Shown here: piece after piece, positions 1-48,260 of the stretch | How the letters are laid out: each line of letters begins with the position of its first letter | How positions within the stretch are numbered: position 1 is the stretch's first letter | Assembly (NCBI GenBank): GCA_963788655.1 | Contig: CAWBHS010000056.1 | Location: 1 to 48,260, forward strand | Source of the DNA: an uncultured Verrucomicrobiae bacterium | Lineage (GTDB): Bacteria > Verrucomicrobiota > Verrucomicrobiia > Limisphaerales > JAFGQR01 | Length of the DNA stretch: 48,260 nt | Direction: 5' to 3' | Made by a program: the position numbers and the translations under genes | Notes under the pieces: model-generated | Seen by the model: only the letters and a program-made list of their open reading frames with translations | What the model was told of the DNA's origin: nothing | Databases searched by the model: none

Positions 1-32
1 TGAGAAACCACGACGAATCAAACAATTAACGC

Positions 33-63
33 TTGACTCTGTCAATCCAAACCATTTATTAAT
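33..63 (+). promoter_or_regulatory. Putative sigma70-type promoter (Pc-like) upstream of the cassette array
   Basis: TTGACT at 33-38 and an AT-rich TATTAAT at 57-63 (about 18 bp spacing). The -35 box sits in the palindrome TTGAC-tct-GTCAA (33-45). It points into the first cassette. Confidence 0.35.
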
Positions 64-99
64 CTTGTCGAAAGTGACAACCGGGAACGTTAACGGAAG

Positions 100-137
100 G
101 TTTCGGATAAACCGACAATTTGCAGTTTATGTTAGGC
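100..137 (+). other. attI: Probable integron attI site (core GTTAGGC)
   Basis: GTTAGGC at 131-137 is the exact complement of GCCTAAC at 495-501, the end of the first ORF. The upstream sequence is AT-rich and lacks an attC-type long hairpin. Confidence 0.5.
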
Positions 138-149
138 CACTTCACACTT

Positions 150-500
150 ATGAGCCGTTCGGTGAAACTAAACATGCTCCTTCTCATCCTGTCGCTTGCC
201 ATTCCTTGGATGGTTGTCTCATTGTGCGATTTCTTCGCGGCAGAGCGGGGCGGTGTTTACGAGGTGAGCCGCGAGTGGCGCTCGGACGGTCTTGGCGGCA
301 CTTACGGAGCATTGGAGTGGGAGGCCTATTCCGACAATCAACTCGTCGCTTGGGAGACAGAGTTTTTTTGCGGCCCGCTGCGAGGTTCGCTACCTTTTTC
401 AGCCCCGGTCTCCATTGCCGTCCTCGCGATGTTGTATGCAGCGCCAGTTTTGGTCGCACTGCTTTTACGCCATGGACACAGACACACACCAACGGCCTAA
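150..500 (+). CDS. Cassette 1: small membrane protein of unknown function
   Basis: The ORF starts just after GTTAGGC (ATG 150; ATG 176-region alternative possible) and its TAA stop lies inside the R'' box GCCTAAC. It has two hydrophobic segments. Confidence 0.6.
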   Translation: MSRSVKLNMLLLILSLAIPWMVVSLCDFFAAERGGVYEVSREWRSDGLGGTYGALEWEAYSDNQLVAWETEFFCGPLRGSLPFSAPVSIAVLAMLYAAPVLVALLLRHGHRHTPTA

Positions 501-620
501 CAAGCGGATGCACACGAACCGCCGCCCCGCGTTTCAGTTTGGACATGCTGGATTGTTTGGACGCTGCATTCGCTGCCAGCGCCCGTCTCCGGCGGCGGTC
601 GGTGATCCTGGTCGTTCGAC
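495..620 (+). other. attC: attC site 1
   Basis: R'' GCCTAAC (495-501) and R' GTTCGAC (614-620), with inner inverted arms ACCGCCGCC/GGCGGCGGT. It is 126 bp long and lies between two short same-strand ORFs. Confidence 0.8.
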
Positions 621-632
621 AGGAGCACACGC

Positions 633-893
633 ATGACGCAGCACTCGCTCAAATCGTTTATTGTTAATGTTGCGCTGAGCAAGCTCGCAATCGCAGCGTT
701 CATCTGGTCATTATTGAAACACATTGGAGCCGTTTGCGTTTTTGTCACTGGGGTCATGGTTATTCGATACTTGCGCCGCGCAGAGATCGGTTGGACCTAC
801 GACTTGCTCGGAGGTATTTTTGGCATCACAGCGATCTGGATTGTGAATGTGGCGAAGACTTTTGCAGCAGCTTACCGAGAATTCTGCCAATGA
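633..893 (+). CDS. Cassette 2: small membrane protein of unknown function
   Basis: AGGAG RBS then ATG 633. Lower GC and hydrophobic. Flanked by GTTCGAC (614) and its complement GTCGAAC (903). Confidence 0.65.
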   Translation: MTQHSLKSFIVNVALSKLAIAAFIWSLLKHIGAVCVFVTGVMVIRYLRRAEIGWTYDLLGGIFGITAIWIVNVAKTFAAAYREFCQ

Positions 894-902
894 AGAATGA
901 AG

Positions 903-1025
903 GTCGAACAGAAGAAAGGAATGTAGAGAACGCGGGGGCGCGAAGACTGGGGGGTTGGAGGAACAGGATCAAGGTTTGAAGTCGGAGCGCTTCGCCCCCG
1001 GGTTCTCTGCATTCCAGGGTTGAAC
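903..1025 (+). other. attC: attC-like site 2 (atypical), joined to an IS91-like end
   Basis: GTCGAAC at 903-909, imperfect inverted arms at 918-945 and 990-1015, and GTTGAAC at 1019-1025. The spacer after R'' is longer than in site 1. Confidence 0.55.
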
Positions 1026-1480
1026 GAAGCCGCGTCGAAGGTTCAGCGGCCCGCCCCGGCGTAACCTGGTGAACCCTTTGCGGAAAGTGTCGCGGGTTCG
1101 CCGGCCGCCCGGTCCCATCGTCCCCCAACCGTTTGCTCCCCAGCCGGCGGCTGGGGTCGCACGACTCCGGAATCCCCCCTTGGCCCTGGACCGAAACGCG
1201 GCGTGGCGGCGCGGGCGCCCGGCGGGCACCACCTCGGGACCGGACGCGAGCACACCGCGCCGGGGGAGCTTCGTCAGTCTCCAACGGGAATGGCTCCAGG
1301 GCGGGGGCGCTTTCATGGGGCGGGCGGGGCGCGGCCCGGCGGCGGCCGCGGTAAGGGATGCCCGGCGCGCCACCGCGCCACGCGCACCAGTTCCCCGCCA
1401 CAGTGCGGACACTGGGAGCGTTGCGGAACGCTCGTTGCGGGTTGCGCGTCCGGGTCCGCGGGTTCGTGGCCAAGCCGACC
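1019..1480 (-). mobile_element. 3' remnant of an IS91-family (Y2 HUH) transposase gene with its downstream ori-side end
   Basis: The minus-strand frame ending at 1313 reads CPHCGGELVRVARWR...PRPPPGRAPP*, resembling IS91-type transposase C-termini (CxxC knuckle, RAPP). About 290 bp of very GC-rich non-coding DNA follows, ending GGCTTCGTTCAAC. The catalytic domain is absent. Confidence 0.5.
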
Positions 1481-1871
1481 GCAAGGCAGGCCCAGGGGAG
1501 GCAGCAGGAAGAGGATCGAACAAGCCAAGGCCGGTCGGTAATGGACCGGATAGGCCCACGTCGATCTGGTGTCTCCTGGCAAGAAAATCAGCGGAACCCC
1601 TTCAAGCGAGAGAAGCATAGGACGAGCGACGCCCGTCGCTTGGTGCCTCTCGGTGCTGCGGCCCAAAGGAGCCGAGCGCGATATGGCCGCCGACCGGTAT
1701 TGCCAAGTGGGATTGGGAAGGTCCATGACGCCTTTGGGTGTCACCGGCCTCCTGGTTACGCGGATCCCCCGCATCCGGGGTGGCCTTGGAGAGGCTTGAG
1801 CCGTGATGAAGGGAAACTTTCAAGTCCGGTTCTTAGGGGGCGTGGGCGGGCGACCGCCTGCGCCTACCGGT
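1470..1871 (+). ncRNA. Group II intron fragment (domains V-VI clear; IEP deleted; 5' end apparently missing)
   Basis: DV-like GAGCCG(T)GATGAAGG-GAAA-CTTTCAAGTCCGGTTC at 1798-1832 (AGC triad, GAAA loop). DVI hairpin GGCGTGGGCGG-GCGA-CCGCCTGCGCC with a bulged A at about 1866. No RT ORF. The 5' boundary is approximate. Confidence 0.8.
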
Positions 1872-1884
1872 GAAACGGCGAGTC

Positions 1885-1913
1885 TTGCCAGTAGCGCGTT
1901 GTCTGTGTAAGCT
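1885..1913 (+). promoter_or_regulatory. Sigma70 promoter of the hicBA cassette (probably leaderless mRNA)
   Basis: TTGCCA (1885-1890), 17 bp, TAAGCT (1908-1913). The hicB ATG lies 7 nt downstream of the -10 box. Confidence 0.6.
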
Positions 1914-1920
1914 GGGAACC

Positions 1921-2148
1921 ATGGAAAGTAGCTATACGGCAATTGTTAAGCAGGATGGTGACTGGTGGATTGGCTGGGTTGAAGAAGTGCCAGGCGTCAA
2001 CGCTCAGGAAAGAACCAAAGAGGAACTGTTTATCAGTCTCAAAGAGGCCTTGAAGGATATTCTGGAGCTGAATCGTGAAGATGCTCGCAAAGCCGCAGTG
2101 GAAGGTTATGAAGAAGTTACCCTTGCCGGCATGAAGCGCAGGGATTAA
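1921..2148 (+). CDS. hicB: HicB-family antitoxin (true stop probably at about 2134, overlapping the hicA ATGA)
   Basis: MESSYTAIVKQDGDWWIGWVEEVPGVNAQERTKEEL...LKEAL matches the short HicB pattern. Confidence 0.85.
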   Translation: MESSYTAIVKQDGDWWIGWVEEVPGVNAQERTKEELFISLKEALKDILELNREDARKAAVEGYEEVTLAGMKRRD

Positions 2149-2314
2149 TTCGGCACTTGACCGCGCATGGTTGCCAGTTGATCAGAGAAGGAGGGAAGCA
2201 TTCAGTCTGGGTAACCCGATCACCAGCCGAAAGACAGCCGTTCCTCGCCACAGTGAGATCAGGGACTTGTTGGCGCGAAAGATCTGCAGAGATTCGGAAA
2301 TACCCGAACCATGA
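2131..2314 (+). CDS. hicA: HicA-family toxin, split by two 1-nt frameshifts
   Basis: Joined frames read MKRRD(L)IRHLTAHGCQLIREGGKHSVWV(N)PITSRKTAVPRHSEIRDLLARKICRDSEIPEP*, with the GxH and VPRH motifs. Shifts are at about 2146 and 2214. Confidence 0.8.
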
Positions 2315-2324
2315 AAACAGAAAT

Positions 2325-2432
2325 TCCGAACAAGGGCGATTCACCGAACAGCCGACCCGCTTGGCAGTTTGCTGCTGGCGTTTCGCTTGGAATCGGTATC
2401 GTCATTCGCGGCGGTCGGTGATCTCGTTAGGC
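2325..2432 (+). other. attC: attC site 3 (somewhat degenerate)
   Basis: TCCGAAC (2325-2331) to GTTAGGC (2426-2432). It shares GCGGCGGTCGGTGATC with the right arm of attC 1. Confidence 0.7.
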
Positions 2433-2454
2433 TACTGGACACACACTCCTTGCT

Positions 2455-2748
2455 TTGCACGAAATCAAAAGACTGCCGGCCAAGCAGTTGGAAGAGCTTC
2501 GGATGTATTTGTTGATTCGGGCTGCTGAGGCGGGACCAGATGGGCTTTCGCTGGAATTGATGCACCTTAGTTCGAGACTTCAGGGGTTTCAGTGTGACGT
2601 CGCGAATATTCGAGCTGAGTGCCAGTATTTAGTTGATTTGAAGTTTCTGGTTGAGATTGGTGACACCTTGTGCAAGGGACACCTGAAGGTTAGGATTTTC
2701 GCGACTGGCAGAGACTATCTTGAGAAGCATGGGTTTCCGAGTTCATAG
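2455..2748 (+). CDS. Cassette 4: hypothetical protein (possibly winged-helix-like); start uncertain
   Basis: Lower-GC ORF bounded by GTTAGGC (2426) and its complement GCCTAAC (2755-2761). Confidence 0.55.
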   Translation: MHEIKRLPAKQLEELRMYLLIRAAEAGPDGLSLELMHLSSRLQGFQCDVANIRAECQYLVDLKFLVEIGDTLCKGHLKVRIFATGRDYLEKHGFPSS

Positions 2749-2837
2749 CAGAAAGCCTAACGAAGAAAGATAGCTTTGGCCGGAGCGCGCATGGTTGGGG
2801 CCTTTGTTTTACCCTAAGCTTAAAACACTAACAGGCC

Positions 2838-2907
2838 ATCGCCGCCGAGGTAAGGAGGTGGAGTACCGGAAGGACCATCCCGTCCGCCTGCTTGCTTCGG
2901 CGGCTAC
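2838..2907. repeat. REP-like palindromic repeat (GCCGCCGAGGTAAGGAGG...CGGCGGCTAC family)
   Basis: Similar to the hairpin cores at 29629-29713 and 41009-41084. Confidence 0.55.
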
Positions 2908-2950
2908 GGCGAGGGTGAACTGTTCGGCCTTCGGATTTTCCGCGCTGCGG

Positions 2951-3631
2951 TCAGTGCCGGGGCAGCTTGCCGCGAGTCTGGTTGCGAATTTCTTTAATCA
3001 GTGCGGGCGGTGCTGGACGGATCCCTTCGAACGGTGAGAAATAGACAGCCGGCGGCGCTTTTAATGTGTACGGCTTCGGTTCTTCGCCTTTGGCGACGTA
3101 AGGAACTACCACCGCCGTCCCATCCAGCAACACCACAAACCCTTGCGCATGGATGCGATACTGCCCCTGCACGACTCCGACAATTCCGTTGGTGACGCTC
3201 ACTTCATACACCGCAGTCGTCGGCACGGCATGGGAATTTCCCAATAATGTGCCCGCGGCCAGGCGCAATTGAATGCTCATCGCCGCCTGGGCTGCGGGTT
3301 CGGTGTTGACCACCTTTTCCACCGTCAAGACCGTGTTTTCCGTCAGTCGAATCACACCCACCACCTCGCCCAAATCCAGATCGAGGGCGGATTTGGAGCC
3401 GGTGTAAATCGTTGCTCCCGCCGGCAGTTTCATCCCCGGACGAAGCGCCACCGAACTCTGATCGGGCATCTTGGCCGAAGCTCTCCCCAGCACGCCCACG
3501 ACGGACCCGCCGTTAATTTGGGCGTTGGCTGGGGCGGGATTGAGCAGCATCACCAAACCGGCCAGGCAACCCCAAAGTGAAATTCCATCCCGAAAACGGG
3601 TCCATGTTCGTATCGTTGTTTCCATACACAT
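2951..3631 (-). CDS. Secreted FecR-domain protein
   Basis: Signal peptide, then GRASAK...LRPGMKLPAGATIYTGSKSALDLDLG...VIRLTENTVLTV, a FecR-like pattern. Confidence 0.65.
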   Translation of the reverse strand: MCMETTIRTWTRFRDGISLWGCLAGLVMLLNPAPANAQINGGSVVGVLGRASAKMPDQSSVALRPGMKLPAGATIYTGSKSALDLDLGEVVGVIRLTENTVLTVEKVVNTEPAAQAAMSIQLRLAAGTLLGNSHAVPTTAVYEVSVTNGIVGVVQGQYRIHAQGFVVLLDGTAVVVPYVAKGEEPKPYTLKAPPAVYFSPFEGIRPAPPALIKEIRNQTRGKLPRH

Positions 3632-3750
3632 TGCCGCGAATAGATTCGTGTGCCGTCAAAACCGCGCACGATGTCGATTTAGCGATCCGCATCCAGGACG
3701 TGTCAATGCGTTTTCGTTCCACCACGATCAGAGCAGGACTGGGCAGATGA

Positions 3751-3875
3751 CCGAAAACCAAAGGCCGAAATCCGAAAGAAATCCGAATTCCGAAGCCCGA
3801 ACGCAGTTCCGCTTTTGCCTTTCAACTCAGCACCTCGCGGGCCAGATGCCTTGGGATTTCGGCTTTCAGATTTTA
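3751..3875. repeat. Degenerate inverted heptamer-like repeats (CCGAAAT / ATTTCGG)
   Basis: Runs of (t)ccgaa(a) at 3751-3801 face the complementary gatttcggctttcagattt at 3855-3873. Similar degenerate runs occur at about 2922-2940 and 17838-18058. Confidence 0.5.
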
Positions 3876-4139
3876 AACCTCGGCTTCATTTCTCCCGAGT
3901 GTTGCGGGGTAAAGCGGTCGCGCTCCGCCCAATGTAGGACAGGCATCCCGCCGGTCCCGAAGGTCCAAACGGCGTTCAATATTCTACCAGCCGCTCAATG
4001 GAGCGGGGGAACGTGGCCTGGTTCGGGACCGCCGAGACGGCGGTCCTACTTCGGCTTTGGAATTTCAATCGGAGCTTGGAAAACCTGCCGTTTGCCGCTA
4101 TCGCTTCTACCGGAAAAAGCAAAGACAGAAATTCTGACT

Positions 4140-5147
4140 ATGAAATACAGACCGTTGGGCAACTCAAACATTTCCGCGTCCGTCGTCGCTTTCGGCGCCT
4201 GGGTGCTGGGCGGGGGCCAGGTGTGGGGCAAAGACCCCGACGACCGCGAATCCATTCGCACCCTCCAGGCGGCCATCGACGCCGGCGTGAATCTCATTGA
4301 TACCGCGCCCGCCTATGGTTGGGGGCGCAGCGAGCGCGTCGTCGGCCAAGCTCTCAAAGGCCGGCGCGACAAAGCCGTGGTGGCCACCAAGTGCGGCCTC
4401 TGGTGGGACGACGACCGCGGCTCGTTCTTCGCCGAAATGGACGGCAAGCGCATGCATCGCAGCTTACGATCGGACACCCTTCAGCTTGAAATTGAGAACA
4501 GCCTAAAGCGCCTGGACGTCGATTGCCTTGATCTTTATCAGACCCACTGGCCTTCCTGCCCGCCGGAACATACTCCCATCGCGGACAGCATGGCCACGCT
4601 GATCAAGCTGAAAGACCAGGGCAAAATCCGCGCCATCGGCGTGAGCAACGTTTCGCTCGATGAACTCAAGGAAAACCTCAAGTGCGGCCCGGTGGTCAGC
4701 GACCAATTCCGATACTCGATGCTGACCCGCGACGCCGAACGCGACCTTCTCCCATGCTGCGCCGAGCACCATCTGGCCACGCTTACCTACATGTCGCTCG
4801 AACAAGGTTTGCTGACCGGCAAGATCGGCATGAATTACCAGTTTGCCCCCGGCGAATTTCGCACCAACGCCGATTGGAATCCCTGGTTCATCCCGACCAA
4901 CCGTCGCAAAGTGCTGGCCATGTTGGCGGGTTGGAAGGAACTCACGGACAAATACAATTGCACGCTGGCGCAGCTCACCATCGCCTGGACGGCAGCCCAA
5001 CCGGGCGTCACCCACGTGCTTTGCGGCACGCGCAATGAAAAACAATTGCGCGATAACATTCAGGCCGGTGAACTCGCAATCGAATCCGCCGACTTGGAAC
5101 GAATCCGCAAAGAGGTCGTCGCTCTCGGGGCACCCGCCAAATCCTGA
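4140..5147 (+). CDS. Aldo/keto reductase
   Basis: MKYRPLG, IDTAPAYG, VVATK, SLKRL..D.LDLYQTHWP and GKIRAIGVSN motifs. The real start is ATG 4140. Confidence 0.93.
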   Translation: MKYRPLGNSNISASVVAFGAWVLGGGQVWGKDPDDRESIRTLQAAIDAGVNLIDTAPAYGWGRSERVVGQALKGRRDKAVVATKCGLWWDDDRGSFFAEMDGKRMHRSLRSDTLQLEIENSLKRLDVDCLDLYQTHWPSCPPEHTPIADSMATLIKLKDQGKIRAIGVSNVSLDELKENLKCGPVVSDQFRYSMLTRDAERDLLPCCAEHHLATLTYMSLEQGLLTGKIGMNYQFAPGEFRTNADWNPWFIPTNRRKVLAMLAGWKELTDKYNCTLAQLTIAWTAAQPGVTHVLCGTRNEKQLRDNIQAGELAIESADLERIRKEVVALGAPAKS

Positions 5148-5188
5148 ACGCACAGGCCGAGACTCACCAGCTTCACCGGCGGGGGCGC

Positions 5189-6391
5189 TTGCCGCGCCCG
5201 CTGATCGCCGGCATGGTCCTGCAATTTGCGGCCAGTGGCGCGGTGTTGCCGTTTATCACGCTGTTGTTGCGGGACCGCGGATTGTCGTTCGACCGCATCA
5301 GCACCATTCTGCTGGCGGGATCGGCCATCATGCTGGTGGCGCCATTTTTCTGGGGCATGCTGGCCGACCGGTATGTGGCGTTGGACCGGTTGTTTGTCAT
5401 CATCAATGTTCTGGGCGCGGCGGCCTTGGCAGGTTTGGCGGCGCAAACCACGTTCGCCGGGTTGCTGATTGCGTTTACGCTCTATACGGCATGCCTGACG
5501 CCCACGTTCTCCCTGATCAACGCCCTGAGCTTCCATCATCTGCCTCATCCTCGGGAGCAATTCGGCCGGTTGCGCTCGTGTGGTTCGTTGGGTTGGGTCT
5601 TGCCGTTCCTGCCCATCGCCTGCTGGACCGCTTGGCGACCCGAAGCCGGATTGAACTTCACCTTGCATCTGGGTATGGGCCTCTGCCTGGTCATGGCCAT
5701 CCTGGCGTTCTGGCTGCCGCCCACGCCGCCGCTTGCCCGGTGCCGTCGCGCTGCTGACTCCGGCACGATCCCGATGGGCGGCATCTATGTTCCCGCCGTG
5801 AAACGATTGTTGAGCGACGTGAATTACCTGGTGGTGTTGGCCGCGATGTTGTTGGTCGCCGGGTCGTTCGCCGTGCTCACGTATTACTCGCCGCCCTTCC
5901 TGGAAGACTTGGGCGTGCCCCGGCCGTGGATTGGCCCCATTCAAGCCCTGGGAGTGATCTGCGAAATCATACTGTTCCAGGTGCAACCCGCGCTGATCCG
6001 CCGCTGGAACTACGCCACGGTGATTCTGATCGGTTGCGGGGCGTTGCTGCTGCGTCAGCTTATGTTCGCCCAACTGAATGATCCCTGGCTGTTGTCGGCC
6101 AGCTACGTCTTGGCGGGCATGGTCATTGTTTTCTTTCACATGGGCATCAGCGTGCTGGTCAATGCGCTGGCGGCCGCCGAAGTGCGCGCGACGGCGCAGA
6201 CGCTCCTGGCGTTTTGCGGATTGGGGCTCGGTCCGATGTTGGCCAACTGGACCGCCGGCCGGCTGGCCCTTAAATTCGATAACAACTTGCGTCCAGTATT
6301 TCTCTTTGCCGCCGGGATGGCGGCCTTGGCGGCGCTGCTCATTGGTTTGCGCGGCAAGCAACTCAACCAGGCGGGGCTCGTGGAACGGTAA
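5189..6391 (+). CDS. MFS transporter (nucleoside:H+ symporter-like)
   Basis: About 12 hydrophobic segments, with WGMLADRY, FGRLRSCGSLGW and RATAQ motifs. Confidence 0.85.
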   Translation: MPRPLIAGMVLQFAASGAVLPFITLLLRDRGLSFDRISTILLAGSAIMLVAPFFWGMLADRYVALDRLFVIINVLGAAALAGLAAQTTFAGLLIAFTLYTACLTPTFSLINALSFHHLPHPREQFGRLRSCGSLGWVLPFLPIACWTAWRPEAGLNFTLHLGMGLCLVMAILAFWLPPTPPLARCRRAADSGTIPMGGIYVPAVKRLLSDVNYLVVLAAMLLVAGSFAVLTYYSPPFLEDLGVPRPWIGPIQALGVICEIILFQVQPALIRRWNYATVILIGCGALLLRQLMFAQLNDPWLLSASYVLAGMVIVFFHMGISVLVNALAAAEVRATAQTLLAFCGLGLGPMLANWTAGRLALKFDNNLRPVFLFAAGMAALAALLIGLRGKQLNQAGLVER

Positions 6392-6426
6392 GGACCCAGG
6401 ACCTCATCCCCCACCTTCGCCGCTGA

Positions 6427-7629
6427 TTAATTCAGCGCCAGAATATCCAGGGCGCTGGACTGGGTGGGCTGCGGCAGATCCTTTAATCGTTGTTCAGCTT
6501 CTTTGGCCAGGCGCTCGGCCTCGGCGACATGGGGACGCGCGGTGCGCCAGCCCAATTGGGCGTATTCGTAACCGGCCCAAATTAATTGCACCTCCAGTTT
6601 GGCGACTTCGTCCGCCACCGTGTCAAAGGCCGGATGCCGCTTCAGCGACTCGGCAAGTTTCCACAAATCGGGACGGACCATCTTGATCTTTTCCGACAAT
6701 GGCAAATCCGGTCCCGGATTCAGCTCGCCATTTTCCAGCTTTTGAACAATCCGATGCGCCTGCCGTGCGGCCTCCATGACGATACCGCTCCGGTCTTTGG
6801 ATTCATTTTCGGCCCGGGCAAAATCAAGCCAGCGCTGGGCCTTGGCAAAGGCATAACTGCGGATGGGCAGGCCGTGGGCATTCAGCTCGCGCAGGCGTTC
6901 CTGCAAGGCGTCGAGATTGAGGACAGCGGTGGGGTCCGCGCCCGGCGTTGCGGCCGTGCCGGTGAAGGGCTGCGGACGGAAGGGTTTGCGGTGATACTGC
7001 ATACGCTGGCAAGCCGTATCCGCATATTGCTCCGCCTTTTCCAGCGTCGGTTTGGCCACCCGCCACCCGCGATTCTTGTAATCGTAGGCCGCCCAAACCA
7101 ATTGCACTTCCAGAAAGGCAACCGCGACTTCCCCCGCTTGGAAGTTGGGTTGCCGCTTGAGTTCTCGGGCCAACTCCCACAGGTCTGGACGGATGGACGG
7201 CACGAACGGAAACACGACGGTTTCCCGGCGGGGGTCCGACTTCTTGGACTCAAGCTGCCCAATCAGATTGGTCGCCACGGAGAAGGCTGCCGCCACCAGC
7301 GGACCGCGGTCGGTATCGGTTAATTCCGATTTGGAACAGAGCAGCCACTGTTGGGCTTTGGCCAGAAAATACCGATCGTTCGCTGGGTCCGCGACCAGCT
7401 TTTGCAGGCGGACCTGCCATCCATCGTAAGCCTTCAACAAGGCGCGGGCCTGCGATTCATGCAGCGGAGAGTAGGTTTCCGGCGCGGCCCCGGCCCCGGG
7501 CCCTTGAATCAGACTGCCCACCAGGCCCAAGATCACCGCCATCCGCCCACCAAGCCGCCAGGCCGTCCGGCTTTTCGCCGGCGCTGGGCTTAACTGGGTT
7601 GGAAGGTTTACGATCATGGGCTGCTTCAT
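6427..7629 (-). CDS. Exported hypothetical protein with an internally duplicated helical domain
   Basis: Two copies of YxxAKAQxWL...RPDLWxLAxxLKRxPxF...LEVQLxWAxYxY...GWRxA. Its ATG overlaps the upstream gene's TGA (7626-7629). Confidence 0.75.
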   Translation of the reverse strand: MKQPMIVNLPTQLSPAPAKSRTAWRLGGRMAVILGLVGSLIQGPGAGAAPETYSPLHESQARALLKAYDGWQVRLQKLVADPANDRYFLAKAQQWLLCSKSELTDTDRGPLVAAAFSVATNLIGQLESKKSDPRRETVVFPFVPSIRPDLWELARELKRQPNFQAGEVAVAFLEVQLVWAAYDYKNRGWRVAKPTLEKAEQYADTACQRMQYHRKPFRPQPFTGTAATPGADPTAVLNLDALQERLRELNAHGLPIRSYAFAKAQRWLDFARAENESKDRSGIVMEAARQAHRIVQKLENGELNPGPDLPLSEKIKMVRPDLWKLAESLKRHPAFDTVADEVAKLEVQLIWAGYEYAQLGWRTARPHVAEAERLAKEAEQRLKDLPQPTQSSALDILALN

Positions 7630-10600
7630 TCCCGCGAGTTCTTGCTGCGGCCAAACAAGGTTTCATCAAACTTGAACCGGAAGCTGATAAAGAATCCGGG
7701 ATTGGTGTAATTCTGGCCACTTAAATCGTCGTCGTGGAATCCAAAGACATTGAAGCCCGCGGCAATGCGCATGTTGTTCTTGAACGTCCAGCCCACTTCC
7801 GGGCCGAGTCCGAATTGCGCGCTGCGAAAGCCGCCCCCAAACAGCATGCTGCCATTCAGGCCAACGTCCCAACGCTTGGTCAGATCGGTACGTGGCCCGC
7901 AAGGCCACCAAGTGCGCGTCGTAGAAATCGCTGAAACCGTCGGCCGAGTCCCAGGCGAATTTGGAGGCATAATGACCGCTCAGAATCCAGTCGCGCGTTG
8001 GCTGGTAGTTGGCGTGCAAGGAGAAAATATGGACTTGCCGTTCCAAGTCGCCGCGGGGTTGCGTCCCGTCATCCTCAAACTTGTACTGGTACTTCATCAA
8101 GGCATTCCACCGATCGGTGCGCGTCTGCCGGTAGGCCAGCCCGGCCTGGAAACGCGCCTGCGTTTTGCTGCCGCCGGTGGGTCCGTTATTCTGCACGCCA
8201 TAATAGATGGTCTTGCCCAGAAAGGTCCAATCGGTACTGAGTTTGCGCGCCAATCCCAGCGTATTGAGCACGCTGTCACTCGCCGAACTGACCCGCAGTT
8301 CCAATCGCGCCGTGCCTTTCCAGTCCGGATTGCGTGTGTATTCCACCGCGGCGGCGCCGGCGGTGGCTTCATTCTGAATGTCCCCGACGATGGGGTTGAC
8401 GCGTTCGAACGTGGTGTTGAGCCGCAGTCCTTCCGCCAGGGACCAACCATTGCGCAAGCCAACCGCGGCTTCGGCTTCGCGCCCGGAAAAGGCATCCCGT
8501 CCGCGATATTCACTGAACACCGAGCCTTCCTTCATATACTCAGTGTCGAGGCCAACGACGGTGGTGTTTTGCTCCTGGAAGTTATTCAATTCAAAGGGGC
8601 CGCCCAGCGCATTGATGAATTCATGCCGGGCGTAGAGGCGGGTTTTCGGGCCCACCTGCATTTCGCCCCCGACCGCCAACAGACGCTTGTCCGTCTCGAT
8701 CACATCGTTCTCCACCTCGCCATAAACGGAGGCCTGCTTAACGAACGGTACCGGCACGGTAACCTTGGCGCGCGCGCTGTTGACTTCGTTCGGCGTCACC
8801 CCGGCCGGGGTGGCCGTGGTGGGCCCAGCCGGGGCGGCGGTTTCGGTGCTGTGCCGTCCTCCGACTTCGACGCGCACCTTGCCGGGCAAGGTCTGTTCCA
8901 CGGAGAGCGTGCCGCCTTCCCGGTGGCCGTCGTTCGCCGTGCTTTCACTGTAAATGGCCTGGCCCAACAGCCGCGTGTTGGGCGCGAGTCGATGGCTGAT
9001 TTGTGCTCCCGCTTCCCGGCGGCCCGACATAATGCCCGCCGCGTTGTTGCTGAAGGTATTGCCGGCCTCCCCGAAATAGAACCGCGCGTCCGTTTTCTCG
9101 TCCTGGTGGCGCAACTCAATCCGCCCGGCGTCGCCATCGGCCAGCGCCGTGGAACTGTGAGCCACTTCGCCCAAGACATAGGTTTTCTTGGCCAGCTTGA
9201 TGGTGGAGTTGGCGCTGTAGAGGTGGTATTCGGCCAGGGGATTTTCGTCGCGCACCACCGATCCGCCGACTTCGATATGTTCGTTGAGTTTGACTTGTCC
9301 GTCCGCGCCATACACCCAAAATTTGTCTCCGCCTTGCTCCACCTCATACGTCACGCGGATGAACACTGGATTGAGATACTCATCCACACTGGGAAGCGAC
9401 CGACGGAGGAGCAACCGGCCCGTAAACGGCTCAAATTCGTAATCCGTAAATCGGGTCAACGTTTCGCTCTTAATGACAATCGACCGCTGATTGCGATCGC
9501 GGGTGATGATCTCGACTTTTTCGCTGTTGATGATGCCGTCCTTCGCGCTGAACTGATACGGCCCGGAAGTGCCATTGCCGCGCATCTCATCGATTACCTG
9601 GCGGGTGCTGTCCTCACTGGCCCATACGTTCAGGCGCACGTGCTCGTTTTCCAGATGCACCCGCCCACCCGTCAGGCTGCGACTGTAGTTCCCCAGGCTG
9701 CTGGCTTCCGCTTGCGAGGTGGTGACGAAGTCGCCATAAAGTACGTAACACCGCTTCCGGTCCACGCGAACATACAAGCGCCCCGTGCTTTGGGCGTCGA
9801 ATCCTTTGACCGACGAATCACCATACACCGGGTAAAACTCATCCGGTTGGATGTCGCGGAAGAGCCGCTCCTTGGTGTCTTTGTCCGAGTCAAAGCCGAC
9901 CGTCAGCAGGTATTTGCCAAGCACCTTGCCCTTCACAAACAGGGCGGCCCGTCCGCCATATCGATCGGAACCCGAACCGTCGTTCAGGGCAAAGGCCTGG
10001 AGTTCTTCGGCGAAACCATCCTGCGAGCGCGGGGGAAAGGCATCGTTGCCATTGAGGTCGCTGAAATTCACCGTGCCTTCGAGAACCCCCACCGCCAGCA
10101 ACGGCCGCAGTTCGGGGAGAAAATGGAGCACCGCCTCGGCCCCCATCGCACCGCTGCTAACCTGGATGTGTGATTCCCCCGGCTCCAGGGGCGGTGTCAG
10201 GTAAAACTCGGCGTGGCCGCCCTCGATGAATACCTGGGTGGCGGGCGTGCGGGTATCAAAATCTTCGACCTGCCATTCACCCTGACTGGCGCTCAACGTC
10301 AGCGGCAAGCGCGCCGTCACTCGCACACCGGCGCCATCGGTCACTTCCACCACGACTTTGGCCGGGGTCTTGCCGTCTGCCACCGCGCCCTCTTTGGGGA
10401 GAAAGATCCGGATCGATCCCGGTTTGTCGGGAGCGATCAGGTTCACTCCCTCGCGGCCCCGTTCGTTGCCGAACGCATCGATCTGGACCACCTCCACTTC
10501 ATTGTTGCCCGGCTGCAATTCCACCCCGACATATTCCCAAACCTCCAGTCGCTTTTCGGCCAGCGTCGCCCGTTTGCCCAAACGGCTGGCTGACACCTCT

Positions 10601-12486
10601 TGACCGTTGACGCGGAGGACCAACTTGCTCCCTTGCACTCCCTGCACTCGAATGGTGGATTGGGCCATGGGCAGGATGTCGCCGTCCTTGAAATCAACGA
10701 AACCCAAGGTGTTGGTGGCGACTGTTTCCAGTGCAGGCTCCAAGGGCAATTGCGGGCCAAAGACCGGGTTCAGCGGCATGCCGTTGGTGGCCGAGGATGC
10801 GGTATTCGTGCTCGCGGTGACGCGCGGTGTACGACCGGCAGCACCCGGAACCAGGCCAGTGACCAAGCTCGGTCCCGCATTCACCGGATCGCTGATTACC
10901 CCGCTCGCCGGCAGTGAACGCGGATCGTTTCGGGGCACCAGGGCTCCATCCGGCGTCAAACGTCCCTTGATCATCGCGTCAATCTCGGACGCCCGACCCT
11001 CGGCCCGGAGCCGGCGGGCTTTGACTTCCTCAATGACTTCAGGCACCGGATAGCCAATCGTAAAATTGGCTTTGTGGATTTCACCGCGGTTGATATCCAC
11101 AAACCGGGTGCCACCGCTGCCCGCATGCCGCGTGGAGGGGGCGAGTAGCACCGCGCCGGTCGGCAACGTCGTTTCGTCAAGTTTAAGCACATGGGTCTTG
11201 GGCGAGACGCCGTAGAAACTGTATTTGCCTTCGCTGTCGGTAATGACATAGGTGCCATCCTCCATGTAAAGGCGAATGCCGGGAACGCCCAACTCCAGGA
11301 GATCTTGAATCCGGTTTTGATTGGCATCGATGAAGACCTTCCCCAGGACCACGCCCATGTCAGTAAACACGCCGCCTTGTTTTACTTCCAGTTTGACGGT
11401 CGCCCGATTGCTCTGCAACACCCGCGGCTGCGTGCAGGTGGACCAGGCGGTGAATACGCCATTGCCTTTGGTCGTTCCCGGCCCGGCGCGCACCACCAGC
11501 GTCAACGTCACCACGCCATCATTCGGGAGGGCGCCCACCGGAAACACCAGTTGCGGGCCGGCGCCGCCTTCCGGATTCGCGATGGTCACCCCTTCTCGGC
11601 GGGCGGTTCCTTGTTGATACGCAAAACCGGCGGACAGGTTGTTCACGGCCACCACGTCCGCCAGATCGATACCCGTGGCATTGCGGATGCGGATCGTCAG
11701 TTCAACCATGTCGCCAATCTCGACGCTTTGCCGCGACGCGGTGATCTGGGTGAACAACGAGCCCAGTTCGGCCAGCAGGCTGACGCGGTTTTCACTCATC
11801 GCGGCCAAGCCACTCGCCGGCACCGTCGCGGTCAATTGGATCGTCGCCGCCTGTCCGCCCAGTAACGGGGAAGATGGTAGTTCGCCCACGATCACCAAGT
11901 CCAGCGGAGTACCGGGATTGACCGTGAGCGAACCGCCGTTGGCAATCTCGATTTCGCCGGTATCGACCACTCCGTTGCGATTGGGATCCCGGAACAGTCG
12001 GAGATTTGTCAGGTCGTAATCATTGTCGGGACCGTTTGCCGCCTGGAGGGTAACCATGGCTGGCCCCGTTCCCGAATAATCCAGGCGATGAGGCAACGAA
12101 ACCGTTGAGCCCACGGTAGCGGTCAACGACCGTCCGGGGGAAAGGTCCAATTGACCGGCGGGAGGGATGTCCCCCTGGATGATCACGCGCACCGGTTCGG
12201 ACTGCATTCGGACCAGGTTGGTGCCTCCCGGTGCGCCATTGGCCTCCGTGGTGAATTCGACCACCGCCAGGTTGATTATCTCCAAGCCGGTGGCCGGTGG
12301 CGCCGCCCGCGCCGGACAAACGACGGCATAAAGAATGAGTCCAAGGAGGAAGCACTGGCTCCCGACCGCGCGCACGAGCGGAACCAGTGAGAAAGGCAAT
12401 GAAAACGAGAAGCGTCGGCTTGCAGCAAAACAGAAAGCTTGAGCTCCGATCGGCATCTTACGGGCTGACCTTTCGGGTGCCTCCAT
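7626..12486 (-). CDS. Large outer-membrane protein: N-terminal Ig/DUF11-like domains, SdrD-B-like domain, C-terminal beta-barrel (1-nt frameshift at about 7887)
   Basis: Signal peptide, a DUF11-like repeat, GKVFIDANQNRIQD..ELGVPGIRLYMEDG, and a long run of amphipathic beta strands. The C-terminus FFISFRFKFDE continues in the 7626..7970 frame. Confidence 0.85.
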
Positions 12487-12735
12487 GAAACCGCGTCATA
12501 GACGGAAACCTGGCTTCGAAAGATACAGCTCGTTTTTCGAAGTCAGATTCAGGGGCAATGTTGGAATCACCCCGCAACCGCTTGCGGGGGATTCGCCAAT
12601 GCGCGCGCTTCATGGACAAGGTGAATCCGACGTTTAGCCGAGCGGGAGGCAGCGCGACTGAACCACCGGTCGCCAACTGGCCACGTGCCCGCAAGCCAAT
12701 GGCTCTGCGGAGCTTCCACGCTCTTCCAGGTTCAA

Positions 12736-12751
12736 AGCAAAGGATGTGCCC
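12736..12751 (-). promoter_or_regulatory. Putative sigma54 (-24/-12) promoter for the beta-barrel operon
   Basis: The minus strand reads GGGCACATCCTTTGCT (GG-N10-GC, close to TGGCAC-N5-TTGCW), about 250 bp upstream of ATG 12486. Confidence 0.6.
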
Positions 12752-12968
12752 GGATATGCACATTCCGCGCGTAAAGGTTCTTCCAGACGAAGTTTTTCCT
12801 GGCCTTTGCCTGCCGTGAGGAACCCAGGTGGAGGTATCCAAGGTGTGGATGGTCCGCCGGGCCAGTCAATTGAACGACCCGTATCCATCCGGCCAAGTGG
12901 CCCACGAGGCGCCCGCCGGTCCTGCCCTAGCGAGATCTTGTCGGGCCGGGGGGGGAAGCGACTTAAAT

Positions 12969-15007
12969 CTATGCCGCACAAGCAGTCGGAATGGCCTGGC
13001 TCGAGGGCAATTCCAACGTGAAGGTGGCCCCATGTCCCGGTCCGTCACTATGAACAGATAATTTGCCCCCCATTTCCTTGGAGGCGTTGGCCCCGCTATG
13101 CAGCCCAAAACCATGCCCATGCGGTTTGGTGGTAAATCCATGTTGGAAGACTCGAGTCAGATTCTCCTCCGGAATGCCCACTCCGTTGTCGATGACTTGC
13201 ATCTTCACTGTTTCTTTGCCCTGCCGGGTAATTCTCAGAATCAACCGTGGCTCCTGGGGCTGACCGTCTTGCAAGGCATGTTTGGCGTTGCGAATCAGGT
13301 TGATCAAGATCTGCATGGCTTTGTGCCGATCCACGTCCACCGGCGGCACGTCGTCAAATTCCCGGACCACCGTCACGTTGACCCCTTCCAGCCCGGCGGC
13401 ATTCATCCGCAAGGCATCTTCCATCAACATGGCCGGTGCCACCGATTCAATCACCCCGGACACTTTGGCGTAGGCCTGTTGCATGGAAACGATTTCCTTG
13501 ATGTGGTCCACGTTCTTGCGGAGGGCATCGAGTTCCTCGAACTGGACGGCGTGCTCATTGGCGACATGCTTGGCGAGCTTCGCCACAAAATCCGGCAGTT
13601 GTTTGCCGCGCGGATCTTCGGTGAGGAAGGTGCCGAGGTCGGCGGCATGCTCGGTCAGCAATTCCGCCAGGCGACTGATGCTGGAAACCTTGGAGTTCCG
13701 CAACCGGTCGGCCACCACCGTCGCGGAGACGTTTACGCTGTTGAGCACGTTTCCCACATTGTGTAAAACGCCCGTGGCCACTTCGGCCATGCCCGCCTGA
13801 CGCGACGTTCGCGCAATTGTTTGTTCAGTCCCTCCAATTCCTGGGCCACCCGCTTCCGCTCGGTAATGTCCCGGATAATCGCGCCGTAAAACTGCTGCTG
13901 CTCAACTTGCCAGGCATACAGCGAAACCTCCACGGGCAGTTCCCCATGCTTCTGATTCAAGGCATGCATTTCGATGGTTTCCCCGCCCTGGCTGGAATCG
14001 GTTTGACCTTCGACCCGCTCAATCCCCGCGCGGTAAATCGCGTGATATCGCTCGGGAAACAATTCCACCATGGGTTCGCCGAGAATGTCTCCTTCGTCAT
14101 AGCCAAAGATCAGTACGGCGCCTTTGTTCCAGGAGGTAATCCGCCCTTGCTGGTCAATGGAGATGATCGCGTCGTTGGCCGATTCAGTGAGGGATTGAAA
14201 GCGCTGATCCGCCACCCGGCGTGCCGCTTCCGTGCGCGCCCGCTGTTCAATTTCGCACTGAAGATCCTGGTTCATCTTGTTCAGGGAAGCGGAGTCCGAC
14301 TCGATTTGCCCCAGCATTTGGTTGAATGCCTCGGTCAGCATGCCCACTTCGTCTTTGCCCAACTGCGCGGCGCGCACCGCGTAATTCCGGTCGTGCGCCA
14401 CGACCTGGGCCACTCCCGCCAATTTCAGAATGGGAACGGAAATGAAGCGTTGCAATCGATTGGAAAGGAGGAAACTGACCAGGATCGACCCGAGCAGCAC
14501 CAACCCGGTAATCCCACCGTACAGGCGAAGCAGGTCATGGTGGGCCTGGCGAATATCCGCATCCAGATACAGGGTGCCCAACCGGTCGCCTTCCAGCACG
14601 ACCGGTTGCGCCAGCAGCAACCGGTTTCCTTCCACGCTCAAACCGTCTTGCAAGGCGCGCGACGCAAATACCTCCCGGCGGTTGGCGGGTCCGCGGTGGG
14701 CGAATTCACTGCCGTCCTTCAAATGCAAACTGGCATAGGTGATCTGGGGTTTGGCTTGCAATGAGGCCAGCACGTCCGCCGCCGCCTGACGATCCCGGAA
14801 GGTCAAAGCCCCCAGGCTGTTCGCGGCAATGATTTTCGCCGTGGTTTGCAAATCCTGCACCAGTCCGCGACGAAAATAGTAGTCTTGAAATACGAACAGA
14901 GCGGCTCCGGCGACCAGCAGGACAACCGAGCAGGTCATCACCACGATCAAGTTCAACTTGCGCTGGATGCGCAAATTCAAGACGAAGCGTTTGAGAAGGG
15001 CGATCAC
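12969..15007 (-). CDS. Membrane sensor histidine kinase (CHASE8-like, HAMP, PAS, HisKA, HATPase); frameshift at about 13809
   Basis: Two TM segments, HAMP (DEVGMLTEAFNQML), PAS (DAIISID..GRITSWNKGA..IFGY), H-box GMAEVATGVLHNVGN, and N/G boxes. Confidence 0.88.
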
Positions 15008-15397
15008 GACTTAGTTCACCGCAGCCATTTTCTGGGCGGTCCATAAAGTGAAACGCGCTTGGCGATGCCACCCTATGGCCAAGGCCACTCGTGAGGAACC
15101 TTTGGGAGTATTCCCATTCTTGAAAGGGTATCGCGTGATGGACCACTGCTGACTCATAAAACTCGAATCCAACTTGGTTCCGATTGCTCTGCGGGCGGCA
15201 ACATTTTCCCCTGCGGCTCCGCGCCGATCATTCCCAGTCGGTTCAGAGCAGGAAAAAGGCCCATCATGAAGTTGCTGATCCAAACATTTCCCGCGCGTTG
15301 GGTCGGAGGGCGCGACCATCGGGCGCGCGGCGGGCAACCAACTTGGACGGGCACGGATTGCTCGCACGATTTGCCCGGCGCGCCAATCCTACGTCCG

Positions 15398-17605
15398 TCA
15401 GGCGGCCCACTGACGATCCGGCGGCGCAGGTTCCCGTGCGTCCGCGGCCACCACCTCAATTTGTCCCAACAATTCACGCACCGTGTGCAGCAGTCGTTCA
15501 GGTTTATACGGTTTCTGCAAATAGGCACAGCCCTGGTTCGCGGCAAAGTCCCGGCCCGCCAGTTCCGAATTATAACCGCTGGTGTAGATGAGCTTCACTC
15601 CCGGTTTGCTCTGCTGAAGTTGCTTGCCCAGTTGCAGGCCGCTGATGCCATTTGGCATGACCACATCGGTCACCACGATATCAAAATCCTGGCCGTGCTC
15701 TTTCCAGAGGTTCAAGGCCTGCACGGCATCGCTGGCTTCGACGACCCGATAACCATGCTGCTGCAGCACTTCCCGCTGCATTTCCCGGAGCAACTCTTCA
15801 TCTTCCACCAACAGCACGCGTTCCTGCCCGGTGACATTGCGCAGCAAACGCGTCGGTTCATCCTCCAAAATGAGCGGCTTTTCGGTCTTGGGCAGATACA
15901 CGGAAAAGGTGGAACCCTTGCCCACTTCGCTGCTGACCTCAATCCATCCCGCATGCTGCTTCACAATCCCGAAGGCGGTGGATAATCCGAGACCCGTGCC
16001 TTTGCCCAAGTCTTTGGTCGTATAAAAAGGTTCGAAAATGTGCTCCAGGTTGGCGGGGGCAATACCGCAGCCTTCATCCGCAACACTCAGGCAAACAAAC
16101 TGGCCCGGCCGCGACTGCGGATTCTGGGCGGCGTAGGCCTCATCGATGTCCACCACCCGCGTCCGCACGACCAGTTGGCCGCCTTGCGGCATGGCATCGC
16201 GAGCGTTGACCACCAGGTTCATGATCACTTGTTCCAGGTTGCACTCGTCCGCTTCAATCGCGGGCAAGGTTTCGGCGCATTCGCAATGCAGCGTCACCTG
16301 TTCGCCGATCACCCGGCAGAACAGCGCATGGAGCTGGCGGACGATTTGATTCACGCTCAGCACCCGGGATTGCACCACCTGCTTGGAACTGAACGCCAGC
16401 AATTGGCGGGTTAAATCCGCCGCGCGCTCGGAGGCTCGGTTGACGTGCTTGAGCGAGCTTCGCAAGGGAGCCGCCAAGTCAGCCTGCGCCAGTTGCAAAT
16501 TCACATGGCCCTGGATGATGGTCAGAATGTTGTTAAAGTCATGGGCAATCCCGGCGGCCAATTGTCCCACCGCCTCCATCTTCTGCGATTCCTGGAGGCG
16601 CTTCTCCAGTTGTTCGCGTTCGGAAACGTCTTCCGCGATCACGAGCATATTGGGTTCGCCGCCGAGGTTCAGCAGTTCGGCCGAGAGAAACACACTGCGA
16701 GCCTGGCCGGATTTGCTTTTCAACTGGCACGGCGCATTACGAATGGATCCCAGTTGCTTGAGCCGGCTGGAGATTTTCGCCCCGGGCTTCGGATCCTGCC
16801 AGAGGCCCAGTTCCTCATCCGTGCGTCCAACGATCTCTTCCGGGGGGTATCCCAGCGTTTTGACAAAAGCCTCATTCACATGCAGGTAGCGTTCTTCGCT
16901 GACCGTTTGAATGGCCATCGGAATGGGCGTGGCCCGAAAGGCTTTCGAAAACCGTTCCTGCGATAGCCTCAATTCGGCGTCCACCCGCTCGCGTTCGGCG
17001 ATTTCCTCCTGCAAGCGCGCGTTGGTCGCCTGCAGTTCCTGGGTGCGTTCATTGACCTTCCGGTCTAGTTCCTGCAAGCGGTCTTTGGCCTGCTGGGTGA
17101 GGTGCCATTTGCTCGTCAGGGCATGGGCCAGTTGCAGCACCTCCACGTTGTCAAAGGGCTTCTTCAGGATCACCAGGCTGTCCGTGTTGCCCAGGTTGCC
17201 CACGTTTTGGATGATGTCGTTCCAGGAGTAGTCCGAGTAGGCCGTGCAGATGACAACCTGAAGTTCGGGATACACTTGCCAGATCCGGGAGATGGTTTCG
17301 ATGCCGTCCCAGCCGGGCGGCATGCGCACGTCCACAAAGGCCATCGCGTACGACCGGCCTTCCTGCTGGGCCTGCTCCACCCGGGCCAAGCCTTCCTGGC
17401 CTTGGAACGCCGAATCGACATCGAACTGGACCGTGCTCTCGGTTCCCGCGTCCGGCTTCGCGCCAAACAGCAGCGCCTCTGCTTCGCTCAACTCGTCGCT
17501 GGCCTGCTGGGCGGGCAGTAGTATTTTGCGAAAATCCTCGTGAATGGACGGATTGTCGTCAATCACCAGGATACGGCTGGAGTTGGATGAAAGGCGGTCA
17601 CTCAT
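15398..17605 (-). CDS. Cytoplasmic hybrid kinase REC-PAS-HisKA-HATPase-REC
   Basis: RILVIDDN...FVDVRMPPGWDG, QKMEAVGQLAAGIAHDFNN, NLVVNARDAM, GKGTGLGL, and a C-terminal VLLVEDE...TDVVMP. Confidence 0.93.
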   Translation of the reverse strand: MSDRLSSNSSRILVIDDNPSIHEDFRKILLPAQQASDELSEAEALLFGAKPDAGTESTVQFDVDSAFQGQEGLARVEQAQQEGRSYAMAFVDVRMPPGWDGIETISRIWQVYPELQVVICTAYSDYSWNDIIQNVGNLGNTDSLVILKKPFDNVEVLQLAHALTSKWHLTQQAKDRLQELDRKVNERTQELQATNARLQEEIAERERVDAELRLSQERFSKAFRATPIPMAIQTVSEERYLHVNEAFVKTLGYPPEEIVGRTDEELGLWQDPKPGAKISSRLKQLGSIRNAPCQLKSKSGQARSVFLSAELLNLGGEPNMLVIAEDVSEREQLEKRLQESQKMEAVGQLAAGIAHDFNNILTIIQGHVNLQLAQADLAAPLRSSLKHVNRASERAADLTRQLLAFSSKQVVQSRVLSVNQIVRQLHALFCRVIGEQVTLHCECAETLPAIEADECNLEQVIMNLVVNARDAMPQGGQLVVRTRVVDIDEAYAAQNPQSRPGQFVCLSVADEGCGIAPANLEHIFEPFYTTKDLGKGTGLGLSTAFGIVKQHAGWIEVSSEVGKGSTFSVYLPKTEKPLILEDEPTRLLRNVTGQERVLLVEDEELLREMQREVLQQHGYRVVEASDAVQALNLWKEHGQDFDIVVTDVVMPNGISGLQLGKQLQQSKPGVKLIYTSGYNSELAGRDFAANQGCAYLQKPYKPERLLHTVRELLGQIEVVAADAREPAPPDRQWAA

Positions 17606-18094
17606 GGGCGGGGCAAGGCGCAACCTGTTGGTTGGAATCCTGAGCGCAATCCCAACGCGAGGCGTGGATTTGTTATCGGCGGTATCGCCGGTGGTTCACC
17701 TGCCGGCGCAAGTTCATCCGCCCGCCGGTTGACCGTGCGGGGCTCTCGACTGCTAATCTGGCTGTTCGGTTGTTCCATTCCGTTCTGTTCGCAGTACACC
17801 TTGCATAGGTTATCGGCGGTTGCCATGGCCGCTAAACCTGAATCCCCCAATCCAAAGGCCAAAAACACGCCGCAGATCTGGCAAGCACCCCGTCTGGGCC
17901 GGGATGGCCCGCCAAGCCATCACCGCCCGTAAAGCGAGCGACACGATTCGCCACCCCCGGCGACTCCGGGCACTTGCGCCGCGCTGTACGTGCCGCGGTC
18001 GGCCCAGCGGACTGGCCCTGCCACAATTACGCATCTCGGTCTTCGGCCTGTGGATTTCACCCCAAAGCTCTGGTATTCCCACCTTTCCTGCCGC

Positions 18095-18110
18095 CGGTAT
18101 GGATAGTGCT
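18095..18110 (+). promoter_or_regulatory. Possible sigma54 promoter for the DUF11 subunit operon
   Basis: CGGTATGGATAGTGCT (GG-N10-GC), about 140 bp upstream of ATG 18252. A weaker match to consensus. Confidence 0.4.
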
Positions 18111-18251
18111 TTCTTGAAAACCGGGCAAAAGTGCGTTCAGGTCCGGTGAGCAGGTCGGCAAAAAGCTTCCTCCGCAGGCACAAGACGCCAACCAGTGTTG
18201 CCCCGGCGAACGACAAAATGTTTTGAAGGAACAGAACGGAGAAACTGAGCT

Positions 18252-18791
18252 ATGAAGGCAATCCAGTGCGTGGAATTCAACCGAATCAATCTTCCCCCGT
18301 GGCGCGCCGCCGCCCTCGGCCTCCTGCTGCTTGGCAGCTTGAGTTGGGTGGCTGCGGCGGCGAACAACGACCTGGCCATCTCCCTCCAGGCGCGCAAGGT
18401 GATTGCCCAGACCAACGGTCGCGAACAACTGCAACCCGCCGAACGCGCCTTCCCTGGTGAAGTTATCCAGTACGACGCCCGGTATGCCAATCAAAGCGGC
18501 CGGCCGCTGCGCCAGATCCAACCCACGCTGCCAATCCCGGCCGGTATGACTTACCTAAAGGACTCCGCCAAACCCGCCCCGGTCAAAGCCAGCCTGGATG
18601 GCAAGACCTTTGAAGCCATTCCGCTGCACCGGCAGGTGCAATTGCCCGACGGCAAAGTGGAACTGCACGAAGTGCCCGCCACCGAATATCGCGCGTTGCG
18701 GTGGTATATCAGCGAACTGGCGCCCGGCAGCCAGACCAACCTGGTGGCCCGCACGCGGCTGATTCCTTTAACCACGGCTTCCCGCCGGTGA
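18252..18791 (+). CDS. Small exported DUF11-like single-domain protein (candidate assembly chaperone)
   Basis: Signal peptide, then PGEVIQY...N...TLPIPAGMTY...LRWYISELAPG. GGAG RBS. Confidence 0.8.
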   Translation: MKAIQCVEFNRINLPPWRAAALGLLLLGSLSWVAAAANNDLAISLQARKVIAQTNGREQLQPAERAFPGEVIQYDARYANQSGRPLRQIQPTLPIPAGMTYLKDSAKPAPVKASLDGKTFEAIPLHRQVQLPDGKVELHEVPATEYRALRWYISELAPGSQTNLVARTRLIPLTTASRR

Positions 18792-18837
18792 ATCCGTGCC
18801 AGCCACCATGCTTCCAGTTCCCTCAACGATTTGACCC

Positions 18838-21516
18838 ATGCAACTTCGATCCCCCCTCATGATAACGCCAACGCCTGTTCCCCGAACCACATTACAGCGC
18901 CCGGGTGCCGTGCTGCGTCGCACCGGCTGGCTATGGTCCCTGACGCTTAGTGCCCTGTTCTTGCCGTCCGGCCCGAGGCCGGCCTTGGCCGATGCTCCAC
19001 CAGCGGGCACACAGATCGGCAATCAGGCCAGCGCCAGCTACACCGACTCCAGCAACACCGAACGCACCGCCACGTCGAACGTCGCCATCACCATCGTCCA
19101 GCAAGTGGCCAGCTTCACGCTCACCACGGATGGTCAGGCCAAATACGCGGCGGCGGGGAGTCAGGTTCTGTATCCGCACACCTTGATCAACACGGGCAAT
19201 GGTTCGGATACGTTCGATCTGAGTGCGGCCAACAGCTCGGGCAGCGACGATTTCGACCTGAATTCCCTGGCGCTCTACGCCGACGCCAATGGGGACGGTT
19301 TGCCGGATAACACCACCGCCGTGACCAGCACCGGTCCCTTGCCACCGGGCGGCGTGTTCAAATTCGTCGTGCTCGGCATCGTGCCGGGCAGCGAAACCGC
19401 CGGGCGGGCGGCGGCCATCATCGTCACCGCCAGCGGCACGACCACCGCCACGCCCGCCGCGGCGCAGAATAACACGGACACCACGACCGTCACCGCCGAC
19501 GCTGTGGTCAACGTGAGCGCGGCCATGGATTCCAGTGCCGGCGCGCCCGGCAGCGGCCCCTACACCATCACGCTGACGTACAACAACACCGGCAACAATT
19601 CGGCCACCAATTTGACCCTGCTGGATGTCCTCCCCGCCGGCTTCACTTACGTCACCAACAGCGCCCGTTGGAGCACCCTCGGCAGCACCCCCCTGACCGA
19701 TGCCACCGGCGACAATCAGGGTGCCGCGCCAGACACGATCGATTACGATTTCGGTGACACAGTTGCGGGCCGCATGAAGGCAATCATTTCTCGGGTTCAG
19801 CCGGGCCAGTCCGGCACGCTGACGTTCCAGGTCACCGTGGGGTCAGCCCAGCCCGCCGGTGTGATCAACAACACGCCCACTTACAGCTACGATCCCGGCA
19901 CGGGCGCCACCGTCGGACCGCTGAACGCCAACACGCTTCAATTCACCGTCACCCAAAGCAACGGCGTGGACCTCACTGGCCAGACGATTGCCAGCGCCAC
20001 CCAGGGCAGCACGGTTTCATTTACGAATGTCCTGCAAAACACCGGCAACGGCACCGACACGTTTGACCTCACGGTCAGCAACACTTCCTTCCCCGCCGGA
20101 ACCACGTTTACGCTTTACCAGAGCGACAGCAACACCCCGCTGGTGGACAGCTCCGGCAACGGCATCCCGGATTCCGGACCGATGGTCACCAGTCAAACCA
20201 AGAACATCATCCTCAAGGCCGTGCTACCCAACGGCGCCTCGGGTGCGGGCGTGAATTACACGGTGCGCTTAACGGCCACCTCCATCACCAGTTCGGGCAC
20301 CACGACGAACGTCAACGACGTGCTGACCAGCGTCACCGGCAACACCGTGGACTTGAGCAACGGCCCCAGCGGCGGTGCCGGCGCCGGCCCGGAAGTTTCG
20401 CCCGTGGTCATCAATACCTCCAATCCCAACACGACCACTCGCTTCACTCTTTACGCCACCAACACCAGCGGCGTGGCGGACAGCTACAACCTCACCACCA
20501 GCACCAACGCCAGTTTTGCTTCGCTCGATTTGCCCAGCGGCTGGAGCGTGGTGTTCCGCGACGCCAACGAAGCCATCATCACTTCCTCGGGCGTGCTGGC
20601 CGCCGGCACGAACAAACTGATCTATGCCGACGTAACCGTCGCGCCCGGCACGGCGCCGGGCACCAACAGTATTTATTTCCGCGTCGCGTCGTCCACCTCC
20701 GGCGCCTCCGACCGGTTGCACGACGCCGTGGCCGTCAACACCGTCCGCAATCTTTCCCTGGCGCCCAACAACACCGGCCAGGTGTTCCCCAACGGATTCG
20801 TCGTGTTCAGCCACCTCCTTATCAACAACGGGAATGTTCTCGAAGGCGACGGCACCCTCAGCAGCGTCAATTTAAGTCTCGCGGACTCCCTGTCGGGCTG
20901 GAGTTCGGTGCTCTATTACGATCTCAACAGCAACGGTGTGGTGGACGGCGGGGACACGGCCGTCACCAATCTGGCGTTTGTCAGCGCCGGCAGCGCTGGC
21001 GTCTCCCCGGGCGAATCGATTCGTCTGCTGGTTAAAGTGTATGCCCCGCCGGGCGCCGCCCAGGGCACCATCAACGCCACGACGATTACCGCCACCACGG
21101 CGAACGGCACCCACACCGTCGCCGCGCCTGCCGCTGCCGTCGCCACGGATAATTCGACCGTCATTGCCGGCGACCTCCAGTTGCTCAAAGAACAGGCGCT
21201 GGACGCCGACCTGAACGGCACGCCGGACACGGCCTACACCACCACGGACATCACCACCGGCGCGACGCCGGGCAAAATGATCCGCTACCGGATCACGGTC
21301 ACTAATCGCGGCACTGCCCCGGCCACGGCGGTGAAAGTGTACGACACCACGCCGGCTTACACGATCTATACGATAACCGGTCCCGCCTCGACCACGGTGG
21401 GTTCCGTATCCAGTGCGCCTGCCGACGGAGCCACCGGCGCGTTGGAATTTGACATTGGCACCCTCAATCCTGGCGCTTCGGCCGTCATCACCTTTGGCGT
21501 TGCCATTGCCCAGTAA
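18838..21516 (+). CDS. Secreted DUF11/Ig-repeat protein (candidate fibre shaft subunit)
   Basis: Signal peptide, T/S/N/G-rich Ig repeats (NTGNGSDTFDL, NTGNGTDTFDL), N-terminal AGTQIGNQASASY, and a C-terminal DUF11 ending TFGVAIAQ*. Confidence 0.88.
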   Translation: MQLRSPLMITPTPVPRTTLQRPGAVLRRTGWLWSLTLSALFLPSGPRPALADAPPAGTQIGNQASASYTDSSNTERTATSNVAITIVQQVASFTLTTDGQAKYAAAGSQVLYPHTLINTGNGSDTFDLSAANSSGSDDFDLNSLALYADANGDGLPDNTTAVTSTGPLPPGGVFKFVVLGIVPGSETAGRAAAIIVTASGTTTATPAAAQNNTDTTTVTADAVVNVSAAMDSSAGAPGSGPYTITLTYNNTGNNSATNLTLLDVLPAGFTYVTNSARWSTLGSTPLTDATGDNQGAAPDTIDYDFGDTVAGRMKAIISRVQPGQSGTLTFQVTVGSAQPAGVINNTPTYSYDPGTGATVGPLNANTLQFTVTQSNGVDLTGQTIASATQGSTVSFTNVLQNTGNGTDTFDLTVSNTSFPAGTTFTLYQSDSNTPLVDSSGNGIPDSGPMVTSQTKNIILKAVLPNGASGAGVNYTVRLTATSITSSGTTTNVNDVLTSVTGNTVDLSNGPSGGAGAGPEVSPVVINTSNPNTTTRFTLYATNTSGVADSYNLTTSTNASFASLDLPSGWSVVFRDANEAIITSSGVLAAGTNKLIYADVTVAPGTAPGTNSIYFRVASSTSGASDRLHDAVAVNTVRNLSLAPNNTGQVFPNGFVVFSHLLINNGNVLEGDGTLSSVNLSLADSLSGWSSVLYYDLNSNGVVDGGDTAVTNLAFVSAGSAGVSPGESIRLLVKVYAPPGAAQGTINATTITATTANGTHTVAAPAAAVATDNSTVIAGDLQLLKEQALDADLNGTPDTAYTTTDITTGATPGKMIRYRITVTNRGTAPATAVKVYDTTPAYTIYTITGPASTTVGSVSSAPADGATGALEFDIGTLNPGASAVITFGVAIAQ

Positions 21517-21826
21517 ATCACCGAGCCAACGGGCCGGGCGGTGCGCTCAGCGGATCGTCTTGGGTGCCATTGCCCTGTCTTAGAAAACCATGCCGCATGG
21601 ATGCATCAGTGGGGATCAGCGGGACGCCCGACGAAGCGTCCGTGCTGAACCAGTTAAGTCGCTTCCCCTCAACGTGGCAAAGACGGATTCCACTCCGTCC
21701 CTGACTTTTCCTGAACGCGTTCACTCATCCAGAACCGAGATCAGGGAGATCCGCACGCGCCCAAATTTACCCCGCGAACGTTCCCGGGAGGCGGTAAGCG
21801 CTGCGGAAGAAGTGGGACGCAGAGGA

Positions 21827-24800
21827 ATGCGTCCTTACCAGCGTGCGAGTTGCCACCTCACCTCCACTTCCCACTGCCCCTCTGGCCTCACGGTTACTCT
21901 CTTGTGCCTGGTTCTGCTGCTTTTGCCCCCAACCGCGCGCGCCCTCGACGACGGCCTCACCGATTACGTCACCATCCCCGCCGGTTCCTACATCATTGAC
22001 ATGGGCGTCACGCCGCAGACCGTGGCCAACGGGCTCAAGCCCTACGGATTGGTCTATGACTTGATCGTCAATCGGCAGGTCACGGTGGATTGGGTTATCA
22101 ATCCGGCCAAGACCAAGGATGGCGCCGACTTCACCTACAACGCCAAAGCCTATCGCGGCGCGCCCTTTGTGATCCACGCCGAGCAAGTCAACGCGGCGGT
22201 GGTCGCGACCATCAACAACTGGAAAGCTCAAGGCGTGGTCGTGGACGGTCCGACTACGGTGGCCATCTCCAACGTGCCGGTTTACGACACGCTCACCTCG
22301 CTGGCCAGGTTGGCACTCGACACCGACAACGGCTCGATTACGGCCAAATACCTGGTCAATGCCGGCATCCCGGGCAGTGCCTACACCCTCAAACTGCCCA
22401 CGGAATTGTCCGCGTGCGATGACATCTTCGCCTTGCCGCACGCGGATCCCACCTGGGCCGATCACCACAATCTCATCAACTTCGTGCAGGCGGGCGGTTA
22501 CGTATGGTCGGCTTGCCACGCGGTTAGCGTGCTGGAAAACCTCGATGATCCTGGTGATCCGGACAGCGATCCCGACATGAATTTCCTGAGCGTCAGCGGC
22601 CTGGTGCCGTATGGTTCACACAACGACGGCAGTCCGCCCTACACCTATCCCGCCATCGGTGACATTGACCCGGCCATGCAGTTCATGAGCATCCTGGACG
22701 CCGCAACGGAGAACGGATCGGAACAGGTGTTCCTGCCCAACGCGGCTGGCTGGCGGCCCGCCACGCGGATTTACGTTTACGATCCGGACCAGAAGGACAT
22801 CCCGCTCAAGTCGCCCGGGGAAGCCGTGATCGTGGCGGTGGGTCGGGCTTTTGGCATTAGCCAGAACGGGCGCGTCATGTATGAAGCCGGGCATGACCAT
22901 TCCAAATCCACCGCGCCGGAAAACGTCGCGGCCCAACGCGCGTTCCTGAATTTCTATTTGCTCTCCGGCATTGAGCGACGGGCGGAGCCTTACCCGACCG
23001 TTCCCGCCACCATGACCGAGGGCCTGATGACGAACCTCACCGGCACCGTCAACGCCGGCAGCGGTTCCTACACTTACCAGTGGTCCAGCAGCATTGGTGG
23101 CACGTTTGGCGACGCTAATTCGCTCAGCACCACTTACATTTCTCCCAGCATCGTCACCAACACGCCCGCCCTCCTGCGGTTGGTCGTCACGGACAGTTGC
23201 GGGCGACGGTCATTCCGCACGGCCTCGGTTACTGTGGAGGCCATCCCGAATGCGGACCTGTCCGTCACCGCCACCGAATCGCAGAACCCGGTGGCCGCCG
23301 ATGCCTCGTTCAACTACGTCCTCTCCGTGGTGAACCGCGGTCCTGACCCCGCCACGAATGTCGTCGTGAGCGACACCCTGCCCACTGGCGTCACCTTTAC
23401 CGGCGCCGCGGGCACCGGTTGGTCGTGCAGCCACAGCAACGGCGTCGTCACCTGCTCGCGCTCGATCTTGTCCACGAACGTCGGCAGCCCCTCCAGCATC
23501 ACGATTACACTCACGTCGCCCCCCAATCCCGCCACCCTAACCAATCACGTCACGGTCAGCTCACTTCTGGTTGATCCCAATCCGTCCGACAACACCAATG
23601 CCATCACCACGTTTGTCATCAACGGGATTGACCTCGGGCTCACGATGACGGCGGTGGCCAGCGGGTATAGCGGCATCCTCCTGCCGTACACCTTCACCGT
23701 GACCAATCACACACCCGTCGGCGTGACCAATGTCCTCATCGAAGGCACCCTCCCGACCACCCTCGATTACGACAGTGGCTCCGGCCCGAATTGGTCGAGT
23801 TACTACGACACCCCTACGCGCCGCTTCACGCTCATCCTGCCAACGTTGGCCGCCAGTGGCACTTCCACGGTGACGCTCAACCTCATCCCCGGCACCAATG
23901 CCGCCGGCTTGACCGTCACCAACACCGGCACCGTCCGGTCCAGCATCCCCGATCCGGACCCTAGTAACAACACGGCGAGCCAAACGACTGCCATCCAGGC
24001 CGCCGCCGACCTGGGGATACAGAAATCCTCCGAGGTGGACACGACTCCCGACCCCGATGCCTTTACGTTTACGATCATCCTGGAGAACCTGGGCGCTTCC
24101 GTGGCCAACAGCATCACGGTCACGGACATTCTCAGCTATTCCGTCTCACCTTTCCCGCTCTACTTCAGTAACGCAGTCGCCACTGTCGGCAGCTACACGC
24201 CAATTGGCATCCAGGGCAGCAACGGCGGCAGTTGGACCATCAGCAGCCTGGCGGTGGGCGACACCGCCACGCTCACCCTGTACTACGGCGGCAACACCAC
24301 CGCTACGTTCACCAACACCGCCACGATTCTTTCGGCCGCGGAATACGATCCTGACCCCGCCAACAACAGTGATACCACCGTCGCGGACAAAGATTACAAA
24401 CTGATTGACCTCGGTGTTCTCATGACGGATTCGCCCGATCCGGTCGCGGGCGGGAGCAACATCACCTACACCATCACCGCCACCAACACGGAGCCGAAGA
24501 ACGACTGGTCCGGCGGCGGCAAGATCCTGACGGTGACCGACCCGCTCCCGCCCAACACGACCTTCGTCAGTGCCAGCGGCACTGACTGGACCTGTTCCTA
24601 CGACGGCCCCAGCCGCACGGTGACCTGTACTTACACCAAGGACATCAACCACAAGCAGGCCAAATCCTTCACCCTCGTCATCACGGCGCCGTCCACGCCC
24701 GGGTACGATTACCAACACCGCCGCCCTGAGCTACGTCCGCCCCAACACCGGCGATCCGGACGCGCCCAACGACGCGCACTCCGAGACCACAACCATCGCC

Positions 24801-27328
24801 GCCAATGTGGACCTGCGGTTGACCAAGAGCGTGGACAATCCCACGCCGCTGTTGGACAGCAACGTCGTCTTCACGGTCAGCGTCGAGAATGTCGGCACGA
24901 ATACCGCCACCGCGGCCAACGTGCGCGTCACTGAGGCCATCCCGGGCGGCCTCTCCTATGTGGCCGACACTCCCTCGCAAGGAGTTTATGATCCGAGCGT
25001 TGGCTTTTGGTATGTAGGGAAATCAGTCCGGGGGCCACCGCCACGCTGCTGCTGACCGCCCGGGCCAACCAGGCCGCGCAAATCACCAACTTCGTGGTCA
25101 TCAGCGGATTGACCCAGACCGACACCAACGCGGCCAATGACAACGCCGATTCTTCCGTCAACGTCCAGTCCGCCGATCTCGCGCTGGGCCTGTCGGCGGA
25201 TACGTTGGTGCCCAACGTGCGGTCCAACGTCACCTTCACGATCACGCTCACCAACCTCGGCCCCAGCGCGGTCAGCAACATCACCGTCAGCGACGTGCTG
25301 CCGGAAAACGTGGAATACGTCTCCCACACTGCCGGCCAGGGCAGCTACGCGAGCGGTACCGGCCTTTGGAGCGTGGGCAACCTCACCAGCAATGCCACCG
25401 CCACTCTTACCCTTACGGCCGCCATGCTCGACTGGGGTTGGCACACCAACACCGCGCAGGTCACCGGGGCCACAGTGGGAGATCCGAACGCTGCCAACAG
25501 CACCGCCAGTCTCGGCGTCGAGGGCCAGTTGGTGGACCTGGATCCGGGCAAGTCGGTGGATAACGAACGTCCCCTCGGCCTGGGTAGCAACCTGGTGTTC
25601 ACCATTGTCGTGACCAATCGCGGTCCCAGCACTGCCACCGGGGTGGAACTTACCGACCTGTTGCCCACCGGCCTGGGCTATAAAACCCATACCCCGTCGC
25701 AAGGCACCTACGACGATACGACCGGTAAATGGACCGTGGGCACACTGGCCAGCAACGCCGTCGCTTCGCTCTCGCTCACCACCACGAACTCCGCGCCGGG
25801 CAAATTTACCAACACGCTTTCCATCACTGCCCTATCCCAGTCCATCACCAACACCGCCGACGACACCCCCAGCGTCATCATCTACAGTGGCGGTGAAGCT
25901 GACTTGTACCTCACCAAGACGGTGGATGACGACAATCCGGAATCCGGCCAAAAGGTCACCTTCACCATCAAGTTGGACAACGAAGGCCCCGATCCCGCCA
26001 CGGGCGTGACGATCCGGGATCTACTGCCGGCGGGATTGACCTACTCGGATCATTACGCCCCCAGCCCTACAACCTACAATCCCACCACGGGCGCCTGGAC
26101 AGTAAGTTCCATCGCCAACGGGCAAAGCCTCTCACTCATCCTCAAGGCCTTGGTCACCGGCAGCGGTCAACTCGAGAACACCGCCGAGATCCTTGCCTCG
26201 AATGCCGCCGATCCCGACCCCATCGGCAACACGGCCAGCGTCCACCTCAGTGTCATCACCATAAACTCCGTTTCCGGCCGGGTCTTTCTCGACACCGGCA
26301 GTAGTGGCGGTACGGCCAATGACGGTGTCATGAACGGTGGCGAAACCGGCCTGGCGGGCGTGACCGTGAAGCTCACTGACAATGCCGGCGCGACGATTTA
26401 TGCCACGGCTACCACCGGCGGCGGCGGCAATTATGTCCTGAACATTCCGTCCACGCTCACGAATTCGGTCACCTTGAAAGTGGTGGAGGTCACCCCGCCC
26501 AGTCACGTTTCCACCGGTGCCCAATTGGGAAATACCGGGGGCAGTTACCAACGCGACTCCGACACAGTTACCTTCACCTTCGTGCCCGGCACGACTTATA
26601 CGGGCGTCAATTTTGGCGACGTGCCTGCCAATGCCTTCGCGCCCGACGGCCAGCAAGCGGCATTGCCGGGCAGTTTCGTGGTGTTCGCGCATACCTACAC
26701 TGCCGGCAGCGCGGGCACGGTGACGTTCACCACCACCAGCCAGTCGTCGCCCAGCCTGCCGGGGTGGACCCAGGTGCTCTTCCGCGATGCCAATGGCAAT
26801 AGCCAACTGGATACCGGGGAGGCAGTGATCAGCGCCCCGATCGCTGTGACCGCCGGCCAAAAAGTAAACCTCCTCGTCAAGGAGTTCATCCCGGTGAACG
26901 CTCCGCTCAATGCGCAGGATCTGATTACTGTGACCGCCACCTTGGCATACACCGATGCCAACCCGGCGTTGGACAATGTGCTGACCCGCACCGACCTGGC
27001 GACCGCCGGCACTCCGACCACCGCCGGGTTGACGCTGGTCAAAGCGGTGGACAAGGATTCCGCGCTGCCGGGCGAAACCATCACTTACACGATCACCTAT
27101 TTGAACAATGGCGTCGATGTGCTCCGCAACGTGATCATCTACGATCAAACCCCGGCGTTCACGGTATTCGTCAGCGCCGGCACCGGCGCGTTTCCCAACA
27201 ACCTCACCGCGGTGGACCTGACTGCGCCCGCCGCGGATGCCTCCGGCGCCCTGAAATGGGTCTTCACCGGCACGCTGGCCCCTAGCGGCACCGGCACCGT
27301 GAGCTACAGTGTGAAGGTGGCGCAATGA
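21827..27328 (+). CDS. Large secreted DUF11-repeat adhesin (about 1830 aa; two compensating frameshifts at about 24702 and 25018)
   Basis: Signal peptide (LLLLPPTARA), a ~380-aa N-terminal head, eight complete DUF11 repeats (xDLxxxK/M...D.LP...N.A...DP...N), an SdrD-B-like domain and a terminal DUF11. ORFs 21590.., 24807.. and 25007.. join. Confidence 0.85.
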
Positions 27329-27468
27329 GACTTCGATCCGACCAACAGGCGAGCCGCAAAGTGGTGGAGACGAATTACCTGTCGTTGTAGAACGCATCGT
27401 CTCCTGTCACAACGGCGGGGCGCCATTGATGGCATCCGGAGCGGGTGCGCTCTCCGGTTGATCAGATG

Positions 27469-29754
27469 CTACGGCTTCGGCAAGGCAAAGGCCATGTAGG
27501 CGTCCCCGCTCTTGGTGCCCATTTTGCCGCCGCCACAGGCAATCACCACGAACTGGCGGCCACCCACTTGATACGTCGCCGGCGTGGCATAACCGCCAGC
27601 CGGCAGTTGGTGCTGCCACAGCACTTTGCCGGTGTTCCGGTCGAAGGCGCGGATCATTTCGTCCTTCGACGCGGCAATAAACAAAAGTCCGCCCGCAGTC
27701 ACAATCGGCCCGCCGTAATTCTCCGCGCCGGTGGGCGGAATACCTTTGGCGGTCAATTCGGGCAATTCTCCCAAGGGCACTCGCCACAGGTATTCGCCGG
27801 TATTCAAATCGACGGCATTCAAGGTGCCCCATGGTGGCTTCACCGCGGGATAACCGTCCGGGTCAAAGAAGCGATTGTATCCGGTGTGCGTGTAGGGAAT
27901 GTCCACCAGCGCGTCCCCGCCGGTCATCGCGTCTTTGGCGCGGTCCGGTTCAAACGTTTCACGGCCCAGCAAATAGTCCGTGACGGCTTCTTTTTGAGTG
28001 AGATGGAGAAAACCAAACACCGGCATGTTGCCGCGGCCGGTTTCCAGCAGTTGCAAGATGTCGGGTCGCTTGAGCTTCTGCCCGATGTTCACCAGCTTGG
28101 GTACGGAACGGGTCGGATCGCCCTGACGTTCGATGCCATGGCAGGCGGCGCAGATTTGATTGAAGATCTGGTGCCCCGAAGTCAGCGAGGGCCCATCGCC
28201 GGCGTGGGTCGGCACCATCTTGAGAATCCAGGCCATTTCGTTGGCGTTGACGTAGAGGATGCCCCGTTGAGCGTCGGCGGCGGCCCCGCCCCATTCCGCG
28301 CCACCATCGAAGCCTGGAAAGATAATGGTGCCCTGACGGCTGGGCGGCATGAAGGGCGTGTGCGGACGCAGCTTCACGAATTGGTCCAGCACCGTTTTGT
28401 AGGAATTCGAGGAAAGGTCGGTGATTAGATCGGCGGAGAACACTTGGCGCGCAAACGGTTCGGGCTTTAACGGCAGCGGCTGCGTTGGCCAGGCGGATTC
28501 GCCCGGCAGCGTCGAAACCGGTACCGGCCGTTCCTCGATGGGGAACAAGGGGGCTCCGGTTTCCCGATTGAACACGAACACATGACCGGACTTGGTGACT
28601 TGCGCCACCGCATCCACTGCTTGGCCATCGCGCTGGACAGTCAGCAAATTGGGCGGCGCCGGCAAATCGCGGTCCCACAGATCGTGGTGGACGAACTGGT
28701 AGTACCAAACCAACCGTCCCGTAGCCGCCTCGATTGCCAGCAGACAATTGGCGTAAAGATCCTTGCCGATCCGGTTGCCGCCCCAGAAATCAAACGCCGC
28801 GGAGCCCGTCGGACAAAAGACCAGTCCGCGCTGCTCGTCCACTGCCATGCCGGTCCAGCAATTGACGCCGCCAATGTATTTCCACGCGTCGGGCGGCCAG
28901 GTTTCGTAGCCGGGTTCGCCGGGTTGCGGAATGGTGTGGAAGGTCCAAACCAGCCGACCGGTGCGCACGTCGTACGCGCGAATGTAACCGGGTGCGGCTG
29001 GACCCGGCCCTTCCGCCACGCGCGTACCCAGGATCAACCGGTCACGGCAAATCGCCCCCGGTGTATTGGCCAGCACGAACAGGGCCTTGGCCCGGCTTCC
29101 CAGCCCTTCGCGAATGTCCACGCGGCCCTGGTTTCCAAAGGCAGGCACCGGCTTCCCGGTCTTGGCCTCGAGGGCGTAGAGAAAATGGCCGGCCGTGAAC
29201 AGCACGCGCCGGTCGCCGGCATTGGACCAATACATCACGCCGCGATTGACCCCCACGGCGTTTTGCCCGCCATCGATCCCGAACGGATCGAACCGCCATA
29301 GTTCGCGTCCGGTCGCGGCATCCAATGCCAGCAGTTTTAATTGTGGCGACGTGCCGTAAAGCACTCCCTCGATGATCAACGGATTGCACTGGATTTGGGA
29401 GCGATTGTCCTTGCGGCCGTCACCGGCGTGATAAGTCCAGGCCACGTCGAGGTGCGCAACGTTGCCCCGGTTGATTTGGTCGAGCGTCGAGGATTGGCTG
29501 CTGGCCAGGTCCCCCAGATACGTCGGCCAATTCCGGTCCGCGGCGCCGAGCGATCCGGCGAGCGCCAGTAGTCCTGCCCAGCGAATTATTTTGCCCCCAA
29601 GGGTCTGTTTAGAAACGCCAGTTCCCACGTCGCGGCCGACGTAAGGAGGCTCAGACTTCACCGAAAAAACACGCTGCTGGCGATAGGAAAAAGCCTCCGG
29701 GCGTCGGCTGCCACCCTGATTCAAATAGGCTCTAAGAGAAACGATGCGCTGCAT
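27469..29754 (-). CDS. PQQ-dependent dehydrogenase (glucose/quinate DH-like) with an internal cytochrome c domain
   Basis: WPTYLGD...LDQINRGNV..L.VAWTY, QFVHHDLWDRD, PGFDGGAEWGG, haem motif CAACH, and PAGGYATPATY. Confidence 0.9.
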   Translation of the reverse strand: MQRIVSLRAYLNQGGSRRPEAFSYRQQRVFSVKSEPPYVGRDVGTGVSKQTLGGKIIRWAGLLALAGSLGAADRNWPTYLGDLASSQSSTLDQINRGNVAHLDVAWTYHAGDGRKDNRSQIQCNPLIIEGVLYGTSPQLKLLALDAATGRELWRFDPFGIDGGQNAVGVNRGVMYWSNAGDRRVLFTAGHFLYALEAKTGKPVPAFGNQGRVDIREGLGSRAKALFVLANTPGAICRDRLILGTRVAEGPGPAAPGYIRAYDVRTGRLVWTFHTIPQPGEPGYETWPPDAWKYIGGVNCWTGMAVDEQRGLVFCPTGSAAFDFWGGNRIGKDLYANCLLAIEAATGRLVWYYQFVHHDLWDRDLPAPPNLLTVQRDGQAVDAVAQVTKSGHVFVFNRETGAPLFPIEERPVPVSTLPGESAWPTQPLPLKPEPFARQVFSADLITDLSSNSYKTVLDQFVKLRPHTPFMPPSRQGTIIFPGFDGGAEWGGAAADAQRGILYVNANEMAWILKMVPTHAGDGPSLTSGHQIFNQICAACHGIERQGDPTRSVPKLVNIGQKLKRPDILQLLETGRGNMPVFGFLHLTQKEAVTDYLLGRETFEPDRAKDAMTGGDALVDIPYTHTGYNRFFDPDGYPAVKPPWGTLNAVDLNTGEYLWRVPLGELPELTAKGIPPTGAENYGGPIVTAGGLLFIAASKDEMIRAFDRNTGKVLWQHQLPAGGYATPATYQVGGRQFVVIACGGGKMGTKSGDAYMAFALPKP
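29600..29733. mobile_element. MITE-like element with a REP hairpin, inserted in-frame in the 5' end of the PQQ dehydrogenase gene
   Basis: Imperfect terminal inverted repeats AGGGTCTGTTT and AAATAGGCTCT, with an internal hairpin GCCGACGTAAGGAGGC / GCCTCCGGGCGTCGGC. Confidence 0.55.
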
Positions 29755-29881
29755 GCCCGGCAGTTTGGCGTCCCGCGCAGATCCCGCAAGGAAAAGCGGT
29801 TCACGTAGCAACGGGAAAATGAGGGACATGAAAAGGGGGAATAATTGTGCCGGTCCTTCATTTTCCTGTGAACCTCCTCAG

Positions 29882-30032
29882 TGCGTCCGGTTTTGAGACA
29901 CCGCTGTCCTGTTCCGGTACCAGCTCGCTAGTTACGTTGACATCGCGGTTCCGTTTTGAGACGCAAACCTGGCTTCCAGGCGACGGAATCCTCTTTCTGG
30001 CCAAGCTGGAACGGCTCGGCACACACGTTGCT
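29882..30032 (+). promoter_or_regulatory. Sigma54 promoter with candidate upstream activator sites
   Basis: CGGCACACACGTTGCT at 30017-30032 (GG-N10-GC). The direct repeat GTTTTGAGAC occurs at about 29890 and 29953. Confidence 0.65.
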
Positions 30033-30051
30033 TGAAATCCATTCAAAAGAG

Positions 30052-31890
30052 ATGCTGACCAAACACCAGTTGAGTTGCACCCGCCCCAGCCGCGGGGCCG
30101 GCCAAGCTTTCCGCTTGCGCCGGGCCAGGTCGCTGGTGGGATTCGCGCTGCTGCTGCTGAGCGCCGTGACCGGGGTGCGTGCCGCCGGGGTGTGGGACGG
30201 CGGTGGCGCCGACAACAATTGGAGCACCATTGAGAACTGGGACGACAATAATGCGGTTAAGAGCGATGGCTCAGTCAATGTCCACTTTGGTGGCAGCACG
30301 CGCCTCACGCCCAACGTGGACACGGCCTGGGAGGTCAAAGGCCTCACCTTCAATAGCGGCTCCGGCGCGTTCATCCTGGGCGGTTCCCTGCTTACTTTGC
30401 GGGGCGACGGCATTGACCAGAACGACGACGACACTCAGACGATCAACAACAACCTCACCCTGCACGACAACCAGACGTGGACCGCCCTGGCCGGTGATCT
30501 GGTGGCCGCCGGGGACATTACGCTTGATGGCGACCTTACGGTGAGCGGCGCATACACCACGACGTTAAGCGGCAGTATTTCCGGCAGCAAGAAAGTCAAA
30601 ATGGACGGAACTGGCACCCTGATTATCACGGGCGACAACACCTACACGGGCAACATGGAACTTAAGAATGGGACTCTGGGCATCGGCAGCGACACCGCCC
30701 TGGGCAGCACCAAGTTCGATGTTTCGGACGGGACGACGTTATACGCCTACGGCGGGCCACGCACCCTCTCCACGCTGGTGAATTCGCACAATGACTTCAC
30801 CATCGGCGGTTCCGAAAACATCACCTTCAACGGCACCTGGACGGCGGCAAATGATTTGACTCTGACCGTGGACAACACCGGACTGACCACCATCGAAAGC
30901 GATATTTCCGGGAACCATAAACTCTACAAAGAGGGCGCGGGCAGATTGGTGCTTCAAGGCGCCAACGCCGTCAAAGATGTCAACGTTGACGCTGGTGTGC
31001 TGAACCTCCAAAACGGTTCCGCCCTGGGCGGCAACGAGAAAACAGTAGTCGCCGATGGCGCCGCCTTGGAACTGGAGGGCGGCATTACGATCTCGAGTGA
31101 ACCGTTGGAATTGACCGGCTCAGGCATCGCTGGCGGCGGTGCCCTGCGCAATGTCAGCGGTGACAACGAGTGGGGCGGCAAAGTCACTTTGGACGGCGCC
31201 GCCACAGTCGCCAGTGACGCGGACACGTTGACGATCAGTGGTGACTTCGAAACCAAAGGATTTGCGGCCACGTTTTTGGGGAGCGGCGACATCACCGTGA
31301 GTGGCGTGATCAAGGATGATGGCAGCGTGACGAAGAACGGCCTCGGCACGCTCACGTTATCCGGCGCCAATACCTTTACGGGTGACCTGAATATCAATGG
31401 CGGCACCCTGCTCCTGGGGGCGAGCGACCGCATCGTCGATACAGTGAATGTCACCCTGGGAGGCGCTACGCTTGCCACCGGGGGCAACAGTGAAACCTTG
31501 GGCACCTTAACGTTGACGGCGGATTCCATCATTGATTTTGGTGACGGTGCCGGCGTATTGCAATTTGCCGACAGCTCGGGAATCGCCTGGACCTCGGGCG
31601 CAACGCTGACAATCACCAATTGGAGTGGCTCGCAATGGGGTGGGGGCACGGACCAGTTGCTCTTCGGCTCGGAAGGCACAGGTTTGACCGAGCAGCAGTT
31701 GTCACAGATCCGCTTCGTGGGCGCCAACGGTTATCTTCGCTATGGCATGATCCTGGCCAATGGCGAAGTGGTCCCGGTTCCCGAACCAGCGACGATGGCT
31801 GGCATTTTCGGACTGCTGCTTCTGGTAGCGTATCACGAACGCCATCCGCTGGTTCGAATCCTCCGCCAGCTTCTCGAAAAACAAACGTAG
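30052..31890 (+). CDS. PEP-CTERM surface protein with autotransporter-associated beta-strand (PATR) repeats
   Basis: WDGGGADNNWS, repeated K.G.GTL.L.G.NT.TG, and a C-terminal VPVPEPATMAGIFGLLLLVAYHERH. Confidence 0.9.
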   Translation: MLTKHQLSCTRPSRGAGQAFRLRRARSLVGFALLLLSAVTGVRAAGVWDGGGADNNWSTIENWDDNNAVKSDGSVNVHFGGSTRLTPNVDTAWEVKGLTFNSGSGAFILGGSLLTLRGDGIDQNDDDTQTINNNLTLHDNQTWTALAGDLVAAGDITLDGDLTVSGAYTTTLSGSISGSKKVKMDGTGTLIITGDNTYTGNMELKNGTLGIGSDTALGSTKFDVSDGTTLYAYGGPRTLSTLVNSHNDFTIGGSENITFNGTWTAANDLTLTVDNTGLTTIESDISGNHKLYKEGAGRLVLQGANAVKDVNVDAGVLNLQNGSALGGNEKTVVADGAALELEGGITISSEPLELTGSGIAGGGALRNVSGDNEWGGKVTLDGAATVASDADTLTISGDFETKGFAATFLGSGDITVSGVIKDDGSVTKNGLGTLTLSGANTFTGDLNINGGTLLLGASDRIVDTVNVTLGGATLATGGNSETLGTLTLTADSIIDFGDGAGVLQFADSSGIAWTSGATLTITNWSGSQWGGGTDQLLFGSEGTGLTEQQLSQIRFVGANGYLRYGMILANGEVVPVPEPATMAGIFGLLLLVAYHERHPLVRILRQLLEKQT

Positions 31891-32048
31891 CCCGTCTTTT
31901 TCAATCCCCTACTTGCCGCCAGCGCCAGGCGACGGACCCGCGACACCTCTCGACGATGTGCGACGTTCCGAGGCCCTGGCGACGCAAACTTTTACCTTTT
32001 CAATCCCCCGCAAAGTTTCTAGCGTCGCCGCAACAACAAATAACTCCT

Positions 32049-33089
32049 ATGGCTAGCAAGTATCACTACCAATTCTGTTTCGGTCCCTGGAACCTCAGCG
32101 AAGGACAAGATCCTTACGGTCCGCCCGTGCGACCGCCCCAGTCCTTTGATTGGAAGCTGGAGCAACTTAAAAAGCATGGTTTCGATGCCATGATGTTCCA
32201 TGACGATGACGCCGTGCCGGATTTGGACACCAAATCCGCCGCGCAAATCCGCACCGCCGCCAAGGAACTCAAGAAGCGGCTGGCCGGCGCGGGCATCTGG
32301 CCGGAAATCGTCGCACCCCGTTTGTGGTTCAGCCCGATGACCATTGACGGTGCGTACACCAGCAACGATGCCAAGTGCCGCAAGTACGCCATCGAGCGAA
32401 CCTATAAGTGCATCGACATCGCCAATTACCTCGGCACGGACCTCATTGTGCTTTGGCTGGCTCGCGAAGGCACCTACATCCGTGAGGCCAAGAGCGGCCG
32501 CCGCAGCACGGAACTGTTGGTCGAAGCCCTCAACAAGATGCTGGCCTACGACAAGAAGGTCCGCCTGGCCATCGAGCCGAAACCCAATGAACCGATGGAC
32601 CACGCCTACGTGCCGACCATCGGCCACGCGCTGGCCCTCGCGCAATTGACCACGCAGCCCAAGCGGGTGGGTTGCCTGATTGAATCGGCCCATGCCATCC
32701 TCGCGGGACTGGATCCGGCGGACGAAATCGACTTTGCCTGCACGTTTGGCAAGCTGTGGTCCATCCATCTCAATGATCAGAACGGATTGAAATTCGACCA
32801 GGACAAGCCGTTCGCGAGCAATAATCTTCGCGTGGCCTTCAACCAGGTGCGCGCCCTCGAACGCAACGGTTACGGCAAGAAGGGAGAATATATCGCGCTG
32901 GACGTGCATCCGTTCCGCCCCACCAAAATCGAACATTGGATGGCGCACTTGGTCAACAGCCGCCGCACCTTCCTGCGCCTGGTCGATAAAGCCCGTTCGT
33001 TCAACGACAAACTGGCCCGGGAATTGATCGCCGACCGCGACTACCAAGCCCTCGACCAAATGGTGCTGGAACATCTCTTGGGCAAGTAA
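32049..33089 (+). CDS. xylA: Xylose isomerase-like TIM-barrel enzyme (class I-like)
   Basis: FHDDD, WLAREG, EPKPNEP, ESAH and HLNDQNGLKFDQD motifs. The substrate is not proven. Confidence 0.75.
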   Translation: MASKYHYQFCFGPWNLSEGQDPYGPPVRPPQSFDWKLEQLKKHGFDAMMFHDDDAVPDLDTKSAAQIRTAAKELKKRLAGAGIWPEIVAPRLWFSPMTIDGAYTSNDAKCRKYAIERTYKCIDIANYLGTDLIVLWLAREGTYIREAKSGRRSTELLVEALNKMLAYDKKVRLAIEPKPNEPMDHAYVPTIGHALALAQLTTQPKRVGCLIESAHAILAGLDPADEIDFACTFGKLWSIHLNDQNGLKFDQDKPFASNNLRVAFNQVRALERNGYGKKGEYIALDVHPFRPTKIEHWMAHLVNSRRTFLRLVDKARSFNDKLARELIADRDYQALDQMVLEHLLGK

Positions 33090-33106
33090 ACCGCGACCAA
33101 CTCCAT

Positions 33107-33416
33107 CGCTCACAACGTGTTGTCGGCGTCTCGCCGGCAGAAACGGATGCAAGCGCCGTGTCCGATGTTTGGGTGGGCTGACGTGCGAACGGACCGTTCC
33201 AAACTGCCAGAGCAGGATGCCGGCAGCACGCTCACAACGTGCTGCTGGCGTCTCGCCGGCAGAAACGGATGCAAGCCCCGTGTCCGATGTTTAGGTGGGC
33301 TGACGTGCGAACGGACCGTTCCAAACTACCAGAGCAGGATGCCGGCAGCACGCTCACAACGTGTTGCCGGCGTCTCGCCGGCAGAAACGGATGCAAGCCC
33401 CGTGTCCGATGTTTGG
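33107..33416. repeat. 122-bp tandem repeat, about 2.5 copies (BIME-like REP array)
   Basis: CGCTCACAACGTG starts at 33107, 33229 and 33351. Each unit contains the inverted pair GTGYTGYCGGCGTC / GATGCCGGCAGCAC. Confidence 0.9.
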
Positions 33417-33447
33417 ATGCACCAATTCATTATGGAACAGATTGGGA

Positions 33448-33519
33448 CGCCGGGTGAGGGCACCCGGCCTACCAACTGGCGTTGTTGCGGTGTTGTAGGC
33501 CGGGTGCCCTCACCCGGCG
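33448..33519. repeat. Perfect 25-bp inverted GTAG-type REP pair
   Basis: CGCCGGGTGAGGGCACCCGGCCTAC (33448-33472) and its exact reverse complement (33495-33519). Confidence 0.85.
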
Positions 33520-33637
33520 GGGATTGACCGGCCATAATGAATATTGCTGGTTGAGCGAAGCAAAGAGCGGCAACCCAGTGTTGGGCCATCCCAAAAAAGA
33601 CTTGCCGCGCCAACTCCACGGCCCATACTTGGTTCCA

Positions 33638-34429
33638 ATGAATCCAACGCAAAATCAAAGTTTCCTTGTCCTGCGGAAGTTCACCCGCATCATCCTGCCG
33701 GTGTTCGCGCTTAACTTGGCTCTCGGTCTATCCGCCCTGGCGGCCGATAACCTTCCCGCCGTTGCCGCGCCCCCGGAGCCGGCGGGCATGAAATCGCTTT
33801 TCAACGGCAAAGATCTTACCGGCTGGGACGGCGACCCTCGCCTGTGGTCAGTCAAGGAAGGCGCCATTCACGGCCAGACCACGAAAGAAAATCCCGCCAA
33901 GGGCAACACCTTTTTGATTCTTAAAGATCAGCGTTTCGACAATTTTGAACTCCGGCTCTCCTTTCGGTGCAATGCCGACAACAACTCGGGCATCCAGTAT
34001 CGGTCCAAACACATCACCGAGGGAAGAGTGAACAACAAGTGGGTTGTGCGCGGCTACCAGCATGAAATCCGCAACGAAACCAAGCTCCCCAGCGTCGCTG
34101 GATTCATCTATGACGAAGGTGGCAAACGCGGCCGGATCTGTCTCGTGGGCGAAAAAGCTGTCTGGGAAAACGGAAAGAAGAATGTGGTCGGCAGGCTGCT
34201 GGACGCGGAAGGTTACCAGCAACTTTTCAAACTGAACGACTGGAACGACGTTGTCATCATCGCCCAGGGGAACCACCTGAGGCATTTCCTTAACGGCACC
34301 CTCATTCTGGATTTCACGGATGACCCGCAACTGGCGCTGAAGGAAGGCATCATTGCCCTCCAACTCCATGCCGGGAAACCCATGTGGACCGAGTTCAAGA
34401 ACATCCGCATCAAAGAACTCGCACCGTAA
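33638..34429 (+). CDS. DUF1080 (3-keto-disaccharide hydrolase family) protein
   Basis: SLFNGKDLTGW, NSGIQYRS, DWN, G.IALQLH and FKNIRIKEL motifs, plus a signal peptide. Confidence 0.9.
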   Translation: MNPTQNQSFLVLRKFTRIILPVFALNLALGLSALAADNLPAVAAPPEPAGMKSLFNGKDLTGWDGDPRLWSVKEGAIHGQTTKENPAKGNTFLILKDQRFDNFELRLSFRCNADNNSGIQYRSKHITEGRVNNKWVVRGYQHEIRNETKLPSVAGFIYDEGGKRGRICLVGEKAVWENGKKNVVGRLLDAEGYQQLFKLNDWNDVVIIAQGNHLRHFLNGTLILDFTDDPQLALKEGIIALQLHAGKPMWTEFKNIRIKELAP

Positions 34430-34780
34430 AACTCGGCAGGATCCCCAGTCTTACGCTTGGGAATGTCCACCGTGGGTGAGAATTGGGCGCGCCATTTGGC
34501 TTGGTTTGTAAGCGCACGGTGAGCAAGGCGTTCGAGTATTCACCAACCAAAAGGGCGGTGATTGGATTAAGGTTGCGCGTCTGAATGCCAGGAGCCGCAG
34601 GATCAGCCGGAGGAAGTGCTTCGTCTCAATTGCTTTCCCCAGGAGCACTGTCCCGGCAATTACGAGTCAATTAGATTCTCGGCGGCTCCGAACTGCAATT
34701 TCACCATTCCGGCACAGCAGCTATTTGATGAAGACCAAATAGTATTGGAGTCAAGCCGGTCTTGGGATAAAACGAGAGCA

Positions 34781-36325
34781 ATGAACCGGTTGAAAAAGCG
34801 TCTTCGACAACTGGGCTGGCTGCTCGGAATTGCCACGATGCTGGTCACGTTTGCTATTGGGGTGGAACACTTCCGCGGCCGACACATGCTGAACACCCGG
34901 CTGGCGGAATTGAAGACCAGGGGCGAAGAACTCGAAGTTGCTGAATTGGAACCTCGTCATCCACCTGCCGAACAAAACGCGGCCCTGGCGTTGTTGGCGC
35001 TGACCAACGAGATCAGTCAGTTACATTCCAATCTGCTCGAGGCGCCGCCCGCCGGCCGTTTTGCGGCGCCGGGGCGGATGGTAATGGGATGGCAGTTCGA
35101 ATCGTGGGCTGGTGAGAAAAGGACCAATAACTGGCGACAACTGCGCGAGACCATGGAAGCATCAAACGATGTGCTGCAGGCCATCCATCAGGCGTTGCAA
35201 AGGCCAGAGTGGGACGTGGGCTTTGATTACCAGAAAGGATTCTACGACTTCCAACCACCACCGCTGGTTCACTTGAAACTTGCTTCCCAAATCCTGATCA
35301 CCGCCGTTGCCTGTGACCTGAAACAGGACCGGACGAACGCGGCGCTCCAACGGTTGACCGACGCCGTCCGCCTGGTGGGCCTGCAAAAGGACGAGCGGTT
35401 GATCATCTCGCAACTGGTGCGAATTGCCGGCGCGACGCTGGCTTGGAGCAGCACCTGGAATCTCCTGCAAACCAACGCCTGGAGTGATGACCAACTTGCC
35501 ACGCTCCAAACCGCGTGGCAGGAACTGGATTTCAGCACCGATATGGCGCGGGCGCTGGAGATGGAACGCGCGATGACGTTGGATTATTTCCGCGAGGTAT
35601 CCGGTTCCTGGGCAAAGCTGAAGGCAACCATCCAGCAACAAGAGAGTGCTGAAGAAATGTTGGGCGGTGAATTTGTATTTCTCCCCATGCATGGACTGGT
35701 CCTGCACTGGATTTGTGCGCCCCTCTGGCGTTGGGCTTGGGCGGATCAGGATGCGCGGCGGGCATTGGATCGCTGGCAGGAAATGATTGAGACGGATCGA
35801 ATCGCCCGCCACAAATCATGGGCCCTGGCTAAGGATCGTGGAGCTCGCCTCGATCAAGCGGCCGCGGCCAGTCCCTGGTTGCGGAGGCAAGATGAGCAAT
35901 CCCAACAGAGCCTTTATGATCGCTGTCGATACCTTCTCTCCAATCAAACCTTTGGCCTGGGCGGAGGCCTCATACGACGAGTTCTGCAAACGGAAACCGC
36001 TCGGCGAATGATGGTCACCGCTCTGGCGCTCACACGCCATCGCTTGCGCCACGGCCAACCGGCGGTCACTCTGGAAAGGCTCGTGCCGGAACTGCTACCC
36101 GCCATCCCCCTTGATGGGATGGATGGGAAGCCGCTTCGCTATCGGTTAAATCCCGACGGCACGTTTCTGCTCTATTCAGTCGGCGAGGATGGCAAGGACG
36201 ATGGTGGAGATGCTGCTCTGGGGCAAGGCAAGACGATCTTTGCGCAGATCTGGGATGGCAAGGACGCCATCTATCCAACACCCGCCACGGCCGAAGAAGC
36301 CGCCAAGCTAGCCAGGCAAAAGTAA
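34781..36325 (+). CDS. Membrane-anchored hypothetical protein with a GspG-like C-terminal motif
   Basis: N-terminal TM, helical body, and LVPELLPAIPLDGMDGKPLRYR...LYSVGEDGKDDGG. Confidence 0.7.
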   Translation: MNRLKKRLRQLGWLLGIATMLVTFAIGVEHFRGRHMLNTRLAELKTRGEELEVAELEPRHPPAEQNAALALLALTNEISQLHSNLLEAPPAGRFAAPGRMVMGWQFESWAGEKRTNNWRQLRETMEASNDVLQAIHQALQRPEWDVGFDYQKGFYDFQPPPLVHLKLASQILITAVACDLKQDRTNAALQRLTDAVRLVGLQKDERLIISQLVRIAGATLAWSSTWNLLQTNAWSDDQLATLQTAWQELDFSTDMARALEMERAMTLDYFREVSGSWAKLKATIQQQESAEEMLGGEFVFLPMHGLVLHWICAPLWRWAWADQDARRALDRWQEMIETDRIARHKSWALAKDRGARLDQAAAASPWLRRQDEQSQQSLYDRCRYLLSNQTFGLGGGLIRRVLQTETARRMMVTALALTRHRLRHGQPAVTLERLVPELLPAIPLDGMDGKPLRYRLNPDGTFLLYSVGEDGKDDGGDAALGQGKTIFAQIWDGKDAIYPTPATAEEAAKLARQK

Positions 36326-36759
36326 ATCCTTCGCTAGAAAATCGTTCCGCCTCCTAGCAAAGCAGGGCAGTTTTGCGTCTGCGGCGGCCAATGGTGCCGG
36401 ACGAGTGCTATGTGGTCCGCTTGGAAGTTCCTTGGATTACCGGCGCAACCGAATGGCGCATTTGTCCCCCGCCAAACGCCATCCGCCTTTCTCCTGGTTT
36501 CGGCAATAGATGGCAGACCGATTCGAATCGGACATTCGTTTACAGGTCGTTTCAGCCGCGTCCCAGCAAGCGTCAGCAACCAGTGCGGTTTACCTGGAAT
36601 GGTGAAAAGATCGAACTGGCGTTGCCCAAACAGCACCACCGGTGGGTGATTTTAGTTAGCCCGGGTTCCTCCCCTTGCTAGAAGTCAGTCTGGGTTCGTC
36701 ATTGACACGATTCGGCGGAACCAAGGATTCTGGAACGTAAATATATCCGGATTTAAACC

Positions 36760-37371
36760 ATGAAAGCTGTTGCCATCAATGGAAGCCCACGCAAAGGCGG
36801 AAACACTGAAATCCTCATAAAGCAAGTTCTGGCGCCGCTGGCTGCGGCTGGCTGGGAAACCGAGTTCATCCAGCTCGGGGGAACCGACATCCGCGGATGC
36901 AGGGCCTGTTATCATTGCTTCGACACCAAGAATTCGCAGTGCGGCCAAAAGAATGATTGCTTTAACCCGTGCATGGAGAAGATGGCTGGTGCTGATGCGA
37001 TTATCCTCGGTTCGCCGACCTACTTCTCGGACGTCAGTGCCGAAACGAAGGCGCTGTTGGATCGGGCCGGGCTGGTGGCGCTGGCCAACGGCGGATTATT
37101 CCGCGGTAAAATCGGAGCGGCGGTGGTGGCGGTCCGACGCGGTGGCGGCATCCACGCTTTTGATACCATCAACCACATGTTTCTCATGTCCGGCGCCATC
37201 GTGCCAGGATCGACGTATTGGAATCTCGGATTCGGTTTGGACAAGGGCGACGTGGCCAAAGACGAGGAAGCGTCGCGTAACATGGAAGATTTGGGCCAGA
37301 CCATCGCCTGGCTGGGCAAAGCCATTTCCCAACATGCCGAGAGTCGCCCGCTGCGGCTGGTTCGCGAGTAA
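36760..37371 (+). CDS. Iron-sulfur flavoprotein / NADPH-dependent FMN reductase family
   Basis: INGSPRKGGNT, CRACYHC...C, GSPTYF and VRRGG motifs. Confidence 0.92.
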   Translation: MKAVAINGSPRKGGNTEILIKQVLAPLAAAGWETEFIQLGGTDIRGCRACYHCFDTKNSQCGQKNDCFNPCMEKMAGADAIILGSPTYFSDVSAETKALLDRAGLVALANGGLFRGKIGAAVVAVRRGGGIHAFDTINHMFLMSGAIVPGSTYWNLGFGLDKGDVAKDEEASRNMEDLGQTIAWLGKAISQHAESRPLRLVRE

Positions 37372-37483
37372 GCTAAACACCACGATGCTGTGGGGGTGGC
37401 TTTCGATGGAAGATTTCAGGCCGCGCGCATTGGCCCGCGACACGCAGCCCTGACAAAACAACCGTGCGCCCGCTCGATGCTGG

Positions 37484-38909
37484 TTAGCAGACAGGGACGA
37501 CCTCGATCCCCAGCAAGCGGCCCAGTTTGTCAATGCGGGAGGCGACGCGACCAATGCCAACCGCGCAATGGTGAGCCGGACCCTGGACGTTCCATTGTTC
37601 GACAAATTGCCGGGCGCCGATAGGGAAGCGATAACGGCTGTTCGTGTTGCCAATTGCGAGGATCGGGCCGGGCACCGACTCGGCCTCCGCGACGAGGAAT
37701 TTTAATGGGCCATCCACGGTCTGTACGACGGACAACAGCGTGACCGGCCCGTGCTGCACCGACATTTCAACCGACAGCCCTTGGCCCACCTTGCCGTGAT
37801 AGACTTGGAGTGGGCGCACCTTGGTTTTGCCTTGCGCGATGGCGATGTGCCCGGGGCCGTCATGCCCCATCAGCACAATATCATCCTTGAAGTCCATGGC
37901 GTAATACTCGGTAAAGGAACCGCCGACGCCGAAGGTATCCAGGATCTTCATGGCTTGGGCATTCTTGATTTCGTATTCGCCGGCAACGGGCACACCACGA
38001 GCAGTCAACCGTGAAGTGCCCAAAATGATCGAACTGATGGCCTCGGCATTCTCCGCGTTGCCGGTGCCCAAATAGTAATAGGCCATCGAACCGAGGTCAT
38101 GTTCCGTAACCAACCGGTCCAAGGCCACCGACGTGCGAGCAGCCCGTTCCAGTTCCGCTGGCGGACATTCCGGCTGCACGGCGAATTCCCGGTGAAAATC
38201 CGCCACGCGATCTTTGATTTGGGCGACGGTGACTTGCCGCCGCCAGGCTGCCAATTCGTCCACCTCGATGATTTCGATATGCCCGCCAAAGGTGGCGCAG
38301 TGCTGAGTCATGTCCGAGTAAATGTCCAGCATGCCGCCGTAGTAGTGGCCCAGCAGTCCGAGGCGGTTGTGGAACATCACGTGGGCCACACGCGCCGCTT
38401 CGATCCATTCGTCCATTTCCTGCCAGCACGCCGGATCATCGTGCAGCAGACCGGTGACCTGATGAAAATGGATTCGCGCGCGGTTGAAGACATTGGCAAT
38501 TTCCGGCACGGGACAGGAGGCGCAATAAGCAAGCCATTCGCCCGTCATCGCGGTGCGATCGGTCATGCGGTTGAAGGCCGCGTAATCGATCGCGGGGGCG
38601 GGTTGGAGATTGAGCACGATCACCGGCACGCGCGCTCGCTGAACGACCGGCAGCACCGTCGAAGAGAGCGCGTAGGTCGTGACGTACAGGTACCAACAAG
38701 TCCACGTCCGCCTGCCGGAATTGGTGGCCGGCTTCGAGGGCTTGGGGCGGCGAGTCGATCAAGCCCAGGTTCACAATGTCCACGCCGGGACGCTGGAGGC
38801 GATCCTCGACGATCTGCAAATAACCTTCGAGCCGCTCCTTCAAGCCCTTGAACTGGGGCCAATACGCCGCCAAACCAATGCCGAACAGACCAATTTTTAC
38901 GGATCTCAT
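37484..38909 (-). CDS. L-arabinose/L-fucose isomerase family protein (frameshift at about 38690)
   Basis: MRSVKIGLFGIGLAAYWPQFKGL joins the frame containing AGEYE, GGSFTEYY, MGHDGPGH, GNTNSR and GPAHHCA. Confidence 0.85.
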
Positions 38910-38979
38910 GCGGGTGGATTTAACGACGGAACCGCGTTCGAAGCAAGCGGCGCGCGACCGTCGGTTCGGTTGAACGGCA

Positions 38980-39686
38980 CGGGTTGCCGTCGTGATGTTG
39001 CGGATAGCTTGACCGCCGGCTATGGCGCCACGGCAGGCCATGACTACCCCACCCTGCTCTCTCAACGGCTGGGGATTCCCATCATCAATCAAGGCCACAG
39101 TGGCGACACGACGGCGGATGGACTGCGGCGTCTGGGCCAAGTGCTGCCACTGCGGCCGAGCGTCGTGCTGCTCTGCCTGGGCGGCAACGACTGTCTGCCG
39201 CCGCGAGACGTACCCGTGGACGTAATGATTTCCAATCTGGGCCGGATCATCGACCAGTTGCAGCAGCAGGGCGCTTTTGTGGTATTGATCGGAGTACACA
39301 GTCCGAGTGTGCTGGACAAAAATAAAAAGCACTTCCGCCAGTTGGCCAGGGACAAACGGACTTTTTACGTACCGGACATCTTCAAAGGCATATTCCTCAA
39401 ACCCATTTACATGTCCGATGCCTTGCATCCGAATGACGCCGGCTACCGTGCGATTGCTGAACGCCTGGAAAAAGAATTGCGGCCCCTGTTGCCATCCTTG
39501 CTGCCCTCCAATGCGGCTAGGACAGCTACCTTTGTTGCGAGGCGATGTACTCGCTTAACGTTTCGACGTTGCGCGCAAACACAGCGCTGGAGAGAAATTG
39601 AAACCCGCGTTCAAATTTCGGTTGACCGACGAGACGCTCGCCCGCGTAGGTGCTGGTCCATCGCCCCTGGTTGTCGAGCTCGCTAA
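38980..39686 (+). CDS. SGNH/GDSL arylesterase-like protein; both ends uncertain (probable frameshifts or truncation)
   Basis: DSLTAGYG, INQGHSGDTT, CLGGND and DALHPN blocks. The annotated 3' end overlaps the opposite-strand gene, so the real stop is probably near 39520. Confidence 0.7.
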
Positions 39687-40953
39687 TGATCCGACGCACG
39701 GCGGCGGCCAATTCCGGTTTGAGGCCCGTTCGCGGCGGAAGGTCACCCCTCACCGCCGCCCGGAAATCTTTTTCGATCAGATCCAAGCGCGCGGGTTGCT
39801 TCCAACCGTAGTGACGCGGCGCCGCGGAATCGTCATAAGTGAGCTGGTATTTGCCGTCCATGTAGAGCGGCTTGTTGGTTTTGAATTCATAATACCGGGC
39901 AATCCTGCCGTCCGGAAGCAGGCACGTTTTAAGGTATTCGAGGGCCCGTGGAATTGGTCCGAGATATTTAGGCTTGCTGGTGTGACGGGCGATTTTGATC
40001 AGCGTTTCCATAACGTCCTGGGACTCCCAACCGGTGATGGCCGGCGGTTCGAACTTGCGCGCCCAGATCGGAAACATCGCGTAGTTATACTGCTGACACC
40101 ATCCCGGTTGCGGCGCCGGCATCTGGGCGAGGATCAGAAAGTCGCCGAGCTGCTGCAACGCGGCGGTGTATTGGGGGTCGCGATAGACTTCATGCGCGAG
40201 GATCAAGGTGTCTGCCACGGTCCCCGCCAGGCCGTCGTTCAGGGTGTAATAATCCCAGTAGTTCTTGATCCTCCCTTCCGTTTTCCAATCGTAGTCGGGA
40301 TACCGCGCCTTCAATCCGGGCTGCGGGGGCACGGGTCCCCGCCATATCTGGGGAAAAGCGCCGTTGGGAAACTGGGCGTTCAACAGCGCGGTCAATCCAT
40401 AAACCGCCGCCTCATGAATCGCTGCCTGTTTGAACGCAAGCGCGCAGTCCATCCGCATGAGCATCTCCAGGGCGGCCTGGGTTTGCCCGTCGTCCAGGGA
40501 TGAAACATTCCAGCTTCCGCCGTGACCTTTGCGGTACTTCCCCATCCGTCCTCGTTCGGGACGGGCGAAGTGAATGACCTGCGTCCAGCCGCCAGATTCC
40601 AATTGCCCATCGAGCAATGCCTGCGCCGCCGCCTGGGCCGCGTCGAGATAGAACTTGTCGCCCGTAGCCGCATAGGCTTGCAAGTAGGCCCTTCCGATCG
40701 TGGGCGTTCCCGGCGGTTGCACAAAGATGGTATCGCGGGAGGCCCTGCCTTCGCCCCACCGCTGACTGAGGTCCAGGCTGTAATAATAGACATACCCGCC
40801 GTGACTGGCGACACGGTCGCGATAATACGCTGCGGCTTTCTTCAAAGTGCGCCGCGCTTCCTCGCGCAAAGCCGGGTCAGTAAACTGCGCTGGCAGGTCG
40901 ATGCCTGCGATTAACGTAATGAGGGCCAGGAGGGTGATGGTCGTTCGTTTCAT
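39526..40953 (-). CDS. Secreted pectate lyase-like protein (PL10 / Pec_lyase family)
   Basis: Signal peptide, QLESGGW, SSLDDG.T, AQFPNGAFPQ, YTLND, GWCQQY and ARKFEPPAI motifs. Confidence 0.75.
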   Translation of the reverse strand: MKRTTITLLALITLIAGIDLPAQFTDPALREEARRTLKKAAAYYRDRVASHGGYVYYYSLDLSQRWGEGRASRDTIFVQPPGTPTIGRAYLQAYAATGDKFYLDAAQAAAQALLDGQLESGGWTQVIHFARPERGRMGKYRKGHGGSWNVSSLDDGQTQAALEMLMRMDCALAFKQAAIHEAAVYGLTALLNAQFPNGAFPQIWRGPVPPQPGLKARYPDYDWKTEGRIKNYWDYYTLNDGLAGTVADTLILAHEVYRDPQYTAALQQLGDFLILAQMPAPQPGWCQQYNYAMFPIWARKFEPPAITGWESQDVMETLIKIARHTSKPKYLGPIPRALEYLKTCLLPDGRIARYYEFKTNKPLYMDGKYQLTYDDSAAPRHYGWKQPARLDLIEKDFRAAVRGDLPPRTGLKPELAAAVRRIISELDNQGRWTSTYAGERLVGQPKFERGFQFLSSAVFARNVETLSEYIASQQR

Positions 40954-40980
40954 CGTTGCTGGTTTCGTATTCTACGATTC

Positions 40981-41103
40981 AAAGCGTGTTTTGAAAGTCC
41001 GAAAACTTGTAGCCACCGAGGTGCGGAGGTGGACCTTAGGGCCACGTGGCACTGGTGAGTCCGCCTCCGCACGTCGGCGGCTACCCCGTTCAAACACGGT
41101 CTC
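40981..41103. mobile_element. MITE-like/REP element related to 29600-29733
   Basis: Ends AAAGCGTGTTTTGAA and TTCAAACACGGTCT, with an internal GTAGCCACCGAGGTGCGGAGG / CCTCCGCACGTCGGCGGCTAC hairpin. Confidence 0.55.
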
Positions 41104-41827
41104 AACGATTGTTTCCCAGCGGCGTGAGCAGGGAGTGTGAGCCGATCCAATTGCCCATGCGCCCGTCGCAGGTCACCATGATCCTCGACGGGCTAATCCA
41201 AAAACACCAGTTAACGGCGTGCAACAAGAAACCGGCGTTTTGATAAACATGTGAACCACACAATGAACAGACTGCGCTTCCATCAAGCCTTTGACACTTT
41301 ATTCCGCACTGGCGGCACCAAGGGATCGGCCCGGCGGGATGCGAACGAGTTGAAAACCAAAATGGAACAACAAAACATGAAGACCGGAATCCGTGGTTCA
41401 GTTCCCCAATGGGTCGCTGTTGGGATAAGTCTCGTTTCCTGGATTCACCAGTTCGTTACGCGGCTACATCTTCCGGGATTCAAACGCAAAAGAGTCAGTT
41501 CCGATATTTAGGAATTACGGCAATTCGTCAGATTGCGGCTCAGGCGTCATGCCAGTGACTCCCCGGCTACACTACTGAAGACAGCCAAGTGCTACGGAAA
41601 ACCAGGAAGCCCTGTCGCCGGACAGGTTTTCTGTAATCCAGGGACGAAACTTCTTCTTTTAAGGAATAGACATGATGACCTGGGCTCAAACTCGAATACA
41701 GCGAAAGCCAGACGCGGTCCAAAGTCCGGGTGCTGCGTTATCCACCACTAGCTCTGACTCTTTATTGTGAAATCCAAACGTACCTCTTGCTCCCCCGTTC
41801 CTGCCGTCTTTTCTGCCTGTTTTCTAT

Positions 41828-44800
41828 TTGGTTCTCGGCATTCTTTTAAGTTCATCACCCGCCCGCGCTGAAACCCTTGTTTCCGATTCCGACACCGTGG
41901 ACTTCGATGACCTCGCGGTGGGGGCGACGGTTCGATGGCAATTGACGCGTTTCGGAGTAACCCTGCGGGGCCTCGACGGCTCGCCGGTCCGAGTCGTGGA
42001 CTCAAGCGCAACACCCGGACTGCGTCCGCAATCCGGTACGCAAGCGGCCGAATTAACCGTCAACGGCGTTCCCTTGGCGATCCGAATCAATCCACCCCGG
42101 CACCAAGTGGGGCTATGGCTCGCGCGTTCCGGGTTGACCGGCAAGGCGACCCTGCGGGCATATACCGCTTCGGAAGAGGTGGTCGGGGAGGTGAGTGTGG
42201 ACTTGGATCCAAGCTCGACCGCCAATGCCTATCTGGGATTGGCGGCGAAAGACGCGGTCATATCCCGGGTGTTGGTGGAACTGGCCAATGGTGGGGCGTT
42301 GGACATTGACGATCTACAGTTGGTTGATGGGATCGACCAAGTGCCAAGTGTGACCGAAGCGGTCGGCGCCGCCCGGTCGATCCTGACCCAACCCGGGTCC
42401 AGTCCGGAAGCCATTCAATCGGCTCTGGACTCTCTGATTGAAGTGGCCTCGCCGGGCGCCAGCCGGGTGCTTCAGGAGACCGCACTGAATGCGGAAGATC
42501 TCCGGTTGCGCGAACAGGCCGTATCGGCATTGATCCAGGTCCGCAATCCGGATTCGATCCCGGCCTTGTCGGAAGTGGGATTGAGCGTGGATGCGGGACC
42601 GCTCAGGCAGGCCGCGGAAAACGCTGTCTGGGCGCTTCGCCGAAATTTTCCCGCGCCCAATCCTCCCCTCATTGAAATGCAGGCCGTGACGGAAATTCGC
42701 GAAGGCATCCCGTTCGTCGTGGAGGTGCGAATGACTTCGCCGGTGGACCGGGCCCATGTTCAAACACGGTTTCGCAGCACCGAGAACATGTTTCTGACGA
42801 CGATCGACGGTGCGCCGGAGGTGTATGAGGGGCCGCTTCCGGTGGGCAAAACCATCACGTTGCGTGCGACCTATATGTGCGAGCAGGCCGGGCAGGCAGC
42901 ACTGCCGTTCACGGTGCGGGTGAACGACTCCGCTATCGACGCGCACAGCCATACCGCCAAGTTGTATGTGGATGTGCAAAAAGACGGCGGCACCGCCGGC
43001 ATGACACCCTTCCCCGGTTGGGATGAAGTCACGCGGCACATTGTCACGCCCGAAGGAACGGAGTATGTCCCTCCTCTATTTTTCACTGCCAGGGCCCGCT
43101 CGGGAGAGCGAACGACGCGGATGCGGGGATCCGTTTCCTTCAACGACGGCGATCCGGGAAACAACCTGGCGTTTGCTCAAACAAGCACCAAACCCGCCCG
43201 CTTCGTGCGAGTGGTGATCGCCGATGCCGCCGACACGGACGAGGAATACGGCGAAGGCTGGACCGATTCGACCGGGGCCTACAATGTGCGCGTGGAGGAT
43301 GTGCCGGATAATCGCAATCTGGTGATCCTCCTGGAGGTGTACAATTCCGCGACGCATCTTTACCTCGACACGGACGTGGGAGACGAGGAGTTCTTTCACG
43401 CGCTGGCGCAGGTGAATGCCGGCGTGGGCGGTCCGATCATGGCGGGCCATCAAATTGTGGGGCCGCAGTTGACACCACCGTGACGGTCGATGAAAACGGA
43501 TTCTTGCCCGGAGGCCACGTGACAACCCGGGTAGCCTTTGGGGCGGCATTGAACATCAACGAGGTCATCCTGGTCGCGCGAGCGGATGCGGACTCGAACG
43601 CCAACCGCGACCCGCGGGAAGGGGACACGATCGGTCAGGTGGACGTGGAATACGGAGACGCATCCTGGAACCATTACACCTTCGACATCGTGCTCACCGG
43701 CGGCCGGATCGACGGGGCGGCACCTCCCGTCAATACGTCCGGCATCGATTACGGCTGGGTGGATTCGACCGTGGCGCACGAGTTCGGGCATCACCTGCAA
43801 TACGAGATCGGTTCGTGGGACGGCCATTCCGGTTCGCATTCCTTCTGCGACGAAGTGGATACCACTTGGTGGAACGATCCGGAATTTGCCTGGTCGGAGG
43901 GTTGGGCGGATTATTTTGGGACATACATTGCCCGGACCAAGCCGAACATGAGCACCTTCAATGCGCGGGACGCCGAGAATCCCTGCGGCATGATCAATTG
44001 GGCGTCCTCGACCCGCGAGGATGAAAGCTTCTATGCGGTCGAGGGCAACGTTGCCAACTTCTTGTGGGACTTGATGGACGGGCCCGGCCAGGGAAACGAT
44101 GCCTGGGATCAGGTGGACGGTCCCGCCATCGGCGGCCATCGAACCATCATGCAAATCTGCGATCATGAGTTGGACGACGGCTGGAGCGACAACGTGTTCG
44201 ACGACGCGCCCGATCTGCCCGAATTCTATGAGATGTGGTGGCAACGGTTTGGACCCGCCCACAATTATGCCGCCGGCCAGCCGGTGATGGATCCCATTCT
44301 GGACCGGCTTGGGATCGTGCCCGGCGGGGATTACCAGGGAGCGGTTCGGAAGCAAGCCCCGTTCCCCGTTGTCGAGGGCAATCCCAGCATGCCCAATTCG
44401 CCCCAGGCCACGTTGAACATGGGGGGAACAGTGGTGCCGCAATACGATCCTCCGGTATTCTCTCCCTTCGTGCCCGGGAACGGAGTGGTGCTGACCATCG
44501 TCCGGCACTGGTCCTATATCGATGTCCCGATTCCAGGCCCCAACAACACGTTGGATAACTTGTACGTGAAATTCGGCGCCAGCAACCTCGGTGATGTGAC
44601 CATGGAAGTCGATGGCGGCGGTACCACCGAGGAAGCCTCCTCAGCCACCTACACCGTCCAAGTCACCTATTCCGGCGGAGCCTCCGACTGGCTCGCGGTC
44701 GCCCCTATCTCCGGCTCCTTCCTGGGATCGCAGGCGCCCGAATTGCACGACCTTAATCTGCGATTCAAACCCGAGGTATTCGAGCTCTCCCAGGGCACCT

Positions 44801-46618
44801 ACATGGCGGATGTGAGGTTGACCCTCAACGCCGGTATTTGGACACACCCGCGGACCATCCGCGTCGTTTTCGAACAATTGAGCGGGCCCGATGACGACTG
44901 GGACGGCGACGGCTTGTCCAACCGGGAAGAACGCAGTCTGGCCACCACCGACCCGGCCCAATACGGCTGTCTGGACCCGCACGTGCCTGATGCGGATGGC
45001 GACCACCTCCCGGATGGGGATGAGGTGAACGTGCATGGAACGCTGCCGTGCAACCCGGACACGGACGGGGACGGAATGAAAGACGGCCTGGAAGTGCGTT
45101 ATGCCTGTCTGGACCCGCTGGTGCCGGATTTCAACGCCGACCCGGACGGAGACGGCTACTCGACGGGGGATGAGCTGTTTGGCGCCATCCCTACGGATCC
45201 CTGCGATGGGGATTACGATGATGACGGCGTGGTGGACGGGATGGACAATTGCCGGTTCCGCGCCAACCACGATCAATCGGACATCGATCACGACGGCATT
45301 GGCGATGTGTGCGACTGGAACGCAGACGGTGACGCCTGTGCCAACATTTACGACCCAGACCCCTACGATGTGGATTATCCCGACACCAACTGCCTTGCGC
45401 GCCCCTTCAGTCCGCTGCTGACGAAGGATGGCCGGATTGTGGAGAGACTGGATCCGCGGCTGGGCGATCCGCGCCTGCACGTGCTGGTGGATGGAGGAAT
45501 TCCAACGGTGCCCAACCCCTGCGGCAAGGTGGATTGTCCCCCTCCCATCGTTCAACTGTTGGACGAAGATTTCAATGTCGTTCGGCAGTTTACGGCCACC
45601 GACTACGGCTTCAACCGGAAAAGTGGATTTGGAATAACGGCGACCTTAATTCCGGATTTGAATCATGACGATTGGCCCGATCTGGCCATTGGGGTGACTC
45701 AGGCGGCCGCTGGGCCGGAACTGCCGGAAACCGGCGCGGTGCTGCTGGTCTCCGGTGGGGATGGCGCCGAACTGGCCCGCATCAACGGCCAGGTGGCACA
45801 TGGCGCGCTGGGTTCAGCGATGGTAATGCTGGACAAATCAACCCTGGCACTGGGCGCTCCGGGTAACGCGGACGTGGGGGGTGCAGTTCACCTGATCGAT
45901 CTCAATTCGTTCAATGTTCGTCAATCCGTTTCGCCCAATCTGCCTGGGGATTCTTTTGGCTCGACGCTGCTGCCGTTCGCCCGGAACGGCCAGGACCACC
46001 TCCTGATGGGAGCGCCGGATGGCAAAGGCAAGGGAATCATTTTTTGGATGCAACCGGACCCCGCCTCGAAGGTCTATGGGATTCAAGAAATCGGCCAAGG
46101 AGATGCGACGGGTGACCGATTTGGAGCCAGCCTCGCCATGGCGGGTGATTTGAACGAGGACGGTCAACTCGAATTCCTCATCGGCGCTCCTGGAGCCAGC
46201 CCGGATGAAACCCTGCTGCATGCGGGCCGCGCGAGCGTGCTCAGTCTCGATGGCCGGACCCTGCAGACCTTTTGGGGCCATGCCGCCGGAGAAAATTTCG
46301 GAGCTTCCGTGGACTCGCTGTTGCCGGAAATGGAAAGCCGGCCAGCCATGGCCTGGCTCATCGGCGCTCCGGGATGGAATCACGCCAGAGGCCGCGCCTA
46401 TCTCATCGACCGGTCCGGGCAATCGATCATGACCATCGACGGTGACACGGACGGAGTCCGGTTGGGCGCCCAGGTGGGTGTGGGCCCGGATCTGGATCAA
46501 GACGGATTCCCCACGTTCATCCTGCATGAAGCAGGCCGCACCGTCGAAGGACACCTTTCCGGTCGCACTTCGGTGCATCAAACCTTTGTTCAACCAGTGA
46601 TGACACCCATTCTATTCA
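41828..46618 (+). pseudogene. Large secreted multidomain protein (HEAT-like, HExxH metalloprotease, TSP3-type Ca repeats, FG-GAP repeats); frameshift at about 43480 and interrupted by ISL3
   Basis: AHEFGHHL...AWSEGWADYF, DxDGDG repeats with DNC/GDVCD, GDRFGASLAMAGDLNEDG..EFLIGAPG. The frame runs into the IS end at 46619. Confidence 0.7.
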
Positions 46619-48260
46619 GGCCTCGTCAGCAGAATCTGTGGGTAGTTTCCGGCTCTGGGAGCCGGCCTAACGTGTGATACAAGGCTATTTCCATCGCGTC
46701 GTAGGTGCGAAATCCGTAGGATCTTCTGGTCACCACTCGGATTTTATTGTTCAGACCCTCGACCGGGCCGGACGAGAGTTCCCCTTTGGCGCGGAACCAG
46801 TTCAAGAGCAGCTCTTGGTGGTTGCGCAGCATCCTGGCCACTTTGGCCATCGGTTCAAGGCGGCTGCGCAGAGCTCGTTCAGTCCAAACGTCCAGAAAAG
46901 CCCTGGCCCAAGTGACAGAGCGATAGCGCCAGAACGGCTCGAAGGTTTCCTTGAGCATCCAGGCTCGCCCAGTGGCCAGTTTACTGCGCAGCAGTCCCCA
47001 AAGCTTTTGCTTGGCCCGGCCGCGGACCCGATTTCCCCGGCGCAGCAACTTCCACCGCATGTGCTTGAGCTTTTTGGCCGCGGGGACGTCTCCGCAGCCG
47101 ACCACTCTCGGCTCGGCGCACTTGGTCGACGGCTTGATTCAAATGCATCGTGATGTGGAAACGGTCCAACACGTGCAAGGCGTGAGGGATATTGGCCCCA
47201 ATCACATTCAGGTAGGCCCGCCACATGTCACTGCAGACAAAGCGCACGCCGCTGAGCACCGTCGGCCCCAACGCCTCAAAGCCCCGGCGCAGCGTGGCCT
47301 GCGTGCGTCGGCGCCCCACCCACAACAGCCGCCGACAGTGCTGGTCGATCTGGTAGATGACGGTCAGGAATTGCTCCGCCCGCTTGCCTTGGCCCCAATG
47401 GATCTCGTCGACGCCAAGGGATTGGACCCCTTCAATCTGACGGTGGGCCAACCCCCACTCCACGAACCACTCGACCGAACGATAGACCGCTTCCCAACTG
47501 GTCTGAAACGCCAGGGCGGTCTGTCGCCAGGACAAGTGCCGCGCCCATCGCGCCAAGAATCCCATCATCGCCGTGGTGATCGGTCTCTTGCCCCGGCTCC
47601 ACGGCATGTGCTCGACGATGACCCCATGCGTGGGACACTCCACCCGCCGCGGCGCATAGAGGAATTCGGTTTTAATGCCCCACAGCGGCACAAAGAGCCA
47701 GGTTCGTTCCGGCAGTCGGTCGTAACCTGGCGCCGGCTCTCGGCACTTCGAGCACCGGCCGCACCGCCCTTGATGCGCCTCCAGGGTAATCTCAACGCGC
47801 AGCTTGTCGCGCTCGCACAGGAGCCGGACCTCCTTGTAAACGAACCCCGCAAAACGTTGTATCCGGTTCAGGATGGTTTTAACTTCGAGTTGAATAGCTG
47901 GTCTCCGGGTCGATGGTTTGTTTTGTTTGCAAGCTGCAAACTAATCGGCGCACAAGGGGATCAGCTATTCTTTTTTGCCACGCACGTCCGCCCCGTAGTC
48001 TCAGCGGCTGGTCTCGACCACCAGCGCCAGGTTGAGGGGAGGGTCGCCGACTGGGATAGGCGCCGATCGGAGCCGGTCTTGCGCATCCCAAGCGCGGCTC
48101 AGATCGTGCGCAAAGGGACCCAGTCGGCGGGCCTCCCCTCAACCGGTCGAGCCTCCCACACGCTTCGTTTGTCCCGCCAGCAGATCGCTCACTCCGGCCA
48201 CGCACCTTTTTCCTTTTTCACAGCCGCTGTTTCAAATCCACCCACAAATTTTGCTACAGA
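46619..48260 (-). mobile_element. ISL3-family insertion sequence (its second end reaches the window edge)
   Basis: The end GGCCTCGTCAGCAGAATCTGTGGGT at 46619 is an imperfect inverted match to ACCCACAAATTTTGCTACAGA at 48240-48260. Confidence 0.85.
46626..47895 (-). CDS. ISL3 transposase (frameshift at about 47085; apparent ATT start)
   Basis: CxxC zinc finger (CSKC...C.THG), LGVDE, VCSDMWRAY, LDRFH and SSGPVEGLNNKIRV..RRSYGFR motifs. Confidence 0.9.

Follow-up and report, generated by a model that had tools for sequence, protein, structure and literature searches.

Split CLIPPER domains and conserved hairpins in a verrucomicrobial locus: a candidate covalently linked surface fiber

The locus and its recurrent gene order

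Why should two secreted proteins encoded side by side both end in a DUF11 domain that is cut short, and why should a conserved hairpin stand at the mature N-terminus of one of them and of a third protein with a C-terminal outer-membrane module? The question is posed by a gene cluster of an uncultured Verrucomicrobiae bacterium, lying in a 48,260-nucleotide stretch of DNA, the whole of which is referred to here as the window. An original prediction, made from the letters of the window, held that the hairpin supplies the strands missing from the cut domain and that tip, shaft and barrel proteins are linked in this way into a fiber.

The 892-aa shaft subunit (18838-21516, forward strand; ORF and Pfam) consists of a signal peptide, a donor hairpin, approximately five Ig-like modules (a count that is an interpretation of Pfam matches), and a C-terminal truncated DUF11/CLIPPER acceptor domain. 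The acceptor (aa 776-892; 21163..21513, forward) carries Lys784 (codon 21187) and Asp836 (codon 21343). That this domain is truncated, as predicted, is borne out by Pfam DUF11, which in the last 98 residues matches only 11-83 of its 114 model positions, and by a profile of shaft C-termini, which occupies only columns 2-96 of the 143 in the complete domain (hhalign, 99.7%, E 7e-27); against the six complete adhesin repeats alone, columns 19-83 of 123 match (95.5%). At the other end of the chain, the hairpin (aa 54-92; 18997..19113, forward) directly follows an A-x-A type signal-peptide end, with Asn62 (codon at 19021) being residue nine past the predicted cleavage.

The gene of the neighboring tip adhesin (~1834 aa; 21827-27328, forward) shows apparent frameshifts at two places, near 24700 and near 25015. 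Behind the signal peptide of the protein lie a 474-aa head, for which Pfam gives no known family, as well as eight complete DUF11 repeats, one SdrD_B domain, and one Ig-like module, and the chain closes with a truncated acceptor domain (27023..27325, forward; Lys codon 27041, Asp codon 27143) that ends before the Asn strand. Here, too, the predicted truncation is seen: the last 102 residues span DUF11 positions 2-84 of 114, whereas an internal repeat covers positions 1-113, and the complete internal repeats contain Lys, Asp, and Asn all together. No donor hairpin is found in the adhesin, as a hairpin model built from shaft homologues matches none of its pieces.

The barrel protein (~1640 aa; reverse strand, 12486 to about 7626), whose gene has a single apparent frameshift near 7890, is built of a signal peptide, a donor hairpin, an Ig-like rod (DUF11, SdrD_B, Big_1-like), and a C-terminal outer-membrane module of ~830 aa. 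Its hairpin (aa 63-104; 12175..12300, reverse), which carries Asn72, again directly follows an A-x-A type signal-peptide end. The C-terminal module is steady in size (793-873 aa in 49 loci) and has no Pfam, NCBIfam, or PDB sequence match, with 0 PDB chains at E<=10 by profile; its atlas neighbors are unnamed “outer membrane protein” clusters. At the level of sequence families, the barrel proteins give no usher match, and no Pfam or NCBIfam autotransporter match is seen in four barrel proteins or in the isolated module. The barrel gene of the window lies on the strand opposite to the shaft, 6 kb away, and the interval holds two sensor kinase genes (12969..17623, reverse; Pfam). One encodes a CHASE8-HAMP-PAS kinase and has an apparent frameshift near 13790; the other encodes a hybrid kinase/receiver. 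These are possible regulators of the system; of 79 loci, 19 have a response regulator close to the operon and 12 a kinase.

These 79 loci were kept, in addition to the window, from the matches listed in a scan over the genomes of 185,579 species, in which at least 450 matching stretches were confirmed. The gene order sIg, shaft, barrel, acceptor-only tip recurs in at least seven phylum-level groups (phyla as given in database records), and the only families common to at least 19 of the 79 loci are shaft/tip, sIg, barrel, and response regulator. In the usual operon the barrel gene comes directly after the shaft gene, and it lies downstream of it in 61/65 loci; tip, shaft, and barrel genes are single-copy per locus. 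An alphaproteobacterial plasmid features the same order at 31% identity, and the 79 loci include cultured Polaromonas, Ramlibacter, Collimonas, and Oleiharenicola strains. A survey of gene neighborhoods, put forward as a check with the original prediction, finds conserved co-occurrence, together with the donor and acceptor ends, both of which are present in 70/70 complete shaft ORFs of the loci.

A near-universal companion is sIg, a small secreted single-domain protein (179 aa and DUF11-like in the window; 18252..18791, forward), encoded directly upstream of the shaft in 73/74 loci with sufficient flank and present as a family in 76 of the 79 loci plus the window. The window copy has no Pfam family, and sIg resembles DUF11 weakly (hhalign 47%, E 2e-4), in a match that goes no further than column 102 of 143. 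The sIg model matches some shaft C-terminal domains almost full length. The sIg consensus contains no conserved Lys or Asp, and the chain ends ~10 aa past the last strand; sIg is a candidate decoy acceptor or chaperone.

A 400-aa protein (6427-7629, reverse), by its sequence secreted and helical with two internal repeats, had been proposed as a chaperone, and this assignment is not supported. It belongs to no Pfam or NCBIfam family and to no chaperone family; it lies directly 3' of the barrel gene in only 9/42 loci with at least 3 kb beyond the barrel (its family is found in 10 of the 79 loci plus the window), and an OmpA domain of the kind that binds the cell wall occurs in 5/10 relatives tested. 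Leads from the atlas are weak (0.85), and relatives match the TpgA model, and other models, below the cutoff. With half of these relatives featuring a Pal/OmpA-type cell-wall domain, the likeness is to a TpgA-type tether; the protein is an optional accessory, a periplasmic or cell-wall tether being likelier than a chaperone.

The hairpin, the cut domain, and the isopeptide triad

The C-terminal cut is a family trait. Shaft homologues number 1478 at E<=1e-5 among 8000 scored, and 2454 cluster representatives at E<=0.001; of a set of 267, 29 were removed for length, leaving 238 full-length homologues at 34-70% identity. In 237/238 of these, the chain stops within six residues of the same alignment column, and the N-terminal hairpin, which is the best-conserved stretch of the shaft, is kept as well. 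The invariant chemistry is divided between these ends, with the Lys (236/238) and Asp (237/238) in the acceptor and the Asn (237/238) in the hairpin; the terminal domains of shaft and adhesin hold Lys and Asp only. Neither this split triad nor the sIg gene, the frameshifts, and the usual barrel-after-shaft order figure in the original prediction. The crystal structure of a CLIPPER domain, PDB 9IFR, is described as showing a Lys715-Asn806 bond with Asp748 nearby (PMC12617251), and the profile aligns the shaft Lys, Asp, and Asn with the corresponding motifs of that structure. Family membership is supported by scores against PF01345 (cutoff 24.6 bits) of 44.8 bits for the shaft, 200 and 325 for the adhesin pieces, and 27.8 for the barrel; the isolated terminal domains score 39.9 and 41.6 bits.

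Is the hairpin, then, what the cut domain lacks? Direct similarity does not speak for it: Pfam finds nothing at E<=10 in the isolated N-terminal hairpin peptides, and the hairpin profiles have no significant match to the adhesin's own repeat ends (4.7% and 0.3%). Hairpin and acceptor columns covary weakly, their pairs making up 21% of the top 100 as against 14% expected. That the hairpin represents the missing strands is argued instead by the split triad and by natural fusions, so that this part of the original prediction stands on other evidence than resemblance to adhesin repeats.

The fusions are of two kinds. Four proteins (P0391, P0241, P0392, which is the ORF of locus L020, and P0242) contain 2 to 5 shaft units head to tail, and at all 12 junctions, which are of the same form, the hairpin stands directly behind the cut domain. 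In seven further full-length proteins, a shaft is joined to a barrel, with the barrel hairpin straight after the shaft's cut domain. No signal peptide occurs at the junctions of either kind. The predicted shaft-shaft and shaft-barrel pairings are therefore shown in single-chain form, and, because four proteins chain 2-5 units, a shaft hairpin is compatible with a shaft acceptor and rods of several units are employed. In 3/3 junctions of L020, Pfam DUF11 extends to position 100 of 114, and in a profile into which fusion junctions were taken the shaft hairpin falls on columns 100-143 (96.2%). When complete repeats and fusion junctions are aligned together, the Asn is the sole invariant column. 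The acceptor Lys is lost in 2/8 shaft-barrel fusions versus 2/238 split shafts (Fisher p 0.005); to judge from these sequences, the constraint on this residue is relaxed once shaft and barrel are fused.

The roles assigned to the remaining two proteins likewise agree with the wider families. Barrel homologues number 358 at E<=1e-5, and the hairpin model matches 109/119 of those examined at E<=10, with the Asn kept in 95/103 measurable cases and replaced by Ser in 7/103, consistent with a donor-only protein. A model derived from shafts matches 36/61 barrel N-termini at E<1e-2 and does not by itself detect the barrel hairpin of the window. The profile of the barrel hairpins matches that of the shaft hairpins (99.0%, E 2.5e-18), partly by construction, since all barrel rows except the window copy were chosen with the shaft model. 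The adhesin, in turn, has 27 acceptor-only tip analogues with varied heads in other loci, in keeping with its predicted role as acceptor only; such tips are found in 25/42 loci with room beyond the barrel, and 12 further loci have a large ORF cut by the locus end. Including the window adhesin, the acceptor Lys and Asp are each present in 27/28 tips, the tip of L054 having neither. This tip and the Ser-bearing barrel hairpins indicate that the predicted bond is not universal.

From these comparisons, we regard it as very probable that hairpin and cut domain are halves of one domain. That the halves join in trans is likely, if a little less so, and a covalent Lys-Asn bond would probably form between them.

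A proposed fiber and its alternatives

The reading that we favor, and consider reasonably likely on the sequence evidence, is that the locus specifies a base-anchored surface fiber of tip, one or more shaft units, and barrel, formed from split CLIPPER domains that hairpins complement in trans and that are probably locked by Lys-Asn bonds. The sequences show that tip and shaft each end in the predicted strands 1-7 of a CLIPPER domain, a fold defined as a nine-strand CnaA-like beta sandwich, with the Lys and the catalytic Asp retained; the Asn-bearing hairpins at the mature N-termini of shaft and barrel, which in natural fusions occupy the place of the missing strands, would provide predicted strands 8 and 9. 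In the envelope, the open domain of the tip would receive a shaft hairpin, shaft acceptors would take up the hairpins of further shafts, and the last acceptor would be filled by the barrel hairpin; as the barrel has no acceptor of its own, its docking would end growth and tie the fiber to the outer membrane. Each completed domain would make a Lys-Asn isopeptide bond across two chains, and the fiber would thereby become covalent without a sortase. All N-termini would be directed away from the cell, with growth at the base as in chaperone-usher pili. The barrel protein is probably the anchor; that it should also serve as the export pore is a doubtful extension.

The machinery of other fibers was not found: no sortase, usher, or T1SS family, as originally noted, and no PapD-like chaperone family is seen in the window proteins scanned or in the conserved locus genes. 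Neither a sortase nor an LPXTG motif was found, the shaft ending in VAIAQ and both shaft and adhesin stopping right after the last strand. PapD-like chaperones give no Pfam or NCBIfam hit among the scanned proteins of the window and are not among the shared families of the 79 loci, and the families scanned do not reveal how tip or shaft would be exported. A bolder and quite tentative proposal would make this a new class of two-membrane pilus, self-ligating, free of sortase and chaperone-usher, and using a natural “tag and catcher,” in which the 830-aa module would be both channel for tip and shaft and covalent base, and sIg would serve as a decoy acceptor, keeping hairpins reversibly bound in the periplasm on their way to the barrel.

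The fiber may also be shorter than the favored reading supposes. Tip, shaft adaptor, and barrel could stand in a 1:1:1 ratio as a three-piece split adhesin, with the shaft not adding to itself in the cell; the shaft is already long (892 aa, ~six modules), and the three genes are single-copy in each locus. This is nonetheless unlikely, given that every complete shaft ORF has both ends and that four natural proteins chain shaft units through the same junction. We lean, by a small margin, toward more than one shaft per fiber.

Another reading gives the hairpin the main role of a tag for sorting or export that the barrel would recognize, comparable to the TPS domain in two-partner secretion, with the short C-terminal domains being stable alone. 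Such a tag would suit a best-conserved stretch at the mature N-terminus of both exported proteins, with the barrel gene adjacent, but it leaves unexplained why the three invariant residues are an isopeptide triad split between the ends, why hairpins occur inside chains at fusion junctions, and why the barrel itself has one; we consider it improbable as the main role, though tag and linkage could coexist. Closure in cis, in which the shaft hairpin would fold into its own C-terminal domain to give a closed monomer, is somewhat less probable again: donor and acceptor are on the same chain, and single-chain predictors are described as often giving closed forms of donor-strand subunits such as TafA (PMC11821415), yet the same operons hold tips with only an acceptor and barrels with only a hairpin, the fusions link the acceptor of unit n to the hairpin of unit n+1 and not to its own, and the ends are separated by ~680 residues of Ig-like modules. 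Finally, the adhesin and barrel frameshifts may be sequencing errors or decay, but that the truncated ends themselves are products of pseudogenes or assembly errors in this contig is a negligible prospect despite four apparent frameshifts in ~20 kb (barrel, adhesin twice, kinase), as the ends are conserved across 238 homologues and 79 loci in many phyla, and the frameshift in an unrelated kinase gene points to indel errors in the assembly.

Known fibers and the meaning of the locus

How does the proposed fiber compare with known ones? Sortase pili of Gram-positive bacteria are likewise covalent fibers with subunits for tip, shaft, and base, built from CnaA/CnaB-type Ig domains in tandem, whereas here the link is predicted to be self-catalyzed in a reconstituted domain and an outer-membrane barrel would take the place of the cell wall as base. 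In isopeptag/pilin-C, SpyTag/SpyCatcher, and SnoopTag/SnoopCatcher, a strand with a reactive residue has been cut from an isopeptide domain and religates in trans; these pairs are laboratory constructs, while the split proposed here would be natural, directional, and used for assembly. The type V pilus of Bacteroidia employs lipoprotein precursors, protease maturation, and C-terminal donor strands, whereas the present signal peptides have A-x-A ends without a lipobox Cys and the donor is N-terminal. Classical autotransporters share with the barrel protein an N-terminal rod and a C-terminal outer-membrane module; the type Va barrel has 12 strands, and the module here, in which no such barrel family is detected, is at ~830 aa far larger.

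In chaperone-usher pili (type 1, P), an incomplete Ig-like fold is described as being made whole by an N-terminal stretch that extends from the next subunit (PMC11821415). A donor-less tip adhesin, a growth-ending last subunit, and base growth on an outer-membrane protein would be common to both, but here no PapD-type chaperone or usher family is detected, the donor is a two-strand hairpin and not one strand, only the last of ~six domains is incomplete, the terminator is fused to a membrane barrel, and a covalent lock is predicted. For the donor-strand pilus of Enterococcus faecalis (Elr/WxL), an invariant attachment module on tips of variable payload and a base subunit that terminates assembly are reported (10.64898/2026.10.17.759780); as that source describes it, this system differs in its WxL fold, membrane chaperone, sortase anchoring, and restriction to Bacillota.

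Donor-strand exchange and covalent linkage have been described or proposed together elsewhere. Donor-strand complementation with proposed covalent links between subunits, for which no enzyme is known, is described for the archaeal thread (Saci_0406; PMC9715654), where the bond is given as joining Asp24, through its N-terminal amino group, with Asn57 in subunit n+2, not as Lys-Asn in a CnaA-like domain; the thread lacks an outer membrane and a barrel anchor and is unrelated in sequence to the locus proteins. In BsaA fibers of Clostridium perfringens (TasA family), an N-terminal segment is described as entering the neighbor's sheet by “exchange and lock,” and an Asn-Glu-Lys triad split over two chains yields an isopeptide bond, as supported by mutants (10.1101/2024.11.04.621531). 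BsaA differs in fold and family, in being a Gram-positive matrix fiber without barrel anchor or tip adhesin, and in its catalytic Glu, which is Asp here. The likeness of both systems to the locus is one of mechanism only, as Pfam gives only DUF11-type and related Ig families and no membership in the TasA/BsaA or archaeal thread families.

A relative by family is the CLIPPER domain of 9IFR, which belongs to the Pfam family seen here and has its Lys-Asp-Asn motifs at matching positions. CLIPPER domains are described as stalks of fibrillar adhesins in Gram-negative bacteria (PMC12617251), in which the triad lies within one chain and stabilizes one domain, whereas here it is split over chain ends. 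The available part of that text describes no split or intermolecular form, the word “truncated” occurring in it 0 times, and no description of such a split-domain fiber system was found in the literature searched.

If the favored reading is correct, this would be a widespread and unstudied way of building surface fibers in Gram-negative and related bacteria, and it would show a split isopeptide domain at work in nature, serving assembly that is directional and irreversible, a principle that is otherwise known from engineered protein glues and two unrelated fiber families. Many proteins labeled only “DUF11,” “NEW3,” or “carboxypeptidase-like regulatory domain” would gain a concrete role, a large outer-membrane barrel family without known relatives would be brought to view, and the donor/acceptor pairs would be candidate orthogonal ligation tools. 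The cultured carriers in Polaromonas, Ramlibacter, Collimonas, and Oleiharenicola make the system testable.

The putative fibre genes and their divided domains

The putative fibre genes of the window are flanked by ordinary metabolic genes, and the closest relatives come from Verrucomicrobiota. On the forward strand, a secreted 179-aa protein (the small Ig protein, 18252-18791), absent from the list of the original prediction, precedes the 892-aa shaft (18838-21516) and the adhesin, or tip, of ~1834 aa (21827-27328), the last apparently frameshifted twice, near 24700 and near 25015 (24695-24705 and 25010-25020). The reverse strand carries a secreted helical protein of 400 aa (6427-7629), the barrel protein of ~1640 aa (12486 to ~7626), with one apparent frameshift near 7890 (7885-7895), and two sensor kinase genes (12969-17623), one of which is frameshifted as well (13780-13800). 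Because this unrelated kinase gene is also affected, and because the frames are open on both sides, the four apparent frameshifts in ~20 kb are taken as putative indel errors, which look more like faults of the assembly than like decay.

A scan for promoters and terminators did no better than on shuffled sequence, and no riboswitch was found near the operon with Rfam; a match to the group II intron family RF00029 (1796-1861, +; 42.2 bits, gathering score 40) lies far from it. Elsewhere in the window, a secreted 644-aa protein with PATR repeats (29956-31890, +) has a C-terminus resembling a PEP-CTERM sorting signal and is a further surface protein, with no relation to the fibre genes. Bacterial TSP3 and FG-GAP repeats mark a protein of 1065 aa (43480-46677, +) as likely yet another surface protein, one that binds calcium.

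Both the shaft and the adhesin end, as the original prediction held, in a shortened DUF11 domain, which covers positions 11-83 of the 114 in the Pfam model at the shaft end and 2-84 at the adhesin end, as against 1-113 for a complete adhesin repeat. A profile of 39 shaft C-termini aligns with columns 2-96 only of the 143 in a complete-domain profile (99.7%), and with columns 19-83 of 123 when six adhesin repeats alone are used (95.5%). The accompanying claim of a two-strand hairpin directly behind the signal peptide also holds: a conserved hairpin occupies aa 54-92 of the shaft and aa 63-104 of the barrel protein, and the hairpin model matches no piece of the adhesin. That this hairpin represents the very strands missing from the cut domain is a claim that has survived on different grounds. 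Its by-eye similarity to the adhesin repeats is not statistically demonstrable, since the hairpin profiles find no hhalign match in the six adhesin repeats alone (4.7% and 0.3%) and the bare hairpin peptides retrieve nothing from Pfam at E<=10; a repeat model built from the adhesin only does not detect the hairpins either. The proposed link between hairpin and cut domain rests on natural fusions and on the isopeptide triad described below. Against a profile that includes the fusion junctions, the hairpin profiles align with columns 100-143 (96.2% and 91.7%). As a control, the shaft's own complete internal DUF11 domain was used, and there the hairpin model re-found a hairpin in just 12 of 71 ORFs. 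Covariation between the hairpin and the rest of the shaft, measured as mutual information, is weak.

DUF11 has recently been renamed CLIPPER, and crystallography has shown that the domain is crossed by an isopeptide bond between Lys and Asn of one molecule, with Asp as the catalytic residue, these residues being Lys715 (first strand), Asp748 and Asn806 in the nine-strand sandwich of PDB 9IFR (PMC12617251). Their counterparts here line up with the 9IFR motifs when complete repeats and fusion junctions are combined in a profile (E 9e-4), the Asp falling, by our own count, one position off the published number; the Asn is the sole invariant column in the alignment of those repeats and junctions. 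In the shaft, Lys and Asp belong to the C-terminal end, and the Asn comes nine residues after the start of the mature chain. With Lys and Asp in the cut domain and Asn in the hairpin, the triad is therefore split between the chain ends, which is chemistry that the original prediction overlooked. Among 238 full-length shaft homologues (840-1000 aa, 29 of 267 sequences having been dropped by length), the hairpin Asn is conserved in 237, the terminal-domain Lys in 236 and the Asp in 237; the chain ends at the identical column in 214 and at most six residues away in 237. Identity to the window shaft is 34-70% across the 149 rows of alignment A1.

Most homologues in the alignment of shaft acceptor (cut) domains, A7, have two Cys in the loop that connects the first two strands (consensus NCDG and PGAC), which suggests a disulfide; the acceptor domain of the window's shaft has neither.

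Natural fusions and the barrel protein

Four proteins (P0391, P0241, P0392 and P0242) carry two to five shaft units per chain, and at each of their 12 shaft-shaft junctions, 11 located by models and 1 by eye, a hairpin comes immediately after the cut domain and no signal peptide intervenes. At all three junctions of P0392, the Pfam DUF11 match extends to position 100 of 114. Fusions of a whole shaft to a barrel protein, which came to light only in a search for longer proteins, comprise seven of full length (3120-3192 aa) plus a single one that is cut at 1568 aa, and place a barrel-type hairpin directly behind the shaft's cut domain; no such junction occurs among 119 barrel homologues. The Lys is lost in two of the eight shaft-barrel fusions as compared with two of 238 split shafts (p 0.005, on small numbers), which fits stronger selection on the bond where the halves reside on separate chains. 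P0408, considered as a tip-shaft fusion, was rejected because it is an ordinary surface protein whose end is LPXTG-like. In the locus of P0392 (L020 4066-18409, Nitrospirota), a small Ig gene and a split shaft are followed by this 3437-aa protein, which consists of four fused shaft units and finishes in DUF7933 repeats; the stretch examined contains no barrel gene.

The hairpin model matches 109 of the 119 barrel homologues (P0122-P0240) at E<=10, 87 of them at E<1e-2, and the position of the Asn, measurable in 103, is occupied by Asn in 95, Ser in 7 and Gly in 1. Hairpins of the Ser type, which often have an Asn five residues later, may be a shifted or bond-less variant. In the 61 barrel ORFs of the surveyed loci, the model matches 36 and a motif adds 13. 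The barrel protein's internal DUF11 domain extends to model position 97-103 and therefore has no need of the N-terminal hairpin. At the C-terminus is a module of constant length (793-873 aa across 49 loci). It belongs to no Pfam or NCBIfam family, and neither sequence nor profile comparison finds it a relative in the PDB; its atlas neighbours are outer-membrane protein clusters, all unnamed. A crude scan detects 36 amphipathic beta segments in 831 aa and a final strand typical of outer-membrane proteins; the amphipathic segments suggest, though not decisively, that the module is a barrel.

Distribution and gene order

When one genome per species was scanned with a pattern, at least 604 stretches were returned; confirmation succeeded for at least 450, and 79 loci were retained. 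Grouped by our reading of the record titles, these belong to Betaproteobacteria (25), Verrucomicrobiota (21), Gamma- or unclassified Proteobacteria (13), Eisenbacteria (8), Abditibacteriota (3), Nitrospirota (2), Zetaproteobacteria (1) and Desulfuromonadales (1), with five of unclear group. The putative fibre system is conserved, and broader than the window alone indicates. In the common order, the small Ig protein is followed by the shaft, the barrel and another large protein, third of its kind. The small Ig gene lies immediately upstream of the shaft in 73 of 74 loci with sufficient flank, the barrel immediately downstream in 61 of 65, and both ends, hairpin and cut domain, are present in all 70 complete shaft ORFs. 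The four loci without a called barrel have a barrel-like ORF under the cutoff (L001), a truncated shaft (L003), the fused multi-shaft protein (L020) or a hairpin-bearing ORF cut by the locus end (L055).

Past the barrel, in 42 loci with at least 3 kb there, our rules call an acceptor-only protein in 25, a relative of the 400-aa protein first in 9 and neither in 8; in 12 of the 17 loci lacking an acceptor-only call, a large secreted ORF comes next and is cut by the locus end. Taking 27 acceptor-only proteins together with the window adhesin, Lys and Asp are each present in 27 of 28. The protein that has neither (L054 12785-14728, Abditibacterium) would be a variant with a non-covalent joint. 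The heads of these proteins differ, showing beta-helix, SpaA_3, DUF11 arrays or no family in the 17 of 27 scanned with Pfam. For 10 of the 17, it is the terminal DUF11 stretch that is listed, and its match runs no further than model position 81-87. The window adhesin has a head of 474 aa (21827-23248, +) that belongs to no Pfam family and is seen in no other locus; in the PDB, its aa 393-471 weakly match phage decoration proteins (E 0.006).

No further widely shared family emerged when the locus ORFs were clustered all against all; less common are a response regulator (in 19 loci), a kinase (in 12) and the 400-aa protein (in 10), along with antisense shadow ORFs. Plasmid pDY25-D of Pacificitalea manganoxidans has the same gene layout, with Asn, Lys and Asp conserved at 31% identity; the annotation of its genes goes no further than hypothetical, 'NEW3 domain-containing' and 'carboxypeptidase-like regulatory domain-containing'. 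A gene of the CsgG/HfaB family (L080 1080-2606, -) lies ~8 kb upstream of its fibre operon. Sinorhizobium meliloti Ak57 was rejected as a model carrier, the copy on its pSymB being divergent, frameshifted and devoid of the barrel module: a frameshifted shaft homologue is followed by a hairpin-bearing ORF lacking that module (L081 8223-16000), and these ORFs are missing from the gene table distributed with the record.

The chaperone role once assigned to the 400-aa protein is not borne out, as the protein is optional in the loci and 5 of 10 relatives tested have a C-terminal OmpA/Pal-type domain; a cell-wall tether would fit better. The atlas yields leads for it only at 0.85. The small Ig protein is near-universal and DUF11-like; neither Lys nor Asp is conserved in it, and the chain stops shortly past its last strand. 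Some shaft acceptor domains align with its model over almost the full length, and it has no PDB relative and, among 408 proteins, no fusion partner. An attractive idea, purely inferential, is that it would serve as a reversible decoy acceptor for hairpins.

Proposed assembly and known fibres

Comparison of homologues shows, at the level of sequence, that the two chain ends are conserved halves with a split triad, adjoining in natural fusions, and that genes for orphan donors, with a hairpin only, occur together with genes for orphan acceptors. In the proposed assembly, the hairpin of one chain would insert in trans into the cut domain of another, and a self-catalysed Lys-Asn bond would then join the chains. 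The fibre would run from tip through shaft(s) to barrel and grow at its base, with the barrel protein as its anchor. Its chaperone label aside, the donor/acceptor fibre of the original prediction is supported in its core by strong comparative evidence, which the split triad sharpens.

In the openly accessible full-text literature, no description of a split DUF11/CLIPPER domain or of this operon was found. The CLIPPER paper does not use the word 'truncated' and applies 'intermolecular' to other systems only (PMC12617251), and 300,000 characters of a 2026 review contain no 'DUF11', 'CLIPPER' or 'Verrucomicrobi'. Chaperone-usher pili share the assembly logic, whereas here there is no chaperone or usher family. 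An 'exchange and lock' mechanism is described for BsaA of Clostridium perfringens (10.1101/2024.11.04.621531) and for archaeal threads (PMC9715654), which are alike in mechanism but unrelated in fold to the proteins considered here. The proposed fibre would be a variant among the donor-strand fibres that have a covalent lock, a kind already known.

Follow-up and report, generated by a model that had tools for sequence, protein, structure and literature searches.

Separated halves of a CLIPPER/DUF11 isopeptide domain in three proteins of one locus suggest a covalently locked surface fibre

The window analysed here, a stretch of 48,260 nucleotides from an uncultured Verrucomicrobiae bacterium, encodes three large proteins that we call the shaft, the tip and the anchor after the positions proposed for them in a surface fibre, together with two smaller neighbours. 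The relevant features are given below, where the terms donor and acceptor refer to predicted roles.

6427..7629, minus strand: 400-aa helical accessory protein, encoded immediately downstream of the anchor
7626..12486, minus strand: anchor, ~1620 aa, read as an ORF at 7666-12486 (1606 aa) with one frameshift near 7887
12175..12306, minus strand: anchor donor hairpin, residues 61-104, with N72 (12271-12273); the motif is present in relatives
18252..18791, plus strand: 179-aa small DUF11-like protein, encoded immediately upstream of the shaft
18838..21516, plus strand: shaft subunit of 892 aa, with a signal peptide, donor hairpin, ~5 Ig-like domains and an open C-terminal DUF11/CLIPPER domain
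18991..19107, plus strand: shaft donor hairpin, residues 52-90, with N62 (19021-19023) and N81 (19078-19080)
21169..21513, plus strand: shaft acceptor, an open DUF11 domain, residues 778-892, with K784 (21187-21189), Y817 and D836 (21343-21345, VYDTTP)
21590..27328, plus strand: tip gene, likely start 21827, with two single-base frameshifts near 24700 and 25018, reconstructed from a three-frame reading and the DNA
27020..27325, plus strand: tip acceptor domain, with K679 (27041-27043) and D713 (27143-27145, IYDQTP), running to the stop codon

The shaft protein, which scores 44.8 bits for Pfam DUF11 where the cut-off is 24.6, has 120 orthologues of roughly equal length and 52-72% identity, 119 of which share the position of the C-terminus. 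Its hairpin of ~40 aa lies directly after the signal peptide, and no Cys was seen at the predicted signal-peptide cleavage site when the sequence was read. Both N62 and N81 of the hairpin are kept in 116 of 116 orthologues, as are K784 and D836 of the terminal domain. Conserved Lys/Asp cores number exactly two in the shaft (228/263 and 784/836), and so do the invariant hairpins with a first-strand Asn (N345 and N62). As N345 comes straight after the K228/D263 core, N62 is left over for the terminal core; the internal domain is closed by a hairpin located after its core, in the order K228, D263, N345. The hairpin that precedes the terminal core carries Asp at position 746 in 88 of 116 orthologues and Asn in 26. 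The codons that the initial annotation had assigned to the reactive residues encode K784, K679, N62 and N72 as claimed, with D836 and D713 also in place.

That annotation had also described the terminal domains of the shaft and tip as truncated, and profile comparison bears this out. When a profile of 110 terminal domains was compared by hhalign with complete DUF11 repeats, the two matched with 98.8% probability (E 1.3e-16) over template columns 2-86 of 118 only, beyond which the terminal domains reach a stop codon. The shaft acceptor is missing the final ~32 columns of a complete repeat and stops just short of the Asn-bearing hairpin. Terminal domains consequently lack the one-chain Lys/Asp/Asn feature of CLIPPER domains, the Asn hairpin being absent from them.

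The tip comprises a variable N-terminal domain, for which no relative was found within the 80 loci described below, followed by 8 DUF11 repeats, an SdrD_B-like domain and the open terminal DUF11 domain; two pieces of the tip scored 200.4 and 325.4 bits for DUF11 against the cut-off of 24.6. No donor hairpin was detected in the tip by HMM, and a reading of its sequence showed that the hairpin preceding the terminal core has neither Asn nor Asp at the aligned position.

The anchor begins with a signal peptide and donor hairpin; domains of DUF11 (27.8 bits against the cut-off of 24.6), SdrD_B-like and Big_1-like type come next, and the C-terminal ~830 aa are all beta. The hairpin of the window's anchor is divergent, matching the donor HMM weakly (E 0.03). 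Among relatives, the hairpin Asn is present in 36 of 38 anchors detected by HMM and, by eye, in 17 of 20 anchors that the HMM missed; in some anchors (~2 of 38 by HMM) it is replaced by Ser, Ala or Gly. The C-terminal part of the anchor orthologue from a related locus (L001), modelled with AlphaFold2, has long antiparallel strands over residues 257-821 (pLDDT 74.6), with some 28 long strands across the ~830-aa beta region. Foldseek matched the modelled barrel to generic large outer-membrane barrels (SlpA, TonB-dependent receptors, LptD, MtrB and FimD) with query TM-scores of at most 0.3, at which no family is assignable. The window's anchor is predicted to be an outer-membrane protein with its own C-terminal barrel.

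Two further genes accompany the set. The small DUF11-like protein, whose place upstream of the shaft is conserved across other loci, resembles the open acceptor domain without its Lys and Asp; the acceptor HMM detected 6 copies, all of which lack the Asp. The Atlas clusters place it as DUF11-like with a score of 0.98, and its copy in one related locus (L025) matches Pfam DUF11 over positions 11-87 of 114. In at least 25 loci a homologue of the helical accessory protein is encoded behind the anchor (E 8e-38 to 1e-12), and the copies in L042 and L025 carry an extra C-terminal OmpA domain; the window's own copy has no Pfam match. Scans of Pfam and NCBIfam returned no named system, the only matches of this kind being TIGR01451 and a sub-threshold match to choice-of-anchor T.

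The shaft, anchor and tip pattern recurs in 80 related loci spanning at least 8 phyla, including Verrucomicrobiota, Proteobacteria (among them Acinetobacter), Nitrospira, Acidobacteria and Gemmatimonadota, and the anchor family was confirmed in at least 574 of 600 candidate stretches among the matches listed. Cultured bacteria such as Pseudoduganella lurida, Aquincola agrisoli and Alkanindiges illinoisensis are among those that carry the operon. The three parts are complementary: the shaft has a hairpin and an open domain, the anchor a hairpin only, and the tip an open domain only. Of 48 loci of at least 20 kb, 43 hold an intact shaft and 28 all three parts. This split anatomy, its conservation and the logic of the gene set are direct observations.

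The retention of Lys, Asp and Asn in homologues, on which the initial annotation had made its proposal depend, is largely confirmed. Of 100 terminal domains, all 100 have both Lys and Asp (54/54 from shafts and 46/46 of tip type), and the shaft hairpin retains its Asn in 54 of 54 cases. This exceeds chance: only 3 of 150 columns in the alignment of 100 terminal domains from 81 loci are invariant, namely K, D and a Tyr. A stronger version of the claim, in which the triad is kept specifically at subunit junctions, does not hold: the full K/D/N set occurs in 63 of 81 complete internal repeats from related loci, and the window's tip keeps both the Lys and the one-chain triad in 4 of its 8 repeats. 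The five internal first strands that had been listed as lacking Lys (ADLSVTA, IDLGLTM, ADLALGL, VVNVSAA and LFTQIT) do exist, and internal Lys residues kept in 111 of 116 shaft and 50 of 54 anchor relatives have been lost from the window's own shaft and anchor. Although such internal losses occur in the window, its shaft and tip keep the terminal Lys, and across loci Lys is found in 72 of 81 complete internal repeats versus all 100 terminal domains (Fisher P = 0.0006). Asn and Asp are conserved also in internal repeats without Lys, so that Lys alone is diagnostic.

The reactive residues can be placed on a solved structure. The Lys, Asp and Asn of the CLIPPER domain in PDB 9IFR align on the K, the D and the Asn of the 'tNtA' motif of the repeats (E 0.038, or E 9.8e-9 with the anchor profile); a PDB search with a single repeat gave no match, and 9IFR was reached by profiles only. 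The shaft hairpin profile, compared with the rest of the protein, finds as its best match the closing hairpin of the internal DUF11 domain, where N62 falls on N345 (E 0.018). However, the donor HMM found none of 81 complete repeats below E 0.01 (and none of 82 reversed controls), and the donor and complete-repeat profiles were not significantly related by hhalign (3.3% probability), so the likeness between the hairpin and the closing hairpin of DUF11 domains rests on the E 0.018 alignment and four weak internal HMM matches. Covariation, computed as APC-corrected mutual information from 169 shaft sequences (effective number 95), gave no signal either way, the 95th percentile between hairpin and acceptor being 0.071 versus 0.071, 0.067 and 0.069 for three other domains.

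A modelled complex of acceptor residues 766-892 with hairpin residues 52-92 scored an ipSAE of 0.79 (0.81, 0.78 and 0.79 in individual runs), whereas the best of 3 controls scored 0.00. In the calibration of the tool, 116 of 157 solved complexes attained this mark, as did 2 of 215 mismatched pairs, and close cousins of a true partner may pass it too. At least 94% of contacts were common to the runs, and the partner pLDDT was at least 83. The predicted contacts include K784 with A64, S80 and A83, and D836 with A64 and S65; K784-N62 is absent among the 25 contact pairs listed. An AlphaFold2 model of the hairpin and first domain without the acceptor showed an ordered hairpin (pLDDT 89-94, pTM 0.81), contrary to the disorder that had been expected of an orphan hairpin. 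Foldseek matched this model to generic Ig domains only, with query TM-scores of at most 0.54.

From the sequences and models together, we consider it probable, at roughly 0.6, that these genes encode a three-part surface fibre of tip, shaft and outer-membrane anchor, in which each joint is made from the two halves of one CLIPPER/DUF11 isopeptide domain and is locked covalently. The proposal of a natural split pair of tag and catcher type thereby survives in part: CLIPPER homology, the conservation of K, D and N, the complementary gene set and the complex model (0.79 versus 0.00) speak for it, while the junction-only retention of the triad has fallen and the confidence of the acceptor-free hairpin model counts against it. 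The same joints could be held by hairpin complementation without a covalent bond, as in chaperone-usher pili and TasA, with Lys, Asp and Asn serving packing and hydrogen bonding. Such a role fits the conservation of Asn and Asp even in Lys-less internal repeats, and the anchors with Ser, Ala or Gly at the Asn site (~2 of 38 by HMM plus several others) would bind bondless, if at all. We nonetheless judge this unlikely, since Lys is dispensable for the fold, having been lost from 9 of 81 internal repeats and from the small paralogue, yet is never lost in 100 terminal domains, and since the solved CLIPPER domain has a bond made by the homologous triad (PMC12617251).

Another alternative is that nothing is split. 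The hairpin would then belong integrally to the first domain or cap it, while the open end would be a shorter Ig variant that is stable alone or is closed by the preceding hairpin, and the proteins would be ordinary separate adhesins. This would leave the invariant Lys and Asp of 100 terminal domains partnerless and make the complementary donor-only and acceptor-only genes a coincidence; moreover, the solved CLIPPER domain and the internal domain of the shaft are both closed by a hairpin after the core, and the tip's preceding hairpin lacks Asn or Asp at the aligned position. We therefore hold it improbable, even though it accords with the confident acceptor-free model, the insignificant profile match between the donor and canonical closing hairpins, the absent covariation signal, the Asp (88/116) or Asn (26/116) at shaft position 746, and the ability of close cousins of a true partner to pass the complex-model test. 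It is very doubtful that each shaft closes on itself, its hairpin filling its own C-terminal domain to give a ring with an intramolecular bond: the chain does carry both halves, and a closed monomer is a model-based proposal for archaeal Taf subunits (PMC11821415), but anchor hairpins and tip acceptors have no same-chain partner and ~5 Ig domains separate the two ends of the shaft. The frameshifts in the window's tip and anchor genes count against the covalently locked fibre as the best explanation.

If the covalently locked fibre is correct, all of its parts would be exported by Sec, and the three proteins would probably join at their ends and become covalently locked with no enzyme involved. 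Each N-terminal hairpin would enter the preceding subunit's open domain between its Lys-bearing and Asp-bearing strands, a donor-hairpin complementation with the polarity of chaperone-usher pili. Once the hydrophobic core is complete, the amine of Lys would attack the Asn carboxamide with the assistance of Asp; ammonia would leave and an intermolecular isopeptide bond would stay. Read from N to C, the fibre would run from distal tip to barrel, and the product would be akin to one very long adhesin that is split over three genes and rejoined post-translation. We infer that the hairpin binds in trans and that the bond forms; each fibre may contain one or many shaft copies, and the route across the outer membrane is likewise part of this proposal.

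The closest known parallel is Clostridium perfringens BsaA, a member of the TasA family for which bioRxiv 10.1101/2024.11.04.621531 describes an 'exchange and lock' mechanism, with N35 on the N-terminal donor strand and K74 and E56 on the receiver. There, the bond forms autocatalytically after strand insertion and without sortase, and triad mutations abolish oligomers. As in BsaA, the Asn (N62 or N72) lies on the donor and the Lys with its acid (K784/D836 or K679/D713) on the acceptor. BsaA differs in its TasA-like rather than CLIPPER/DUF11 fold, its Gram-positive host, its homopolymer of one small subunit, its single donor strand in place of a hairpin, its catalytic Glu in place of Asp, and its having no outer-membrane anchor or separate tip gene. 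A TasA/camelysin fold with a SipW-type signal peptidase was considered for the present locus; Pfam gives DUF11-type or related Ig families only, and the scans brought up no gene for a signal peptidase.

CLIPPER/DUF11 domains (PF01345; PDB 9IFR) carry an intramolecular bond-forming triad, published as K715/D748/N806 (PMC12617251). The proteins described here belong to the same Pfam family with aligned Lys, Asp and Asn, and internal repeats of the tip and shaft carry the one-chain triad; unlike in CLIPPER, the Asn hairpin of the terminal domains sits at the N-terminus of other proteins. A term search of that CLIPPER survey turned up no mention of split or truncated domains or of strand complementation, and the five occurrences of 'intermolecular' in it refer to other systems. 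In chaperone-usher pili (type 1 and P), a C-terminally incomplete Ig fold is made whole by an N-terminal extension that the following subunit supplies, the tip is without a donor and the terminating subunit is donor only, as summarised in PMC11821415. The incomplete-fold layout, donor-less tip, donor-only end and predicted fibre polarity here are analogous; the two-strand hairpin donor, the predicted covalent lock and the fusion of the last subunit to a ~830-aa barrel are not. The archaeal thread of Sulfolobus acidocaldarius combines donor-strand complementation with a proposed sortase-free intermolecular Asn isopeptide bond, which according to PMC9715654 links the N-terminal alpha-amine (Asp24) to Asn57 two subunits along, with no Lys; it also differs in being glycosylated and without a Pfam domain. 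The Tafi paper (PMC11821415) makes no mention of isopeptide, and its matches to the string DUF11 include DUF1102.

Several established assembly systems were considered and rejected for this locus. Neither a PapD-like chaperone nor a PF00577 usher turned up among 28 ORFs of the window or 21 ORFs from the full operons of three related loci (L042, L074 and L025), and Pfam scans of the window and these loci found no sortase family. The shaft and tip end in ...GVAIAQ and ...SVKVAQ, with no LPXTG and no membrane tail. Type V (Bacteroidota) pili would be expected to have a protease-freed C-terminal donor and lipoprotein precursors; here the donor is N-terminal and the shaft has no cleavage-site Cys. 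The anchor shares with classical autotransporters the topology of an N-terminal passenger and C-terminal barrel, but the latter have a 12-strand barrel, and the anchor, with some 28 long strands in ~830 aa, has no Pfam Autotransporter match.

In ligation pairs of the SpyTag/SpyCatcher and DogTag/DogCatcher type, a peptide with one reactive residue completes a domain with the other two and ligation is spontaneous. Such pairs are man-made by cutting Gram-positive CnaB-type or pilin domains, whereas the cut here appears to be natural and lies within a CnaA-like CLIPPER domain.

Sortase-dependent covalent pili are a textbook feature of Gram-positive bacteria, and Gram-negative fibres are taught as non-covalent. 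Our search of the literature found no description of the present diderm system. We tentatively suggest, as a possibility somewhat short of even, that it represents a widespread and unrecognised class of diderm fibre with split-CLIPPER hairpin joints and autocatalytic bonds, in which the anchor barrel would act as the export pore and the whole would form one covalent thread with no need for a sortase, a chaperone-usher pair or ATP. If true, many diderm bacteria would make enzyme-free, covalently stitched fibres by a new assembly route, in addition to those of chaperone-usher, type IV, type V, curli and sortase systems. This would account for the occurrence of huge 'DUF11 repeat proteins' as conserved gene sets, and would offer natural, mutually specific (orthogonal) tag/catcher ligation pairs for protein engineering.

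Translation of the shaft gene places the segment DAPPAGTQIGN(62)QASASYTD...TSN(81)VAITIVQQ directly after the signal peptide, while the C-terminus is a DUF11 domain with K784 and D836 (44.8 bits against a Pfam cut-off of 24.6) whose last residues, ...ITFGVAIAQ, are followed by the stop codon. The initial annotation had proposed that a Lys-Asp-Asn triad is split across subunit junctions of this kind, and its codon positions are all right: K784 at 21187 and N62 at 19021 in the shaft, K679 at 27041 in the tip, and N72 at 12271-12273 (- strand) in the anchor.

Features of the window
18838-21516, + strand: shaft, an 892-aa ORF (translation).
18252-18791, + strand: small secreted DUF11-like protein, directly upstream of the shaft gene and conserved there across phyla.
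21827-23245, + strand: N-terminal domain of the tip, about 435 aa, no Pfam family.
7626-10134, - strand (13430-15925 in the related locus L001): C-terminal ~830 aa of the anchor, no Pfam family, predicted to form a very large beta-barrel of about 28 long strands.
6427-7629, - strand: ~400-aa two-repeat helical protein following the anchor gene, as its homologues do in at least 25 loci.
12969-15007, - strand: CHASE8-HAMP-PAS histidine kinase, split by a frameshift within 13733-13790 that is seen only in translation.

Orthologues of the shaft numbered 120 (52-72% identity, Verrucomicrobia-type names); the C-terminal end falls at the same position in 119 of them, and N62, N81, K784, Y817 and D836 are invariant in the 116 that were aligned. 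The shaft contains just two conserved Lys/Asp cores (228/263 and 784/836), and just two of its hairpins have an invariant first-strand Asn, N345 in one and N62 in the other, with the N345 hairpin coming directly after the first core. At the corresponding position of the hairpin that precedes the terminal core, Asp is present in 88/116 orthologues and Asn in 26/116, and the domain owning this hairpin lacks Lys.

A profile of terminal domains (n=110) aligned with one of complete repeats (n=81) at 98.8% probability (E 1.3e-16), with the Lys and the Asp of the two profiles matched to each other. Of the 118 template columns this alignment spans only 2-86 and is then cut off by the stop codon, bearing out the earlier suggestion that the terminal domains are truncated; judged by its sequence, the C-terminal domain is really open. 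What the terminal domains lack is the hairpin on which complete repeats bear their invariant 'tNtA' Asn. In the solved CLIPPER domain 9IFR, Lys, Asp and Asn fall on the three positions of the repeats (E 0.038; E 9.8e-9 against the anchor profile), and the accessible text of the CLIPPER survey gives the published triad as K715/D748/N806 (PMC12617251). From this triad alignment together with the missing hairpin, N62 is by homology the expected partner of the acceptor Lys.

The anchor family is very wide, with at least 574 stretches confirmed among 600 candidates listed from species-representative genomes. We kept 80 loci, from Verrucomicrobiota, Beta-, Gamma- and Deltaproteobacteria (including several Acinetobacter species), Nitrospira, Acidobacteria, Gemmatimonadota and Balneolaceae, and classified their ORFs with HMMs built from the window's family. 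Lys and Asp are present in the open terminal domains of 54/54 shafts and 46/46 tip-type proteins, and in an alignment of these 100 domains just 3 of the 150 columns never vary, namely Lys, Asp and the Tyr equivalent to Y817. The hairpin Asn occurs in 54/54 shafts and in 36 of the 38 anchors detected by HMM, the other two having one Ser and one Ala. The donor HMM missed 20 of 58 anchors whose N-terminus lies inside the locus, the window's own included (E 0.03); by eye, 17 of these 20 have an I-x-N-x-A motif after the signal peptide. In a minority of anchors the hairpin Asn is replaced by Ser, Gly or Ala (database proteins P0127, P0140, P0160, P0162, P0173, P0195, P0199, P0211 and P0228, and loci L079 and L049), and these would be joined to the shaft non-covalently or by other chemistry.

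The usual gene order is small DUF11-like protein, shaft, anchor, ~400-aa protein and tip, where the shaft combines a hairpin with an open domain, the anchor consists of a hairpin, Ig domains and ~830 aa of beta structure, and the tip has a C-terminal open domain without a hairpin. Among the 48 loci of at least 20 kb, the shaft is intact in 43, split into two ORFs in 4 and fused into a giant ORF in 1 (L067); the tip lies within the locus in 32, and all three parts are found in 28. The anchor chain has a hairpin yet no Asn-lacking Lys/Asp core of its own, and the tip chain has an open core yet no Asn hairpin of its own, which is what pairing in trans predicts. In the giant ORF of L067 (Gemmatimonadota; positions 2-13834, >4600 aa), at least 27 DUF11-like repeats and the barrel form one chain, apparently an undivided form of the fibre.

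The further claim that the triad is retained specifically at junctions held only in part. Complete internal repeats in the loci (n=81) keep K/D/N in 63 cases and Lys in 72, and the window's tip keeps Lys in 4 of its 8 internal repeats; what stood is that Lys is kept more strictly at termini (100/100 versus 72/81, P = 0.0006). Asn and Asp are conserved in Lys-less repeats as well, so that Lys is the only diagnostic residue. In the window, internal position 228 of the shaft (19519-19521) is Ala versus Lys in 111/116 relatives, and internal position 248 of the anchor (11743-11745, - strand) is Ile versus Lys in 50/54; the four-member subclade to which the window belongs has lost K248 together with the Asp. 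Despite these internal losses, the terminal junction residues are kept in both proteins.

We modelled the complex of the shaft acceptor (766-892) and hairpin (52-92) with alignments for both. The model reached an ipSAE of 0.79 (runs 0.81, 0.78 and 0.79) versus 0.00 for the best of three controls, on a scale whose mark was reached in calibration by 116/157 solved complexes and 2/215 mismatched pairs, and which cousins of the true partner may also pass. Contact agreement between runs was at least 94% and partner pLDDT at least 83. The modelled first strand of the hairpin (60-68) lies antiparallel to the Asp strand (830-836) and the second runs beside the Lys strand, with K784 contacting A64, S80 and A83, and D836 contacting A64 and S65; N62 is listed in the interface, and the K784-N62 pair is absent among the 25 contact pairs listed. 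An orphan hairpin had been expected to be disordered, whereas AlphaFold2 gave the hairpin plus first domain a pLDDT of 93.9 overall and 89-94 within the hairpin. This order may reflect a stable hairpin held on the next domain, as in any tandem domains, or the hairpin may instead be part of the first domain. Covariation gave no signal. The donor profile had no significant match to the closing hairpins of tip-type repeats; within the shaft it does match best to the right element, the hairpin that follows the internal DUF11 domain, but at an E of only 0.018.

The observation holds and goes far beyond chance. A natural tag/catcher junction, as first proposed, is in our assessment its best explanation, with a probability of roughly 0.6: the Lys and Asp of all 100 terminal domains, the trans gene sets and the complex model speak for it, while the covariation, donor-profile and AlphaFold2 results were unhelpful.

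The ORFs at 21590-24934 and 25007-27328 are one tip gene, with a complete DUF11 repeat between them in the third frame; a one-base shift bounds this repeat on either side, near 24700 and near 25018, in both cases at a short homopolymer run. The anchor ORF (7666-12486, - strand) has a one-base insertion near 7887, and the orthologous C-terminus goes on in another frame; the public copy of this protein, P0125, has the same shifted C-terminal residues. With that of the histidine kinase, there are at least four single-base frameshifts in ~20 kb (two in the tip, one in the anchor, one in the kinase), a pattern more suggestive of errors in sequencing or assembly than of decay. Between the anchor and shaft genes lie two sensor kinase genes (12969-17623, - strand), of which one is a hybrid that includes a receiver domain; since the anchor and shaft genes are adjacent on one strand in most other loci, the operon is rearranged in the window.

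In the predicted structure of the L001 anchor orthologue, the last ~830 residues form long antiparallel strands over 257-821 (pLDDT 74.6), whose resemblance to large outer-membrane barrels is no more than general (query TM-scores ≤0.3). The predicted barrel is wide enough in principle for folded Ig domains, and so may serve as both anchor and export pore. The anchor of another locus, L060, ends in what we take to be a typical OmpA C-terminal domain sequence. The ~400-aa accessory protein has a C-terminal OmpA (peptidoglycan-binding) domain in loci L042 and L025, and the window copy is without it. Pfam scans of the window and of three full operons (L042, L074 and L025) gave no sortase, PapD-like chaperone or usher. 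Among the 80 loci there is no relative of the tip's N-terminal domain, as would befit a variable adhesin head, and tips elsewhere have different domains in head and stalk (DUF7933, SpaA_4), which suggests that the heads are exchangeable. The small upstream paralogue resembles the open acceptor domain (the L025 copy matches Pfam DUF11 positions 11-87 of 114), but the Asp is present in 0/6 copies and the residue at the Lys position varies; our guess is that it might act as a chaperone or cap that binds hairpins reversibly.

One published precedent for a triad split across donor strand and acceptor is BsaA of C. perfringens, for which the available part of the preprint describes N35-E56-K74 with support from mutants (bioRxiv 10.1101/2024.11.04.621531). 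Sulfolobus threads, as described in the accessible portion of their report, pair strand complementation with a proposed bond of a different kind, from Asn to the N-terminus (PMC9715654). The accessible text of the CLIPPER survey (PMC12617251) does not contain 'split', 'truncated' or 'strand complementation', and uses 'intermolecular' only of other systems; a 2026 review of bacterial surfaces, in the sections available, credits covalent isopeptide crosslinking of pili to monoderm sortases. In openly available full-text literature, we found no description of split DUF11 domains or covalent donor-strand fibres in diderms. The proposed mechanism is a variation on a known kind, and the Gram-negative fibre system that would use it is apparently widespread and undescribed.
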